NCBI GenBank assembly: GCA_965217865.1
Contig: CBDCJO010000002.1
Coordinates: 1,696,001-1,760,000, forward strand
Length of the DNA stretch: 64,000 nt
Direction of reading: 5' to 3'
Source: Candidatus Latescibacterota bacterium
GTDB taxonomy: Bacteria > Latescibacterota > UBA2968 > SICM01
Shown here piece after piece: positions 1 to 64,000 of this stretch. Each line of letters starts with the position of its first letter. Position 1 is the first letter of the stretch. The position numbers were made by a program, and so were the translations under genes. Below the pieces are notes generated by a model. That model worked only from the letters and a program-made list of their open reading frames with translations. It was not told the DNA's origin and searched no databases.

Positions 1-1104
1 GAACCAGAGCCAGATTCCCCCGATTCCGAGCGGGGCGGTAAGATCCATTATGTGGAGCGGACTCCCCCCAAGACCGTGAGCGCTAAACGAAGGGACGACG
101 AACCAGTAGACATCGACGAGACGGACCAGCAGCATCATCCCGGCTATGGCCGTCAACACCTTTGTCCGGCGTTTGATATTTCGGGAGATCAGCAGCGTAA
201 AGGGCAGTGCAAAATGGAAAAGGATCAGCCCGATCGTCACCCACGTCCACACGCCCCGAGTTCGATGGAGATACCAAGGGATCTCTTCGGGCAGGTTCCC
301 GGACCATATGATCAGGTATTGTGAAAAGGTCACATAAGCCCAGAGCATCACGAAGGCGAGCATCATGGTCCCCAGGTCTCTGAGATATTTTGGGGAGATC
401 AGATCGGAAAGGGGCTTCTGGCCTGATAACAGGACCACACATAATATCGAAAACGCCAGGGTGGCCAGGGCCTGTCCCACGATGAAGATGACCCCGTGCA
501 TTGTGGAGAACCAGTGGGGCTCTAACGACATCACCCAGTCGATCGATGCAAAGGTCGCCGTAAGCCCGAATATTACAAGCCCTGGACCGCTCAGGATGGG
601 CATGCGACGGCTGAGCAGGGGGTCACCCGTCCTGTCCTGCTCCAGGGACCAGCGACTCAGCAGAGAGGAGATGCCGATCCATATCAGAAAGTAGACGATT
701 CCCCGTGTGATGAAAAAAGGGATGTTGAGATAAGCGCTTTTGTGTTGCAGGACCTGATCGCGGGCCACCAGGTCGGCGTCGGTCCAGATAAAGATGTGAT
801 TCATCCCGAAGAGGATAGGAAGGAAGAGCAGGGCCATCAACGGAAAGGTCCGGGTCCCCGCCTCGAGGATTCGCCTGATTATAAATCCCCAGCACCCTCC
901 CACCAGCTGGTGCAGCATCAGGATGCCGAGACTGCCCATGGCAATTCCGATCCAGAAGAGATAGGCCACCAGATAGGACCGGAAAAAACCCTCGGGATTG
1001 AGGAGCCCCCATCCCGAAAAGGCGGCCATGGAAACCAGGCCGACGAAAAGCGATCGCCGCTGGATTCGATTCAATAAAGATCCAAGGGAGTCGGTTTGAT
1101 CCAT
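1..1104 (-). CDS. actF: Alternative complex III membrane subunit ActF (3' end runs off the window)
   Basis: Not in the ORF track. ATG at 1104-1102 overlaps the actE TGA. Manual translation begins MDQTDSLGSLLNRIQRRSLFVGLV...FFRSYLVAYLFWIGIAMGSLGILMLHQLVGGCWG. Polytopic protein in the expected position after actE. Confidence 0.85.
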   Translation of the reverse strand, partial: MDQTDSLGSLLNRIQRRSLFVGLVSMAAFSGWGLLNPEGFFRSYLVAYLFWIGIAMGSLGILMLHQLVGGCWGFIIRRILEAGTRTFPLMALLFLPILFGMNHIFIWTDADLVARDQVLQHKSAYLNIPFFITRGIVYFLIWIGISSLLSRWSLEQDRTGDPLLSRRMPILSGPGLVIFGLTATFASIDWVMSLEPHWFSTMHGVIFIVGQALATLAFSILCVVLLSGQKPLSDLISPKYLRDLGTMMLAFVMLWAYVTFSQYLIIWSGNLPEEIPWYLHRTRGVWTWVTIGLILFHFALPFTLLISRNIKRRTKVLTAIAGMMLLVRLVDVYWFVVPSFSAHGLGGSPLHIMDLTAPLGIGGIWLWF

Positions 1105-1742
1105 CAGTTTTCGGAATCTTCCTTTTGGAGTTGAACCCGGAACGCCTCCGGCACGTCCGAAAGGGTCGCACGCTGGCTGAGTTGAAGGGCACGGATATAG
1201 GCCACGATGGCCCATCGGTCCCGGGGTGGGATCCGCGAAGCATAGCTGTACATCGTCCCGAATCCGTTTGTGATTACATCGTAGAGATGCCCCACCTGGA
1301 TTTCACGCAATCGCGGGATGTGCAGGGAGGGAGGCTTTTTGAACCCACGTTTAATGATCATCCCGTATCCTGTACCAGCCCGATCATGACAGGGGGAGCA
1401 AAAAATATTGAAGCGCTCCTGTCCCTTTTCCAACATCCCGGTTGTTACGGGGTATGGGAACGAATCGACCGGCTCGCCGTCAGGCCCTTTTCCCGTGTAG
1501 AAATGTGTGTCCTCCCTGAGCTGCCCTCGAGCCACCGTACCGGGTACCATCGGACGTGCAGAGCGGCCATCCTCGAAGAAGGGGCTGGCCTCGAGCGGTT
1601 CGTACCTCGGCTGGTCGTACATCGCCTGCCTGAGTTTTTCAAGACTCGTCTCGCCGCTGCAGGCCGTCAGGAGGAGGAGGAACGAGATAGGCCAACACCG
1701 ACCGAAAGGCATGGGGTGATTTCTATTATGAGTCGACTTCAT
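1104..1742 (-). CDS. actE: ACIII monoheme cytochrome c lipoprotein ActE
   Basis: Lipobox LLTAC, single CSPCH heme motif, MYDQPRYEPLE motif, operon position. Confidence 0.9.
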   Translation of the reverse strand: MKSTHNRNHPMPFGRCWPISFLLLLTACSGETSLEKLRQAMYDQPRYEPLEASPFFEDGRSARPMVPGTVARGQLREDTHFYTGKGPDGEPVDSFPYPVTTGMLEKGQERFNIFCSPCHDRAGTGYGMIIKRGFKKPPSLHIPRLREIQVGHLYDVITNGFGTMYSYASRIPPRDRWAIVAYIRALQLSQRATLSDVPEAFRVQLQKEDSEN

Positions 1743-2265
1743 GGACTTCCGCCGGAAGCAAGCTCTCCAGGAATTCCCGGGTCGCCTCTGGGTGAAATTT
1801 AGGATCTCTGGACTCGATACATAGAAAGAAACGGTTTTGTGAGGCCATCTCGAACTTTTGGACGTTGAAGACCGGGTGATAGGGCATCGGCAAGCCGTTC
1901 AAGGCGAGCATCCCCAGTACGGCCGTAGCCGAAGCGGCAAGGATCGTCATCTCGAAGGTCACGGGGATAAACGCAGGCCAACTATGCAGCGGACGGCCTC
2001 CGACGTTGATCGGATAATCGATCACCATCGTGTAATACTGGAGCAGGTAACCCGCCAATCCCCCCAGGATCCCACCCAGAAGCACAAGGTAGGGTAGCCA
2101 CGTCCGGTGAAATCCGATTGCCTCCGCGAGCCCCTCAATCGGCATGGGCGAATACGCATCCATTTTCCGATATCCCGCTTCGTAGGCATTGCTGGCAGCC
2201 TTGATAAGGTCCTGGGGGTTTTCGAAATCCGCCATCAGGCCGTATAGGGGTAGTTTTTCAGTCAT
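1726..2265 (-). CDS. actD: ACIII subunit ActD (DUF3341)
   Basis: Likely start MTEKLPLYGLMADF at 2265. Motifs DAYSPMPIEGL and PAFIPVTFE; two TM helices. Confidence 0.9.
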   Translation of the reverse strand: MTEKLPLYGLMADFENPQDLIKAASNAYEAGYRKMDAYSPMPIEGLAEAIGFHRTWLPYLVLLGGILGGLAGYLLQYYTMVIDYPINVGGRPLHSWPAFIPVTFEMTILAASATAVLGMLALNGLPMPYHPVFNVQKFEMASQNRFFLCIESRDPKFHPEATREFLESLLPAEVHEVDS

Positions 2266-2300
2266 AAATAAAGGAAATGGAAAATTCAAACCCCCTGCGC

Positions 2301-2324
2301 CCCCTTCCCTAAAAGGAAGGGGGA
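2301..2324. repeat. REP-like palindrome between actC and actD
   Basis: CCCCTTCC-ctaaaa-GGAAGGGG inverted repeat in the intergenic gap. Confidence 0.5.
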
Positions 2325-2341
2325 TGCCGCTTATGGCATCG

Positions 2342-3692
2342 TTATTCTTTTTTGGGAACAAGCGTCCTCATCTCAAAGATCGAGATCATCGGCATCAGCC
2401 GTATAAACACGAACAGCAGGGTGAAAAAGAGGCCGATCGAGCCGATGAATGTGGACCAGTCCCAGAAGGTCCCGGAGTACATGCCCCATGATGAAGGCAG
2501 AAAGTCCCGATGCAGACTGGTCACGACGATGATGAAACGCTCCAGCCACATTCCCACGTTGACAAACATGGCCACCACGAAGAGGGCAAGTGCGCTGGAT
2601 CGGATCCGCTCAGACCAGAGGAGCTGAGGAACTCCCACATTGCAGAAAATCAGAGACCAGTAGACCCAGGCATAGGGACCCCCCATCCGGTTTTGAATCA
2701 TGAAGCCCTCATAGGGGCTTCCACTGTACCAGGCCATGAACTTCTCTATCATATACCCGTAAGCGACGATCAGGCCGGTGGCCAGGAGAATCTTTGCCAT
2801 GTTGTTCAGGTGCCGTTTGGTAATGAAGTCCTCCAGGCCGTAGATCTTTCGAAGCGGGATGGCCAGGGTCAACACCATCGCAAACCCGGCGTAAATCGCC
2901 CCAGCAACGAAATAGGGGGGAAAGATCGTTGCGTGCCAGCCCGGAATGATTGCCACCGCAAAGTCGAAACTCACGATGGTGTGCACGGAGATGACAAGGG
3001 GCGTGGCCAGGCCGGCGAGCAGATAATAGGCGGTCTCATAGCGATACCAGTGTACAGCGGACCCCCTCCACCCCATGGACAGGATTCCGTAGATGGCACG
3101 GGCAAACCGATTTCCCGTCCGGTCGCGCAGGGTCGCCATGTCAGGGATCAATCCGACAAACCAGAAGAGCAGGGAGACGGTCGCGTAGGTGGAAACCGCG
3201 AACACGTCCCAGACCAGGGGGCTTCGGAACTGAGGCCAGATACCCATCGTATTGGGATAGGGGAGCAGCCAGTATGCGGCCAGCCAGGGACGGCCCGCAT
3301 GGAAGAGGGGGAAGAGCGCGGCGCAAGCCACCGCGAAGATCGTCATGGCCTCGGCAAAGCGGTTGATCGAGGTCCGCCACTCCTGACGGAGAAGCAGCAG
3401 GATGGCCGAAATCAAGGTTCCGGCATGGCCGATCCCGATCCACCACACGAAGTTGATGATCGCGAAACCCCAGCCCACCGGGGCGTTGATCCCCCAGATA
3501 CCGGTTCCTTTAACCAGAAGATAGGCCAGGGAGATCAGGAGAAGCATCGTCAGAGAAAACGCGATCCCGAAACCCACAAACCATCCCAGGGGAGTTCGGC
3601 GGTTCACAACGAGGGAGCTGATCTTGTCGGTTATCGATGCGTAGGTGTGCCCCGGCTCAATCACGGGACTGTCCGCGCGTGGGTTCCCTGGA

Positions 3693-3700
<8 letters not shown>
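2342..3700 (-). CDS. actC: ACIII quinol-binding subunit ActC (NrfD/PsrC family)
   Basis: NFVWWIGIGHAGTLISAIL, RFAEAMT and WDVFAVSTY motifs; about 10 TM helices. Confidence 0.95.
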
Positions 3701-6673
<2,973 letters not shown>

Positions 6674-6695
<22 letters not shown>

Positions 6696-7324
6696 TCCGT
6701 AAGGGGTTGAATCTCATATTCCAGAACGAGCCGGCTCCCCGCGGAGACCTGGTCGGCGGGATGTTCCCAATCGGGGTTAAAGGCCTGGTCCCTTGGCCTG
6801 ACGAAACGCTCCGGGTGCCGGTGGCAATCCAGACACCACTCCATGTTGAGGGTCTCCTCTTTCCACATCAGGGGCATCCGTCCCACACTCCCGTGACACG
6901 TGCCGCAACCGATCCCCTTATGGATGTGAATACTGTGATCGAAATAGACAAAATCGGGAAGGTCGTGAACCCGTGTCCATTTGAGCGGGGTGTCGTTCCG
7001 GAAGCTTGCCCGGACGGGCTCCAGGACGGGGCTGTCGGACCAGATTTGAGAATGGCAAGTCATGCAGGTCTCGGTGGAGGGGATTCCCGCGAAGGCCGAT
7101 TGTTCGACCGAGGTATGACAGTAGCGACAGTCGATCCCGAGCCCGCCAACGTGATGTTTGTGACTGAAAGGGACGGGTTGAGGCTGAACCACACTCGCCT
7201 GCGTCACGTAGGAAGAGCGGTTGATCGCCAGGAGGAACCATATCAGGGCTGCCAGGATGAATACGGCGCCGAAGATGCTGACCTTTGAGATGGTGTTGGT
7301 GCTGCGATGGAAAATCTGCGCCAT
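6674..7324 (-). CDS. actA: ACIII pentaheme cytochrome c ActA
   Basis: N-terminal TM helix and five CxxCH motifs (CRYCH, CMTCH, CGTCH, CLDCH, CAICH); QPVPFSHKHH. Confidence 0.95.
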
Positions 7325-7516
7325 GGATGTTTATAGCGGGGACGGAGTGGTGATGAAGAAATCCAGACCGGTAGGAGAGCCCTCCCGAATTTTTTAATAT
7401 AATATAAAAGGCAGGGATCAGGGAAGGAAATTGCAAGGTGGAAGATGGAAAATAAAAAAAATTTACCTGCGTCTCGCGTGGAATATATTGGCTGAGACTA
7501 AAGTCAAGTCCTTCTT

Positions 7517-7692
7517 TCAGCGCCAACGGCTCGTTGTCCCTCAACCCAGGGCATCGCCCTGGGTCCTTGGAAGCAATACCATCGTGCGGCCTGAAGGGCC
7601 GCGATAATTTCACATCGCAATGCCCCAATCCATGTCCTTCGATGAACGGTATGTGTGGGATTGATCCGGATCGCGGACCGTTGGCCCGCTGA
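7517..7692 (-). ncRNA. ssrS: Probable 6S RNA
   Basis: 176-nt non-coding segment whose ends pair (TCAGCG-CCAACGG with CCGTTGG-cc-CGCTGA), with internal hairpins ACCCAGGGC/GCCCTGGGT and GCGGCC/GGCCGC. Size and rod-with-bubble layout fit 6S. Strand is inferred. Confidence 0.55.
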
Positions 7693-7941
7693 TGCGTCGC
7701 CACACAGAACCTGGCTTTCCACCAAAAACTAGGAAGATCCCGATGATTCAAGGTCTGAATATGATCTGACTTTAGAAGAAATCTTTCGATGTCCCCTTCT
7801 TCCTTCACTTTTTGATAGGACTTTCCCAAAAAACTTTATCGGTCTGGAATTTTAGCTTGCCGTCCCGATTTTTTTATCGTTAATTAAATTGATTAACCTT
7901 GGAGGTTTGGAACCCCGTTAAACCCGACAGAAAGGCCATTT

Positions 7942-9066
7942 ATGGGATCGGACTGGCGGATTCAACTGATCGATAGAGAGCTGTTTCAGCGCGAACTGGA
8001 ATCGTTCATTCCGAATCGGATTTTTGATGTCCACGCTCACCTCTATGAAACCCGGCACTTTAACAGTGAACTATCAGAGCTGATTGGCAGCGGCCCGGAA
8101 ACCGTTGGATTGGAGACCTACAAGACACACATCTCTGAGATCACACCGAACCGCCCGACAAGCGGACTTTTCTTCCCATTCCCTGCTCCGCATTTGAGTT
8201 TTGCCGGAGCCAATGACTTTCTGATGAATCAGGTAAAGCAGGATTCCGGTTCCCGGGCGCAGATGGTGATCCATCCCAAGATGAATCCCGAACTGATCCG
8301 GGAGACAGTGAAGCGCGACGGGTTTGTGGGTTTGAAACCTTATCACGTCTATGCCGCGGAGCGTCCGACTTTAAAATCCCCTCTTCCGGCGTTCCTCCCG
8401 GAGAGTCACGTGCGGATCGCACACGAAGAGGAACTCACCATCACGATTCACATCGTACGGCCCCGTGCGATGGCGGATCCGGCCAACCAGGAGGTGATTC
8501 GCCGCTATGCGGAGCGCTATCCCAAGGCCAGGCTGATCCTTGCGCACGCGGCACGGGGCTTTAACGCATATCATACCGTGATGGGGATCGGCGCACTGCG
8601 CGGTTTGCGAAATATCTGGTGTGACACCTCTGCGATCGCCGAGTCGTGCGCCTTCGAGGCCGTCCTCCGAACTCTGGGGGCCGATCGGTTGATGTACGGC
8701 TCGGACTTTCCGGTGTCTCATGAGCGGGGTCGACCTGTCGCACTTGGCGACTCATTTTACTGGATCAGGGCGAAGGATATGGATGAGGCGGCTTACGGGC
8801 AAGTACTTCCCACCCTTGTCGGTATAGAGTCACTGCGTGCTCTCAAGATCGCCTGTATGAACCTTCATCTCTCCGATTCACAGGTCGAGGATATTTTCTA
8901 TGGAAATGCAGCGCGGCTCTTCGACCTGACGGAGCGAGAGGATAATGAAAAGGCGGGGGCCAGAGGTCAGGAGTCAGGGAAAAACAGTAGCAGTTGGCAG
9001 TGGCAGGAAAGGCGAAGTCAGGGGGCAGAGGTCGGGGACCAGAGGAAATTGAAGATCGAAAATTGA
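7942..9066 (+). CDS. Amidohydrolase_2 family metal-dependent hydrolase
   Basis: FDVHAH, LILAHAARG and MYGSDFP motifs. The last ~40 aa are translated repeat cassette. Confidence 0.85.
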   Translation: MGSDWRIQLIDRELFQRELESFIPNRIFDVHAHLYETRHFNSELSELIGSGPETVGLETYKTHISEITPNRPTSGLFFPFPAPHLSFAGANDFLMNQVKQDSGSRAQMVIHPKMNPELIRETVKRDGFVGLKPYHVYAAERPTLKSPLPAFLPESHVRIAHEEELTITIHIVRPRAMADPANQEVIRRYAERYPKARLILAHAARGFNAYHTVMGIGALRGLRNIWCDTSAIAESCAFEAVLRTLGADRLMYGSDFPVSHERGRPVALGDSFYWIRAKDMDEAAYGQVLPTLVGIESLRALKIACMNLHLSDSQVEDIFYGNAARLFDLTEREDNEKAGARGQESGKNSSSWQWQERRSQGAEVGDQRKLKIEN

Positions 9067-9140
9067 AGAAAATTGAAGCGAGATCAATAAAGCCACAAGA
9101 AAGTCCTTAAATGTTCTAAATATTCAATATTCAATATTCA
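8950..9140 (+). repeat. Composite heptamer/hexamer repeat cassette
   Basis: GTCAGGA/GCAGAG units, AGTAGC/AGTGGC units and ATTGAAG-type units, followed by inverse TATTCAA units directly before ATG 9141. Confidence 0.85.
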
Positions 9141-10031
9141 ATGAATGGGGATGTCGTGAGCAACAAAAAATACATTGTATCGGAGGAGGAGAAGTATTAC
9201 TTCGACCTCAGGGGCTACCTGATCATTCCCGGGGCGCTGTCACCGGAGGAGGTGGGGGCGTGCAATGCCGCAGTCGATCAATTTGCGGACCAGATTCGGG
9301 CTCGTGAAACGGGTCTTGCTCGCGGCGCGTCCGCGCTTGAGGGGGCGTCGGGTCGAAAGGAACTAGAAGGCATGCTGGGCTGGCCCTCGCCCTACAGGGA
9401 ACCCTTTCGCCGGCTTCTGATTCATCCCCTGGTGGTTTCCAGGCTGAATGAATTTTCGGGAAAGGGATTTCGATTGGACCACGGCCCTCTTTTAATCGGG
9501 GCTGAGGTGGGAACGGAGGGATTCCTGCTGCACGGTGGAGGAATGCCGTTTCAGCAGGCTGTCTGGTACCATCAACAGAACGATCGGATCACATGCCGCG
9601 GAATTACCGTGGCGTGGCAGCTTGCGGATGTCAACGAGGGGGATGGGGGATTCGCGATTGTTCCCGGCAGCCAAAAGGCCTTCGAACCGATTCCTGATGG
9701 GGTGCGGGACCAGGGGGACGATATGGGTTTGGCGGTGCAGCCAGCGATGAAGGCGGGGGATCTTCTTTTCTTCGCGGAGAGCGCCACCCACGGAACGCTT
9801 CCCTGGAAGGGAAAGGGGGAAAGAAGGAGCGTGCTCTACAAGTACAGCACCCGAGGGGCGGCCAGGTCGGTAGGACGATTCTTCACCCCCGAGGATCGAC
9901 TCGGTGAATGGACGAAGGAACTGACCCCCGAGCAACGGGCGGTTTTGTATGGCCCCGGTGTCCACACCGGGAAGAGCCTCCCGATCCTCGCCTCGGATGG
10001 GAAAAAGACCTGGGTTGAGAAGGAAATTTAA
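9141..10031 (+). CDS. PhyH-family Fe(II)/2-oxoglutarate enzyme with HGG in place of HxD
   Basis: FDLRGYLIIPGAL, GGFAIVPGS, AGDLLFF..HGTLPW..RR. The first metal motif reads LHGG. Confidence 0.8.
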   Translation: MNGDVVSNKKYIVSEEEKYYFDLRGYLIIPGALSPEEVGACNAAVDQFADQIRARETGLARGASALEGASGRKELEGMLGWPSPYREPFRRLLIHPLVVSRLNEFSGKGFRLDHGPLLIGAEVGTEGFLLHGGGMPFQQAVWYHQQNDRITCRGITVAWQLADVNEGDGGFAIVPGSQKAFEPIPDGVRDQGDDMGLAVQPAMKAGDLLFFAESATHGTLPWKGKGERRSVLYKYSTRGAARSVGRFFTPEDRLGEWTKELTPEQRAVLYGPGVHTGKSLPILASDGKKTWVEKEI

Positions 10032-10210
10032 GGAACAATCGACCCCCTCATCTTCAGGGAACCCCACGGAGACACAATCGTTATAGAGAATTGATCGTTC
10101 AGAACAGTTTACTTTTCTTGATAACAGGCCATTATGGCAGGAAGCTTCCATAATGGCATTGGCGATATCCTGTCGTCGCAGATCCCCCCCCAAGCGTCAG
10201 GAGAAGATGA

Positions 10211-11155
10211 ATGATTCGAGTCGATCATCTGGTAAAAAATTACGGAGATGTCAAGGCTGTCCGCGGGATTGACTTTGAGGTCAAAGACGGGGAGATTCTG
10301 GGTTTCCTCGGAGCAAACGGGGCGGGAAAGTCCACAACGCTCAAGATTATCACAGGATTCCTTTCTTCCACATCCGGGAATGTTTTTGTAAACGATTTAA
10401 ATATCATCGAAGACTCGTTGGAGATCAGGAAACAAGTAGGCTACCTGCCGGAATTGAACCCGCTCTACCCTGAGATGGTGGTCTATGATCTTTTAGAATT
10501 CATTGCGCAGGTTCGAGGAATCCAGGGGAAAGCGTTCAAAAGTTCCATGGAAAGGGTGGTGGAACAGTGTGGGTTGCAGGGGGTGGTCCATAAAGAGGTA
10601 CAGGCCTGTTCCAAGGGATACAGACAGAGAATCGGCCTGGCGACCGCGATGATTCACGATCCCGCGATTCTGATTATGGATGAGCCCGTGACCGGTCTGG
10701 ACCCGAACCAGATCGTGGAAATTCGGGAACTGATCAAAGAGCTGGGCCGGGAAAAGACTTTGATCATCTCCAGTCACATTCTACGGGAGATCGAAGCCAC
10801 GGTGGATCGGATCATTATTATTCACGAAGGGGAAATTGTGGCGGATGGCACGAGTGGAGAGCTCATGTCCGGACTCCACGGCCAGACCCAACTGTCCTTG
10901 GAGGTCAAAAACGTGGGCGAAGAGGGCATCGATCGGCTTCGAAGTCATTTGCCCGAGATCGCGGTTAATGCCCTGGGGGAAGATGACGGTCGTCAGAAGC
11001 TGACGATTGAATACGACAAAGAACTGGATCCCCGTGAATCCATATTTCATTTTGCAAAAGACAACGGTTGGGTGATTCTGGAAATGAGTCAGATCAAGGT
11101 CCAGTTGGAAGATGTGTTCAGAAAACTTACGGTCGAAGGAGTGGCCGATGAATAA
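10211..11155 (+). CDS. ABC transporter ATP-binding protein (GldA-like)
   Basis: Walker A GANGAGKS, SKGYRQR signature, DEPVTGLDPNQ. Confidence 0.9.
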   Translation: MIRVDHLVKNYGDVKAVRGIDFEVKDGEILGFLGANGAGKSTTLKIITGFLSSTSGNVFVNDLNIIEDSLEIRKQVGYLPELNPLYPEMVVYDLLEFIAQVRGIQGKAFKSSMERVVEQCGLQGVVHKEVQACSKGYRQRIGLATAMIHDPAILIMDEPVTGLDPNQIVEIRELIKELGREKTLIISSHILREIEATVDRIIIIHEGEIVADGTSGELMSGLHGQTQLSLEVKNVGEEGIDRLRSHLPEIAVNALGEDDGRQKLTIEYDKELDPRESIFHFAKDNGWVILEMSQIKVQLEDVFRKLTVEGVADE

Positions 11156-11861
11156 TTTCAAAGCGATCTACCTGAAGGAACTGAAGTCCTATTTCGACAG
11201 TCCGATGGCCTATATCTTTCTCGTCATGTTTGCGGTCTTGAACGGATATTTTTTCACGAACACTTTTTTCCTGATCGGACAGTCGGACCTGCGGGTGATG
11301 TTTAACATCGTTCCTGTCGTCTATCTGTTTTTCGTGCCCGCTATTTCGATGGGCCTGATTGCACGCGAGAGAAACATCGGAACCATAGAGGTGATTTCAA
11401 CCCTCCCGATAGCGGACAGGGAATTCGTGTTGGGGAAATACCTGGCCGCCGTGACATTGATTGTCGTCGGACTGTTGTTCACGGCCGTTCATTTTATCAC
11501 GCTTGCGCAAGTGGGCACGAGCATCGATTACGGTGCGGTGGTCACCGGGTATCTGGGATTGATCCTGGTGGGGGCCTTTTATGCTGCGGTGGGCACTTTC
11601 GCCAGCAGTCTGACCGAGAATCAGGTGGTCTCCCTGATCGTCGCGATCAGTATTATCATCGTCTTCTATATCCTGGACAAATTGCTGATTTTTATTCCAG
11701 TGAGTCTTTCCGGAATCGTCCAGTACATCAGTGTCGATTACCACCTTTCCAACATCTCTAGAGGGGTAATCGACTCGAGGAATCTGGTTTATTTTGCCGG
11801 TATGATATGGCTGTTCCTGGTGATGACCATCCGGGTCATCGGAATCCGGAAGTGGAGGTAA
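11148..11861 (+). CDS. ABC-2 permease (GldF-like)
   Basis: KELKSYFDSPMAY, ERNIGTIE and ASSLTENQ motifs; about 6 TM helices. Confidence 0.85.
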   Translation: MNNFKAIYLKELKSYFDSPMAYIFLVMFAVLNGYFFTNTFFLIGQSDLRVMFNIVPVVYLFFVPAISMGLIARERNIGTIEVISTLPIADREFVLGKYLAAVTLIVVGLLFTAVHFITLAQVGTSIDYGAVVTGYLGLILVGAFYAAVGTFASSLTENQVVSLIVAISIIIVFYILDKLLIFIPVSLSGIVQYISVDYHLSNISRGVIDSRNLVYFAGMIWLFLVMTIRVIGIRKWR

Positions 11862-11864
11862 CCG

Positions 11865-13382
11865 ATGCCCAAGGTATACGATCAAAAAACATTAATCCTG
11901 TTCCTGGTTGCCGCCCTTCTTGTGGTTCTGGCGGTTAACTTCATTTCCCGGGACCTGTTCTTCCGATTGGATTTTACCGACAACAAGATGTATTCCCTGT
12001 CGGAGTCCAGTCAAAAGGTCGTTCGGAAGATCGATGACCGCCTCACCATGAAGGTCTATTTTTCCGATAACTTACCCGGACAATACGGAAATAACCGGCG
12101 TTACCTCCAGGATATCCTGGAGGAGTATGAGGCCTATGGAGAAGGGAATATCCGGTTCGAGTTTTACCTGCCTGAAGACGATGAACAACTGGAGGAAGAG
12201 GCTCAAAAATACGGCATCCAGCCGGTCCAGCTTCAAGTGGTTGAAAACGACAATCTGGAGGTGAAAAAGGTCTATATGGGAATGGTGTTCCTGTACGGCG
12301 ATGAGCGGCTCAGCATTCCCGTGATCCAAACGACCACCGGCCTGGAGTACGAAATTACGACGCAAATTAAAAAGTTGACGGATCCAGAAAAGGCCCGGAT
12401 TGCATTCGCCACGATCGGGGATCAGAAGAAGGAAAGAAAACGAGTGTCGGAGGAGCTCCAGCAATCTTATCGTGTCCAGACCCTGGATTTAGGGACCGAA
12501 ATCCCCGGAGACATCAATCTGATTATTATCGGTGGGGTTGAAGATTCAATCAGTACGGAGGATCTGGATCGTGTGAAGGACTTTTTGGATGGTGGGGGAA
12601 ATCTATTTATCGCTCAAAGTCGGATCAAATCAAACCTGCAATCGCAGATGGGTACGCCGATAAAATCCAATTTTTTTGATTTTCTGGATGGCCTGGGCCT
12701 GAAATTAGAGGAGAATCTCGTGCTGGATCAGACCTGTGCAAACGTCACGGTTTCCCAAACCCAGGGTTTCTTCCGGGTGAACTCCCAGATGCGATATCCC
12801 TTTTTCCCGCTGATTCGGAATTTTGGAGACCATCTCACAGTGGGCGGACTGGAGCAAGTCAGGATGATTTTCCCCAGCGAGATTGCCAGCGACGGTGATT
12901 CAAGCACCGACTCCGAAGGCTCAACGGTGACCCCTTTGCTTTTCACATCAAAAAGATCCGGCACGATGAGCGGTTATTATCGTCTGAGTCCTCTGAATAA
13001 TCCCGCCTTTCGAACGCTGGTCCAAAAAAGCAAGATCGTTGGGGCGCTGGCGACGGTAAAATCGGATCGTACGGAGAACACCAGCCAGATCATCCTGGTG
13101 AGCGACTCCAGGTTTTTTGATGACAGCGGAGGGGGTTCATTCGCTGAGAACTATGTGTTCATCGCGAATGCAGTCGATTATTTGATGGGAGACAGCGACC
13201 TGGTTGCGCTCCGGTCCCGCGAAATCACAACCAGGCCCCTGGCGCAGATCAGCGATCCGGAAAAATCAAAGTGGAAGTGGGCAAATATCCTTGTTCCTCC
13301 AGTCCTGATTATCGGTTATGGAATTTTCAGACGGAGTCGCAGAACCAACCGTGCCAAGGTGTTGGAGGAGATCTATGGGTAA
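11865..13382 (+). CDS. GldG-like ABC auxiliary component
   Basis: RLDFTDNKMYSLS, GIQPVQLQ, LEYEIT; N- and C-terminal TM helices. Confidence 0.85.
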   Translation: MPKVYDQKTLILFLVAALLVVLAVNFISRDLFFRLDFTDNKMYSLSESSQKVVRKIDDRLTMKVYFSDNLPGQYGNNRRYLQDILEEYEAYGEGNIRFEFYLPEDDEQLEEEAQKYGIQPVQLQVVENDNLEVKKVYMGMVFLYGDERLSIPVIQTTTGLEYEITTQIKKLTDPEKARIAFATIGDQKKERKRVSEELQQSYRVQTLDLGTEIPGDINLIIIGGVEDSISTEDLDRVKDFLDGGGNLFIAQSRIKSNLQSQMGTPIKSNFFDFLDGLGLKLEENLVLDQTCANVTVSQTQGFFRVNSQMRYPFFPLIRNFGDHLTVGGLEQVRMIFPSEIASDGDSSTDSEGSTVTPLLFTSKRSGTMSGYYRLSPLNNPAFRTLVQKSKIVGALATVKSDRTENTSQIILVSDSRFFDDSGGGSFAENYVFIANAVDYLMGDSDLVALRSREITTRPLAQISDPEKSKWKWANILVPPVLIIGYGIFRRSRRTNRAKVLEEIYG

Positions 13383-13935
13383 CTTTAAGGTCTGGATCAT
13401 CGGAATCCTGATTCTCGGCGTCGGGATTTTTTACGTCCAGCGATCCAAGGACCGCTACACCACTTCGATCGAGGGAATCTTTACCGAAGATTCCAAGAAG
13501 GTCGAAAAAATTCTAATCCACAAGGGTGACGACAGCATCGAGTTGGTGAAAGATGACGATTCCTGGCGGATTGCGGGAAACGATACCCTGGTCATCCGAG
13601 AAAACCAGGTGGACGATTTCTTTACCCAGGTGCTGGGGGCCAAACGGACTACTGTTATGACGGAGAAGCCGGATAAATGGACCACATACTCCGTGGATGA
13701 TTCTTCCGGGACACACCTCACAGTCGTTGCCGAAAACGGCCAGACGGTCGGGGATTACGTATTCGGGGGATCACGAAGCGACTGGGGTAAAAGTTATGTC
13801 AGGATCAGGCCGGATCCTAATGTGTATCTGACCGATAATGTCATCTATCAATTGAGCACAAGCGTCACGTACTGGGGTGAGAAACCCAAACCGGTTGAAG
13901 AATCGTGGGATTCTTCAGGCGTTGAAACGGAATAA
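13375..13935 (+). CDS. DUF4340-like membrane-anchored protein
   Basis: N-terminal TM helix and YVR..NVYL motif; typical position after a GldG-like gene. Confidence 0.65.
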   Translation: MGNFKVWIIGILILGVGIFYVQRSKDRYTTSIEGIFTEDSKKVEKILIHKGDDSIELVKDDDSWRIAGNDTLVIRENQVDDFFTQVLGAKRTTVMTEKPDKWTTYSVDDSSGTHLTVVAENGQTVGDYVFGGSRSDWGKSYVRIRPDPNVYLTDNVIYQLSTSVTYWGEKPKPVEESWDSSGVETE

Positions 13936-14055
13936 AGAAAGCAAGAGCATAATACAGAAGTCAGAATTCAGAAGGAAAACGAAAAACCCCCACCAAATCC
14001 CTCCTATGTCCTTCTGACATCCACAACGAATCCAGGTTGTCAACTCATCCATCAT

Positions 14056-14985
14056 ATGATATTCCTAACAGGTAAAGCCATGGGATGCTTAATTTTCCCC
14101 TTCATCTGCGTTTATGGAATCGTTTTGAGCGTTTCCGAGGCCTGGGGAGAGATGGGATCTCCTCAAACCAGGCAGGCGTTCAAGGACTATTGGTACCAGG
14201 GAAAGGCGGAGCTCACACGCTACGAATTGGATCAAGCCAGGTATGGAGAAGTCCGTCGAGGCGATGCCGTTCTTGTTTTTGTCACCGAGGATTTTTTGGT
14301 CGGGAAACAGGTCAAGCATGAACATGGGGAACCGGATGGCGGTGTGATGTCGGTGCTAAAACTGAATTTCACCCGAAATTTCCTAACCGGGATCTATCCC
14401 TACTCGATGATGACGTCGGTGTTTACGCCGGTGGACTTCCATCAGGACCACAGTCTCAAGGTCACGACTTCCGTCCAGGAGTGGTGTGGGCACACCTATT
14501 CGCAACTCAATTATCGAGATGGTAAAATTAAAGGGTTTCTCCATTCATATTTTCAAAGCGAGGCGGATCTTGATTTCGAAATAGATGCTGCACTTCTCGA
14601 AGATGAGATCTGGACGAAGATCCGGCTCCACCCTGAAGACCTGCCCGTCGGCGATCTCAATATGGTTCCAGGTTTACAGTACAGCAGGTTGGTCCATCTC
14701 CCGTCACGGGTGGAAAAGGCACACGCCGAACGGATCACCATACCGGAGGATACCTTACAGGTTTACCAGATCGCGTATCAGAGTATTCCCCGTCGTCTGG
14801 AGATTGCGTATGATTCTCAGTTCCCTTATACCATCGTTTCTTGGGAAGAGGGTTACGCCCCCGGGGCCGGGCGGGGTAAATGTGTGAAGACCCGCGGCGT
14901 GAGGACCCATTCTGTATGGTTGGATTACTGGAACAAGACAGCGGTTGTGGATTCGACATTTCGCGAGTCGTTGGGTTTCAAATAG
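14056..14985 (+). CDS. Conserved secreted hypothetical protein
   Basis: Signal-like N-terminus; FKDYWYQGKAELTRYELDQARYGE, VLKLN..TGIYPYS, SVQEWCGH. Confidence 0.7.
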   Translation: MIFLTGKAMGCLIFPFICVYGIVLSVSEAWGEMGSPQTRQAFKDYWYQGKAELTRYELDQARYGEVRRGDAVLVFVTEDFLVGKQVKHEHGEPDGGVMSVLKLNFTRNFLTGIYPYSMMTSVFTPVDFHQDHSLKVTTSVQEWCGHTYSQLNYRDGKIKGFLHSYFQSEADLDFEIDAALLEDEIWTKIRLHPEDLPVGDLNMVPGLQYSRLVHLPSRVEKAHAERITIPEDTLQVYQIAYQSIPRRLEIAYDSQFPYTIVSWEEGYAPGAGRGKCVKTRGVRTHSVWLDYWNKTAVVDSTFRESLGFK

Positions 14986-15017
14986 GTAAACCCCGACCTG
15001 AGACCAAGCTGAGATTT

Positions 15018-15050
15018 AAGCCTCACCCGTATGTGGGTGGGGCTTTATTA
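15018..15050 (+). terminator. Possible intrinsic terminator
   Basis: AAGCCTCACCC-loop-GGGTGGGGCTT followed by a short AT-rich tract. Confidence 0.45.
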
Positions 15051-15054
15051 TGGG

Positions 15055-15385
15055 AATGGAAAAGGCAGGGGCTGGAGGCCGAGGGAAATTGAAGATTGAA
15101 TACTGAAGATTGAAGATCAAAGAGACCATAAAGGAAGTAGCAGTGGCAGTTGCAGGAAAGACAAAAGCCGAGGCCGGATGTCAGGGGTCGGGGAAAGCAG
15201 TAGCAGTGGCAGTGGTAGGAAAAACGAAAGCAGAGGCCAGAGGTCGGAAGTCGGGAAAAGCGGGAGGTGAGAGCTCAAGAAAAGCAGTAGTAGTCGGCAG
15301 TGGCAGGAAAACCGTGAAACGTGAGAGGTGAGATGTGAGACGGAAAACCGGATCGGGTGTCGAAGATCAGGGAAAAGCAGTAGCT
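15055..15385 (+). repeat. Composite repeat cassette
   Basis: ATTGAAG, AGTAGC/AGTGGC, GTCAGGG/GTCGGAA and GTGAGAC-type units separated by GGAAAA linkers. Confidence 0.85.
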
Positions 15386-15390
15386 TTTCC

Positions 15391-15419
15391 TTGATTTTTC
15401 TCACAGTACCGGATATTAT
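15391..15419 (+). promoter_or_regulatory. Putative sigma70 promoter of the large cluster
   Basis: TTGATT-17 nt-TATTAT about 60 nt upstream of ATG 15479. Confidence 0.5.
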
Positions 15420-15478
15420 CTTTAAATAAGATCAGCAAGTGCAAATCCTCCAAGGACGGGTAGATCGAGGGAATTCGA

Positions 15479-17806
15479 ATGCATTTCAAGTTCAGTCTTA
15501 AGAACTTGACATTTCTCCACTTGTTATTGTTCCTAAGCATCGGTTTTCAAGACGGGCACCCCTCAGATTGGCCAAGCTGGCGGGGGCTGGATCAAAACGG
15601 TGTTTCGACCGAGTCCGGGCTCATCTCGGAATGGTCTGTGAAAGGGAAAAACCTGATCTGGAAAGCGAATTTCGTGGGCCGATCCACCCCGATCGTGCTT
15701 GACGGCCGGGTCTATGTGATGGGACGGGCGGGCCGTGAGATTACGAAGCAGGAGCGGGTTGCCTGCTTCGACGCTCGGACCGGGAACATGGTATGGGAAC
15801 ATCGATTCAACGTTTTTCATACCACGATCCCTTTTAACCGTGTGGGATGGGCGAGTCCGGTCGGTGATCCGGAAACCGGAAATATCTATGCCCACGGGGT
15901 TGGGGGCCCGTTGATTTGTTTCAACCGGGATGGCGATATTCTCTGGTCACGATCCCTGACCGAAGAATTCGGGAGAATTTCCGGGTATGGGGGCCGCGTC
16001 CATACACCGGTCGTGGACGAGGATCTCGTGATCATCAGTTTTCTCAATTCGAGCTGGGGTGACCAGATCGTTCCCAAGCATCGCTACTATGCCTTCGATA
16101 AGCTGAGCGGTGAAGTGGTCTGGGTCTCTGCACCGGGAGGAAGACCCCTGGATACCACCTACTCCACCCCCGTGGTCAAGGAAATTCAGGGACAGAGGCT
16201 CCTGATCGGGGGGAACGCGGACGGATGGATCTATGCGGTTAAAGTCAGGACAGGGAAAAAGGTCTGGGGATTTCAGCTCAGCAAACGAGGCATCAACTCC
16301 TCGGTGGTCGTGGTGGGGACAAGGGTTTATGCCTCTCACAGCGAAGAGAATATCGACAACACGGCGATGGGGCGCGTGGTCTGCATCGACGGGACGGGTA
16401 CCGGCGATATCACGAAGACAAACGAGGTCTGGCGATACGACGAATGTCTTGCGGGATATACCTCACCCGTAGCGCACGGTGGACGGGTTTATTTCGTTGA
16501 CAATTCGGCAAACATTCACTGTCTGGATGCCGGGACGGGTGAGTTAGACTGGAAATACAATCTCGGAACGGTGGGCAAGGGGTCCCCTGTCTGGGCGGAT
16601 GGCAAGCTCTACGCGCCGGAGGTCAACGGAACCATCCACATCGTTCAACCTGTCGAAAAAGGGGCCCAGAGGCTGGATGTTGAAAAGATCCGAGCCAGTG
16701 GAGGGCACCTGGCCGAGATATTTGGATCACCGGCGATCGGATATCGTAGAATCTACTTTGCCACCGAAGAAGGCCTATATTGTCTGGGGGACAAAGACAC
16801 CGAATTTTCCGCATCTTCAAAGGCAAGTTTGAAACCTGCCCCTTCCAAACCGGAATCTCCCGGGGATTCCGCAGATCGAGTTTCCGCCCCCGCTCACTTT
16901 CACATCGTACCTTCCGAAGTATCCGTTGCTCCTGGAAAATCGGTGGTTTTCCGTTGTCGAGCATTCGACAGGAATGGACAATTTCTGAAGGAAGTGACCC
17001 CGACGTGGTCGTTCGTTGGATTATCCGGGATGATCTCTCGCGATGGTATTTTTATCCCGGACCGGAGCGGTCCACAGGCCGGGACGCTGGTTGCCCGCCT
17101 GGGAGGGATAGAAGGCCGAGCCCGGGTCCGGGTGGTTCCGGATATCCCCTGGTCGGAGGACTTCGAGAGGATCCCGGTTGGCCAAAATCCCGCTCACTGG
17201 ATCGGAGCTTCTAAGAAATTTGTCGTGGCGCAGAAGGATGGGAATCGTGTGCTCGTTAAATCGCCCGTAAAAAGGGGATTAAATCGTTCGAATGTCTATC
17301 TGGGACCATCGACCTTGAAAGAATACACGATCCAGGCGGATCTGATGGGGAGCCGACATCGACGGAACCAGTCGGATATGGGGTTGATCGCAAACCGTTA
17401 TACCCTCGATATGATGGGGAACCATCAGCGACTTCAGGTTCGCTCCTGGGCTTCGGATTTACGGATGGCGAAAACCGTCGGTTTCCGTTGGGAGCCGGAT
17501 ATCTGGTATACCATGAAGATGCGTGTGGATATCCTGGATGGAAAAGGGGTCATCAGGGGAAAGGTATGGCGAAGAGGGGATCCGGAACCAGGGGTCTGGT
17601 CGATCTCCGCGGAGGATCCGCTGCCCAACCTGGAAGGAAGCCCGGGGCTTTATGGATACTCGGCAGCGGAAATTTGGTATGATAATGTGAAAGTCTGGGG
17701 TCAGGGGTCGGAAGTCAGGGGTCAGGGGTCGGAAGTCAGGGGTCAGGGGTCGGAAGTCAGGGGTCAGGGGTCGGAAGTCAGGGGTCAGGGAAAAGAAAAA
17801 CCGTGA
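15479..17806 (+). CDS. PQQ-binding-like beta-propeller protein with extra C-terminal beta-rich domains
   Basis: Signal peptide, DWPSWRG start motif, repeated S(T)P..G..Y / D..TG..W blades. C-terminal tail is (GQGSEVR)x4 translated from a repeat. Confidence 0.85.
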   Translation: MHFKFSLKNLTFLHLLLFLSIGFQDGHPSDWPSWRGLDQNGVSTESGLISEWSVKGKNLIWKANFVGRSTPIVLDGRVYVMGRAGREITKQERVACFDARTGNMVWEHRFNVFHTTIPFNRVGWASPVGDPETGNIYAHGVGGPLICFNRDGDILWSRSLTEEFGRISGYGGRVHTPVVDEDLVIISFLNSSWGDQIVPKHRYYAFDKLSGEVVWVSAPGGRPLDTTYSTPVVKEIQGQRLLIGGNADGWIYAVKVRTGKKVWGFQLSKRGINSSVVVVGTRVYASHSEENIDNTAMGRVVCIDGTGTGDITKTNEVWRYDECLAGYTSPVAHGGRVYFVDNSANIHCLDAGTGELDWKYNLGTVGKGSPVWADGKLYAPEVNGTIHIVQPVEKGAQRLDVEKIRASGGHLAEIFGSPAIGYRRIYFATEEGLYCLGDKDTEFSASSKASLKPAPSKPESPGDSADRVSAPAHFHIVPSEVSVAPGKSVVFRCRAFDRNGQFLKEVTPTWSFVGLSGMISRDGIFIPDRSGPQAGTLVARLGGIEGRARVRVVPDIPWSEDFERIPVGQNPAHWIGASKKFVVAQKDGNRVLVKSPVKRGLNRSNVYLGPSTLKEYTIQADLMGSRHRRNQSDMGLIANRYTLDMMGNHQRLQVRSWASDLRMAKTVGFRWEPDIWYTMKMRVDILDGKGVIRGKVWRRGDPEPGVWSISAEDPLPNLEGSPGLYGYSAAEIWYDNVKVWGQGSEVRGQGSEVRGQGSEVRGQGSEVRGQGKEKP

Positions 17807-17940
17807 AACATGAGATGGAACACGTGAGACGGGGGAAAGCAGTAGCAGGTGGCAGTGGAAGGAAAGGCAAAGGCGGGGGCCGGAGGTCCGGGGTCAGGGA
17901 TCAGAGGTCGGAGGGAATTGAATATTGAATATTGAATATT
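17697..17940 (+). repeat. Perfect 21-bp tandem repeat x4 followed by a composite cassette
   Basis: (GGGGTCAGGGGTCGGAAGTCA)x4 at 17697-17780, then GTGAAAC/GTGAGAC, AGTAGC and ATTGAAT units. Confidence 0.95.
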
Positions 17941-19370
17941 GCAAGAGAAGAGCGTTCAGCATCTTCGGGATTGTTTTGTTTTACATCGTTTCGATGGCCT
18001 CTGCCCAAGAAACGGCCATGTGGGGGATTACGCCTTCACGAAACATGGTCTCGGACGAAAAAGGCCTGCCCGAATTCTGGGACGCGGAGACGGGCATGAA
18101 TATCAAATGGACGGCAGCCCTGGGTTCTCAGACCTACGCAGGTCCGGTGGTCATTGGGGGCAAGGTGTTCGTCGGATCTAACAATCAGAGGGAGCGAAAT
18201 CGGAAGCACAAAGGGGACCGGGGGATCGTGATGGCGTTCCAGGAGGCGGACGGCAAGTTCCTCTGGCAGGCGACACATACCAAACTGCCGGCGGGGCGGG
18301 TCAACGACTGGCCGCAACAGGGGGTCTGTTCAACGCCGTATATCGAAGGAGACCGGCTCTACTATGTTTCGAACCGTTGTGAAGTCATTTGTCTGGACAC
18401 AGAGGGTTTTCTGGACGGAGAGAACGACGGCCTATTCGTTCATGAGGCTGACACCAGCGACATCGATGCGGATGTCATCTGGAAGCTGGATATGATCGAT
18501 GCGTTCAACGTGTTCCCTCACAACCTGGCCACCTCATCTCCGGTGGGGGTGGGCGATCTGCTATTTCTGGTCACAGGGAACGGTGTGGACGAAGGACACG
18601 TCCATATCCCAACGCCGTTTGCTCCGAGTTTTATTGCCGTCCATAAGAAAACCGGCAAAGTTGCCTGGGAGGACGCCTCCCCGGGGGAGAAGATCCTTCA
18701 CGGGCAATGGTCCAATCCCAGTTATGGGGTGATCAACGGCAGACCGCAGGTGATTTTCCCCGGCGGTGACGGCTGGATCTATTCTCTGGAACCGGAGACC
18801 GGGAAGCTCATCTGGAAGTTTGACTGCAACCCTAAGGATTCGGTTTGGGAACTCGGCGGCCGTGGGACTCGAAACAATATTGTTGCGACTCCGGTCGTTT
18901 ACGAAGACAGGGTCTACATCGGTGTCGGGCAGGACCCGGAACATGGCGAGGGGAAAGGACACCTCTGGGCCCTCGACGCAACGGGCGAGGGGGATATCAC
19001 CGACTCGGGTGTGATCTGGCACGTGGGGGGCGAGGATTTCAATCGGACCCTGTCCACGGTTGCGATCCACGAGGGACTGCTTTACACCGCAGACCTGAGC
19101 GGTTTCGTCTATTGTCTGGACGCTCGGACCGGGGAACGCTACTGGACCTATGATTCGTTTGCTGCGATATGGGGCTCCCCGCTCGTAGCGGATGGGAAGG
19201 TCTATATCGGCGATGAGGATGGAGATGTTGCGGTCCTTAAGGCAGGAAAGACATTCAAGTTGATCTATGAGGTCAACATGGGAAGCTCGGTTTATACCTC
19301 GCCGGTCGCAAAGGACGGTGTGCTTTATATCGGAAGTCGAAATACCCTTTTCGCGATTGCAACGAAATAG
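17925..19370 (+). CDS. PQQ-binding-like beta-propeller protein (start uncertain)
   Basis: Signal-like segment, [13 protein letters not shown], multiple propeller blades, [12 protein letters not shown]. Confidence 0.85.
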
Positions 19371-19379
19371 GACCCCGTT

Positions 19380-20459
19380 GTGGAGCATAAACTCTCGAAA
19401 AAAGTGGAAGAGGCGGAGAGGCGGCTCGATGCCCACGTTCGCGAGATGGTTGCGTGGCATTTCAATCCAGAGACGGGTTCCCCGTTTTGGCTGGAATTTG
19501 CGGAGAATCTGAAATTTGACCCGAGAAAGGAGATCAGGGGGTTTGGGGACTTGAAGGTTCTGGGCCATTTTCAGGATGAATGGCTTCGCGGGGGACCGGT
19601 CAGACGATGGGTGCCACGGGCTTATACCGGGGAACCCGTATATGTTTTTGAAACCGGGGGTTCGACGGGGATCCCGAAATGTCGCATCAACATTCGCGAT
19701 TTTCAGACCGATTATGAGATGTTCAGCCAGACGCTTTCCCAGGATGGCTTTCCGGAAGGGGCGGACTGGTTGATGTTGGGACCGACAGGTCCACGAAGAC
19801 TTCGGCTTGCCGTAGAATACCTTGCCCAACTTCGGGGTGGAATCTGTTTTATGGTGGATCTGGATCCAAGATGGGTCCATAAGCTTATCAAATATGGGAG
19901 GCATCAGGAGCTGGATGCCTATAAGGATCACGTCATCAACCAGGGCCTCCAGATTTTGAGGGCCCACGATAATGTTCGATGCCTGTTCACCACCCCAAGA
20001 CTGCTCGAGGCGCTTTGCGAAAAGATCTCGCTGCCGACCGTCGGTATCCAGGGTGTCTTTTGTGGAGGGACGGAGATGGATGCCCAGTTTCACCGGTTTG
20101 CGAGGGAGGAGTTGATTCCAGGTATTGAATTCCTTCCCGTGTACGGAAATACACTGATGGGACTGGCGTATGCCAAGCCGCATGATCCGGCGGATGGTTA
20201 TGCGGTAACCTACTATCCGCAATCTCCCCGCGCCGTGATCGAGCTCGTGAATCCTCGAGATCCCGATGAGACGGTCGGGTATGGTGAGACGGGCCGGGTC
20301 TGTCTGACCACGCTGACCCGGGAATTTTTCATGCCGAGGTTTTTAGAGCGGGACGAAGCGGAACGGGCGGAACCGATCGATCCCTATCCCTGGGATGGGG
20401 TTCGTAACCTTCGGCTCCTCTCGGAGCTTCAGGAGTCGGTCGTGGTGGGGGTGTATTAA
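19380..20459 (+). CDS. Short ANL-superfamily adenylating enzyme, EhpF/LuxE-like
   Basis: WHFNPETGSPFW, P-loop-like FETGGSTGIPK, YGNT, FLERD. At 359 aa it apparently lacks the usual C-terminal ANL domain. Confidence 0.7.
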   Translation: MEHKLSKKVEEAERRLDAHVREMVAWHFNPETGSPFWLEFAENLKFDPRKEIRGFGDLKVLGHFQDEWLRGGPVRRWVPRAYTGEPVYVFETGGSTGIPKCRINIRDFQTDYEMFSQTLSQDGFPEGADWLMLGPTGPRRLRLAVEYLAQLRGGICFMVDLDPRWVHKLIKYGRHQELDAYKDHVINQGLQILRAHDNVRCLFTTPRLLEALCEKISLPTVGIQGVFCGGTEMDAQFHRFAREELIPGIEFLPVYGNTLMGLAYAKPHDPADGYAVTYYPQSPRAVIELVNPRDPDETVGYGETGRVCLTTLTREFFMPRFLERDEAERAEPIDPYPWDGVRNLRLLSELQESVVVGVY

Positions 20460-20692
20460 TGCAAATGGAAAATGAAAAGTGCAAAAGTTCAGGGGTCGGA
20501 GGTCAGGGGTCAGGGAAAAAAAGTAGCAGTAGCAGTGGCAGTAGCAGAAAAAGCAGGGATCGGAGGTCAGGGGTCAGGCGAAAAAAGTAGCAGTGGCGGT
20601 AGCAGGAAAGGCACGGATTGGAGGTCGGAAGTCGGAGGTTAGGGTCAGGGAATGAAAATGCAAAGTGCCCAGTGCAAGATGGAAAGTGCAAA
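20460..20692 (+). repeat. Composite repeat cassette
   Basis: AAATGGA/AAGTGCA, GTCAGGG/GTCGGAG and AGTAGC units. Confidence 0.85.
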
Positions 20693-22258
20693 ATGATCCA
20701 CATTCCCGTATTGAGGTCCGGTCGGCCGTATCGGAGTCTAAAACTCCTGGACGTACGGCACGTCCAATCCGGGGAGGTTCTCGCCCATCTCAGTCAGGCA
20801 AACCGGGGGCTGATCTCGAAGGACCTGTCGGCCGCGGCATTCCATAGAAAGGGCCTCGAGGCATTTTCCGTTTCAGAACTCCTGACAATTTGCCGAAAGG
20901 CCGCCCGATTTTTCGCCGAGGAATCTTTGCAGCTTGACGGGACTTTACAGTCGGCTGAAGATTACGTGAAACAGGTCTCGGGCTCCACGGGCATGCCCGA
21001 GGCCTTGTGTCGAAAAAATATGGATAAGATCCGTTCGGTTCTGGAGAGGATGGAGGAGATCCTCGACGGGTTGACACGCGGACTGGATCTTTCGATTCTC
21101 GATTCCGGAAGGGGCATCCAGGATGGACGGCCCCTGAGTTTTTTCCCCCAGACAGATGCGCTGGGAGCCGTGCTTCCAAACAATTCCCCCGGTGTGCATT
21201 CCCTCTGGCTTCCTTCGATTCCCCTAAAGATTCCGCTTGTGCTCAAACCCGGAAGCGAGGAGCCCTGGACCCCCTTTCGTATCTCCCAGGCCTTTATCGC
21301 AGGGGGCTGTCCGCCTGAAGCATTCGGATATTATCCAACGGACTATTCAGGGGCGAGTGAGGTTCTGCTTCGCTGCGGACGCTCCATGTTGTTTGGAGGA
21401 GGGTCGACGGTCACCCCGTGGAAGGCGGATCCGAGGATTCAGATTCACGGGCCGGGTCGCAGCAAGATCATCCTGGGAAAGGACAGGGTCCACAATTGGG
21501 GAAATTATATGGAGGTCATGCTGGGATCCATCGTGGACAATGGGGGGAGGTCCTGCATCAATGCCTCAGGGATCTGGGTTCCGGAAAAGGGCCGGGAGAT
21601 CGCAGAGGTTCTTGCGGACCGTCTTTCGGAAATCGAGCCAAAGCCGCTTGACGACCCTGAGGCGAAACTTGCCGCTTTTTCGAATCCGAAGATGGCCAGA
21701 CGGATTTCTGAAACCATCGATCAGCAGTTGAAGGCCCCGGGAGCAAAAGAAATATCAGCAAGTGGCAGGAGCGAGAGGGTGGTTGAATTCGATGGGTGCA
21801 CTTTCCTCCGCCCGACGGTCATCTGGTGCGAAGATACGGAGCACCCTCTGGCGAACACGGAGTTTTTATTTCCGTTCGTGAGCGTGGTCCAGGTCCCCCA
21901 GGAGGAGATTCTGAAACGGATCGGGCCCACACTGACGGCCACTGCGATCACCGAGGATGAAGATTTTATCCGTGAGTTACTGGGATCTCAGGATGTGGAC
22001 CGTCTCAATTTAGGGGCGATATCCACAAACCATGTATCCTGGGACCAGCCCCACGAAGGGAATCTATTTGAGCATCTCTATCGACAAAGGGCTTTGCAAA
22101 TGCAGGGGCAGTGGCAGTGGCAGGAAAGCAAAGGCAGGGGCCAGAGGTCGGAGGTCAGAGGAAAGAAAAATCGTGAGACGTCAGACGTGAAACGTAAGAT
22201 CGCAAAGTCAGTAGCAGTGGCAGTGGCAGGAAATCAAGTCAGGGAATTGAAGAATTGA
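20693..22258 (+). CDS. Aldehyde dehydrogenase-fold protein, acyl-reductase (LuxC/EhpG-like) type
   Basis: LP.NSPGVH, VLKPG, catalytic-Cys motif GGRSCINAS, HGPG where hydrolytic ALDHs have ELGG, TEFLFP. The last ~50 aa are repeat-derived. Confidence 0.8.
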   Translation: MIHIPVLRSGRPYRSLKLLDVRHVQSGEVLAHLSQANRGLISKDLSAAAFHRKGLEAFSVSELLTICRKAARFFAEESLQLDGTLQSAEDYVKQVSGSTGMPEALCRKNMDKIRSVLERMEEILDGLTRGLDLSILDSGRGIQDGRPLSFFPQTDALGAVLPNNSPGVHSLWLPSIPLKIPLVLKPGSEEPWTPFRISQAFIAGGCPPEAFGYYPTDYSGASEVLLRCGRSMLFGGGSTVTPWKADPRIQIHGPGRSKIILGKDRVHNWGNYMEVMLGSIVDNGGRSCINASGIWVPEKGREIAEVLADRLSEIEPKPLDDPEAKLAAFSNPKMARRISETIDQQLKAPGAKEISASGRSERVVEFDGCTFLRPTVIWCEDTEHPLANTEFLFPFVSVVQVPQEEILKRIGPTLTATAITEDEDFIRELLGSQDVDRLNLGAISTNHVSWDQPHEGNLFEHLYRQRALQMQGQWQWQESKGRGQRSEVRGKKNRETSDVKRKIAKSVAVAVAGNQVRELKN

Positions 22259-22271
22259 TTCGTGCGTTATT

Positions 22272-23408
22272 ATGAAACCTTTTGAATTCTCCCATGGACA
22301 AAGGGTGGTTTTCGGTGAGGATTCGCTTGATCAGTTGGGGGGCCTGGCGGGGGAACCCGGAGATCACGTGTTAATCGTCACGGATCCGGGGATTGTAGGT
22401 GCCGGTATCGTGGAAAGGGCCGTCACCACGCTGGAGAAGGCCTCTCTGATACCGATCGTTTTTAAAGACGTTCGGGAAAATCCGACCACCCGAAACGTCG
22501 ATGAAGGGGTCCGGTTCGCGAAGGATCAGGAGAAGATCGATTTGATCATCGGGCTGGGGGGTGGGAGCGCGATGGACTGCGCCAAGGGAATCAACTTTGT
22601 GTTCACCAACGGCGGCCGGATGGAGGACTACTGGGGGGCGGACAAGGCGTCACTTCCGATGCTGCCATCGATCGGGATTCCCACGACGGCCGGGACCGGG
22701 AGCGAAGCCCAATCGTTCGCGTTGATCGCTCAGGAAAAGTCCCGTCAGAAAATGGCCTGCGGGGATCGGAAAGCCCGGTTTCGAACCGCGGTCCTGGATC
22801 CATCCCTGGTCAGATCTGCGCCCGAACACGTGGCTGCGGCTTCGGGGATGGATGCGATCTCGCACGCGGTCGAGAGTTATGTCAGCACAAAAAGGAATCC
22901 CTTTTCGCAAATGCTGGCTCGGGAATCGTGGAGGATCCTGGAGGGGAGCTTCGGGGAATTTTTGTCCGATCGGTCGAATCGCAAAGCGTGCAGCCAGATG
23001 CTTCTCGGTTCCCATCTGGCCGGAGCTTCCATCGAAAACTCAATGCTTGGGGCCGCGCACGCCTGTGCGAATCCTCTGACAGCCCGGTATGAGATACCTC
23101 ACGGTGTCGCAGTCGGAATGATGCTTCCGGGTGTGATTCAATTCAACAGTCAGGCTGAAGACCCCGAGGTCGGTGATCTCTATCTGGAATTACAGAATAT
23201 AAGGTCCAGAGACGGCTTATCCCTGGTGGATCAAATTCGAGAATTGAAGGCTGCGGCCGCCCAACCCGAAAGCCTGAGAGAACTCCGAGTCCGGGAAGCG
23301 GATCTGCCTGATCTAGCTCGGGAAGCGGCCGTTCAGGGGACCGGGAAATTCAATCCCCGACCGTTGGATGAATCGATACTGCTGGGTCTTTATGAGGACG
23401 CATATTGA
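22272..23408 (+). CDS. Iron-containing alcohol dehydrogenase
   Basis: GGGSAMD, PTTAGTGSE, DAISHAVE, AHACA, HGVA metal ligands. Confidence 0.92.
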   Translation: MKPFEFSHGQRVVFGEDSLDQLGGLAGEPGDHVLIVTDPGIVGAGIVERAVTTLEKASLIPIVFKDVRENPTTRNVDEGVRFAKDQEKIDLIIGLGGGSAMDCAKGINFVFTNGGRMEDYWGADKASLPMLPSIGIPTTAGTGSEAQSFALIAQEKSRQKMACGDRKARFRTAVLDPSLVRSAPEHVAAASGMDAISHAVESYVSTKRNPFSQMLARESWRILEGSFGEFLSDRSNRKACSQMLLGSHLAGASIENSMLGAAHACANPLTARYEIPHGVAVGMMLPGVIQFNSQAEDPEVGDLYLELQNIRSRDGLSLVDQIRELKAAAAQPESLRELRVREADLPDLAREAAVQGTGKFNPRPLDESILLGLYEDAY

Positions 23409-23495
23409 CGATGGACAGTGGTCAGAACGTCAGACGTGAAACGTGAAACGGAAATCGGGGGTCGGAGGTCAGAGGTCGGGGGATAATTAAATCGA

Positions 23496-24626
23496 GTGTC
23501 ACAAATGAATATTCCACTTGCGTGGGTTCTGATTATTCTCCTATTCCACAGCCAGGTCCTTTATGCGCAGGACAACTGGATCAGTTTTCGGGGGGATCGT
23601 CATCTGACCGGGGTCGCCTCGGGGAGCTTTCCCGAAAATCCCCAGCTTCTCTGGACATTTCAGACCGAAGACGGTATCGAATCAACGGCAGCCATCTATT
23701 CCGGAACGGTCTACTCCTGTTCACTGGACGGATACCTGTATGCCATCGACCTTCAAGATGGGAAATTGGTTTGGAAGTATAAGGCGGGGAATGAGATCAA
23801 GTCCTCACCTTCCGTCTTTAATGGGACGGTCTTCTTCGGAGATGAGGCCGGAAAACTCCACGCGGTCGATGCTGGCACGGGAAAATCACGCTGGATTTTT
23901 CGCACGGGTTCAGGGATTATTTCATCCGCAAACTTCGTTTCAGGACACGTCCTGTTTGGGTCCTACGATCAACATCTTTACTGTCTTTCGGGTGAGGGAA
24001 CTCTGATCTGGAAATTCGAGACAGAGGGTTATCTTCACGGGACGCCGGCGGTTGTGGATGACCGCATGGGAAAGGGGGAGGCGACTCTGGTTGCGGGTTG
24101 CGACGGATTTTTGCGGGTCATCGGGATCCGCGACGGCGCGGAGAAGAAAAAGATCTCCCTTGGTTCCTACGTAGGGGCCAGCCCCGCTGTTTTTAACGGT
24201 ATGGCGTTTGTGGGCAACTTTGACAATGAGGTTCTGGGAATCGACCTCGATGAGGCGGCGATCCGGTGGCGCTACGAACCAGAAAAAAACAAATTCCCGT
24301 TTTACGCTTCGGCCGCAGTGACGAATGGCTGGCTTATTGTGGGTGGGCGGGATAAAAGGGTTCATGCACTTGACCCGCAGACCGGTCAACTGCGATGGAT
24401 ATCAGAACTAAAATCACGGATCGACTCGTCTCCGGTGATTCTGGGTGACCGGGTATTTTTCGGAACGTCGGGGGGGGGTATTTACGGGCTGGATCTCAAC
24501 ACCGGGGAACCGGTCTGGCATTTTATCACGGGTTCACCCATGGTTGCCTCTCCGTGCATCGCAGGCGGAAGGCTCATCGTTGGGTCGGTTGATGGAGTCC
24601 TTTATTGTTTTGGAGCGAAATCGTGA
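23496..24626 (+). CDS. PQQ-binding-like (BamB-like) beta-propeller protein
   Basis: Signal peptide, WISFRG, regular SSP..G..G.D..L.A.D..TG..W blades. Confidence 0.88.
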   Translation: MSQMNIPLAWVLIILLFHSQVLYAQDNWISFRGDRHLTGVASGSFPENPQLLWTFQTEDGIESTAAIYSGTVYSCSLDGYLYAIDLQDGKLVWKYKAGNEIKSSPSVFNGTVFFGDEAGKLHAVDAGTGKSRWIFRTGSGIISSANFVSGHVLFGSYDQHLYCLSGEGTLIWKFETEGYLHGTPAVVDDRMGKGEATLVAGCDGFLRVIGIRDGAEKKKISLGSYVGASPAVFNGMAFVGNFDNEVLGIDLDEAAIRWRYEPEKNKFPFYASAAVTNGWLIVGGRDKRVHALDPQTGQLRWISELKSRIDSSPVILGDRVFFGTSGGGIYGLDLNTGEPVWHFITGSPMVASPCIAGGRLIVGSVDGVLYCFGAKS

Positions 24627-24630
24627 GGTT

Positions 24631-25983
24631 ATGGTCAATCGTTTGAAGGCAACTTCGCCGGAACCCGCCACCACTCACGAAACACTAGGCGAGACAGGGG
24701 TGGGGAGCGTCTTTGTCTCGAACTACCCGCCATATTCATTCTGGGACGGGGAAACCGTCCCGAAGGCGATCGAGGGTCCGAGTAAGCCTTCGGCCATTGA
24801 TTCGTCCCTGGGACTATACCTGCACATTCCATTCTGTAGAAAACGATGTAAGTTCTGTTATTTCAGGGTATACACAGACAAGAACAGTTCCGAGATCCGG
24901 GTTTACACGGATGCCCTGGCTCGGGAGGTTGAAATTTTCAGTGAGCAGCCCGGGATTTCGGATCGTCCCCTGAGGTTCGTCTATTTCGGGGGAGGCACCC
25001 CTTCCTATATCAGCGCAAGACATCTCAGGGGTCTGGTGGGCCGGCTCAGGGGAGCCCTTCCGTGGGATAAGGCTGAAGAGATCGCTTTCGAATGCGAACC
25101 GGGCACATTGACGAAGACCAAATTGGAGGCCATTAAAGATATCGGCGTTACGAGGCTGAGCCTGGGGATCGAAAACCTGAATGATTCTATTTTAAAGGAG
25201 AATGGGAGGGCCCATCTATCCCAAGAGGTTTTTGAAGTCTCTCCGTGGATCAGGGATCTGGAATTCGATCAGGTGAATGTGGATCTGATCGCCGGAATGG
25301 CGGGGGAGCAATGGTCAAGCTGGCGTGATACTGTGCGGAAGACGATCGACCTTGACCCGGACAGCGTGACGATCTATCAGATGGAATTGCCGTATAACAC
25401 CGTCTATTCAAAGGCCCTTTTCTCCGGGGAAGGAGAAGTCCAGGGTTTTGCCGACTGGGATACCAAGCGGGAATGGCATGCCTATGCGTTCGATGAACTA
25501 TCCAACGCGGGATATGAGATTTCCAGCGCCTACACGATGGTCAAAAAAGGAAGGCCGGGTCATTTTGTTTACCGGGATGCGGTCTGGGGTGGAAACGACA
25601 TGATCGGGGCCGGGGTCGCTTCATTTTCCTATATCGGCGGCCTTCACTTACAGAATTATTCCGGTTGGGATGAGTATTTGAGCGCCCTTGGCGAGAATCG
25701 ATTGCCTCTGGATCGGGCTTTCGAAACCACAGAGATGGAACGCCTCACACGGGAGATGATCCTCCAGTTGAAACTCGGGAGGCTCGAGTCCGAGTATTTT
25801 TCCCGGAAGTTTCGGTCGGATATTTTTGAAGTCTTCGGACCGGCATTTCGGAAGCTTCAGGCGGAAGATATGCTGACGTTTGAAGACGGTGTGGTTAATC
25901 TTACGCGGAAAGGGTTGCTTCAAGTGGATCAGCTTTTGCCTGAGTTCTACGATCCAAAGTATCAAAAGGCCAGGTATACGTAG
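24631..25983 (+). CDS. HemN-like (class C) radical SAM protein
   Basis: LYLHIPFCRKRCKFCYF (CxxxCxxC), YFGGGTPS, RLSLG, NVDLIAG; HemN_C-like tail LTRKGLL. Confidence 0.9.
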   Translation: MVNRLKATSPEPATTHETLGETGVGSVFVSNYPPYSFWDGETVPKAIEGPSKPSAIDSSLGLYLHIPFCRKRCKFCYFRVYTDKNSSEIRVYTDALAREVEIFSEQPGISDRPLRFVYFGGGTPSYISARHLRGLVGRLRGALPWDKAEEIAFECEPGTLTKTKLEAIKDIGVTRLSLGIENLNDSILKENGRAHLSQEVFEVSPWIRDLEFDQVNVDLIAGMAGEQWSSWRDTVRKTIDLDPDSVTIYQMELPYNTVYSKALFSGEGEVQGFADWDTKREWHAYAFDELSNAGYEISSAYTMVKKGRPGHFVYRDAVWGGNDMIGAGVASFSYIGGLHLQNYSGWDEYLSALGENRLPLDRAFETTEMERLTREMILQLKLGRLESEYFSRKFRSDIFEVFGPAFRKLQAEDMLTFEDGVVNLTRKGLLQVDQLLPEFYDPKYQKARYT

Positions 25984-25994
25984 CGAAGAGATGC

Positions 25995-26180
25995 CAGAGG
26001 AAATTGAAGATTGAAGAATGAAAATTGGAGATTCAGCTGAGCCAGTAGCAGTTGGCAGTAGCAGGAAAAAGCGAAGGCAATAACGGAGTAACGAGGAGAG
26101 CGTGGGAAGGTGAAGATTGAATATCGATAATTTAAGATTGAAGAGAGTTGTTCAAATATTCAATATTCAATATTCAATCA
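25995..26180 (+). repeat. Composite repeat cassette with inverted ATTGAA/TTCAAT arms
   Basis: ATTGAAG units and AGTAGC units, then TATTCAA x3 just before the RBS and ATG 26197. Confidence 0.85.
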
Positions 26181-26196
26181 AGTTGGGGAGCGCTTT

Positions 26197-27480
26197 ATGA
26201 GATGGTGTAATCGGGTTTGCTTGCCAATCGGGATTTTTATGGTGTCAAGTCTGACTTTTGGGTTGAAGCCCGGGTGTGCCTCCGACCAGGATTCGACGGA
26301 TTGGGCGCAATGGCTCGGGCCAAATCGAAATGGTGTCTCCGACGAGACGGGGCTGCTCAGGAGTTGGCCGGATGCTGGACCGGGTGTTCTCTGGCGGATC
26401 CGGGGAGGCGAGGGGTTTTCGGGCATCTCGATCTCTCAAGGCCTGGCTTATACCATGTATGGCCGAGGTGACGATGAGTTTGTGGTTTGCCTGAATGCAT
26501 CGACCGGGGATGAGGTCTGGCGTTTTCGAAGCGACTCCAATTTATTCGAGCCTCAGGGGGGGAACGGTCCTCGTTCAACCCCGGCGGTGGATGGGGACCG
26601 GGTCTTTGTCCTGAGTGCAAACGGCAAGCTCTATGGTTTGAACGCCAGGACCGGGGCAAAGTTATGGGAGCACGATTTCGTGAAGCGATTCGGGAGCAGA
26701 CGGCCGAGATGGGGTTTCTGTTCGTCGCCGCTGGTGGAGGGAGATCTCGTTATGATTGAAGCGGGGGGAACCCGTGGAAATTCCCTCCTGGCCTTCGATA
26801 AGGCCAATGGACGGCTTGTCTGGTCCTCCCAGAGAGACAAGCCCGGATATTCATCGCCGGTCGCGATCACGGCGGCCGGGGTTCGGCAGGTCCTTTTCTT
26901 CACCGCAGGGGGTCTTGTCTCGGTTTCACCGAAGGACGGAAGGCCGTTCTGGCGTTATGCCTGGTCGACAAGCTATGACGTCAATGCGGCCACCCCCATA
27001 TTTATCCCTCCTGACAAAGTTTTTATCTCCTCGGGTTATGGAACGGGTGCAGCGGTTTTACAAATAAAAGAGGCCGGGGCAGGAATCCGGGTGGCGCAGG
27101 TCTGGAAAAACCGTGAGATGAAGAACCATTTTCCATCCTCGGTTCTGAACGGGAACTACCTCTACGGATTCGATAATGCGATTTTAAAATGCATCGATGC
27201 CCGAACCGGAGAAGCCGTGTGGCGATATCGAGGATTTGGAAAAGGGACCGCGATTTTCGCGGATGGTCATCTGATTGTCCTGGGAGAGCAGGGGAACCTG
27301 GGGCTGGTCGAAGCGACACCTTCGGGAATTCACGTTAAGGCGGAAGCCCGGGCCATGAATGGTAGGTGCTGGACGGTTCCCACACTGGCGGGAGGCCGTC
27401 TCTATGTGCGGAACGAAAAGGAGATTGCCTGTCTGGATTTAAAAGCAGAGGTCAGGGGTCGGAGTTCAGGGGTAAGGTAA
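26197..27480 (+). CDS. PQQ-binding-like beta-propeller protein
   Basis: DWAQWLGPNRNG, GPRSTP, GYSSP, CWTVPTLAGGRLYVR. Confidence 0.88.
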   Translation: MRWCNRVCLPIGIFMVSSLTFGLKPGCASDQDSTDWAQWLGPNRNGVSDETGLLRSWPDAGPGVLWRIRGGEGFSGISISQGLAYTMYGRGDDEFVVCLNASTGDEVWRFRSDSNLFEPQGGNGPRSTPAVDGDRVFVLSANGKLYGLNARTGAKLWEHDFVKRFGSRRPRWGFCSSPLVEGDLVMIEAGGTRGNSLLAFDKANGRLVWSSQRDKPGYSSPVAITAAGVRQVLFFTAGGLVSVSPKDGRPFWRYAWSTSYDVNAATPIFIPPDKVFISSGYGTGAAVLQIKEAGAGIRVAQVWKNREMKNHFPSSVLNGNYLYGFDNAILKCIDARTGEAVWRYRGFGKGTAIFADGHLIVLGEQGNLGLVEATPSGIHVKAEARAMNGRCWTVPTLAGGRLYVRNEKEIACLDLKAEVRGRSSGVR

Positions 27481-27569
27481 AAGAAAAACCGAGAAAGGTC
27501 AGACGTCAGACGTGAGACGGGGAGAAGCAGTAACAGTGGCAGGTGGCAGTGGCAGGAAAGGAAAGAATT

Positions 27570-28742
27570 ATGTTGAAATTACAAATGTCGATTCTCGGAT
27601 TGATAGGGATTTCCCTTATTCTTCCGGGTCCCGGTCTGAGCCAACCGATCCGGGGAGAGGTCCCGCAGAATGTGGAGGATATATTCCTACCAGAGGTCGA
27701 AGGGGTCACAGTGGAGACCTGGGTTGAGAACCTTGAGATCCCCTGGTCGCTTGTTTTTCTCCCAAACGGCGACGCCCTAGTGGCTGAGCGGCCCGGCCGA
27801 ATCCAGAGGATACCCCAAGGCGAAAACAGTCCAGAGCTTTACGCGGAGATCGAGGTCGCCGCAAGGGGGGACGCGGGTCTGATGGGAATCGCCCTGCATC
27901 CGGATTTCGACAAACAGCCTTATCTGTATGCCATGACCAGTTATGCAGACGGGGAAAAGCTCTACACACGTATCATTCGTCTGAAACACGAGGGGGATGA
28001 GGGACTTTTCGACCGCATCATATTCGGGCCTATACCGGGCCACAAATATCACATAGGTGGCAGGATTGGTTTCGGACCGGACGGGATGCTCTATGTGGGC
28101 ACGGGGGATCTCTTCCAGCCAAACACAGCACAGGATCTGGAATTACTGACGGGAAAGATCCTTCGAATCACCCCGGAGGGGGATATTCCGGAGGACAATC
28201 CCTTCCCGGGTTCGGCAATCTATTCGTATGGCAATCGTGTTGTTCAGGGATTGGCCTGGCATCCGGGGACCGGCGACCTTTTCAATACGGAACACGGTCC
28301 GTCGGGCGAACTCCCCGGGGCAAAGTACCGCGACGAGATCAACGTGATTGAAAAGGGGGGGAACTACGGTTGGCCGATCGTCGTTGGTGCGCCGGGAATG
28401 CCGGACTACCGGGATCCGATCGTCATGTGGAAAAAAGCGGCTGTTCCCCCCGCCGGAATGACGTTTTTCCAAGGGGATCTCTTCGTCGCCACACTGGGAA
28501 GCCAGGCCTTGATCCGGATCGGTTTCAAAGATGACGTCGAAGGCTATGAAATTGCGAAGATCGAAAGATGGTTTGCGCAGGACTATGGGAAAGGGACTTA
28601 TGGAAGGTTACGGGATGTTGCGGTCGGGCCGGACGGTAATCTCTACGTACTCACGAGTAACAGAGACGGTCGGGAGAAGCTCCGTCCAAATGATGATAAA
28701 ATCCTCCGTCTGAAGTTCAAGGACATTGAAACGGGAAACTGA
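27570..28742 (+). CDS. PQQ-dependent soluble sugar dehydrogenase (GSDH/YliI-like)
   Basis: LEIPWSL, GLMGIALHPDF, HIGGRIGFGPDG, GGNYGWP, GRLRDV. Confidence 0.9.
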   Translation: MLKLQMSILGLIGISLILPGPGLSQPIRGEVPQNVEDIFLPEVEGVTVETWVENLEIPWSLVFLPNGDALVAERPGRIQRIPQGENSPELYAEIEVAARGDAGLMGIALHPDFDKQPYLYAMTSYADGEKLYTRIIRLKHEGDEGLFDRIIFGPIPGHKYHIGGRIGFGPDGMLYVGTGDLFQPNTAQDLELLTGKILRITPEGDIPEDNPFPGSAIYSYGNRVVQGLAWHPGTGDLFNTEHGPSGELPGAKYRDEINVIEKGGNYGWPIVVGAPGMPDYRDPIVMWKKAAVPPAGMTFFQGDLFVATLGSQALIRIGFKDDVEGYEIAKIERWFAQDYGKGTYGRLRDVAVGPDGNLYVLTSNRDGREKLRPNDDKILRLKFKDIETGN

Positions 28743-28754
28743 GGAGAAAGTTAT

Positions 28755-29640
28755 ATGGCTACAGATTTGCCGACAAGGGTCCTCGGGTGTACGGGATTGG
28801 AGGTGACACAGCTCGGGTTCGGGGGGGTGGAGGTCGGGAATTTCAACAGGGACATCGGCGATGATCAGGCGGGAAGGGTGCTCAATGCTGTCCTCGATTC
28901 GGGCATCAATTTTCTAGACACCGCCCCGGACTACGGCCTGAGCGAGGAGCGGATCGGCGCGACCGTCAGCCATCGCCGCGATTCATTCTACCTTGCGACC
29001 AAGTGCGGCTGCAACATCGACCCGTACGGGGTCGAGCAGGAACCCAAGCACCTGTGGACAGGCGATCTGCTTCGCAAGAACATCGAACAGAGCCTGAGGC
29101 GTATGAAGACGGATTATGTTGATCTACTTCAGATGCATAACCCCTCAGTGGAGGCAGTTGAAAGTGGGGGGCTCGTAGAAGCCCTCAATGAGATCCGAGC
29201 GTCCGGGAAAACCCGTTTCATCGGTGTTTCTTCCACGGCTCCGCATCTTTTGGAATTCGTCCGGATGGGTGTTTTCGACACATTCCAGATCCCGTACTCC
29301 GCCCTGGAACGCAGGCACGAAGGGATGATCCAGGAGGCTGCTGATGCAGGCGCAGGTATCATCATTCGAGGCGGCATTGCCCGGGGCCACCTGGGGGGGG
29401 GACCGCTGGGCCAAATGCGATGGTGCCCAGCTGACGGACCTGCTCGACGGGATGAGCCGGTACGAATTCGTGCTGCGTTTCACGCTCACTCATCCCGCCT
29501 GCCACACCACCATCGTGGGCACGGCCGACCTGGAACATCTCCAATCTAATAAAGCCGCCGCTCAGGCGGGTCCTCTTCCACCGGATGTGTACGAGCAGGC
29601 AAAGGAGCGGTTGGATCAAATCGGGGAGAGACCGGAGTGA
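28755..29640 (+). pseudogene. Aldo/keto reductase split by a frameshift in a G9 run
   Basis: N-part has DTAPDYG, LATKCG and DLLQMH. The C-part (FVLRFTLTHP..TIVGT) is in the +1 frame after G9 at 29393-29401. May be a sequencing error. Confidence 0.75.
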
Positions 29641-29820
29641 AAATGGAAAGTGCAAAATGCAGAATGGAAAAGTCAGGTGCCAGGGGTCGGAGGTCAGAGG
29701 TCAGGGAAAAGATAAACCGTGAGATGTGAGACGGAAAAAAGCAGTAGCAGTGGCAGTAGCAGGAAAAGCAAAGGCAGGGATCGGAGAAAAAGATAATCAA
29801 TGTGGCAGTCGTAGCAGGTA
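29640..29820 (+). repeat. Composite repeat cassette
   Basis: AAATGGA/AAGTGCA, GTCAGAG, GTGAGA and AGTAGC/AGTGGC units. Confidence 0.85.
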
Positions 29821-29872
29821 TGGGAACCCTCCCAACACGGCAACGGCAAAGATTCTGCTGAAGGAGAAAAAA

Positions 29873-30727
29873 ATGGAAAAGCGGGCTTATGGTCGAAACG
29901 GGGATGAGCTGTCGATCGTCGGTTTTGGTGGAATTGTGGTCATGAAAACGGAGCCGGACGAGGCCAGCCGGCTGGTCGGGGAGGCGGTCGAGCGGGGGGT
30001 GAACTACTTCGACGTGGCTCCCGCGTATGGAAACGCCGAGTCGTGTCTGGGGCCAGCGCTGGAACCCTATCGGAAGGATGTGTTCCTTGCGTGCAAGACC
30101 GGAAAGAGGGATAAGGCCGGGGCTGAGGAACAGCTCCACAACTCCCTCAAGCTGCTCCGCACGGACCACTTTGATCTATACCAGCTTCACGCCATGACCA
30201 CCCAGGAGGACTTCGACCAGGCCGTTGGGCCCGGGGGAGCCCTCGAAGCCTTTGTCGAGGCCCGGGATAGGGGGAAGATTCGCCATATCGGGTTCTCCGC
30301 GCATTCCGTTGAGATCGCACTGGCCCTGCTGGACCAGTTCGCGTTCGATTCCGTCCTGTTTCCGATCAACTGGGTGGGCTATTTTGAAGCGGATTTCGGA
30401 CCTCAGGTCGTGGCGAGGGCTTCCGAAAAGGGGGCCAGCCGGCTTGCGTTGAAGGCGATGGCCTACGGCCTTCGGGAAGAGGGGGCGCCCAAGCGATATT
30501 CCAATTGCTGGTACGAGCCGATCGACGATCCGGAACTTGCCTCCCTGGCTCTGCGCTTCAGCCTCTCCCAACCGATTACGGCGGTTATTCCGCCGGGTGA
30601 TCCGGGACTATTCAAGATGGCACTGGATCTGGCCGAAAATTTTACGCCGATTACGCACGAGGAGACCGAGGAACTTCGTATAAGAGCGGAGGGGGGAAGA
30701 CCTTTGTTTAAGCTTTCGGCTGCATGA
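29873..30727 (+). CDS. Aldo/keto reductase
   Basis: GFGGI, NYFDVAPAYG, LACKT, DLYQLH, IGFSAH; RBS AAGGAG upstream. Confidence 0.9.
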   Translation: MEKRAYGRNGDELSIVGFGGIVVMKTEPDEASRLVGEAVERGVNYFDVAPAYGNAESCLGPALEPYRKDVFLACKTGKRDKAGAEEQLHNSLKLLRTDHFDLYQLHAMTTQEDFDQAVGPGGALEAFVEARDRGKIRHIGFSAHSVEIALALLDQFAFDSVLFPINWVGYFEADFGPQVVARASEKGASRLALKAMAYGLREEGAPKRYSNCWYEPIDDPELASLALRFSLSQPITAVIPPGDPGLFKMALDLAENFTPITHEETEELRIRAEGGRPLFKLSAA

Positions 30728-30935
30728 AAATGGAAAATGAAAAAGTCAGTGGTCAGAGGTCGGAGGTCAGAGGTCAGGGAAAAGAAAAACCGTCAGTCGT
30801 AAGACGGAAGATCGAGAATCGGGTGTCAGGGGTCAGAAGTAGGGGAGGAAAGTGCAGAATGGAGAAGGCAAAAGTCAGGGGTCAGAGGTCGGGGATGGAA
30901 ATTGCAAAGTGAAAAATAAAAAAATGGAAATTACA
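30725..30935 (+). repeat. Composite repeat cassette
   Basis: AAATGGA, GTCAGAG/GTCGGAG and AAGTGCA/ATTGCA units. Confidence 0.85.
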
Positions 30936-30958
30936 AACTGTTAGGCCAGGAGGGGTGT

Positions 30959-31921
30959 GTGTTTTATCGAAAGTTCGGAGACACGGACTTAGAAGTGTCC
31001 GAAATATGCTTTGGTCCGATGCGCTTCTCGGCCAAGGAGCAGGGGGATGACGAGAAGTCACGTACAGGGAAACGAGCTCTGGAGAGGGCTCTCGAACGAG
31101 GGGTCAATTTCATTCACTCCAGCTACGAATACGGTACCCGATGGGCAGTGGGCGAGGTTCTGAAGGACCACCCGAAGCGGAAAGAACTTCTTCATATCAT
31201 CAAGGTACCGGTTCCGGACTTCGACGATGGGGGGAAGTTCGATTCCGGCAAGTTCCGGTTACGGGTGGAAGAGGCCCTTCGGGATCTTCACACGGATCGG
31301 ATCGCAGTCCTTCAGCACCTGCAAAGGGCCAACCCGAACGCGGATGACCATCGGATTCCGAATATTGAGGCTGTTCACGGGCCCATGATGGAGGTCTTCG
31401 AGAGATTAAAAGAAGAGGGAAAGGTCTGTTACCTGACGACGTTTCCTTATTCGCCCGGATTTGCCTCAGCGGCTATGAAAACCGGAACTTTCAAAGGGAT
31501 GGTGGCTTACTACAACCTGATCGAGATAGAGATGGCGGAGTTTTTCTCAGGCATGCAAGCGAAAGGCCAGGGGTTCTTCTGCATTCGGCCCTTGATGGCC
31601 GGCTTGCTCACGGATCGACGGGCCGACCGGAGTCGGTTGTCAGAAGGTGATCGCATGCTGGCAGAAAGTTGGGGGCCGGCCTATGAAAGGTTGGAGATTT
31701 TAAAATCTGCTTTTGACGGGGACATCGGAGGGTGGACCCGGTTTGCGATCCAGTTTGCTTTGATACATCCGATCGTCACAAGTCTTATCGTGGGGCTGAA
31801 TACCCCTGAGCAGGTGGACGAGGTCCTGGATGCGGCCGATGGGAAATACCCGGATCTAAAGGTGTTCCACCAGGCCATGGAGGTGTATAGGACGCACGGG
31901 ATGGTTTCAGAGAATGGGTAA
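30959..31921 (+). CDS. Aldo/keto reductase-like protein
   Basis: YRKFGDTDLEVSEICFG, RPLMAGLL, FALIHP..IVG. Confidence 0.85.
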   Translation: MFYRKFGDTDLEVSEICFGPMRFSAKEQGDDEKSRTGKRALERALERGVNFIHSSYEYGTRWAVGEVLKDHPKRKELLHIIKVPVPDFDDGGKFDSGKFRLRVEEALRDLHTDRIAVLQHLQRANPNADDHRIPNIEAVHGPMMEVFERLKEEGKVCYLTTFPYSPGFASAAMKTGTFKGMVAYYNLIEIEMAEFFSGMQAKGQGFFCIRPLMAGLLTDRRADRSRLSEGDRMLAESWGPAYERLEILKSAFDGDIGGWTRFAIQFALIHPIVTSLIVGLNTPEQVDEVLDAADGKYPDLKVFHQAMEVYRTHGMVSENG

Positions 31922-31943
31922 GAGGAGGAAGGGGAGAAAAGCC

Positions 31944-32933
31944 ATGGAAAAGATTCGAATCGGTGTGGTGGGATCCGGTGGGATGGCTGCAAGCAGGATG
32001 GCGTCGTTCTCCCGCCTGGACGAATGTGAGCTTGTCGCCCTTGCGGCTCGGAATCCTCAAACCGGTCCTCCCCTCGCCCAGCGCTACGAGGTCTCCCTGC
32101 ACACAGATTGGCGAGATCTGGTCGCGCGGAAGGATCTGGATGCAGTGCTCGTCCTCACCCACAATGAGAGCCACGGTCCGATCGCTCTCGGGGCCATGGA
32201 GACAGGTAAACACGTGTTTATGGAATATCCGCTTGCCCGCCGGCTGGAGGAAGGTGAGCGTCTGGTGGATCGGGCGGAATCCACGGGGTGCGTCCTACGT
32301 TTAACGCACAACGAGCCCCTCTCTGCGGCGCACCGCATGCTCAAACAGGAGGTCAGTACGCTCGGGCAACTGTTGACCGCGATCTTTGTGCGCCTGACAC
32401 CGGGTCGCGGGGGACGGCCGGAGATCTTGTTCAACCTGAACATTTCAGGTCCTCCGGTCCTGTTTTTCATCTACCATATCTATCCCCTCGTGGATCTGTT
32501 CGGCCCAGCGGAGTGGGTGGAGGGCCACGCGGAGTATGTGGGAATGAAATCATCCGGCCAGTATGAACGGTTTGTCAATACGGTGAGCGTGGGATTCACG
32601 CAAGGTGGCCTGGGGAATTGGACGTGGGCGGGTGGGATTGCCATCCAGGCCGCCGAAGAGTTCCAACGAGGGTTCTTGCTCGTTGAGGGAACACTGATCC
32701 GGCAGGGTGGACGCTGGTGCCGGTCCAATTCCGAAGGGTTGGAGGAGTTGGAGGTCCCTGATGAGGAAACGGGGCGTTCCCTCGAGAAATTATTTCTCAA
32801 TGAGGTCAATGGCAAAGAGACGCTCTGGCGGGAGGATATGGGACGGGCGCTAGATGCGATTCGAATCAGCCTGGCCGCTGAAACGTCCGTCCGGGAAGGT
32901 CGGAGGGTCCAAGTAAGGGAAAATGAAAAATGA
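31944..32933 (+). CDS. Gfo/Idh/MocA family oxidoreductase
   Basis: IGVVGSGG Rossmann motif and GKHVFMEYP. Confidence 0.88.
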   Translation: MEKIRIGVVGSGGMAASRMASFSRLDECELVALAARNPQTGPPLAQRYEVSLHTDWRDLVARKDLDAVLVLTHNESHGPIALGAMETGKHVFMEYPLARRLEEGERLVDRAESTGCVLRLTHNEPLSAAHRMLKQEVSTLGQLLTAIFVRLTPGRGGRPEILFNLNISGPPVLFFIYHIYPLVDLFGPAEWVEGHAEYVGMKSSGQYERFVNTVSVGFTQGGLGNWTWAGGIAIQAAEEFQRGFLLVEGTLIRQGGRWCRSNSEGLEELEVPDEETGRSLEKLFLNEVNGKETLWREDMGRALDAIRISLAAETSVREGRRVQVRENEK

Positions 32934-35053
32934 AAAATGAAAATTGGAGCCGAACCTTGGTAAGATCCTTTTTTTCGATGATCGTGTTGATCGCGACGAT
33001 CATCACGGATATTCAAGCTGCAGAGGAATCGGAGGAGGGGAGCGAAATCCCCGTCTATACGGTCGAAGGTTTGGTGGTCACGGGGGAAAAAATTCCGGAG
33101 GCCAACACCATCGCAACAAAGGTTCCGACTCCGATTCGTCTGACGCCCGCGAGTGTGAGTGTGGTTAAGCGGTCCCTGTTCGAAAGGCAAGAGGCCGCGA
33201 TTCTTGGAGATGCCCTCAAAAACATTAGTGGCGTCAACGTCCAGACCGGATTCGGAGTGCATGACTTCTTTGTCATTCGCGGTTTTGATTCTCTGGACAA
33301 CGGGCTTGTGCTTACGGATGGGGCCGCGGAACCGGAAGCCACCTTTTATCACCTGTACAACGTCGACCGGGTTGAGGTTTTGAAAGGGCCGGCAGCCTTT
33401 TTGTATGGGGGGAATCCGCTTTCCGGAGCAGTCAATCTGACCCGGAAGCAACCCGTTTTCAAAAACTTTTCACGCATCGCGGGTTCCTTCGGCCGGTTCC
33501 AATCCTACCGGGGAAGCATGGATCTTGGAATGGCGAACCCGAAGGCCGGAACGGCTTTTCGTCTGAACGCCTTTTTTCAGGATTCAGATCATTACCGGGA
33601 TGAGAAGAAGAACTCCAGCGTCGGAATCAATCCGGGTTTTACGTGGCGGATCGGACACCATAGTTCCCTCGGTTTCAATTTTGAGTTTGCAAGAAATGAA
33701 TTCCGATCCGACTCCGGGTTGCCTCTCATTGACAATAAAATACCCGATGTTCCCAGGACCCGTTCTTACCAAACCCCGTTTGATATATCCAACCAGAAGA
33801 TATACCGGTTCCGGATCGATTTCAGATCGCGGATCCACGAATCCCTTTCCATTCGCAACAAGCTCTATTGCACCGATTTCGACTGGGTGTCCCGGGGTAC
33901 GCTTTTTAACGGATCCATCCCAAAGGGAGGGGGGTCGGTTGATCTCATTCGTTCGCTGTTGATTTTGGACGACCATCAGAAGCTCACCGGGAATCAGCTC
34001 GAAGTCCTCTTATCGTTCCAATCGGGCACCTTCGAGCATCGGCTCCTGACCGGTTTCGAGTTCAACCGATGGGCCGACCGATTCACCCTGGATGTCGCCG
34101 CTCTTCCGACCATCGACTTGCTCGATCCGGTGGAGACAGCCCGCAAACCATTTGCAATCATCCCGAGTCAATCGTCTTCGGCGGATGCGCGCAGCATGGT
34201 TTTCGCCCCCTATATTGTCGAGCAGGTCGTATTTCCGGGTCGAAATCGGCTGTTTCTGGGAGGGCGCCTCGATGGGATCGATTACAAAGACCCGGTCACA
34301 GACACCCATCGAACATATCGCAAGCTCAGCCCGATGCTTGGATTTGTCAGCGAACCGATCAAAAACCTCTCGCTTTATGCCAATGGCGGCCGTGCCTTTG
34401 CGCCCCCTTCCAGCCGGGTCGTGGGCGACCGTGAGGCCGAAGAGAGCACACAGTTCGAGGTCGGTCTCAAAAACGGACTCCTGGACGAGAGGCTGAACGC
34501 CACGCTGGCTTTCTATCGTTTGAAGAAGGACAATATCGCGATTGCGGACGAGAGCGGCATTTTAAGCCAAACCGGCGACCAGCGATCCAGCGGAATGGAG
34601 CTTGAAATTGCGGCACGCCCGGGGCCGAACTGGCATGCCTTTTTGACGTATGCTTACATCGACGCGGAGTTGACCCGTTTTAAACAGAGTGTGGTTGTTC
34701 CCACCCCCGGCGGAATGGTTTTTCAGGTCTTGGACCGTTCGGGGAATAGACCCGCTTTCTCCCCCAGACACCTTCTAAATATTTGGACGGATGTGGAATT
34801 CGGGAATGACGTGGGAATCGGTGGGGGGATGCGTTACGTGGGCCCTCAGTTCGTCTCCGAGGAAAACCTTTCAAAAGTTAACGGTGTTGTGACGTTCGAT
34901 GCCATGTTCACGTATAACCCCGTACATTGGGGATGGCGTTTGAGTTTTAAAAATCTTACGAACCAGAAGTACGAGACAAGGGGATTCGGATCGTTTTCAG
35001 TCATTCCGGCGACCCCTTTTGCAGTTTACGGGTCGATCGCCTTGAGGTTGTGA
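32930..35053 (+). CDS. TonB-dependent receptor
   Basis: Signal peptide, VVTG TonB-box-like segment, plug motifs IRGF and VDRVEVLKGPAAFLYG, NLTN near the C-terminus. Confidence 0.92.
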   Translation: MKNENWSRTLVRSFFSMIVLIATIITDIQAAEESEEGSEIPVYTVEGLVVTGEKIPEANTIATKVPTPIRLTPASVSVVKRSLFERQEAAILGDALKNISGVNVQTGFGVHDFFVIRGFDSLDNGLVLTDGAAEPEATFYHLYNVDRVEVLKGPAAFLYGGNPLSGAVNLTRKQPVFKNFSRIAGSFGRFQSYRGSMDLGMANPKAGTAFRLNAFFQDSDHYRDEKKNSSVGINPGFTWRIGHHSSLGFNFEFARNEFRSDSGLPLIDNKIPDVPRTRSYQTPFDISNQKIYRFRIDFRSRIHESLSIRNKLYCTDFDWVSRGTLFNGSIPKGGGSVDLIRSLLILDDHQKLTGNQLEVLLSFQSGTFEHRLLTGFEFNRWADRFTLDVAALPTIDLLDPVETARKPFAIIPSQSSSADARSMVFAPYIVEQVVFPGRNRLFLGGRLDGIDYKDPVTDTHRTYRKLSPMLGFVSEPIKNLSLYANGGRAFAPPSSRVVGDREAEESTQFEVGLKNGLLDERLNATLAFYRLKKDNIAIADESGILSQTGDQRSSGMELEIAARPGPNWHAFLTYAYIDAELTRFKQSVVVPTPGGMVFQVLDRSGNRPAFSPRHLLNIWTDVEFGNDVGIGGGMRYVGPQFVSEENLSKVNGVVTFDAMFTYNPVHWGWRLSFKNLTNQKYETRGFGSFSVIPATPFAVYGSIALRL

Positions 35054-35646
35054 ATTTGAATCACCAAGACCTTGCCGCCAATAATCTGAACAGTCTCTTC
35101 GTCGCCCAATCGAGAAAACCGGCTCAACTCAGGGAGATCCAGCTGGATAGGCTTTCCCCGTTTCAAAGGGCCCTGTTAGTCGTTGATAGCGTAACCCAGT
35201 TCATCGAAGCGTATGCGATGGAGCCGGTCGAGATCCTCCTGGTTACACAGAGGACCTTTCAGCTTCCCACGGATCATGAATTGCTCGAGGCAGCGGGGGG
35301 GACGGATGTTGTTTCTCGAACTGTTCTGTTAAGAGGAAAAGCCAGCTCAACGCCATTCGCTTACGCGGAGTCGCTCCTCGTTCAGGACCGGCTTCCGGAT
35401 CCCATCAGAAAGGGTCTTGAAACCGAAGGGAAAGGTCTCGGCCTCCTGCTGCGCCGCAACCGGATTGAGACCCATCGGGAAATGCTATGGTACGGTATGG
35501 AAAAGGGGAGGGAACTGCCAGCTCCGATCCGCCACCTGGAGGGCGAACCGATCATCGATCGCACGTACCGGATCATTGCAGGGGGACGGCCCATGATGCA
35601 GATCAGCGAAAAATTCCCTGCGGTCGAAATTCAAACTCAATTATAA
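35050..35646 (+). CDS. Chorismate pyruvate-lyase family (UbiC/DUF98-like)
   Basis: LSPFQRALL..D.VT..IEA, YAESL, GLGLLL, RTYRI..ISEKF. Confidence 0.75.
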   Translation: MNLNHQDLAANNLNSLFVAQSRKPAQLREIQLDRLSPFQRALLVVDSVTQFIEAYAMEPVEILLVTQRTFQLPTDHELLEAAGGTDVVSRTVLLRGKASSTPFAYAESLLVQDRLPDPIRKGLETEGKGLGLLLRRNRIETHREMLWYGMEKGRELPAPIRHLEGEPIIDRTYRIIAGGRPMMQISEKFPAVEIQTQL

Positions 35647-36944
35647 TGGGAACAAATATATCCGACCCTTTCTCCGAGACGCTTGATCCTGACCGATTGG
35701 TTCAACACCAGCTCGATCGGTTCCAGGTGATGCTCCCGGAAATTTTGAAATCCAATGGGTTCTATCGAAAAAAACTCAGAGCCGCGGGGGTCAATAACCC
35801 GGGGGAGATTCAGGGGTTTGACGATTTTCGCGGTTTGCCTTTCACGACTAAGGACGAGCTTTCGTCCGATCAACGGGATCATCCGCCTTACGGAACGAAT
35901 CTCACCTTTCCCGTGGATCGTTATATCCGCATCCATCAAACTTCGGGTACGAGGGGCGATCCTTTGCGATGGTTGGACACCGAGGAGAGTTGGGGATGGT
36001 GGGGGCGTTGCTGGGAAGCTGTCTACCACGCTGCGGGGGTGCGCTCGGAGGACCGGATTTTTTTCGCTTTTTCATTCGGCCCTTTCATCGGATTCTGGAG
36101 CGGTTACGAAGGGGCCCGTACTCTCGGTATGATGTCTATTGCGGGAGGAGGAATGTCCTCCGAGCAGCGATTGAAGGCCATCTTTGAAAACGAAGCGTCC
36201 GTTCTGATTTCTACGCCGACATATGCCTTACACCTGGCGGAGGTCGCTAGAAGAGAGGGTCGAAATCCCCGGGATTCTAAGATTCGGATCACGATTCAAG
36301 CCGGGGAAGCGGGCGCCAGCCTTCCGGCGACCAGAAAGCGGATCGAAAAGGCCTGGGGTGCCCGATGCTACGACCATGCAGGGGCCACTGAGGTGGGTGC
36401 CTGGGGATTCGGGTGCAAGATCCAGTCCGGGCTCCACCTGAATGAAGGGGAATTCATCGGCGAGGTGATCGACCCATCGACAGGGGACCCGGTGAATGAT
36501 GGAGAACTCGTCATCACAAACCTGGGGCGGGTCGGATCCCCCGTTATCCGTTTTCGGACAGGCGACAGAGTGCAATTGGAAGACTCTTCCTGCCCCTGCG
36601 GGCGGACCTTCAGGCGTTTTGCCCGAGGGGTCACCGGACGGATCGACGATGCGCTGACCGTGCGAGGGAATACGATTTTCCCAAGCGCTCTGGAGGATAT
36701 CGTTCGTGGATACCCTGACGTCGAAGAGTTTTCAGTGAACATCTATCGGAGAAAAGAACTGGATGAAATGGATATCCGGATCGAGCTCCACGACGATCGG
36801 TCCGGAACCATCGTCTCTGATGTTGCCAGATCAATTAGGAATGCATTTGGATTTCGTGCCCGCGTGATACCCGTCCCACAAGGCACATTGCCGCGATTCG
36901 AACACAAGGCAAATCGTTTCAAAGACGACCGCAAGCCAGGTTGA
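35646..36944 (+). CDS. Phenylacetate-CoA ligase family (aryl-CoA ligase)
   Basis: LPFTTKDEL, HQTSGTRG, AGE, GATEVG, RFRTGD, GRIDD. Confidence 0.88.
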   Translation: MGTNISDPFSETLDPDRLVQHQLDRFQVMLPEILKSNGFYRKKLRAAGVNNPGEIQGFDDFRGLPFTTKDELSSDQRDHPPYGTNLTFPVDRYIRIHQTSGTRGDPLRWLDTEESWGWWGRCWEAVYHAAGVRSEDRIFFAFSFGPFIGFWSGYEGARTLGMMSIAGGGMSSEQRLKAIFENEASVLISTPTYALHLAEVARREGRNPRDSKIRITIQAGEAGASLPATRKRIEKAWGARCYDHAGATEVGAWGFGCKIQSGLHLNEGEFIGEVIDPSTGDPVNDGELVITNLGRVGSPVIRFRTGDRVQLEDSSCPCGRTFRRFARGVTGRIDDALTVRGNTIFPSALEDIVRGYPDVEEFSVNIYRRKELDEMDIRIELHDDRSGTIVSDVARSIRNAFGFRARVIPVPQGTLPRFEHKANRFKDDRKPG

Positions 36945-36976
36945 AGGTTGCGGGATCCTGGAAAGACCGGATAAAG

Positions 36977-38245
36977 ATGCCTATGGGAACTGCCAATCGT
37001 GATTCCTACGATGTCATCGTCATCGGAGGAGGACCGGCCGGAAGCACTACCGCAGCCCTGGTCGCGGAGAAGGGGCATTCGGTTCTCCTTCTGGAGCGAG
37101 ATCCCCTTCCCCGTTTCAAAATCGGCGAGTCCCTGATGCCTGCCACTTATTGGACATTCAAACGGCTGGGTGTCCTGGACGGGTTGAAGGCGAGTCTCTA
37201 TCCAAAAAAATACAGTGTCCAATTTTTTTCGGGATCCGGGATGGGTTCTGCGCCTTTCTATTTTTTTGAGGATGATCCCCACGAGTGCTCCGTTACGTGG
37301 CAGGTTCTACGGAGCGAGTTCGATGAGATGTTGCTCGAAAACGCACGGGAAAAGGGTGCTGAGATCCGCCGTGGGGTAAGCGCTCGCGATGTTTTGTTTC
37401 ACGGAGAACAGGCGGTTGGGGTCCGGGCCATAATCCCGGAAGGGAAAGAGGTGAATTTCGCAGCAAGCGTTGTTGTGGATGCGAGCGGTCAAGGCGCTCT
37501 GGTCTCTCGAAAATTGAAGAGCAAAACCGCTGACCCAAACCTGAAAAAGGCTTCCGTATTCACCCATTTCAAAGGGAGCCACCGAGACAAGGGGATCGAT
37601 GAGGGCGCGACATTGATTCTCCATACCGAGAATAAAGATTCGTGGTTCTGGTATATTCCCCTGTCCGAGAACCGGGCAAGCGTGGGCGTTGTGGGGGAGC
37701 TTGACTACCTGCTTCGGGATCGGCAGGATTCGCCTCAAATGATTTTCGAGGATGAACTCGAGAGATGTCAGGCCCTCAAGCGACGGTTGGCCGGCGCAGA
37801 GCAGGTATTTCCGGCCAAAGTCACGCAGGATTTCTCCTATCGTTCCAGCCGCATCGCGGGACATGGCTGGGTCCTGGTTGGGGATGCATTCGGCTTTTTG
37901 GATCCCATCTATTCCTCCGGGGTTTTTTTGGCGCTCAAGTCCGGAGAACTCGCCGCAGACGCCATAAATCTCGCACTTGAGGATGACTGCTTCACGGAAG
38001 ATCGGTTGGGAGGGTTCGCACCGGAACTTATCGGCGGAATGGAGAATATCCGAAGGTTGATCTATGCGTTTTACACGAAGGACTTCAGTTTTTCAGAGTT
38101 TCTTATGGAATTTCCGGAGTGCAGGCAAGGGATCGTCGACATCCTCAGCGGTAATATTTTTAAAGAGGGGATCGGGGAAATCTTTCCGAAAATGGATAAG
38201 ATGTGCAGTGACAGTAGCAGTGGCAGTAGCAGGGAAAACCAGTAA
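36977..38245 (+). CDS. FAD-dependent halogenase-family protein
   Basis: GGGPAG, IGESL, PKKY lysine, WFWYIP (WxWxIP), GDAFGFLDPIYSSG. Confidence 0.8.
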   Translation: MPMGTANRDSYDVIVIGGGPAGSTTAALVAEKGHSVLLLERDPLPRFKIGESLMPATYWTFKRLGVLDGLKASLYPKKYSVQFFSGSGMGSAPFYFFEDDPHECSVTWQVLRSEFDEMLLENAREKGAEIRRGVSARDVLFHGEQAVGVRAIIPEGKEVNFAASVVVDASGQGALVSRKLKSKTADPNLKKASVFTHFKGSHRDKGIDEGATLILHTENKDSWFWYIPLSENRASVGVVGELDYLLRDRQDSPQMIFEDELERCQALKRRLAGAEQVFPAKVTQDFSYRSSRIAGHGWVLVGDAFGFLDPIYSSGVFLALKSGELAADAINLALEDDCFTEDRLGGFAPELIGGMENIRRLIYAFYTKDFSFSEFLMEFPECRQGIVDILSGNIFKEGIGEIFPKMDKMCSDSSSGSSRENQ

Positions 38246-38284
38246 GCAGTTAGCAATAGCAACGGCAGGACAAAGGAGATAAGG

Positions 38285-38703
38285 ATGTCGGGGAGTTTTA
38301 AAGATTTAAAAGTTTACCAAATGGCATATGAGTTGGCTATGGAAATTTTTGAACTTACCAAAAGCTTTCCGAAAGATGAAGCTTACTCCTTAACTAATCA
38401 GATTAGACGTTCTTCTCGTTCAGTATGTTCAAATATTGCAGAAGGGTATAGAAAACGCCGCTATCAAAAAATTTTGCTTTAAAAATGTCCGACGCAGATT
38501 CCGAATCCAGTGAAACCCTGGTCTGGTTAGATTTTTCAAAAGACTACGGGTACATTAATGATGATGTATATCAGTCGCTGTTAGTTAAGTACGAAGAGGT
38601 GGGAAGAATGTTAGGGGGAATGGCCGACCATCCTGGTCGCTTTACGCCCAAAGATGATTTTCCTGCTTCTGCCACTGCTACTTATTTCGAAGAGAATGAG
38701 TAA
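38285..38703 (+). pseudogene. Four-helix-bundle protein (23S rRNA IVS protein / TIGR02436-like), frameshifted
   Basis: FKDLKVYQ..FPKDEAYSLTNQIRRSSRSVCSNIAEG..RRY, then MSDADSESSET..WLDFS..GY in another frame. One extra A in the A6 run at 38466-38471 restores the frame. Confidence 0.85.
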
Positions 38704-38712
38704 AAACGGTGT

Positions 38713-38958
38713 ATGAAATCCCGAAAGGACGAGATGAAAAAAAATATTCCGAGAGGACTGCTCTATCTGGCGTTTTTCGTGCTCTATCTGCTTCACAACG
38801 ATCTCTGGTTTTGGCATGATCCAAGCCTGGTGTTGGGGATACCGATCGGGTTGATCTATCACATCGGGTTCTGCGTGGCGGCCTCGATATTGATGATTCT
38901 GCTGGTCAACTTTGCGTGGCCCCGGAATCTGCATGCCAACGGGGAAAGGGGAAAATGA
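38713..38958 (+). CDS. DUF3311-like small membrane partner of the SSS transporter
   Basis: LHNDLWFW..P..LGIPIGL.YH; two TM helices; stop overlaps the SSS ATG. Confidence 0.75.
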   Translation: MKSRKDEMKKNIPRGLLYLAFFVLYLLHNDLWFWHDPSLVLGIPIGLIYHIGFCVAASILMILLVNFAWPRNLHANGERGK

Positions 38959-40412
38959 CACTTTCGATAATTATCGCATATCTGGTTCTGGTGCTTCTCA
39001 TCGGCGCCCTGAGCCATCGATTTTTTCGGGGTACGGGTGAGGATTATTTCGTGGCCAGCCGGACGATCGGCCCCTTTCTCCTGTTGATGTCGTTATTCGG
39101 GACCAACATGACGGCATTTGCGATTCTTGGTGCTTCAGGAGAGGCTTATCACGAAGGAATCGGAGTATTCGGACTTATGGCTTCCGCTTCCGCGTTGATT
39201 ATTCCGAGTGTCTTTTTTTTCGTCGGTACCCGGTTATGGTCTCTGGGTAAACGCCATGGATACATCACGCAGGTTCAATATTTCCGGGAACGTTGGGATT
39301 CGGACGGCCTCGGTCTGTTTCTGTTCATCGTTTTGATTGCGCTGGTTGTTCCTTATTTGTTGATCGGTGTGATGGGAGGGGGGATAACGCTTCATCAAAT
39401 CACCGATGGACAGGTGCCGGAGTGGATCGGTGGTCTCCTGGTTTGTGCTGTGGTTTTGACTTATGTCTGCTATGGCGGTATTCGGGGAACGGCCTGGGCA
39501 AATGCCTTCCAAACCCTTGTGTTTATGATCCTGGGGGGGGTGACGTTCTTTGTAATTGTCCATCAAATGGGGGGCCTTTCCCAGGTCGTGTCAGCCGTCG
39601 CAGAACGACATCCCGAATTGCTGATCCGAGGAGATCAGATCACGCCCGTCAAGTTGCTCACCTATACATGCATCCCCCTGTCTGTGGGGATGTTCCCGCA
39701 TATGTTTATGCATTGTCTGACCGCGAGGAGCGCAGAGACATTTCGGTATCCCCTGATGTTCTACCCGATTTGTATTGCGATCGTGTGGATCCCCAGCGTG
39801 CTCCTCGGCATCTTCGGGAACCTGGACTTTCCGGGCCTAAAAGGCCCTGTGGCTAATTCGATTCTGGTGAAGATGATCGATCTTCATGCACCGGGCCTCC
39901 TTGCAGGGCTTTTGGCCGCGGGTGTATTCGCCGCAATCATGTCTTCACTCGATTCACAGGCCTTATCCATTGGAAGTATGTTCACACACGATATCGTCCG
40001 CCACTACGGATTCCGCGATCAGATGAGGGAAGGGCAACAGGTCCTGGTCGGCCGTCTTTTCGTTGTTCTTGTTCTGGCTGTGACCTATTTCCTCTCGCTG
40101 GTCTCCGCGAGAAGTATCTTCAAGCTTGCCATATGGTCATTTACGGGATTTGCAGCCCTATTTCCGGTAGTCGTCGCTGCCCTCTTCTGGAGGCGAAGTA
40201 CTAAATATGGGGCTGTGGCTTCTATAGCGAGCGTCGTCCTCTTATGGACATACTTTTTCATTCAGGGGTGGCAGACCCCCGGCTACACGGTGGGTGGGAC
40301 CGGCGTGATGCCGGTAGCCGTGATTCTGGCCGTATCCAGTGCGGCTATGATTATCGTTTCCATGGCGACCCAGCCCCCGGAGGAATCAATCGTAAGAAAA
40401 TATTTTCCATGA
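38955..40412 (+). CDS. Sodium:solute symporter family protein
   Basis: DYFVASR, GG.RG.AW, AAIMSSLDS; about 13 TM helices. Confidence 0.92.
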   Translation: MTLSIIIAYLVLVLLIGALSHRFFRGTGEDYFVASRTIGPFLLLMSLFGTNMTAFAILGASGEAYHEGIGVFGLMASASALIIPSVFFFVGTRLWSLGKRHGYITQVQYFRERWDSDGLGLFLFIVLIALVVPYLLIGVMGGGITLHQITDGQVPEWIGGLLVCAVVLTYVCYGGIRGTAWANAFQTLVFMILGGVTFFVIVHQMGGLSQVVSAVAERHPELLIRGDQITPVKLLTYTCIPLSVGMFPHMFMHCLTARSAETFRYPLMFYPICIAIVWIPSVLLGIFGNLDFPGLKGPVANSILVKMIDLHAPGLLAGLLAAGVFAAIMSSLDSQALSIGSMFTHDIVRHYGFRDQMREGQQVLVGRLFVVLVLAVTYFLSLVSARSIFKLAIWSFTGFAALFPVVVAALFWRRSTKYGAVASIASVVLLWTYFFIQGWQTPGYTVGGTGVMPVAVILAVSSAAMIIVSMATQPPEESIVRKYFP

Positions 40413-41716
40413 GGATCGCTTTCGTCAGCGCCGGTGCCGGAGGGATGTACTGCGGGAGCTGCATCCACGATAATACCCTCGCTGCGGCTTTGCAGAGGAA
40501 GGGTTGTGATGTCGCCCTTATCCCAACTTATACGCCCCTTCGCACCGATGAAGCCAATGTCAGCATCGATCGGATTTTTTACGGGGGAATGCACGTCTAT
40601 CTCCAGCAGAAGCTTGCCCTCTTCCGACATACCCCCTGGATTCTTGACCGCTTGATGGATCCCCTGGTAAAGGGGTTATCCCGCCTGAACAGCTCTACGG
40701 ACCCCAAAAAACTGGGGGCGCTCACGGTCTCGGTGCTTCAGGGTGAAGAAGGAAGGCAACATAAGGAACTCGAAAAGCTGATCAGCTGGCTGAAGTCATC
40801 TTTCAGGCCGGATATCGTCCACCTCACCAATTCGTTATTCTCGGGGCTTACCAGGAGGATTAAGGAGGAGCTCGGGGTTCCTGTATTGTGCGCGGTTCAG
40901 GGGGAAGATCTATTTCTCGATGGGTTGGCAGAGCCGCACCGGTCTCAGGCGCTAAATCTTGTGCGAGAAAGGGCGATCGATGTCGATGGTTTTATCGCGC
41001 CATGCCGGTTCTATGCGGAATTCATCAAGACATATCTGAAAATCCCCGAGGGAAAGGTTCACGAGGCCAGACTCGGTTTAAACCTTCAGGGCCACGGGAC
41101 AGGCCGTGGACCCGAACCCTCTCCTTTTTCGATCGGATATTTAGCCCGAATATGTCCTGAAAAGGGTCTCCATCTCCTGGTCGAAGCGTTTTATCTTTTG
41201 ACAGAGCGGATCGGGCGGGACAATATTCGCCTGAAAGTTGCAGGCTACCTCGGAGAAAAGGACCGGGCTTACTTCGATGAGTTGAGAAGGCAAATCGATT
41301 TACGGGGATTGGCCGAGTGTTTCGAATATGCTGGGGAGATCGATCGGATTCAGAAGATCGAATTTCTAAACCGGCTGCACGTGCTATCGGTGCCGACCCT
41401 GTTTCAGGATCCGAAGGGACTTTTCATCCTGGAGGCGCTTGCGAATGGCATTCCGGTCGTGCAGCCCCGTCACGGCGCCTTCCCCGAGCTGGTCGAAGCG
41501 ACCGGAGGTGGGATCCTCGTGGAACCAGGGTCACCGGATGCTATTGCAGAGGGGATTCTTCAGCTCCTGGAAGACCCGGAGTACCGGTCCCGACTGGGTC
41601 AAGCAGGGAAGGAGGCCGTGGAGAGGAAGTTCAACGATGCGGTGATGGCGGATGAGACAATAGAGATATATCGAAAATACACGGTTCCATGTCCCAAGGT
41701 TCAGGTTCCGTGTTAA
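40409..41716 (+). CDS. Glycosyltransferase family 4
   Basis: ARICPEKG and ILEALANGIPVV; N-terminal GAGGMYCGSC. Confidence 0.88.
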   Translation: MRIAFVSAGAGGMYCGSCIHDNTLAAALQRKGCDVALIPTYTPLRTDEANVSIDRIFYGGMHVYLQQKLALFRHTPWILDRLMDPLVKGLSRLNSSTDPKKLGALTVSVLQGEEGRQHKELEKLISWLKSSFRPDIVHLTNSLFSGLTRRIKEELGVPVLCAVQGEDLFLDGLAEPHRSQALNLVRERAIDVDGFIAPCRFYAEFIKTYLKIPEGKVHEARLGLNLQGHGTGRGPEPSPFSIGYLARICPEKGLHLLVEAFYLLTERIGRDNIRLKVAGYLGEKDRAYFDELRRQIDLRGLAECFEYAGEIDRIQKIEFLNRLHVLSVPTLFQDPKGLFILEALANGIPVVQPRHGAFPELVEATGGGILVEPGSPDAIAEGILQLLEDPEYRSRLGQAGKEAVERKFNDAVMADETIEIYRKYTVPCPKVQVPC

Positions 41717-41885
41717 ATCAAAAGTTCAAAACCCAGATTCTGAGTTCCAAAAACCAAGAGGGAATGGGAGATCGCTTGGACCACGAAACTGGGTGGGGAT
41801 GAGGTATGGAGGGGAGGCCGAAAATTTTTGGATAACGGGAAGAAGAGAAGACGTGAATTTTGAAATATAAGGAAAGGGGGATCTC

Positions 41886-42356
41886 GTGCCCTGGCTGATC
41901 TTCGCGATGATGACCGTTTGCTCTTGGGGGCTTTACGGTGTCTTTTTGCATACCGGTCAGATTTCCATGGCTGATCCGATCAACGGACGTTACAAGGCAT
42001 TCTTGTTTGTCGGGATCGCTTATCTCATGACCGCGGTGCTGGGATCACTGATCGTACTGCTCGTGAATGGTGCTTCGTGGGATTTTCCTGCGAAGGGCAT
42101 GACCTGGTCGATTCTCGCGGGGGTCGTGGGTGCGCTGGGTGCATTCGGCGTTCTGCTGGCCTTCGGAGCAAAGGGGACTCCCAGCGTGGTCATGGCGATC
42201 GTTTTCGCAGGCGCACCGATTGTCAATGCGATCGTTGCGATGTCCCTTCATCCCCCAGAAGGGGGATTTTCAAGTCTGAGCTGGCCGTTCCTCCTGGGTA
42301 TCCTCATGGCGGCTATGGGGGGGTGCTTAGTATCCCTGTACAGGCCGGGGACATGA
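41886..42356 (+). CDS. Small 5-TM membrane protein (EamA/DMT half-like)
   Basis: SWGLYG, GVVGALG, VFAGAPIVN; hydrophobic throughout. Confidence 0.7.
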   Translation: MPWLIFAMMTVCSWGLYGVFLHTGQISMADPINGRYKAFLFVGIAYLMTAVLGSLIVLLVNGASWDFPAKGMTWSILAGVVGALGAFGVLLAFGAKGTPSVVMAIVFAGAPIVNAIVAMSLHPPEGGFSSLSWPFLLGILMAAMGGCLVSLYRPGT

Positions 42357-42505
42357 GTCGGGGGTCAGGGGTCGGAGGTCAGAGGTCAGAGGTCAGGGAT
42401 CAGGGTCGGGGGAAAGTGAAGATTGAATATTGAAAAGATCCACAGGACCACAAGAAAGTCCTGAGTGGTTCAAATGTTCAATTTTCCGATATTCAATATT
42501 CATTG
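42356..42505 (+). repeat. Composite repeat cassette with inverted arms
   Basis: GTCAGAG units, then ATTGAA arm, core CCACAAGAAAGTCCT, and TTCAAT arm before ATG 42514. Confidence 0.85.
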
Positions 42506-42513
42506 AGTTTAAG

Positions 42514-42933
42514 ATGGCATCTGAATTCCATACAAAACGGCGAATAGAATTCTCCGACACGGACATGGCCGGGATCGTTCATTTTGCCCGGTTTTTTGTT
42601 TTCATGGAAGCCGCCGAGCACGAATTCCTTCGTTCCCTCGACATGAGTGTCTCGATGGAGCACGATGGAAACGTGATCAGCTGGCCCAGGCTGTCCACTT
42701 CGTGCGAATACCTGCATCCTGTCAGGTTCGAGGACGAGCTGGGTATCCATCTGAAGGTTGAAAGGATTGGCACCAAATCCATCACATACCAATTTGAATT
42801 TTCAAACGGAGATGCGATCGTTGCCCGGGGAAAGCTGAAGGCTGTTTGTTGCATCTGCAATCCGGGGGAAGATATGAAGGCGACTCCGATACCCAATTTT
42901 ATCACGGAACGGATGAAGGGAGAATCCGCGTAA
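42514..42933 (+). CDS. Acyl-CoA thioesterase (4HBT/YbgC hotdog family)
   Basis: FSDTDMAGIVHF motif and P.RFED. Confidence 0.9.
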   Translation: MASEFHTKRRIEFSDTDMAGIVHFARFFVFMEAAEHEFLRSLDMSVSMEHDGNVISWPRLSTSCEYLHPVRFEDELGIHLKVERIGTKSITYQFEFSNGDAIVARGKLKAVCCICNPGEDMKATPIPNFITERMKGESA

Positions 42934-42982
42934 GGGAAGGAGAAAACGGATCTCTCAGGTTTAAACCTGATCGAAGCCGACC

Positions 42983-43666
42983 ATGTCCAGCTCGCCATCA
43001 CTTAAAGTTTCCGATATCACCAAAAGCTTCGAGAGAGAAGCGGGTCCCATCGAGGTGCTCAAGGGAATTTCGTTTGAGATGACCGAGGGTCAATCGCTTG
43101 CGATTACCGGTCCCTCGGGTTCCGGAAAGAGCACCCTTTTGCATTTGATCGGTTCTTTGGACAGGCCGTCGGCCGGATTGGTCGAGATCAATGGGATCGA
43201 TCCAGCCGGTCTTCGAGAACCGGAATTAGCCCGATTTCGGAACCGTGTCGTGGGTTTCGTCTTTCAGGACCACCATCTTTTGCAGCAGTATTCCGTTCTT
43301 GAAAATGTGCTCATTCCCACCCTGGCGCACGGCAAACCTGATTCCGAATCCGAAAATCGTGCAAGAGAAATCCTCGAACGGGTCGGGCTTTCCGAACGCC
43401 TGGATCATCTCCCTTCGGCGTTATCCGGGGGAGAATGCCAGCGGGTTGCGGTCGCACGAGCGCTAATTAATCGTCCCGCACTTTTGCTCTGCGATGAGCC
43501 CACGGGCAATCTCGACCGAAATACCGCCCATTCTGTCGCCTCGGTTTTATTCGAACTCCACCGCGCAGAAAAGAATATCCTGATCGTTGTGACCCACAGC
43601 CTCGACCACCTCCCCCTTTTTGATCGGTGTTTGGAATTGAAGGAGGGAACTTGCGTCGAAGTTTAA
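42983..43666 (+). CDS. ABC ATP-binding protein (LolD/MacB-like)
   Basis: GPSGSGKS, GFVFQ, LSGGE, DEPTGNLD. Confidence 0.92.
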   Translation: MSSSPSLKVSDITKSFEREAGPIEVLKGISFEMTEGQSLAITGPSGSGKSTLLHLIGSLDRPSAGLVEINGIDPAGLREPELARFRNRVVGFVFQDHHLLQQYSVLENVLIPTLAHGKPDSESENRAREILERVGLSERLDHLPSALSGGECQRVAVARALINRPALLLCDEPTGNLDRNTAHSVASVLFELHRAEKNILIVVTHSLDHLPLFDRCLELKEGTCVEV

Positions 43667-46600
43667 TCTATTTCTGGCGCGTCAACACGGCGGTGATCGT
43701 TGCCGCCGCGATTGCCACTTCGGTACTCACGGGTGCGTTTCTTGTGGGTGATTCCGTCCGGGGGAGCCTGAGAGACCTCACCCTGGATCGGCTGGGTCGA
43801 ATCGATTATGCGTTGACCTCAGACCGGTTTTTCCGCGAAGGTTTAGCACGCGAACTGTCCAACGAGAGGTCCTTTTCATCCCGGTTTGATGATGCTGTTC
43901 CTGCGATTTTGTTGAACGGGTCCGCACTGGACGTCAAGGTGGGATCGAGGGCTTCCGGCATCCAAATCCAAGGCATCGATGAACGCTTCCTGGCCCTGAT
44001 GGCCGACCAGCCGGGGTTTCCCGACGGATTCTTCCTGAAGAGACCGGATCAAAACTTCCCTTCGATCGTCATCAACGAATCCCTTCAGAGGGAGCTGGGT
44101 TCCGAAATCGGCGATCCCATCCTGATCTCTTTTGAAAGACAGAGCGAGGTTCACCGTGAATCCCTGCTTGGCCGCCGAAACTCCGCGGACGTCGTTCGAT
44201 CCCTCCGACTCACCCTTACTCATGTCATCCCGGACCGGGGTACCGGAAGGTTCGGTCTTCGACCCCGTCAGGGCACCCCGCTGAATGCCTTCGTCTCTCT
44301 ACCTGTGTTGGCCCAAGCCCTTGGACAGGAGGGCCGGGTCAACACCCTTTTAACGGGTCAAAAGGGGTCATCCCCGCCCGGCTTCTCCGAGCGGAATGGG
44401 ACGCAAACGCTGCAGGCCCTACTCGGGGGCGTTTTGAAGCTGGACGACCTGGGCTTAATTCTGCGGCGGGACATGGACCGTGTTTCTCTCGAAAGCAAAC
44501 GGTACTTGCTTTCCCCTCACACGGTCGAGGTTGCAAGATCGCTTTCGATTGAGCTCAGGACGCCGCATTTGCCCCTTTTCACTTATCTGGCAAATTCCAT
44601 CAGGGGGAACAAACGAACCATTCCTTATTCGACGATCACCGCCATTGATTTCGATTGGATCGGAAGACCTGAAGAGCAGGGGGTATTCGGGCAGATACGA
44701 TGGGCCAGTGGAACACCCGGAGGCCAACTGGCGGATGACGAGATCCTGTTGAATGAATGGACAGCCCAGGATCTGGGCGTGAAAGTCGGTGATCCCGTGA
44801 AGGTCGCTTACTATGTTGTGGGTCCGGGGGAAGAGCTTCATACCCGAGAAACGAAATTCCGGTTGAAGGGCGTTCTGGAGCTCAGCGGGTTTGCCGCAGA
44901 TCCCGGGTTGGCACCGAAATTTCCCGGAATCCTGGACGCGGATGATATTTCGGCCTGGGAGGCCCCCTTTCCGATGGACATGAAACAAATTCGTCCGAAA
45001 GATGAGGCCTACTGGGATGAGTTTGGCGCCGCTCCCAAGGCCTTTATATCAGGAAGGACGGGAAAACGCTTATGGGGAAACCGATTCGGGAGTCTTACCG
45101 GGATCTGGATCGGTTCGCCACCCGGAGGTGATCTGGAGGGGACGCTGGTCGACTTTCGTAAAGGGTTGTTGGACAGGATTAGGCCAGAGGAAGTCGGTCT
45201 TGCCTTCATCCCTGTCAAAGCGGAAGGATTAGGGGCGGCTACGGGGGCCACGGATTTCAGCGGTCTGTTCATTGGATTCAGCCTGTTTCTGATCGTGTCT
45301 GCGGCCCTTCTGGTCGGATTGCTTTTCAGGCTGGGCGTGGAGGAGCGGGTTAAGGAGGTGGGAACGTTGCTGTCGCTGGGTTATCCGATGCCCGCAATCC
45401 GTCGGCGTTTTATGGGGGAGGGGATTATCCTGGCCGGGATCGGTGGGATGCTTGGGGTTGGAGGTGCGGTCGTGTATGCCTGGCTGCTTACCTTGGGTTT
45501 GCGAACCTGGTGGTTGGCGGCAGTAGGGAGCCCTTTTATCTTCCTCCACATCGACCCACTCAGTCTGGCCGGTGGTTACCTCATCTCTCTCCTGGTGGCG
45601 CTGATTTCCATCCGGTTCTCGTTTCGATTGTTCGGCCGAATGCCTGTCCGGGCTTTATTGTCCGGTGTCGTGGACATGATTCGGGGCGGATCGGCCAGGA
45701 TGGCCAGGAGGTTGGGTTATTTTGGTCTGAGCCTGGGTGTTTTTTTGATCGTCGCTGCCCTTATCCGGGGGACGGGATCATCCGTGGAGCTTTTTTTTGG
45801 GAGCGGTGCGGCCTTTCTGACCGGGGGTCTGGCCTTTTTCTCCGTGTGGATCCAATCGCGGAGGCATCGAGGAAAGTATCGGCTGGGTTTTGGAACAATT
45901 TTAAGAATGGGAGCTAGTAACTGTGCGCGTCGTCCCGGGCGCAGCCTTCTCTGTACAGGTCTGGTGGGTTGTGCGTGCTTTGTCATCGTATCGGTGGGGT
46001 CGAGTCGTCGGGAGGAGATGCCATCTGGAACGGCGACAGGGACCGGGGGGTTCGATCTAGTTGCGGAATCGGACATCCCGCTACATCACGATCTTAACAC
46101 TGAAGCGGGCAGGTTTGAGATGGGATTTCCGAAGGAAGGGGGGTGGCTTAAGGATTCCGTAGTCTTTCCTTTTCGAACCCTCCCGGGAGAGGATGTGAGC
46201 TGTCTCAATCTTTATCGACCGGAAAGACCGAGAATTCTCGGAGTTTCCCGTGGCATGATAAGTCGGGGGGGATTTCAATTTCAGGAGGTCCTAAGCCGGA
46301 CTCTTGAGGAGGCGGAAAACCCGTGGCTCATCTTAGAGAAAGAAATCGAGCCGGGGGTGATTCCGGCGATCGGGGATTACAACTCGGTCCGATGGATTTT
46401 ACATCTGGGGCTGGGCCAGGATCTGAACATCCGGGACGAATCGGGCAGGGAGACACGGCTTCGCCTGGTCGGACTTTTGCACAACAGCCTGTTTCAGGGG
46501 GAGCTGTTGATTTCGGAAGCTTCGTTTACAAGGCTTTTTCCCAACAGGAGCGGTTACGGATATTTCCTCGTCGAGACGCCTCCCGCAAAGGACCGCGAGG

Positions 46601-47079
46601 TCGCGTTTGAACTGGAGCAAAATCTCGGCACCTATGGCTTCGACGTTTCTCGAACGGGCGAAAAGTTGGCCCGATACCAGTCCGTTGAAAACACGTACCT
46701 ATCGACGTTTCAAACGCTGGGCGGTCTCGGGCTGATTCTGGGAACTTTCGGCCTGGGGATTGTCCTGATTAGAAATGCAATCGAAAGACGTGGCGAACTG
46801 GCCACCCTGCGCGCGTTCGGTTTCCGCCGATCGACACTGATGACAATGCTTCTGGCTGAGAACGGTTTTACTCTCGTCCTCGGTCTTCTGATCGGGAGTG
46901 TCTCGGCACTCATCGCCGTGGCGCCCCATTTGATCAGCCAGGGAGGGAATATTCCCTGGTTTTCCCTTATTATCACTTTGATCCTGGTCGGCCTTTTTGG
47001 TTTGGCGGCCAGCGCCGCAGCGGCCTTCTATGCGGTCAAAGCTCCCCTTATGCCTTCCCTCAAATCGGAGAGGGGTTGA
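43627..47079 (+). CDS. Large FtsX/MacB-type ABC permease with two repeats (start uncertain)
   Basis: VGDSVRGSL; two ER..E..L..LG/FG FtsX motifs; large periplasmic loops. Confidence 0.85.
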   Translation: MFGIEGGNLRRSLIYFWRVNTAVIVAAAIATSVLTGAFLVGDSVRGSLRDLTLDRLGRIDYALTSDRFFREGLARELSNERSFSSRFDDAVPAILLNGSALDVKVGSRASGIQIQGIDERFLALMADQPGFPDGFFLKRPDQNFPSIVINESLQRELGSEIGDPILISFERQSEVHRESLLGRRNSADVVRSLRLTLTHVIPDRGTGRFGLRPRQGTPLNAFVSLPVLAQALGQEGRVNTLLTGQKGSSPPGFSERNGTQTLQALLGGVLKLDDLGLILRRDMDRVSLESKRYLLSPHTVEVARSLSIELRTPHLPLFTYLANSIRGNKRTIPYSTITAIDFDWIGRPEEQGVFGQIRWASGTPGGQLADDEILLNEWTAQDLGVKVGDPVKVAYYVVGPGEELHTRETKFRLKGVLELSGFAADPGLAPKFPGILDADDISAWEAPFPMDMKQIRPKDEAYWDEFGAAPKAFISGRTGKRLWGNRFGSLTGIWIGSPPGGDLEGTLVDFRKGLLDRIRPEEVGLAFIPVKAEGLGAATGATDFSGLFIGFSLFLIVSAALLVGLLFRLGVEERVKEVGTLLSLGYPMPAIRRRFMGEGIILAGIGGMLGVGGAVVYAWLLTLGLRTWWLAAVGSPFIFLHIDPLSLAGGYLISLLVALISIRFSFRLFGRMPVRALLSGVVDMIRGGSARMARRLGYFGLSLGVFLIVAALIRGTGSSVELFFGSGAAFLTGGLAFFSVWIQSRRHRGKYRLGFGTILRMGASNCARRPGRSLLCTGLVGCACFVIVSVGSSRREEMPSGTATGTGGFDLVAESDIPLHHDLNTEAGRFEMGFPKEGGWLKDSVVFPFRTLPGEDVSCLNLYRPERPRILGVSRGMISRGGFQFQEVLSRTLEEAENPWLILEKEIEPGVIPAIGDYNSVRWILHLGLGQDLNIRDESGRETRLRLVGLLHNSLFQGELLISEASFTRLFPNRSGYGYFLVETPPAKDREVAFELEQNLGTYGFDVSRTGEKLARYQSVENTYLSTFQTLGGLGLILGTFGLGIVLIRNAIERRGELATLRAFGFRRSTLMTMLLAENGFTLVLGLLIGSVSALIAVAPHLISQGGNIPWFSLIITLILVGLFGLAASAAAAFYAVKAPLMPSLKSERG

Positions 47080-47101
47080 TCTCCAAGAAGCAGGAGATAT
47101 A

Positions 47102-48733
47102 TCAGGAGTCGGGGGCCGGATCCAATGGCAACTCGTAACACGCAGCCTCCCGGTCGTTCCTGACGAGTAGATAAGATCCGGCCAGCGCCGGATTGTTCCA
47201 TGTCTTGCCCCTGAGTGCCGGAAAGCTGCTGAGCTCTTTGAATCGGTTCGGGTCTGCTTCGACCAGTGCAATCTCGCCTGATTCGGCCAGTACGATCAAG
47301 ATGTCTCCAACCAGGATCATCTGTCCGTGTCCGTAGCGCCCCCGCTTCCACGCGCGTTGACCGTCGGTGAGATTCAAACAGACCAGGACACCGTCATCCA
47401 GCCCATATAGATATCCCCCGCGGTGAACGACGTTCGTGAACTTGGCCTTAAGGCGTGTTGTCTCCCAAACGAGCGTTGCTTCCAAATTTCCTTTCTCATT
47501 CCGAAAAATCTGAAACAGCTTGCAGCCGATACCATAGCCGCTTGAAACGAATACGCGATCCCCGGGCAAGGGGACGGGTTGAGCGACGCATTCCACGCCT
47601 TCAGGCCATGGATGCTCCCAGAGGAGACTCCCGGTGACCGGATCGTGTGATGCCACATTTGCCCGGTTGAAGATGAGGATTTGAGGGACCCCCGCCAGCC
47701 TGGTGATCAGGGGAGAGCTATAGCCCGCGGGATCCTCTCCCCCGCCCCACACGAGCCGGCCGGACTCCTGGTGGTAAGCGATCAGGGACCTTCCCCCATG
47801 CCCTCCAGCACTGACTACGACGAGACTGTCGATGATCAGCGGAGAACCGCTCATCCCCCAGTGGTTCATGTTTGCGTTGTTCGATTCGATGATATCGTGA
47901 GACCAGATCCGCCTTCCCGTTCGAAGATCGAGACAGTTGAGGATTCCGGTGGCGCCCAGGGTGTAGACACGATTCTTTTCGATCGTCGGTGTGGCTCGAG
48001 GCCCGATCCCTGCAAGGGTCGTCTCATACCTGGTTTTATCGCTGTGCCGCCACCTTTCCTGACCGGTTTTCAGGTCGTAACAGACGACCATCTCCAGTTC
48101 CCCGCTCTGCTCCTGAGTGACCGCATCATTACCGACAACCGCGAATGCGGACCAACCCTCCCCGATTTCCCTTCTCCATATCAATCGCGGCGGACGCTTC
48201 GACCAATCCCGTGATATGGGGATCCCCGGGAGGACCGCATTACGATCCGGTCCCAGAAACTGCGGGTAGTCCTCAACTGAAGACGAGGGTGCACTATCGA
48301 TATCGTGTAAGAAAGTGTCAGGAACGATCGTGTTCATTCCTGAACGCTCAACCCATCGCCAAGTTAGAATGGGAACCATGTCTCCACTCACGCCACCGAC
48401 CCGGAGCAGACCCACGGACGAAGCAAACACGAGGAGGAAGACAGCGAACACAAGCAGACGAATTTTCAGGGATGTACGGGAAAAGAACAGCCACCAGATC
48501 AGGAGCGCTAGGACCGTCACGATCGACACGGATATCGTCTTAAAGGCCTGCGATTGTCGGCTCGGGGCGTCGGATGACCATATGAAGACGATCAACAATA
48601 GGGACAACAGAACCACAACGGGAAGGGGCCACCAGCGGATGGGATTCCCGGATGAACGTTCCCCTTCCGGTTTCCGAGAAGCGCCTGATCCGCGGGACCG
48701 GATCGATTTCAGGATTGATATGATGCCACCCAT
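47102..48733 (-). CDS. Membrane-anchored PQQ-binding-like beta-propeller protein
   Basis: Three N-terminal TM helices, DYPQFLGPDRN, GPRATP, GYSSP, KTWNNPALAG. Confidence 0.88.
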   Translation of the reverse strand: MGGIISILKSIRSRGSGASRKPEGERSSGNPIRWWPLPVVVLLSLLLIVFIWSSDAPSRQSQAFKTISVSIVTVLALLIWWLFFSRTSLKIRLLVFAVFLLVFASSVGLLRVGGVSGDMVPILTWRWVERSGMNTIVPDTFLHDIDSAPSSSVEDYPQFLGPDRNAVLPGIPISRDWSKRPPRLIWRREIGEGWSAFAVVGNDAVTQEQSGELEMVVCYDLKTGQERWRHSDKTRYETTLAGIGPRATPTIEKNRVYTLGATGILNCLDLRTGRRIWSHDIIESNNANMNHWGMSGSPLIIDSLVVVSAGGHGGRSLIAYHQESGRLVWGGGEDPAGYSSPLITRLAGVPQILIFNRANVASHDPVTGSLLWEHPWPEGVECVAQPVPLPGDRVFVSSGYGIGCKLFQIFRNEKGNLEATLVWETTRLKAKFTNVVHRGGYLYGLDDGVLVCLNLTDGQRAWKRGRYGHGQMILVGDILIVLAESGEIALVEADPNRFKELSSFPALRGKTWNNPALAGSYLLVRNDREAACYELPLDPAPDS

Positions 48734-48859
48734 TCGACAAGGAGGGATATATGAAACGGATATCGATGACTCTTACAACACTTCGGGTGTAAAATATAAC
48801 GAGAATCTGGAGAGAAGCCGGGGAGTTTATTTAGGATGAAATGGATGCTGACATTGGTG

Positions 48860-48887
48860 TTGACATCTTATGGATCCCGTATATACT
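48860..48887 (+). promoter_or_regulatory. Sigma70-like promoter
   Basis: TTGACA-16 nt-TATACT upstream of 48971. Confidence 0.65.
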
Positions 48888-48970
48888 TATCACCGTTACC
48901 GACGATCCAGGTTTCGTGGGATTGTCGGGAAACGACGGATGAGAGTGTCTAACGATCACTGGAGGATGCG

Positions 48971-49828
48971 ATGAATAAAAAAACCGAACGGCCCAAAATT
49001 CGTCACATGGCCCATTTGGTGTCCCTGCTGGAGTCTGGTAAGCGTAAATTGACCATAGAGCAGGGGCTGAAGCTTGTCAAAGAGGCCGGCTTCGACGGGT
49101 TTACGGGGCGGGTGCCGATGATCACTCGGGAACACGTAGAGAAATCAGGTCTTCTTTTCGCCGCAACGGTGGATATCGGGGGAATTCCGGAGATCAAGTC
49201 CAAACTCCGAGCCATCAAGGCGGTCGGGACTCGGTGCGTGAACGTTCAGATGCTCGACCACGATACGCCGACCAAACGCGCTATCGAGGTGGGCCGTCGG
49301 GTGATGGCTGCCTCTGAAGAGCTAGAAATGGATGTTTCCATAGAGGTCCATCGGGACACTTGCACGGAAACGCCGGAAAAGGCCTACGCCCTGGCGAAAG
49401 GATATGAAAAGGCCGAGGGACGGCCTTTGAAAATGACGTGGGATTTTTCGCATCCCGCGGTGATTAAACATCTCAGGCCGCCATACTGGGACCGGCTTGC
49501 CGAACGACCTGACCTGATTCAGCTTGCCAACCAATTTCACTTCAGACCGTTTAACGGGCACCACGCCCAGATTCCCGCGCTGGGCAAAGGTGGAAAATTC
49601 ACGCCAGAATTCGTGGATTGGTTGGAATTTTCCGAAAAGGTCATCCAATGCTGGCTTCAAACCGCTACCGCCGGAAGGGAGATGATCGTCTGCCCGGAAC
49701 AGATCGCAGGCGGTTATTTTCTTTCCGTTTTCGGGGATCGCTGGAAGGATGTGAAGGCGATTCGGAAAGCGGTGGACCGGGTCTGGAAGAAAAACGTCAA
49801 ACGGTGGAAACCACCGAGAAGAAGGTGA
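48971..49828 (+). CDS. Xylose-isomerase-like TIM-barrel protein
   Basis: AGFDG, IEVHRD, WDFSH, HFR and CPE metal-site pattern. Confidence 0.7.
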   Translation: MNKKTERPKIRHMAHLVSLLESGKRKLTIEQGLKLVKEAGFDGFTGRVPMITREHVEKSGLLFAATVDIGGIPEIKSKLRAIKAVGTRCVNVQMLDHDTPTKRAIEVGRRVMAASEELEMDVSIEVHRDTCTETPEKAYALAKGYEKAEGRPLKMTWDFSHPAVIKHLRPPYWDRLAERPDLIQLANQFHFRPFNGHHAQIPALGKGGKFTPEFVDWLEFSEKVIQCWLQTATAGREMIVCPEQIAGGYFLSVFGDRWKDVKAIRKAVDRVWKKNVKRWKPPRRR

Positions 49829-49960
49829 AACGGGAAAAACTAGTAGCAGTGGCAGTAGCAGGAAAGGTAAAGGCGGGGGTCGGATGTCGGATGTCGGATG
49901 TCGGAAGTCAGGGGTCAGGGAGAGAAAAAACCGTGAGACGTGAGAAATCGTGAAACGAGA
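49825..49960 (+). repeat. Composite repeat cassette
   Basis: AGTAGC/AGTGGC, GTCGGAT x3 and GTGAGAC units. Confidence 0.85.
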
Positions 49961-50100
49961 AAAGATGAATCGCTATGGGTAAAACTTAGATACCCGCAGC
50001 AGGAGTCATTCCGGGAGGATTCGTATACCCCTTGAATGTTGGCTAAAATTATGTTAAATTTGGATATTGGAATAAGCCATGACGTATATCTAACTTCATA

Positions 50101-51018
50101 GTGGAGGCACACGTGTCTGTCCAGGTGGAAAAGGGTTATCCTCTCTGTCCTGAAAAATTGGAAGAAAAGCAGATTCAACAGTTTCGGGAGAACGGTTTTC
50201 TCGCATATGAAGGCATCATTTCATCCGAGGAGGTGGAGGCCGCCCGGTCGGCTTTAACGGAAATTACCGTTAAGGGGATCGAAGAAGCCCAGCGGGGAGA
50301 GGCGGAAGTCATACAACCGGATAAAAATGCGACGAAGAATTATTCCGGTGTGCGCATCCAAAGGTCCAATGAAAGGGCTGGGATTCATTTCGAGCCCGGT
50401 TTCGATCCTTTGGCGATGAGCCCTGAAGAGGCGGAACTGAAAATCCGGAAGCTTCACGGGTACAATCAAGATCATCCGGACCTTCAATCCCTGGTGATAC
50501 ATCCAAAAATAAAGGGAAATGTTGAGGCTCTGATGGGATATGAGGCGATTCTAAGGGGCGACATGGCGCTGTCGAAACCACCGTTTATCGGATCGGAAAA
50601 GCCCTGGCATCAGGACAACGCGTATTTCGTGCATATTCCCTTGGACTCGGTCATCACGGCATGGATCACGCTGGACGATGCAACTGTCGAAAATGGGTGT
50701 ATGCACGTGATACCCGGTGGACATAAGCTCGGGGCCTTCAAACATGAGCACAGGATCGACTGCCAGATCGTTGAAGGACGGCTTGATGTAAGCAAGGCCG
50801 TGCCGATCGAGTTGAAGGCCGGTGGAGGTATGTTCTTCTCGGGTATGTTGCCCCATGAAACCCCACCGAATCACACCGAAAAACGACGTCGGGCACTCCA
50901 ATTCCAGTACCGTGGATCGAATACGCTAACCTTGACACGTGAGGAATTCGCCAAGGTTTTCGTTGAAGCGGACGGAACCCCGGCTTCGTGTGCGGTCGCG
51001 GAGCGGATCATCGGGTAA
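50101..51018 (+). CDS. Phytanoyl-CoA dioxygenase (PhyH) family protein
   Basis: KPWHQD, WITLDDA..NGCM..PGGH, PHETPPN..RR; canonical HxD..H triad. Confidence 0.9.
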   Translation: MEAHVSVQVEKGYPLCPEKLEEKQIQQFRENGFLAYEGIISSEEVEAARSALTEITVKGIEEAQRGEAEVIQPDKNATKNYSGVRIQRSNERAGIHFEPGFDPLAMSPEEAELKIRKLHGYNQDHPDLQSLVIHPKIKGNVEALMGYEAILRGDMALSKPPFIGSEKPWHQDNAYFVHIPLDSVITAWITLDDATVENGCMHVIPGGHKLGAFKHEHRIDCQIVEGRLDVSKAVPIELKAGGGMFFSGMLPHETPPNHTEKRRRALQFQYRGSNTLTLTREEFAKVFVEADGTPASCAVAERIIG

Positions 51019-51210
51019 AAAGAAAAGATGTCAAAGACCAGGGTTCCAAATTGATGACTCAAGAGTCTGAGAAAGTGCTGGAAGGGATTTGAGCCTTTCG
51101 GACTTCCCCTTGGCAGTGTTCGGTGACCACAGGCCAAGGCTGGAACTTGAGCCTCAGCGATAAAACCGGTGTCCCTCTGAAAAACGGGTTTAAGACATCA
51201 CGGATGCGAC

Positions 51211-51942
51211 ATGTCCCTTCCTAGAATTCTGATCGCGGATGACGAACCCACGGTTCGGAATTTTTTAAAACAGTGGCTGGTGTCGAAACCTCTGTCCATC
51301 GAAATCGTAGACGGTGGGCGGAAGGCCCTGGAACTCCTGGGTGAAACTTCCTTCGATGTCGCTGTTCTCGATCTCTACATGCCGGACATGGACGGCCTCG
51401 AGGTCCTGCAGGCGGTCCGAAAAAAGGGAATTCAAACCGATGTTGTCTTTATGACGGCTTACAGCACTAAAGACGGAACCCTTGAAAAAGCCGTCGAAGC
51501 GATGAAGGTTGGCGCTGTCGATTTCCTGTCAAAACCTTTCGAGTTGAATGAATTTTTAAACCTCATCTACAGACTGATCGAACGACGTCAACCGTCTCCT
51601 CATATTCTTGCGGAACGTTTGGACGGATTCCTGGAGAAGAATGCTTTTAGTCCTTCGCTGAGGTTGGATGATCTATGCCAGCGATTTAGGATCTCACCAA
51701 GCTATGCAACCAAGTTGTTTCGGGAAAATATCGGGATTTCATTCAGGAAGCGTCTGGCTTATCATCGCCTTCAAAAGGCAAAACGTCTGCTTGAATCGAC
51801 CCACGATCCACTGTCGAGTATTGCCGAGGAGTGCGGCTTCAAGAATTACCATCGGCTCACGGAGGCCTTTCGAAGGCAAGAGGGAATGCCTCCTGGTAAG
51901 TTCCGCAAGATATCCGCCGATGAGGTTTTCACAAATCGATGA
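51211..51942 (+). CDS. Response regulator with C-terminal AraC HTH
   Basis: IADDE, DLYMP, KPF; IAEECGF..F.R..G.PP..FR. Confidence 0.9.
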   Translation: MSLPRILIADDEPTVRNFLKQWLVSKPLSIEIVDGGRKALELLGETSFDVAVLDLYMPDMDGLEVLQAVRKKGIQTDVVFMTAYSTKDGTLEKAVEAMKVGAVDFLSKPFELNEFLNLIYRLIERRQPSPHILAERLDGFLEKNAFSPSLRLDDLCQRFRISPSYATKLFRENIGISFRKRLAYHRLQKAKRLLESTHDPLSSIAEECGFKNYHRLTEAFRRQEGMPPGKFRKISADEVFTNR

Positions 51943-52390
51943 ATTAGACACACCTCCCAAAGCCTTCCAACCCGATCGATTCCCATCCGAATCCTCCCGG
52001 TTTCCCCTCCGCACAGATTCAAACGCGTATTCCTTTCCCGAATTATCAATGTTAGGATCAACGCTTATCCATCCAGTCGTCAGTAAAGTCTGGATGACGA
52101 AATAGGTCGATTTCCCCTTTTCAGGAGCTTGACGATGAAAATTGGTGCTGTATGACGTATAAATTATTTATAAACGTATAAGCAAACGCTTGCATCCAAA
52201 CTGATTCGCACTATCTTCTTTAATAGAGATCAGCCCATTTCACCCCCCCCCTTGCGATCGGTCCTTCCCTCCGTCTAAGCGAGATAAATACCCTCCATAA
52301 ACTTCATATTTTTTTACTGGCATCCATATCAAATCACCCAGACAACCCCTGATTCATCAAGCCGCATTTCCATCTTCAAGTCGGGAGAAT

Positions 52391-54671
52391 GTGAAGGTCA
52401 CACCGATGAGAGACGAAGAGAAGACCAGAGAACAACTCACGGCCGAACTGGTAGCCATGCGCAGGAAGGCTGCCGAACTGGAAAGATGGGGGAAAGAGCT
52501 CAAACAGACGGAAAAGGGATTGCAGGAATACGCCACGAACATCGTCGACAGCTCCATTGATATGATTATCGCGGTTGATCTTGATCGAAACATCACCGAA
52601 TTCAACAGGGCGGCACAGGATAATTTCGGGTATCAACGAGATGAAATTCTGGGAAAACACGTATCCGTTCTCTACGTAAATTCACGGGAAGGTTCGGAAA
52701 TTCATCAAACGACAATAACCCAAGGTCGATGCGTCCAGGAAACCCTGAACAAACGAAAGAACGGTGAGGTGTTTCCTTGCCTGGTTTCTGCCTCCGTCTT
52801 GCAGGGGGCTACCGGAGAGGCGATTGGGGTCATGGGTGTATCTCGGGACATCACCCAGGGAAGAAAGTGGGAAGAGCGATTGCGATTCCAGGCCCAGCTA
52901 TTGGACAGTGTCCGCGAGGCGGTTGTCGCTACGGATCTGGAGGGGAAGATCATTTACTGGGGAAAAGGGGCCCAAAACCTGTATGGCTATTATGCCGATG
53001 AGATCATAGGGAAGCCCGCCCATTCCATCGTTCACCCGAATGGTAGGACGGAGGATAAGGAACGGGTGCGTCAAGTCTATGAAAAGGGCGAGTGGAATGG
53101 TCGCTATGTCCAAGAGAGGAAGGACGGTATCGTCTTCTGGGTTGAAGCCAACTTATCTCTGGTAACGGATAAAAGTGGAGCTCCCTGTGGGATGATCGGC
53201 ATTTTCCGGGACATCACCGTGCGCAAGCGGGTGGAGGAGGAGCAAGCACGGTTGAGCCTTGCGGTTGAACAAGCAACGGAGACGATCATGATTACGGAGA
53301 CCGATGGTACGATCGTGTACGTCAACCCGGCTTTCGAAAAAGTCTCCGGATACAGCCGGTCGGAGGTCATAGGACAAGATCCCAGCATCCTAAAAAGCGG
53401 AAAACATGACCCTGCGCACTACCAGGAGATGTGGTCAACGCTGAATCGAGGGAAGGTCTGGGCGGGCCATTTTATTAACAAACGAAAGGATGAAAGTCTG
53501 TACGAAGAGGACGCGATTATCTCGCCAATGTTTGACGATGACGGCCGTGTGATCCATTATGTCGCCGTCAAGAGGGACGTCACCCAGGAGGTCACGCTTG
53601 AAGGGCAACTCCGGCAAGCCCAGAAAATGGAAGCGATCGGCACACTTGCGGGAGGCGTCGCTCACGACTTCAACAACCTTCTTACCACCATCATCGGATT
53701 CTCGGAACTCGCCCTGTATGAGGATATGAGCGACCGGGCGAAGGAATACATCTCCAGGATCCCGAAGCAGGGGAAACGAGCTGCAGAATTGATTTCTCAA
53801 CTTCTCACGTTTAGCCGCCGGGCGGTCACCAGACGCCGAGAATTACAACTGGTTCCTCTTATCAAGGAGACGGTAAAGCTCCTGGAACGGACCGTTCGGG
53901 AGACCATCACGATCCGGTGGAACTCCCCTGATGAGGTCTGGCTCGTAAACGCCGACCCGACCCAGGTGCAGCAAGTGATCATGAACCTGTCCGTGAATGC
54001 GAACCATGCGATGCCGCAGGGGGGTGAACTGACCATCAATATCGAAAACATCAGCCTGGATGAGGCCTATTGCAAACGATATCCATATCTTCGAGCCGTT
54101 TTTTACGACCAAGGAGACAGGTGAGGGTACCGGGCTCGGATTGGCGATGGTTTATGGGATCGTCAAGTCACACGAGGGACATATCAATGTCGAGAGCAGC
54201 CTGGGCGAGGGGACGGCGTTCAAAGTATTCCTCCCGGCCCTAAGAGGTGTTCAAGCAGCGGCCGAAAAGGCTGAAGAGGGGCTTGTAGGAGGGGCGGAAA
54301 CAGTGTTGCTGGTTGAAGATGAAGAGACGGTGTTGTTCGCCGGACAGTCGATGCTGAAAGCCCTGGGTTACAACGTTTTGACGTCGTATAGCGGAGAGGA
54401 CGCGATCGAAATCTATCGATCTCAAAAGGATGAGATTTCACTCGTGATCACGGATATGGTGATGCCCAGGATGAGCGGGCAGGAACTCTTCGCTTCATTG
54501 AAAATGATTCATCCGGCCGTCAACGTGTTGCTTGTGAGCGGGTATAGTTTGGCCGAAGATGTGGCCGATCTGAGCAAGACGGGGTTGAGGGGGTTTGTAC
54601 AGAAACCGTTCAATATCCATACGTTAGACAAAGCCGTGCGAGAGGCCCTCGCTATTGAAGTTGAGAAGTGA
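52391..54671 (+). pseudogene. Three-PAS hybrid histidine kinase-receiver with internal deletion and frameshift
   Basis: H-box AGGVAHDFNN and N-box present. G1 box absent. F/G2 boxes (FEPFFTTK, GTGLGL) and REC domain are in another frame after about 54085. Confidence 0.8.
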
Positions 54672-54719
54672 GGATTGACACGGGCCGGAACCGTAGTTTT
54701 CCCCGCTATATTCCTTTCC

Positions 54720-54748
54720 TTGAAATTCCAGGTCGATCCCCTTATCTT
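54720..54748 (+). promoter_or_regulatory. Possible sigma70 promoter
   Basis: TTGAAA-17 nt-TATCTT upstream of 54786. Confidence 0.4.
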
Positions 54749-54785
54749 AACGCGTAAATAATAAATTTATCATCGGAGCACTTCG

Positions 54786-55400
54786 TTGCAGGAGATTCTT
54801 CCCGATATCTTCCACTGGACGGCCCTCCACGAGGACGTTCATGAGGACGTCCATTCCACCTATATCGCGGCTACGGACCCGGCCGTCCTGATCGACCCCA
54901 TGTTGCCCAAAGAAGGGATCGACTGGTTCAAAGCGCATAACCCCCCCGCCCACATCTTCCTGACAAACCGGCTCCATTACCGGCACAGCGGAGAATATGC
55001 GGCGTCTTTTGGAGCCAGTGTCTGGTGCCATAAGGACGGACTCCACGAATTTTCTGAGGGCGAGGGGGTGTTGCCCTTTCAACATGGAGATGTACTGCCC
55101 GGAGGAATTCTCGCCCTGAAGATTGGTGTGCTGTGCCCGGAGGAGACTGCGCTTTATATCCCTCACTCCGGGGGGATCCTGGCCGTCGCGGACGCAATCG
55201 TCCGGTACGACGGGGATCTCGGATTTGTACCGGACTACCTGCTGGGTGAGAACCCGGAGGCCATAAAGCGGGGCCTTCGAGATGTGTTCCTCGGGCATCT
55301 GGATCGGGACTTCGACCACATGCTCTTCGCCCACGGCGATCCGTGGGTCGGAGGGGCTAAGGCGGGATTGCGCAATTTTCTAGATGGGTTACGGTTCTAA
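54786..55400 (+). CDS. Metallo-beta-lactamase-fold protein
   Basis: VLIDP, LTNRLHYRH, AD and FAHG motifs. Confidence 0.7.
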   Translation: MQEILPDIFHWTALHEDVHEDVHSTYIAATDPAVLIDPMLPKEGIDWFKAHNPPAHIFLTNRLHYRHSGEYAASFGASVWCHKDGLHEFSEGEGVLPFQHGDVLPGGILALKIGVLCPEETALYIPHSGGILAVADAIVRYDGDLGFVPDYLLGENPEAIKRGLRDVFLGHLDRDFDHMLFAHGDPWVGGAKAGLRNFLDGLRF

Positions 55401-55582
55401 AACGAAATCCGTGGGAATAAGCGAAAGCCTGCTTTCCGCATTGAAGATAGGTCGGATAGATTCACCATTTCTTTAAGTGAGACAAGGACATGGACCGGCC
55501 CGGCGGGGTCGTCCGCTTCGAATGGATCAGCCAAATCTGAGGCTCTACGAGATCGATGCACTAAAGTAAAAAGAGATTCGCT

Positions 55583-56984
55583 ATGGCTCCCGGTAGGAAT
55601 GATCCTTGTCCCTGCGGCAGCGGAAAGAAATACAAGAGGTGCTGTTTTATCAAAGAAAAGGTCTCATTAACAACCATTACTCCTCATCTATTGCGAAAGA
55701 CCAGCGATGAGGTTGTGAGCATGCTTTTGGAATATGCGGAGAAGACCTATGGCAACGAAAGTTTGCTGGAAGCCTGGGATGTTCATTGGTCTGATGTGGC
55801 CGGAGAGACGTTTGACTCTGACAACCCTTACCTTCAGGTTTTTATCCCGTGGTATATCTTCCAATGGTATCCGGAGGAATATCATTCCAATCTCAGATTT
55901 CCTTTGAAGCATACGGTCGTTGACCGTTTTCTCAAAGAGAACGGCCGGAAGTTGGGTAATTTTACACGGCGGTTTCTGGAATCTGCGCAAAGGGAACCTT
56001 TGAGTTTCTGGCAGGTTGAGGCTATTGAATACGGTAAAGGAATGTTAATCAAGGATTTTGTCCTAGAGCGCGAGTGTTTCGTATACGAGGATTCCGGGAC
56101 AAAGACCATTAAAAAGTGGGATATTTTGTTCGGGCAGGTCGTCGGTCTGGATGAGGAGTACATTCTGGCCGCAACGGGGCCTTATCCGTTGCAGCCTTCG
56201 ATGTTTCGAGAATACATCAAGGGTTTTACGGACCGAATCAAGGAATCAAATTCTCATTGCGTTAATCCGGTTAATTTTCTGGAATTCGACGTTGATTTTG
56301 TTGCGTGTTACAAACAATGTGTCGAAGATCTGTTAAATCCGCCAATTCCGAAACTCCATAACACAGACGGGCAGAAACTGGTTTTCACAATAACCAGATA
56401 TGCTTTCCCCCGGGAAAAAAGAGAAGAGATCCTCCAAAAGCTGAATTCCATGCGGAACATCGAGTGTGTTGGAGACGATGGCGAAGAATCGGAATTTTTA
56501 TGGATTGTCGAGAGTCGACAGAAAACGCTTTGAGCGTACCACCAAGGGAAACATCAGGATCGGGGAGGGCTACATTCAAATTGAATGCAACAGCCGGTCA
56601 CGAGATAGGCAGGTCAGGACACGGTTTGAAAAAAATGTTGGACGCCTGATCGAATATGAGGGAACAGACTATAAGCCGTTCGAACTAGATGAACTTAAAG
56701 AGACAACTGAGGATCCCGAACACAAAGACCTGGATAACCCCCCGGAGGAAGTGAGCCAGGAGTTTGTCGAGATGATGGAAGGCCTGTATATGAGGTGGGC
56801 GGATGATAAGGTTCCCGCACTGGACAACCAGACTCCAAAGGAAGTCGTTAAGGATCCAGGGGGCAGGGATAAGGTCGTTGCCATGATTAATGATTGGGAA
56901 AATATGGACCTCAGAGATCCTGAACGGCCGTTCCGGTTTGATTTTAACAAGCTGAGAAATGTATTGGGGTTGGAAGTAGAATAA
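55583..56984 (+). pseudogene. SEC-C motif protein split by a frameshift near 56525
   Basis: GRNDPCPCGSGKKYKRCC at the N-terminus. The C-part (W.D..VPALD.QTP.E) continues in the +1 frame. Confidence 0.7.
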
Positions 56985-57085
56985 CGGTCAAATGAAAAAA
57001 CTTTGCGTCTTTTTTTTCCTCCTTCCGTCTATTGTGAGTGAGAGACGTCCTGAGTGTCAAGAAACTCACAAAGAGGAGGCAGGTG

Positions 57086-57185
57086 ATGAAGACTTTGAGA
57101 AATGAAGAGATTCGGAAGGTCGTTCGGGAGACCTACGGAGGGATCGCAAAAGGGGAGTCCGCGGGTTGTGGATGCGGCTGCGTAT
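57086..57185 (+). pseudogene. N-terminal fragment resembling arsenite methyltransferase
   Basis: RBS GAGGAGG followed by MKTLRNEEIRKVVRETYGGIA..GCGCG, then unrelated sequence. Confidence 0.4.
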
Positions 57186-57659
57186 CGGAAAATCATTCGG
57201 GACCAATTGATTGGTTTCTTGCTGTCAGCACTCATTCCCCAATTATGGTTCAGTAACCCGATTTGGAGTAGAAAAAAACCGCATCCCTCCAAGATGCGGC
57301 TTGTCACGGTTCCCCCGTATAATTGATACGATTGTCCATCGCCTCCCTTCCGATGGGGAAGCCTAAATCTATTCAACCTAAAAATGTAAGGAGGGATATT
57401 TTGGATGTCAAGGGAATTAGCGAGGAAGATCGGAAGGAACTTAACTTGGTCTTTCCAGGAATCTGCAACTGGCATTTCTCTAGAAACTGGTCTGGACGCG
57501 AATCCCGTCACGAGCGAAGTGCCGCCGGATCCGGTTCATGACGTCCGCCAAGAGAGCGGGCTTGTGGGGATGTCCGTGGGCGAATACCGTGGGTTCGGCC
57601 GAGTTCAGCTACGCACCAGCCGAAGCGTTGTGCCCGAAAACGTGCCCGTTGTGCGAAAA

Positions 57660-57759
57660 CGAAGGCTACCCACCAGGGTATGATCTGGATGAAGATGACA
57701 CGATTGGGTTTGGAGATTTTCTGATCTTTGCCGGCGACTTCGGCAAGGAAGGGTCATAA
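57660..57759 (+). pseudogene. Orphan EF-hand/dockerin-like C-terminal fragment
   Basis: YDLDEDDTIGFGDFLIFAGDFGK followed by a stop. Confidence 0.5.
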
Positions 57760-57923
57760 CTTGCGCTTCCCGGTTGAAGGGCTGCTGTCCCGAGATATGA
57801 TTCGGGATGCGTAATTACGGTCCGTTCCTCGGATCCTGCCTCTCAGATAAAGCACGGGACGCCTCGTCGAAACCTGAAAGCAGAGCGAATCGACCATCGG
57901 CTGAACGATAGGCAGATGGCCGG

Positions 57924-58262
57924 GTGGTTTCTAGGGAGATTCTCTTCAGGCGCCTGCTCTCGCTCGACTACGTGATCGAGCATACGAGTTTGCCATGGCT
58001 GCCGACCGAGGCGGAGAAGGTCCGGGTCTTCGAGGCACTCGGCATCGAACGACGCCACTTGCCCTTGCGGGTGTATCGTGGAGCGGTGGGGGAGACCTGG
58101 CACTACTTCCCGCTGAAGCTGCCGATTGCATTGGAGCCTAGCCGAGCGGTCTTCGTCTTCATCGATCCTGGATACGACACTCGACCGTCATTCAATCAGT
58201 CGCGGTTCTTCGACGGACAACCGATGGTGACGGTATATGAGAACCAGGAGGGACTGAGCTGA
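57924..58262 (+). pseudogene. Fragment of a mobile-element-associated hypothetical protein
   Basis: Protein-like stretch LFRRLLSLDYVIEH..WLPTE.EKV with no clear start and an abrupt change near the end. Confidence 0.4.
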
Positions 58263-58290
58263 CACCCCTGAGCACTATTGGTGATTTCGC

Positions 58291-58719
58291 ATGACGGACA
58301 TCATGGCGCCCGCTGAGCGTAGTGCTCTCATGAGCCGTATTCGCGGTGCTGACACGAAACCCGAGTTGTTTGTCCGTCGGACGTTGCATGCAATGGGCTA
58401 TCGCTTTCGTACGCACGTCCGCGAGCTTCCCGGCCGTCCCGATTTGGTGTTTTCGAGGCGACATGCCGTGATCTTCGTCCACGGATGCTTCTGGCACAGA
58501 CACGGTTGCAGGAAGACTTATGTCCCCAAGACGCGCGAGACGTTCTGGCGAGAAAAGTTCGCGGGTAACGTCAGCCGGGACAAGCGATACCAAAGTCTGC
58601 TTACCGAGGCGGGTTGGCGGGTACTCGTCGTGTGGGAATGTGAAGTTGAAAGCGATGACTCGCTTCTGGATCGGACCGTCGCATTTCTCGGGCTCCCCCG
58701 CGTGGCGTGCGAAGCATGA
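58291..58719 (+). CDS. vsr: Very short patch repair endonuclease
   Basis: RSALMSRIRGADTKPE, LPGRPD, FVHGCFWH.H, GWRVLVVWEC. Confidence 0.93.
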   Translation: MTDIMAPAERSALMSRIRGADTKPELFVRRTLHAMGYRFRTHVRELPGRPDLVFSRRHAVIFVHGCFWHRHGCRKTYVPKTRETFWREKFAGNVSRDKRYQSLLTEAGWRVLVVWECEVESDDSLLDRTVAFLGLPRVACEA

Positions 58720-58757
58720 CCTTTTACAAACCTCCTGTTCGCTCCAACGGGAAGTCC

Positions 58758-58859
58758 ATGATCCGGACCTTCGACATGTTCTGTGGCGGTGGCGGCAGCA
58801 GCTACGGCGCGGAGATGGCCGGTGCCGAGATTGTCGGTGGCATCGATTCGTGGATCTGA
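58758..58859 (+). pseudogene. C5-cytosine DNA methyltransferase N-terminal stub (motif I)
   Basis: Manual translation MIRTFDMFCGGGGSSYGAEMAGAEIVGGID then stop; immediately after vsr. Confidence 0.75.
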
Positions 58860-58948
58860 AAACGTGCTGGGTGATTCCGCCCAAGGAAAACGCCGCATTC
58901 GTAGCTTGCATGGAGAATCTTCTGGATCTGTATCACCCGGCCCTATGA
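58856..58948 (+). mobile_element. IS630-family transposase internal fragment
   Basis: LKTCWVIPPKENAAFVACMENLLDLY resembles the IS630 W.IP...AAFVA.ME.VL..Y segment. Confidence 0.6.
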
Positions 58949-58949
58949 T

Positions 58950-60104
58950 CCGCTTCCGTCCTCTCCGGCGAGGCGATGCCGTCGCCCACGTCGCGGTAGC
59001 GCGTGAGGAACCATTGCAGGGTGCGGGCCGGGATGTCGACTTCGCCTTCGAGCACGCGCGCCGCGGCCGATGGCGGCGTCAAGGACATCAAGCGAGTGCC
59101 GCCCGTCCCCGTGGGCCAGCGCCCAGGCCCGCAGGTTGTTGGCAGGCAGCACGGTGCGCCTCTCCTCCAGGTGCTCCACCGCCTGCCGCACCACCGCCAG
59201 AGCGGACGGTTGTGCCCGCAGCTCACTCCGAGGGGAGGCCCGCCGCGCGGGCGCCGTTGCGGCCCCGCGCCCCGTCCCGGTCCCTTGCCGGGCCGAGCTC
59301 CTGCGCCAGCGCAGGCGTGTTCTCCCAGCCCCGCTCCTGCATGTAGTCGAGAAGCTCCCGCCGGCGGGTCGAGAACGCCTCCAGCATGGGACGGCGGTAG
59401 CCCGCGATCTCAAACCCCGGCATCCGGCCCACAAGGGTCGGCACCGTGGCGTAGCCGATCTCCTCCAGCCGGGTTCGCAGCTCGTTGCGGTAGTAGGCCC
59501 CGATCAGCAGCTTCGAGCGTTCCACCGAGGTGAACTCGGCGTTGCGCCAGCCCCGTCCCGGCCGCGCGTCATGTTGGCGACCACGGCATGCGTGTGCAGC
59601 TGCGGATCCAGGTTGCGGCTCGCTAGGTGGCGGAAGGTCGCCGCCGCCATGCCATCGGCCTGCACACGCGGGCGACGTCCGGTCGCCTGATTGTAGCTCC
59701 GAGTCTGAAGCAGCTCCGTCTCGATGAAACCCAGTGTGGCGCGCACCGCCTTCGTCGTGCGCACGCACTACTCGCGCTCCGGTGCGGCCGGGCGGTGTAG
59801 ACCAGCGCCTCCAGCGATACCGACTTGGGAGCCGAGAAGGTCACGTCCACGCTCGGCCGGTGCTGGTGCTCGCCGTCGCGCAGCCGTCCGAGACGCAGGT
59901 CGGTGCCGGGAACGTAGCCAGCAAGAACGGCCTCGAAGCGTTTCGGCTTGACCGGCCCGTGCAGGCCGAACAAGGCCACCGCCTCGCCGTGCCAACCGCT
60001 CGCCTTGCGGTGCTAGGGGTCATTGCGCGGGCGTAGTACCCATCCGCCTCGAAGTAGTGCACCGTCATGGCGGCGGCCTTCAGGCGCGTGACGGTCGCGA
60101 CCAT
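58950..60104 (-). pseudogene. MobF/TrwC-type relaxase, multiply frameshifted and truncated
   Basis: YFEADGYYA, DVTFSAPKSVS and HLASRNLDPQLHTHAVVAN (HUH) distributed over several frames. Confidence 0.88.
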
Positions 60105-61202
60105 GGTACTCTACCGTTCCGCTGTGGGATCGGAGCGCTGTTCGGACGGCGCGTCGTTCAGTCTCACCTCGGGGTAGAAGGGGATCGTCACCTCCCGGGT
60201 CGGATAGATGTTCAGTGTGCACCCGACGGACTCGTCGTTCAGCCGCGCCTTCGACGCGCAGGCGGCGAGCAGCGGCGCAAAGTGCTCGACGACGTGGTCG
60301 TTCCACTCGCGGCGGGGATCGCCGAAGGACACGACGCCGGCCTCCCGCTACAACAACGCGCAGACTGCTTTCCAGCGCCCTCGCTGTCCGATTCATCTCC
60401 GCAACGCCTTGGGCGGCTATCTCCGCCTGCCAGCCGTTTTCCTTGGTCTGCCGGGCGGTCGCTTTCAGCCAGCACCCGGCCTGCCTCCGCCGCTGCGTCC
60501 TGGAGTGCGTCGATGCGGGCCGCCGTCGCCCTCACCGTCTCAAGGATCTCCCGGATGGCATCGTCGTGCGCACCGGGCTGCGGAGATGTTGACGCCGGGA
60601 CGCCGCGCCTCTCCTCCTCCGGCGCCATGGTCGCCTCCCGCCCCAGACCCAATGGTCGTGGTTTGTCAAAGAATGGATATCGGTGCCGGTAGGCCGAATC
60701 GCAAGGCTCGTCGGTGATTCCACTCGGAGGCCCTGAAGGTAGGCGAGCACCGCAACGACGCCGGGCGGGGGACGTTGAACGGCGTGAGCTACGGGTTCAA
60801 GCTGAGGCGCTCCCGACGCAGGTACCCCTCCGACCAGTCGCGTCTCTCGCCATCTGATCGAATAAGCGCTGCGCTTCGTGGAACTGACCTCGCGGGCACA
60901 AGATGGTGCGTTCGATCTATGTGTGGCGTTCCACGAGGCGGTGTGTCTCTCGGCCTGCTTCTCTGTCTCTGTCATGCCTGTTCAACGCGTGGCAGGCAGC
61001 AGACCTCCGCGCGCGATCACCCAGAGCGAACAATCAATAGCCAGCTACATCTCCAGGCAGAACTGTGACAGACCTCCATGGGGTGGTCCAGCTAGAACGC
61101 TAGGTGAACGGTGTAAGAGGGACGCACTCGACGCGGCTTTCGGCGCTTTAGCCCGAGACGCTCAGGCGGCCATGGGTGGCTGCTTGATCCGTACATTGTC
61201 GC

Positions 61203-61517
61203 CTACGCTGCACCGGTTAGGCCTTGGACCTCCAACTCCAACATGCGTTCGGCCGAGAAGCCGATCATCTCGCGCAAGGGGTCAGTGTCTGAAGTCTTTT
61301 CCAGCAGCGTGCGTAGGGTAATTGTGTCGTCAGTTTTCTTGGCTCTCCTTAGGGTCAGGGTGGTGTTGGAATCGTCCAACCCTAATCTGGAACCGCGATG
61401 GCCCCCGCCGTGGATAACCGGCTTTCCTCCGCCAGATACTTGGCGACCGCCCGGGCAAGCCGATTTCCACAGCGCCAGAGGCTCCAACATCTCCTACGCC
61501 GTGCTCGGGACACGACC
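61203..61517 (-). mobile_element. IS256-family remnant (left end plus transposase N-terminus)
   Basis: TDD.ITLRTLLEK.SD.D.LREMIGF.AERMLELEV..LTGA; probable terminus GGTCGTGTCCC near 61517. Confidence 0.7.
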
Positions 61518-61527
61518 CTCTTGACGG

Positions 61528-62400
61528 TCAGGATGTGATTGGAAGCGTCGAGGTGTATCCGTTTGACTGCAACTTACCCAGTATCTCAACGGCCTTGGAT
61601 GACTGCTTGTCAGTCGGTGTCTGCGCGGGCACGCGGGACGCAACCCGCAGAACTCCGGTTTCGGCCGCCGTGAGAAGCTTTCGCCCCTGTCCCCAAGCCA
61701 ATGCATCCGCCCAGAACTGTCCGCCCGCTTGCACCACGGCGATCTGAGCTTCGATGCCGTTGAGCTCGCGTTGGTCGCGCCGTGCGGTTCGGGCCGTGTC
61801 ACGTTGTTCATCAGCGGATATCAGCTCGGTAACAAAACCTTGGGGCCACTTGATCGAAAGCTTTCGGACTCGTTCCCAGCAGGCCTGCTTCTTTGCCCAT
61901 TCAGTCACGTTGCTGATCCCAGCGGGCGGATGAATCAGGACTTTATGAGCTTGCTCTGCTGCCGTCGAAACGGCCTCGTCCATTGCGGCCCCCATCGACT
62001 GGAGCTGCCAGATGGAGTCGAAATTCACGGCGCGCTCCTGATCTGCCACGTCATGCGCGATCTTCGCGATGGTGTAGGCGACAATGTTGGCGCGATAACC
62101 GCCTTGGTACCAAGCCTGCGCAGACACGATGCGTTCGGCGGATTTGAAGACGATCGCCTTTGCGACGGCAACGCGATACCAGGCTTCGTTGAAGTCGTCG
62201 GGGGACTTTCTCCAGGCCTGACCGATACGCCGCGCAAAGGCCGCGAAGTTCTTCTGTGCACCTAGACTCACCTCGTGCGGCCGTCCCTCCCAGACATTCA
62301 GGAACTTGGCCAGATCCGTCTTGGTGAAGAGCTGGCTTCTCGGATTCTCCAGATCGAATTTCCTCTCTTCTTCTTTGACAAAGGGGACTTCTGCACGCAT
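61528..62400 (-). pseudogene. AIPR-family protein C-terminal part (5'-truncated)
   Basis: QLFTKTDLAKF..W..PH.VS.GAQKNF, YRANIVAY and NVTEWAKK motifs recalled from AIPR proteins. Confidence 0.65.
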
Positions 62401-62699
62401 TGTGTAAGATGTGCTGCTGTTACCCGGCCGCATCTACGGTCCGGGTCTCCGGTTTGGTAATCGCGCCGTCGAGGGCGTGCCACTTCCAGTCGATACCAAC
62501 AGCTTGCCTCCGGCAACCGGGTGCCGACGCAGGTCAGCCACCCTCGGTGGATGTTCTTGACATTTCCCCATGTCTGTCGTAGCATTCGTTCCGATGGGAG
62601 TAACTATGACGAGCCAAGACGACATCCTCATCATCTCCGAGGACGAGTTGGTTAACTGTTTTATGAGCATACCGTTATCGCGATAAAGGAGTCTACTAA

Positions 62700-62790
62700 A
62701 TGGCTACAGGGACGAGTGCCGTAGTCTATCGCGCCCTCAGCTTGGGGGCTGGGGCGCAGAGTTCAGTCTTGGCGCTTCTGTTATCCCGAT
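62700..62790 (+). pseudogene. PP-loop (PAPS-reductase-like) N-terminal stub
   Basis: ALSLGAGAQSSVLALL motif, then joined to unrelated sequence. Confidence 0.5.
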
Positions 62791-62839
62791 CCGATGGACG
62801 TCTTGGTAAAAGCGGCCTGAGAGAAAGCCTCGGCCGTTT

Positions 62840-63375
62840 CGGATTGGGCACCATGTCGCGCACCGGCGCAATCTGCCCAAGCTGCGGCACAATCATGACC
62901 ATGGAGGATATCCGCTTCGAAGGAACGCGCCGACGGCTGGCTGCAATCATGACCACTGTAGTGGTAGATGGATCAAAGGGAAAGGAATACCAGGCTACCT
63001 ACGGATCATGAACGCGCGGTAGCGGAGGTGACCGAAGAACAACTTCGGGCGCTCTATGCAGAGATCCCGTTCGGGTTGCCGGACGAGCCTTTGCCGAGCA
63101 AGGAGGTGCTTGGATTTCGTGTTCCACTTTACGGCTTCGACACGTGGCGGAAGCTGTTTACGAACCGGCAGCTATTGACGCTTGGAGAGTTCGTTCTCAC
63201 ACTGCGCAACATGCCGAAGCAACTTGCCGACCACCCACCTGAATGGACAGAATCACTGTTCGCCATGTGCATTTCCATCATCAACCGCATGGCTGACCGA
63301 GGTACGTTTGGCGACATGGACCAACAATCCGGAACAAATTAGGAGCACGTTTGCGCGATTCGAATTGCCGATCAC
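62840..63375 (+). pseudogene. DUF1156-type DNA methylase internal fragment, frameshifted
   Basis: GTMSRTGAICPSCG..GKEY/RLPT..PFGLPDEPLP..GFRVPLYG..W..LFTNRQLL across frames. Confidence 0.6.
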
Positions 63376-63704
63376 AGGAGCGCTGAAAACCTTGCGAAGG
63401 TGTTTCAAAACGTGATTGTTGAAGCCGTTGCGGCCGATACGCGCGGATGTGCAATTGGATTCCAAACGGCACAATCGCTTTAAAAACAAACGACGAGAAC
63501 ATGCAAGCTCAGTTTACAGACCAGCGAGCCGACTACGGAAAGAAGATTGCTGAAATCAAGTCGGATATGGTTGAACTCAAGCGGATCGCGATCAAAAACG
63601 GGAGTCGATCTATACGAAGCATCCCTTGAAGAATGGACCAAACACGTTTGGTCCATTATCACTTTGTCAAGTATATAATTACCGCGAAAAAAAGGAGAAG
63701 TGAC

Positions 63705-64000
63705 ATGGCCAGTCACGATTTGAACGGAAGCGCTGTAAACCTTGCGAAGGCTCTACGCGCGTTGACTTGTCTCTCCCCAGTGACCCGATCCACTTACCAG
63801 TGCGAACGAACGCAGGTCGAGGCTGCGAGATCGCCCGCGCCCTCCCGTCCTAGTGGGTCACGCGAGGGGCGCGTCACGCACCATACCACCTTGACACTGC
63901 TCCTGTGGATGGCTGTCCTGTCGGTTTCGCCTGCCTGGGCGCAGATGGGTACGATTCAGGGTACCGTCACGGATAGCGAATCTTCCAGTCCCCTCCCGAA
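63705..64000 (+). CDS. Start of a secreted protein with a carboxypeptidase-regulatory-like domain, probably a TonB-dependent receptor (runs off the window)
   Basis: RBS AAGGAG and ATG 63705. Open frame reaching LLLWMAVLSVSPAWAQ-MGTIQGTVTDSESSSPLP. Confidence 0.65.
   Translation, partial: MASHDLNGSAVNLAKALRALTCLSPVTRSTYQCERTQVEAARSPAPSRPSGSREGRVTHHTTLTLLLWMAVLSVSPAWAQMGTIQGTVTDSESSSPLP

Follow-up and report, generated by a model that had tools for sequence, protein, structure and literature searches.

Pairs of an adenylating enzyme and an ALDH-fold reductase are known from the grixazone (GriC/GriD) and D-alanylgriseoluteic acid (EhpF/EhpG) systems; GriC/GriD convert 3-amino-4-hydroxybenzoate to the aldehyde (PMC10179220), while EhpF is part of a phenazine-diacid pathway (PMC3175449). 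Chorismate lyases that feed 4-hydroxybenzoate to a flavin halogenase have been reported for the bmp/baa systems, where BaaB was compared with Bmp5, a free-acid halogenase (bioRxiv 10.1101/723874). In YbbAP-TesA, a LolD/YbbA-like ATPase is paired with a double-FtsX permease made as one chain, and, in the available part of the source, there is no MacA/TolC (PMC12646458). PQQ quinoproteins, BamB, and the TIGR04528 proteins (acido-empty-quinoproteins) have in common the eight-bladed PQQ-type repeat fold. Finally, Loureiro et al. (bioRxiv 10.64898/2026.08.03.742642) listed Halo_AMP, an uncharacterised pseudoclass of sponge-microbiome clusters defined by a search rule (PF04820 scoring at least 10 bits and no more than 5 kb away from an AMP-binding gene), with hosts in Acidobacteriota, Latescibacterota, and Poribacteria.

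We analysed a gene cluster in a 64,000-nucleotide stretch of a Candidatus Latescibacterota genome (the window). It has in common with Halo_AMP a Bmp2-like halogenase and a PaaK-like ligase (BagE/YtkN hits) as well as PQQ-like domains, TonB, thioesterase, glycosyltransferase, and radical SAM genes; the halogenase scores 86 bits with PF04820 (not antiSMASH's own profile) and adjoins the PaaK-like gene. In its available part, the Halo_AMP text does not name an EhpF/EhpG pair, Fe-ADH, double-FtsX ABC, or chorismate lyase, and focuses on one of 20 components (CC A) with P450s and a barettin proposal; no cytochrome P450 was found in the cluster or among 83 neighbours scanned. An earlier note on this DNA called the system a candidate undescribed one, a label to be qualified, as similar, uncharacterised gene sets have already been listed in that preprint. 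Unlike the GriC/GriD and EhpF/EhpG systems, the cluster lacks phenazine and 3,4-AHBA synthesis genes, and its adenylase-reductase pair stands together with genes for an Fe-ADH, a halogenase, a radical SAM enzyme, a GT4, an ABC, and propellers. In contrast to bmp/baa, its halogenase is CndH/PltA/Bmp2-like and flanked by a CoA ligase and a thioesterase, with reduction and glycosylation genes following, and its ABC differs from YbbAP-TesA in a 1150-aa permease and the lack of TesA. Our preferred reading, with a probability of roughly 0.4, is that 4-hydroxybenzoate, made or imported, is converted to a halogenated, reduced, and glycosylated aromatic, which a type VII ABC hands to periplasmic propellers.

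Extent and conservation of the cluster

The features are listed by position in the window and strand, with the basis of assignment in brackets.

15479..17806, +, P1, PQQ-like propeller with a C-terminal extension of about 300 aa; core (PF13360)
17925..19370, +, P2, eight-bladed propeller; core (Pfam, structure model)
19380..20459, +, EhpF/GriC-type adenylating enzyme; core (PDB EhpF 3l2k, E 1.3e-41, residues 19-359)
20618..22258, +, EhpG/GriD-like ALDH-fold reductase, likely start 20693; core (PF00171)
22272..23408, +, iron-containing alcohol dehydrogenase (Fe-ADH); core (PF00465)
23496..24626, +, P3, BamB-like repeat propeller; core (Pfam; TIGR03300 131.7 bits, cut-off 285)
24445..25983, +, HemN-like class C radical SAM enzyme, likely start 24634; core (PF04055 and HemN_C)
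26197..27480, +, P4, propeller; common, variable (Pfam, relatives' loci)
27543..32933, +, local insert: GSDH six-bladed propeller, aldo/keto reductases AKR1 (frameshifted), AKR2, and AKR3, GFO oxidoreductase (Pfam)
32930..35053, +, TonB-dependent receptor; in many, not all, carriers (TIGR01783 over cut-off)
35050..35646, +, Rv2949c-like chorismate pyruvate-lyase, family A1 (PF01947, alignment)
35487..36944, +, PaaK-like aryl-CoA ligase, likely start 35646 (NCBIfam)
36941..38245, +, flavin-dependent halogenase, CndH/PltA/Bmp2 type; core (solved relatives, motifs)
38285..38703, +, frameshifted four-helix-bundle gene (23S rRNA IVP family), passenger (PF05635 in two frames)
38713..40412, +, DUF3311 small protein and sodium:solute symporter (Pfam; 12 hydrophobic segments)
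40244..41716, +, GT4 glycosyltransferase, likely start 40409; core (Pfam)
41886..42356, +, five-helix membrane protein, EamA-like by eye only (no family match)
42430..42933, +, hotdog (4HBT/YbgC-type) thioesterase (Pfam, NCBIfam, relatives' loci)
42983..47079, +, LolD/YbbA-like ATPase and 1150-aa double-FtsX permease (type VII ABC); core (Pfam, NCBIfam)
47102..48733, -, P5, membrane-anchored propeller, convergent on the permease; variable (Pfam, hydrophobic segments)

The + strand carries 25 genes between 15479 and 47079, a count that includes the frameshifted four-helix-bundle gene and the DUF3311 gene; P5 converges on this run. ORF calls, Pfam, NCBIfam, and translations recovered the families and genes named by the earlier note, which had omitted the GSDH propeller, the three aldo/keto reductases, the GFO oxidoreductase, the five-helix membrane protein, and the four-helix-bundle gene. 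Its statement that PKS, NRPS, carrier protein, and pqq genes are missing held within the ORFs scanned: no PKS, NRPS, or pqq family was found among the scanned ORFs of the cluster and no carrier protein among ORFs of at least 100 aa, smaller ORFs being covered in 29400-29900 and 38200-39000 only. By contrast, its single putative promoter was not supported; the candidate site (15391-15419) matches in 9 of 12 positions, and promoter-like sites occur at chance level (7 observed vs 9.3 expected).

A core of about 18 genes is a real conserved system in several phyla of mostly uncultured bacteria. Its order is preserved in 7 of 10 relatives and also across phyla, and the core is mostly single-copy, with 55-80% identity between phyla and records from soil and marine sites. 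Among 121 Acidobacteriota genomes, the EhpF-like adenylase was found in 32, P2 in 33 (including all 32 EhpF carriers), the ABC permease in 32 (31 of them EhpF carriers), and the radical SAM enzyme and the halogenase in 30 and 29, respectively, every one an EhpF carrier; 27 of 40 sampled relatives of the source genome also carry EhpF, and because sampled kin are not independent, these co-occurrence counts are overstated. Cross-phylum order and the near-perfect co-occurrence of five core genes exceed chance, and the proposal that aromatic tailoring, transporters, and propellers form one system, co-occurring in other genomes, was supported. EhpF occurs isolated, without the cluster, in four Poribacteria loci.

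That unrelated genes have aggregated by chance has a negligible probability for the core, for which it is refuted by order and co-occurrence; it holds only for the insert at 27543-32933 and the four-helix-bundle gene. No full orthologue of the insert was found in 40-kb regions of 10 relatives, while GFO orthologues lie downstream of P4 in L018 and G044; the AKR1 frameshift recurs in DNA contigs X1, X2, and X4, and the four-helix-bundle gene has an allele with a one-base insertion in run X4. The 25-gene set is therefore not a unit as originally described: GSDH, AKR1-3, and GFO are local, and the chorismate lyase and PaaK are optional.

Likely entry substrate and predicted halogenation

PF01947 was detected in 20 of the 40 relatives, each of them one of the 27 EhpF carriers, and in none of the 13 non-carriers; the A1 lyase of the window lacks one conserved Gly in the alignment. 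In 45 of 80 metagenome loci, the gene directly 3' of the lyase is a PaaK orthologue, often with DAHP synthase or aroA/aroC/aroB as neighbours, and a block of lyase, halogenase, thioesterase, and PaaK recurs in three phyla-level contexts. In Sulfidibacter, Acanthopleuribacter, a Calditrichia MAG, and G112, the gene immediately 5' of the halogenase belongs to a second, divergent lyase-like family (A4), which is found in 8 of the 121 Acidobacteriota genomes, carriers only. A4 matches A1 over its full length (hhalign E 7e-5, probability 63%) and PDB 2nwi (E 5.5e-4), with a weak Pfam match (E 0.03, 1 of 4 members); A4 may be chorismate-lyase-like, a weak assignment. The tie of two divergent chorismate-lyase-like families to the cluster is new here. 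As each has the halogenase or CoA ligase as its neighbour and is carrier-only in both genome samples, 4-hydroxybenzoate is a likely entry substrate, in line with the original proposal. Since the source genome has MqnA/D-family genes, the lyase is probably dispensable for its quinone.

In some two thirds of the Acidobacteriota carriers, lyase and PaaK are missing; only 10 of 32 have a PaaK orthologue. None was found in five of five TonB-bearing carriers tested (best 30% identity), nor was a lyase in five of five carriers tested with PF01947; the five PaaK-less carriers retain halogenase and thioesterase, which counts against a PaaK-made CoA tether in those carriers. One cluster (G095) lacks both TonB and PaaK. 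That many carriers without lyase and ligase have a TonB receptor suggests a division into makers and importers and agrees with the earlier wording that the pathway "makes or salvages" its compound. It would also fit a salvage core that takes up an aromatic or heteroaromatic acid other than 4-hydroxybenzoate from outside and modifies it, with lyase and ligase as a side branch: TonB receptor and symporter are located within the cluster, and as EhpF stems from a phenazine-diacid pathway, the acid reduced here could be another aromatic. We consider this unlikely, as in both samples only carriers have the two distinct lyase families, which adjoin the halogenase or PaaK, and as the four-gene block recurs in three phyla-level contexts.

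In the halogenase, K90, W235-x-W237-x-x-P240, and F319-x-D-P-x-x-S-x-G327 are conserved in 27 of 27 rows; the flavoprotein has GxGxxG, WxWxIP, the catalytic Lys, and FxDPxxSxG, which we take to be halogenase motifs. Its best PDB relatives are of the CndH, PltA, and ChlB4 types. Below-cut-off matches to QhpG (E 4e-38) and LodB, together with a Trp that is invariant in the P2 loops, would suit a QhpG/LodB-like hydroxylase that yields a quinone or catechol, either free or formed on a residue of a propeller; given that the closest solved relatives are halogenases and that all three motifs and the Lys are invariant, this is very improbable. No flavin reductase was found among the cluster ORFs scanned, and none of them, with small ORFs partly covered, encodes the carrier protein expected as halogenase partner. 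Halogenation of a CoA-bound ring would explain the flanking ligase and thioesterase and would need no carrier protein.

Predicted reduction, glycosylation, and transport

The catalytic motifs of the cluster enzymes are intact in the alignment rows. In the EhpG/GriD-like reductase, present in 70 of 80 EhpF loci, the Cys is kept and a His replaces the general-base Glu, both in 82 of 82 rows; this Glu is the hydrolytic one of ALDH-fold enzymes. The EhpF/EhpG-type pair is likely a carrier-free carboxylate reductase. D194, H198, H263, and H277 of the Fe-ADH are present in 31 of 31 rows. The radical SAM enzyme has CxxxCxxC in 32 of 32 rows and matches HemN and NocN; equivalog identity with HemN, HemW, and ChuW/HutW was rejected (164 of 325, 141 of 205, and 178 of 400 bits, respectively; NCBIfam cut-offs). 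Class C radical SAM enzymes add a methyl or methylene carbon to a ring. In the GT4, the motif MYCGxC is invariant and a third Cys is also conserved; its model shows a two-domain GT-B fold (pLDDT 86.8; about 58 in the motif region).

The five-helix membrane protein has orthologues with 38-74% identity in other clusters. The ABC classes as type VII by its single-chain double-FtsX permease and LolD/YbbA-like ATPase; the permease has no PDB sequence match, and the cluster holds no MacA/TolC partner. Type VII ABCs extract hydrophobic molecules (PMC12646458), EhpF, reductase, GT4, and ABC form a fixed block in Blastocatellia, and the lyase-PaaK pair also occurs in glycan loci with acyltransferase_3, all of which could point to envelope decoration, with the GT4 attaching a (halo)hydroxybenzyl unit to a glycolipid or glycan and the ABC moving the conjugate. 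However, the core lacks acyltransferase, flippase, polymerase, and nucleotide-sugar genes, and a structural decoration would hardly call for importers, making this improbable. Alternatively, a halogenated phenolic may be secreted for defence or signalling, with propellers as binders or maturation enzymes and TonB for recapture; chorismate lyase and halogenase make bromophenols in baa/bmp (bioRxiv 10.1101/723874), and the Halo_AMP preprint (bioRxiv 10.64898/2026.08.03.742642) interprets similar clusters in this way. The missing MacA/TolC partner and a mostly single-copy core with 55-80% identity across phyla in soil and sea, which resembles a housekeeping cofactor route, render it quite unlikely.

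Propellers and the proposed route

Five PF13360 propellers were confirmed, P1 standing immediately upstream of P2 in most loci. Of the claim that all five are exported, the number stands; P5, with three N-terminal hydrophobic segments, probably has an inner-membrane anchor, and its position is matched in G012, G014, and G049. By hydropathy, P2 and P3 start with a hydrophobic stretch, but none rises above threshold in P1 and P4, whose N-termini are signal-like by eye only. The P1 extension had no Pfam match and no family was found for it. The predicted structure of P2 (pLDDT 85.8) has eight four-stranded blades with invariant His, Asp, Glu, and Trp in inter-strand loops. Compared with PQQ quinoproteins, BamB, and TIGR04528, the cluster propellers are far under all cut-offs, shorter, and without vicinal cysteines. 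Identity as PQQ alcohol/glucose dehydrogenases (TIGR03075/03074; best 87 of 480 bits, no Cys-Cys in P1-P5) was rejected, as was BamB (best TIGR03300 score under half its cut-off). In the 96% complete source genome, pqqC was not found (the same model matches 7 of 121 genomes elsewhere) and nothing exceeded the cut-off for pqqE.

Propeller copy number is higher in cluster carriers, with a median of 8 PF13360 matches per genome (3-15, n=27), about 3 of which the cluster itself contributes, vs 1 (0-4, n=13) in non-carriers. The suggestion that the product is the cofactor of a large orphan propeller family did not fare as well: TIGR04528 is distributed independently of the cluster, and 5 of about 7 PF13360 genes in the source genome lie inside it.

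Under our preferred reading, chorismate lyase would form 4-hydroxybenzoate (family function, with the substrate from gene context), which the PaaK-like ligase would convert to the CoA thioester; the tethered-substrate halogenase would then halogenate the CoA-bound ring and the thioesterase free the acid. At a stage that is not fixed, the radical SAM enzyme could add a methyl or methylene carbon, as family knowledge suggests. By likeness to EhpF and GriC/GriD, the adenylase-reductase pair would turn the acid into an aldehyde and the Fe-ADH the aldehyde into a benzyl alcohol, to which the Cys-motif GT4 may join a sugar. By analogy to YbbAP-TesA, the double-FtsX ABC would extract the product from the membrane and pass it to a propeller, with P1/P2 as putative binder or user. 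Carriers without lyase and ligase likely import the acid or an intermediate via the TonB receptor and symporter.

A bolder reading, which we regard as doubtful, is that the product, a hydroxybenzyl glycoside with halogen and methyl groups or its quinoid form, is an organic cofactor of a new kind: the type VII ABC would load it onto PQQ-like propellers in the periplasm, and makers and importers would exchange it much as bacteria share a vitamin. If true, this would account for a large PQQ-like propeller family in genomes without pqq genes. More generally, the system may supply orphan propellers with a ligand, and it contains a halogenase likely acting on a CoA ester, a predicted carboxylate reductase that needs no carrier protein, and a GT4 whose site has three cysteines. 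The question is narrowed to direct tests by a specific substrate for entry, a small number of enzymes, and the isotope signature of a halogen, with Sulfidibacter corallicola and Acanthopleuribacter pedis as cultured carriers. With the core in about a quarter of sampled Acidobacteriota and two thirds of sampled relatives, an organohalogen may be produced widely in soils, sediments, and sponges.

Composition and co-inheritance of the cluster

In this genome (6.4 Mb, 96% complete, 9% contaminated), open reading frames, Pfam and NCBIfam matches and translations identified 25 forward-strand genes at 15479-47079 followed by one convergent propeller gene, in agreement with the roughly 25 co-directional genes and closing propeller of the earlier note. 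The single putative promoter proposed for them did not hold up, as the site at 15391 is at chance level. The gene order, with P1 to P5 denoting PF13360 PQQ-like propellers, is:

15479-47079 (+), first part: P1, P2, EhpF-like adenylase, ALDH-fold protein (Ald, an EhpG/GriD-like reductase), Fe-ADH, P3, HemN-like radical SAM protein, P4, GSDH, AKR1-3, GFO
15479-47079 (+), middle: TonB receptor, chorismate lyase, PaaK-like ligase, halogenase, broken four-helix-bundle gene, DUF3311, SSS, GT4
15479-47079 (+), end: five-helix membrane protein, hotdog thioesterase, ABC ATPase, 1150-aa permease
47102-48733 (-): P5

Short degenerate repeats with units of ~7 nt occupy the gaps at 14985-15479, 17806-17925, 20459-20618, 29640-29870 and 30727-30959 and run into the C-termini of P1, Ald and P4; five repeat motifs have 61-424 copies each genome-wide, and no account of these repeats turned up in the open-licence literature. 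The cluster contains a broken four-helix-bundle (PF05635) gene, a family that may be linked to such repeats. AKR1 (28755-29640) is split by a frameshift, with identical sequence in contigs of sequencing runs X1, X2 and X4; minor contigs of run X6 have a one-base gap within this stretch. Elsewhere in the window we observed:

623-7324 (-): Alternative complex III genes (ActD, NrfD, Fe-S/molybdopterin-like subunit, multiheme cytochrome)
10211-13935 (+): ABC-2/GldG-like transporter with DUF4340
14056-14985: 309-aa ORF with hydrophobic N-terminus and no family match
52391-54671 (+): PAS histidine kinase with HisKA and HATPase/receiver parts in overlapping ORFs, likely a frameshift
58001-62433: GC up to 63-65%, many short ORFs and an adjoining AIPR-family gene; possible mobile or repeat element

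EhpF had 406 relatives among the candidates of a species-level genome scan, and the best 80 of these, at 67-80% identity, belong to records of Poribacteria, Latescibacterota, KSB1, Calditrichia, Gemmatimonadota and Acidobacteriota. The closest orthologues are in Poribacteria and Latescibacterota records and the best whole-cluster match is in Latescibacterota, which probably places the host among these groups. An ALDH-fold gene lies 3' of EhpF in 70 of these best 80 loci, while the other ten stop soon after EhpF (5), are from Poribacteria (4) or lead directly to Fe-ADH (1). Among ten relatives read over 40 kb each, the order EhpF-Ald-FeADH-P3-rSAM-(P4)-(TonB)-PaaK-Hal-(SSS)-GT4-membrane protein-TE-ABC is largely preserved in seven, of which two lack P1-P2 at the start; in the other three the cluster is interrupted by an insert (one) or fragmented (two). 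GSDH, full AKR1-3 and the lyase are absent from the 40-kb cluster regions of all ten.

We sampled 121 Acidobacteriota genomes evenly and called orthologues with author-chosen E-value thresholds. EhpF was found in 32, the halogenase in 29 and the radical SAM protein in 30 (every one an EhpF carrier), P2 in 33 (including all 32 carriers) and the ABC permease in 32, of which 31 are carriers; these counts treat kin, which are not independent, as separate genomes and include genome G090, on which none of the conclusions rests and without which each positive count is one lower. The genes co-occur in other genomes, as the earlier note had anticipated: the enzymes, permease and propeller are co-inherited even where cluster genes are dispersed, and we regard it as nearly certain that the cluster is a real conserved unit. 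Two partial sets were seen where EhpF was not detected, P1-P2-P3 at a contig end (G136:C9, L254) and P3-ABC on a short contig (G116:C88, L255); either may reflect an assembly gap.

Probable origin and tailoring of the aromatic acid

Lyases of the window's Rv2949c-like family (PF01947) occurred in 20 of 40 relatives; all 20 belong to the 27 EhpF carriers, and the 13 non-carriers have no such gene. In relatives the gene is mostly distant from the cluster; it adjoins displaced cluster genes in G027, G029, G031 and G021. A PaaK orthologue lies directly 3' of the lyase in 45 of 80 metagenome loci (64 of the 80 have 400 bases of room), and a scan of 95 neighbours chosen from 21 loci placed the pair next to DAHP synthase in four long loci, next to shikimate genes in one and often within glycan loci with acyltransferases. 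Because the lyase is followed by PaaK, often near DAHP synthase or shikimate genes, the pair most likely yields 4-hydroxybenzoyl-CoA. That the lyase instead serves respiratory quinone supply is unlikely, since the window's genome has MqnA/D-family genes and non-carriers do without the lyase.

The window's own lyase (35050-35646) is missing one Gly that is kept in 30 of 30 homologues, with the same sequence in X1 and X2 contigs. Four genomes have a second, divergent lyase-like family (A4, 178 aa) immediately 5' of the halogenase, and among the 121 Acidobacteriota genomes this family is present in 8, all carriers; it matches the window's family over full length and also PDB 2nwi, and its assignment is weak. 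In seven metagenome loci (L134, L142, L165, L181, L182, L202 and L210) the lyase-PaaK pair sits among glycan genes together with DAHP synthase, sulfotransferases, acyltransferase_3 and a long AMP-binding enzyme; these probably represent a distinct hydroxybenzoylation system that has not been described. An EhpF homologue that is only distantly related (37%) lies opposite a lyase-PaaK-ligase-acyltransferase block at L165:8202-9269.

When ten further Acidobacteriota clusters and others were compared, seven had TonB and no PaaK, three had PaaK and no TonB within the stretch read, that of G095 had neither, that of G103 had neither within 40 kb and that of G160 had both. PaaK was present in 10 of 32 Acidobacteriota carriers and absent genome-wide in five TonB carriers checked; PF01947 was absent in five carriers checked. 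As many carriers have TonB without PaaK or lyase, these data suggest that uptake can stand in for synthesis of the starting acid. The main difficulty for the route is that PaaK-less carriers retain halogenase and thioesterase without a visible tethering enzyme.

The best solved relatives of the halogenase are 8zop, CndH, PltA and ChlB4. The Lys lines up with that of CndH, and together with the Trp and FxDP motifs it is invariant across 27 rows; the length of 434 aa is like that of halogenases working on tethered substrates, and a CoA ligase and a thioesterase bracket the gene. In the ALDH-fold protein the Cys is retained and His replaces the general-base Glu, the pattern expected for acyl-enzyme reduction. 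GriC/GriD convert 3-amino-4-hydroxybenzoate to its aldehyde (PMC10179220) and EhpF is linked to steps downstream of phenazine-1,6-dicarboxylate (PMC3175449). Neither the metal ligands of Fe-ADH nor the radical SAM motif vary among the aligned rows, and from their sequences the cluster enzymes look active. GT4 has an invariant MYCGxC (Cys-x-x-Cys) and a third near-invariant Cys across 37 rows (window 40409-40470 and ~40890); its model has a normal two-domain fold with the MYCGxC region poorly ordered, which would fit a possible bound metal, unusual for the GT4 family. We put the probability that a 4-hydroxybenzoate-type acid undergoes halogenation and reduction at about two in three.

Propellers and transport

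The P2 model has eight blades of four strands each. Its invariant residues map, by secondary structure only, to the loops that follow strands b and d, and in this fold these loops share one face. The model orders several of the residues poorly, as would suit a putative ligand or partner site. P1-P5 are all far from the NCBIfam quinoprotein and BamB cut-offs, and the earlier statement that there is no pqq gene extends to the whole genome for pqqC and pqqE, both absent in a profile search (the pqqC model was positive elsewhere as a control). Mutual exclusion of PQQ synthesis and the cluster was rejected, as pqqC occurs in carriers (3) as well as in non-carriers (4). A P1-P2 fusion, to which long open frames of G086, G112 and G147 had pointed, was also rejected, since the genes are in different frames.

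The suggested correlation between cluster presence and propeller number was borne out: strong PF13360 matches have a median of 8 in carriers versus 1 in non-carriers, an excess over the three that the cluster contributes in the window's genome. First-look candidates in Acidobacteriota, which are not copy numbers, show a similar trend, with 21-233 in the 18 carriers listed and 0-36 in the 28 non-carriers listed. The proposal that the product is the ligand or cofactor of the large orphan propeller family fared poorly, as the window's genome has only two propeller genes outside the cluster, each alone, and TIGR04528, the orphan acido-empty-quinoprotein family, occurs without the cluster. The cluster as cofactor source for TIGR04528 proteins was likewise rejected: with only 11 candidates scored in each genome, carriers make up 15 of the 26 genomes that have matches, and non-carriers make up 5 of the 7 above cut-off.

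The permease has two FtsX repeats in a single chain and a LolD/YbbA-like partner ATPase. The ABC pair claimed earlier is present; plain export is too simple a description, and a type VII reading is preferred. The permease has no sequence match in PDB, and in Atlas the permease and propeller match nothing but unnamed FtsX and PQQ_2 clusters of Acidobacteriota and Planctomycetota origin. Complex prediction for the first periplasmic domain of the permease with P5 gave no answer (score 0.00), which counts neither way. The full route, in which 4-hydroxybenzoate would be made or imported, converted to a CoA ester, halogenated, freed, reduced, glycosylated and passed by the type VII ABC system to the propellers, is tentative, and a genuinely new cofactor is an unlikely product.

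Relation to described systems

Loureiro et al. mined halogenase plus AMP-binding (Halo_AMP) clusters in sponge metagenomes from the same phyla, with frequent PQQ-like domains, TonB, thioesterase, glycosyltransferase and radical SAM, BagE-like ligases and Bmp2-like halogenases, and assigned no product (bioRxiv 10.64898/2026.08.03.742642). Panter et al. associated the dibromo-anisic acid of a planctomycete with a lyase plus a Bmp5-like brominase, which belongs to another halogenase class than the cluster's (10.1101/723874). The open-licence literature yielded no characterisation of the whole gene set, in line with the earlier claim. The system is real, widespread and so far without characterisation, and in kind the cluster would be a self-contained pathway for tailoring aromatic acids with an unusual envelope module attached.
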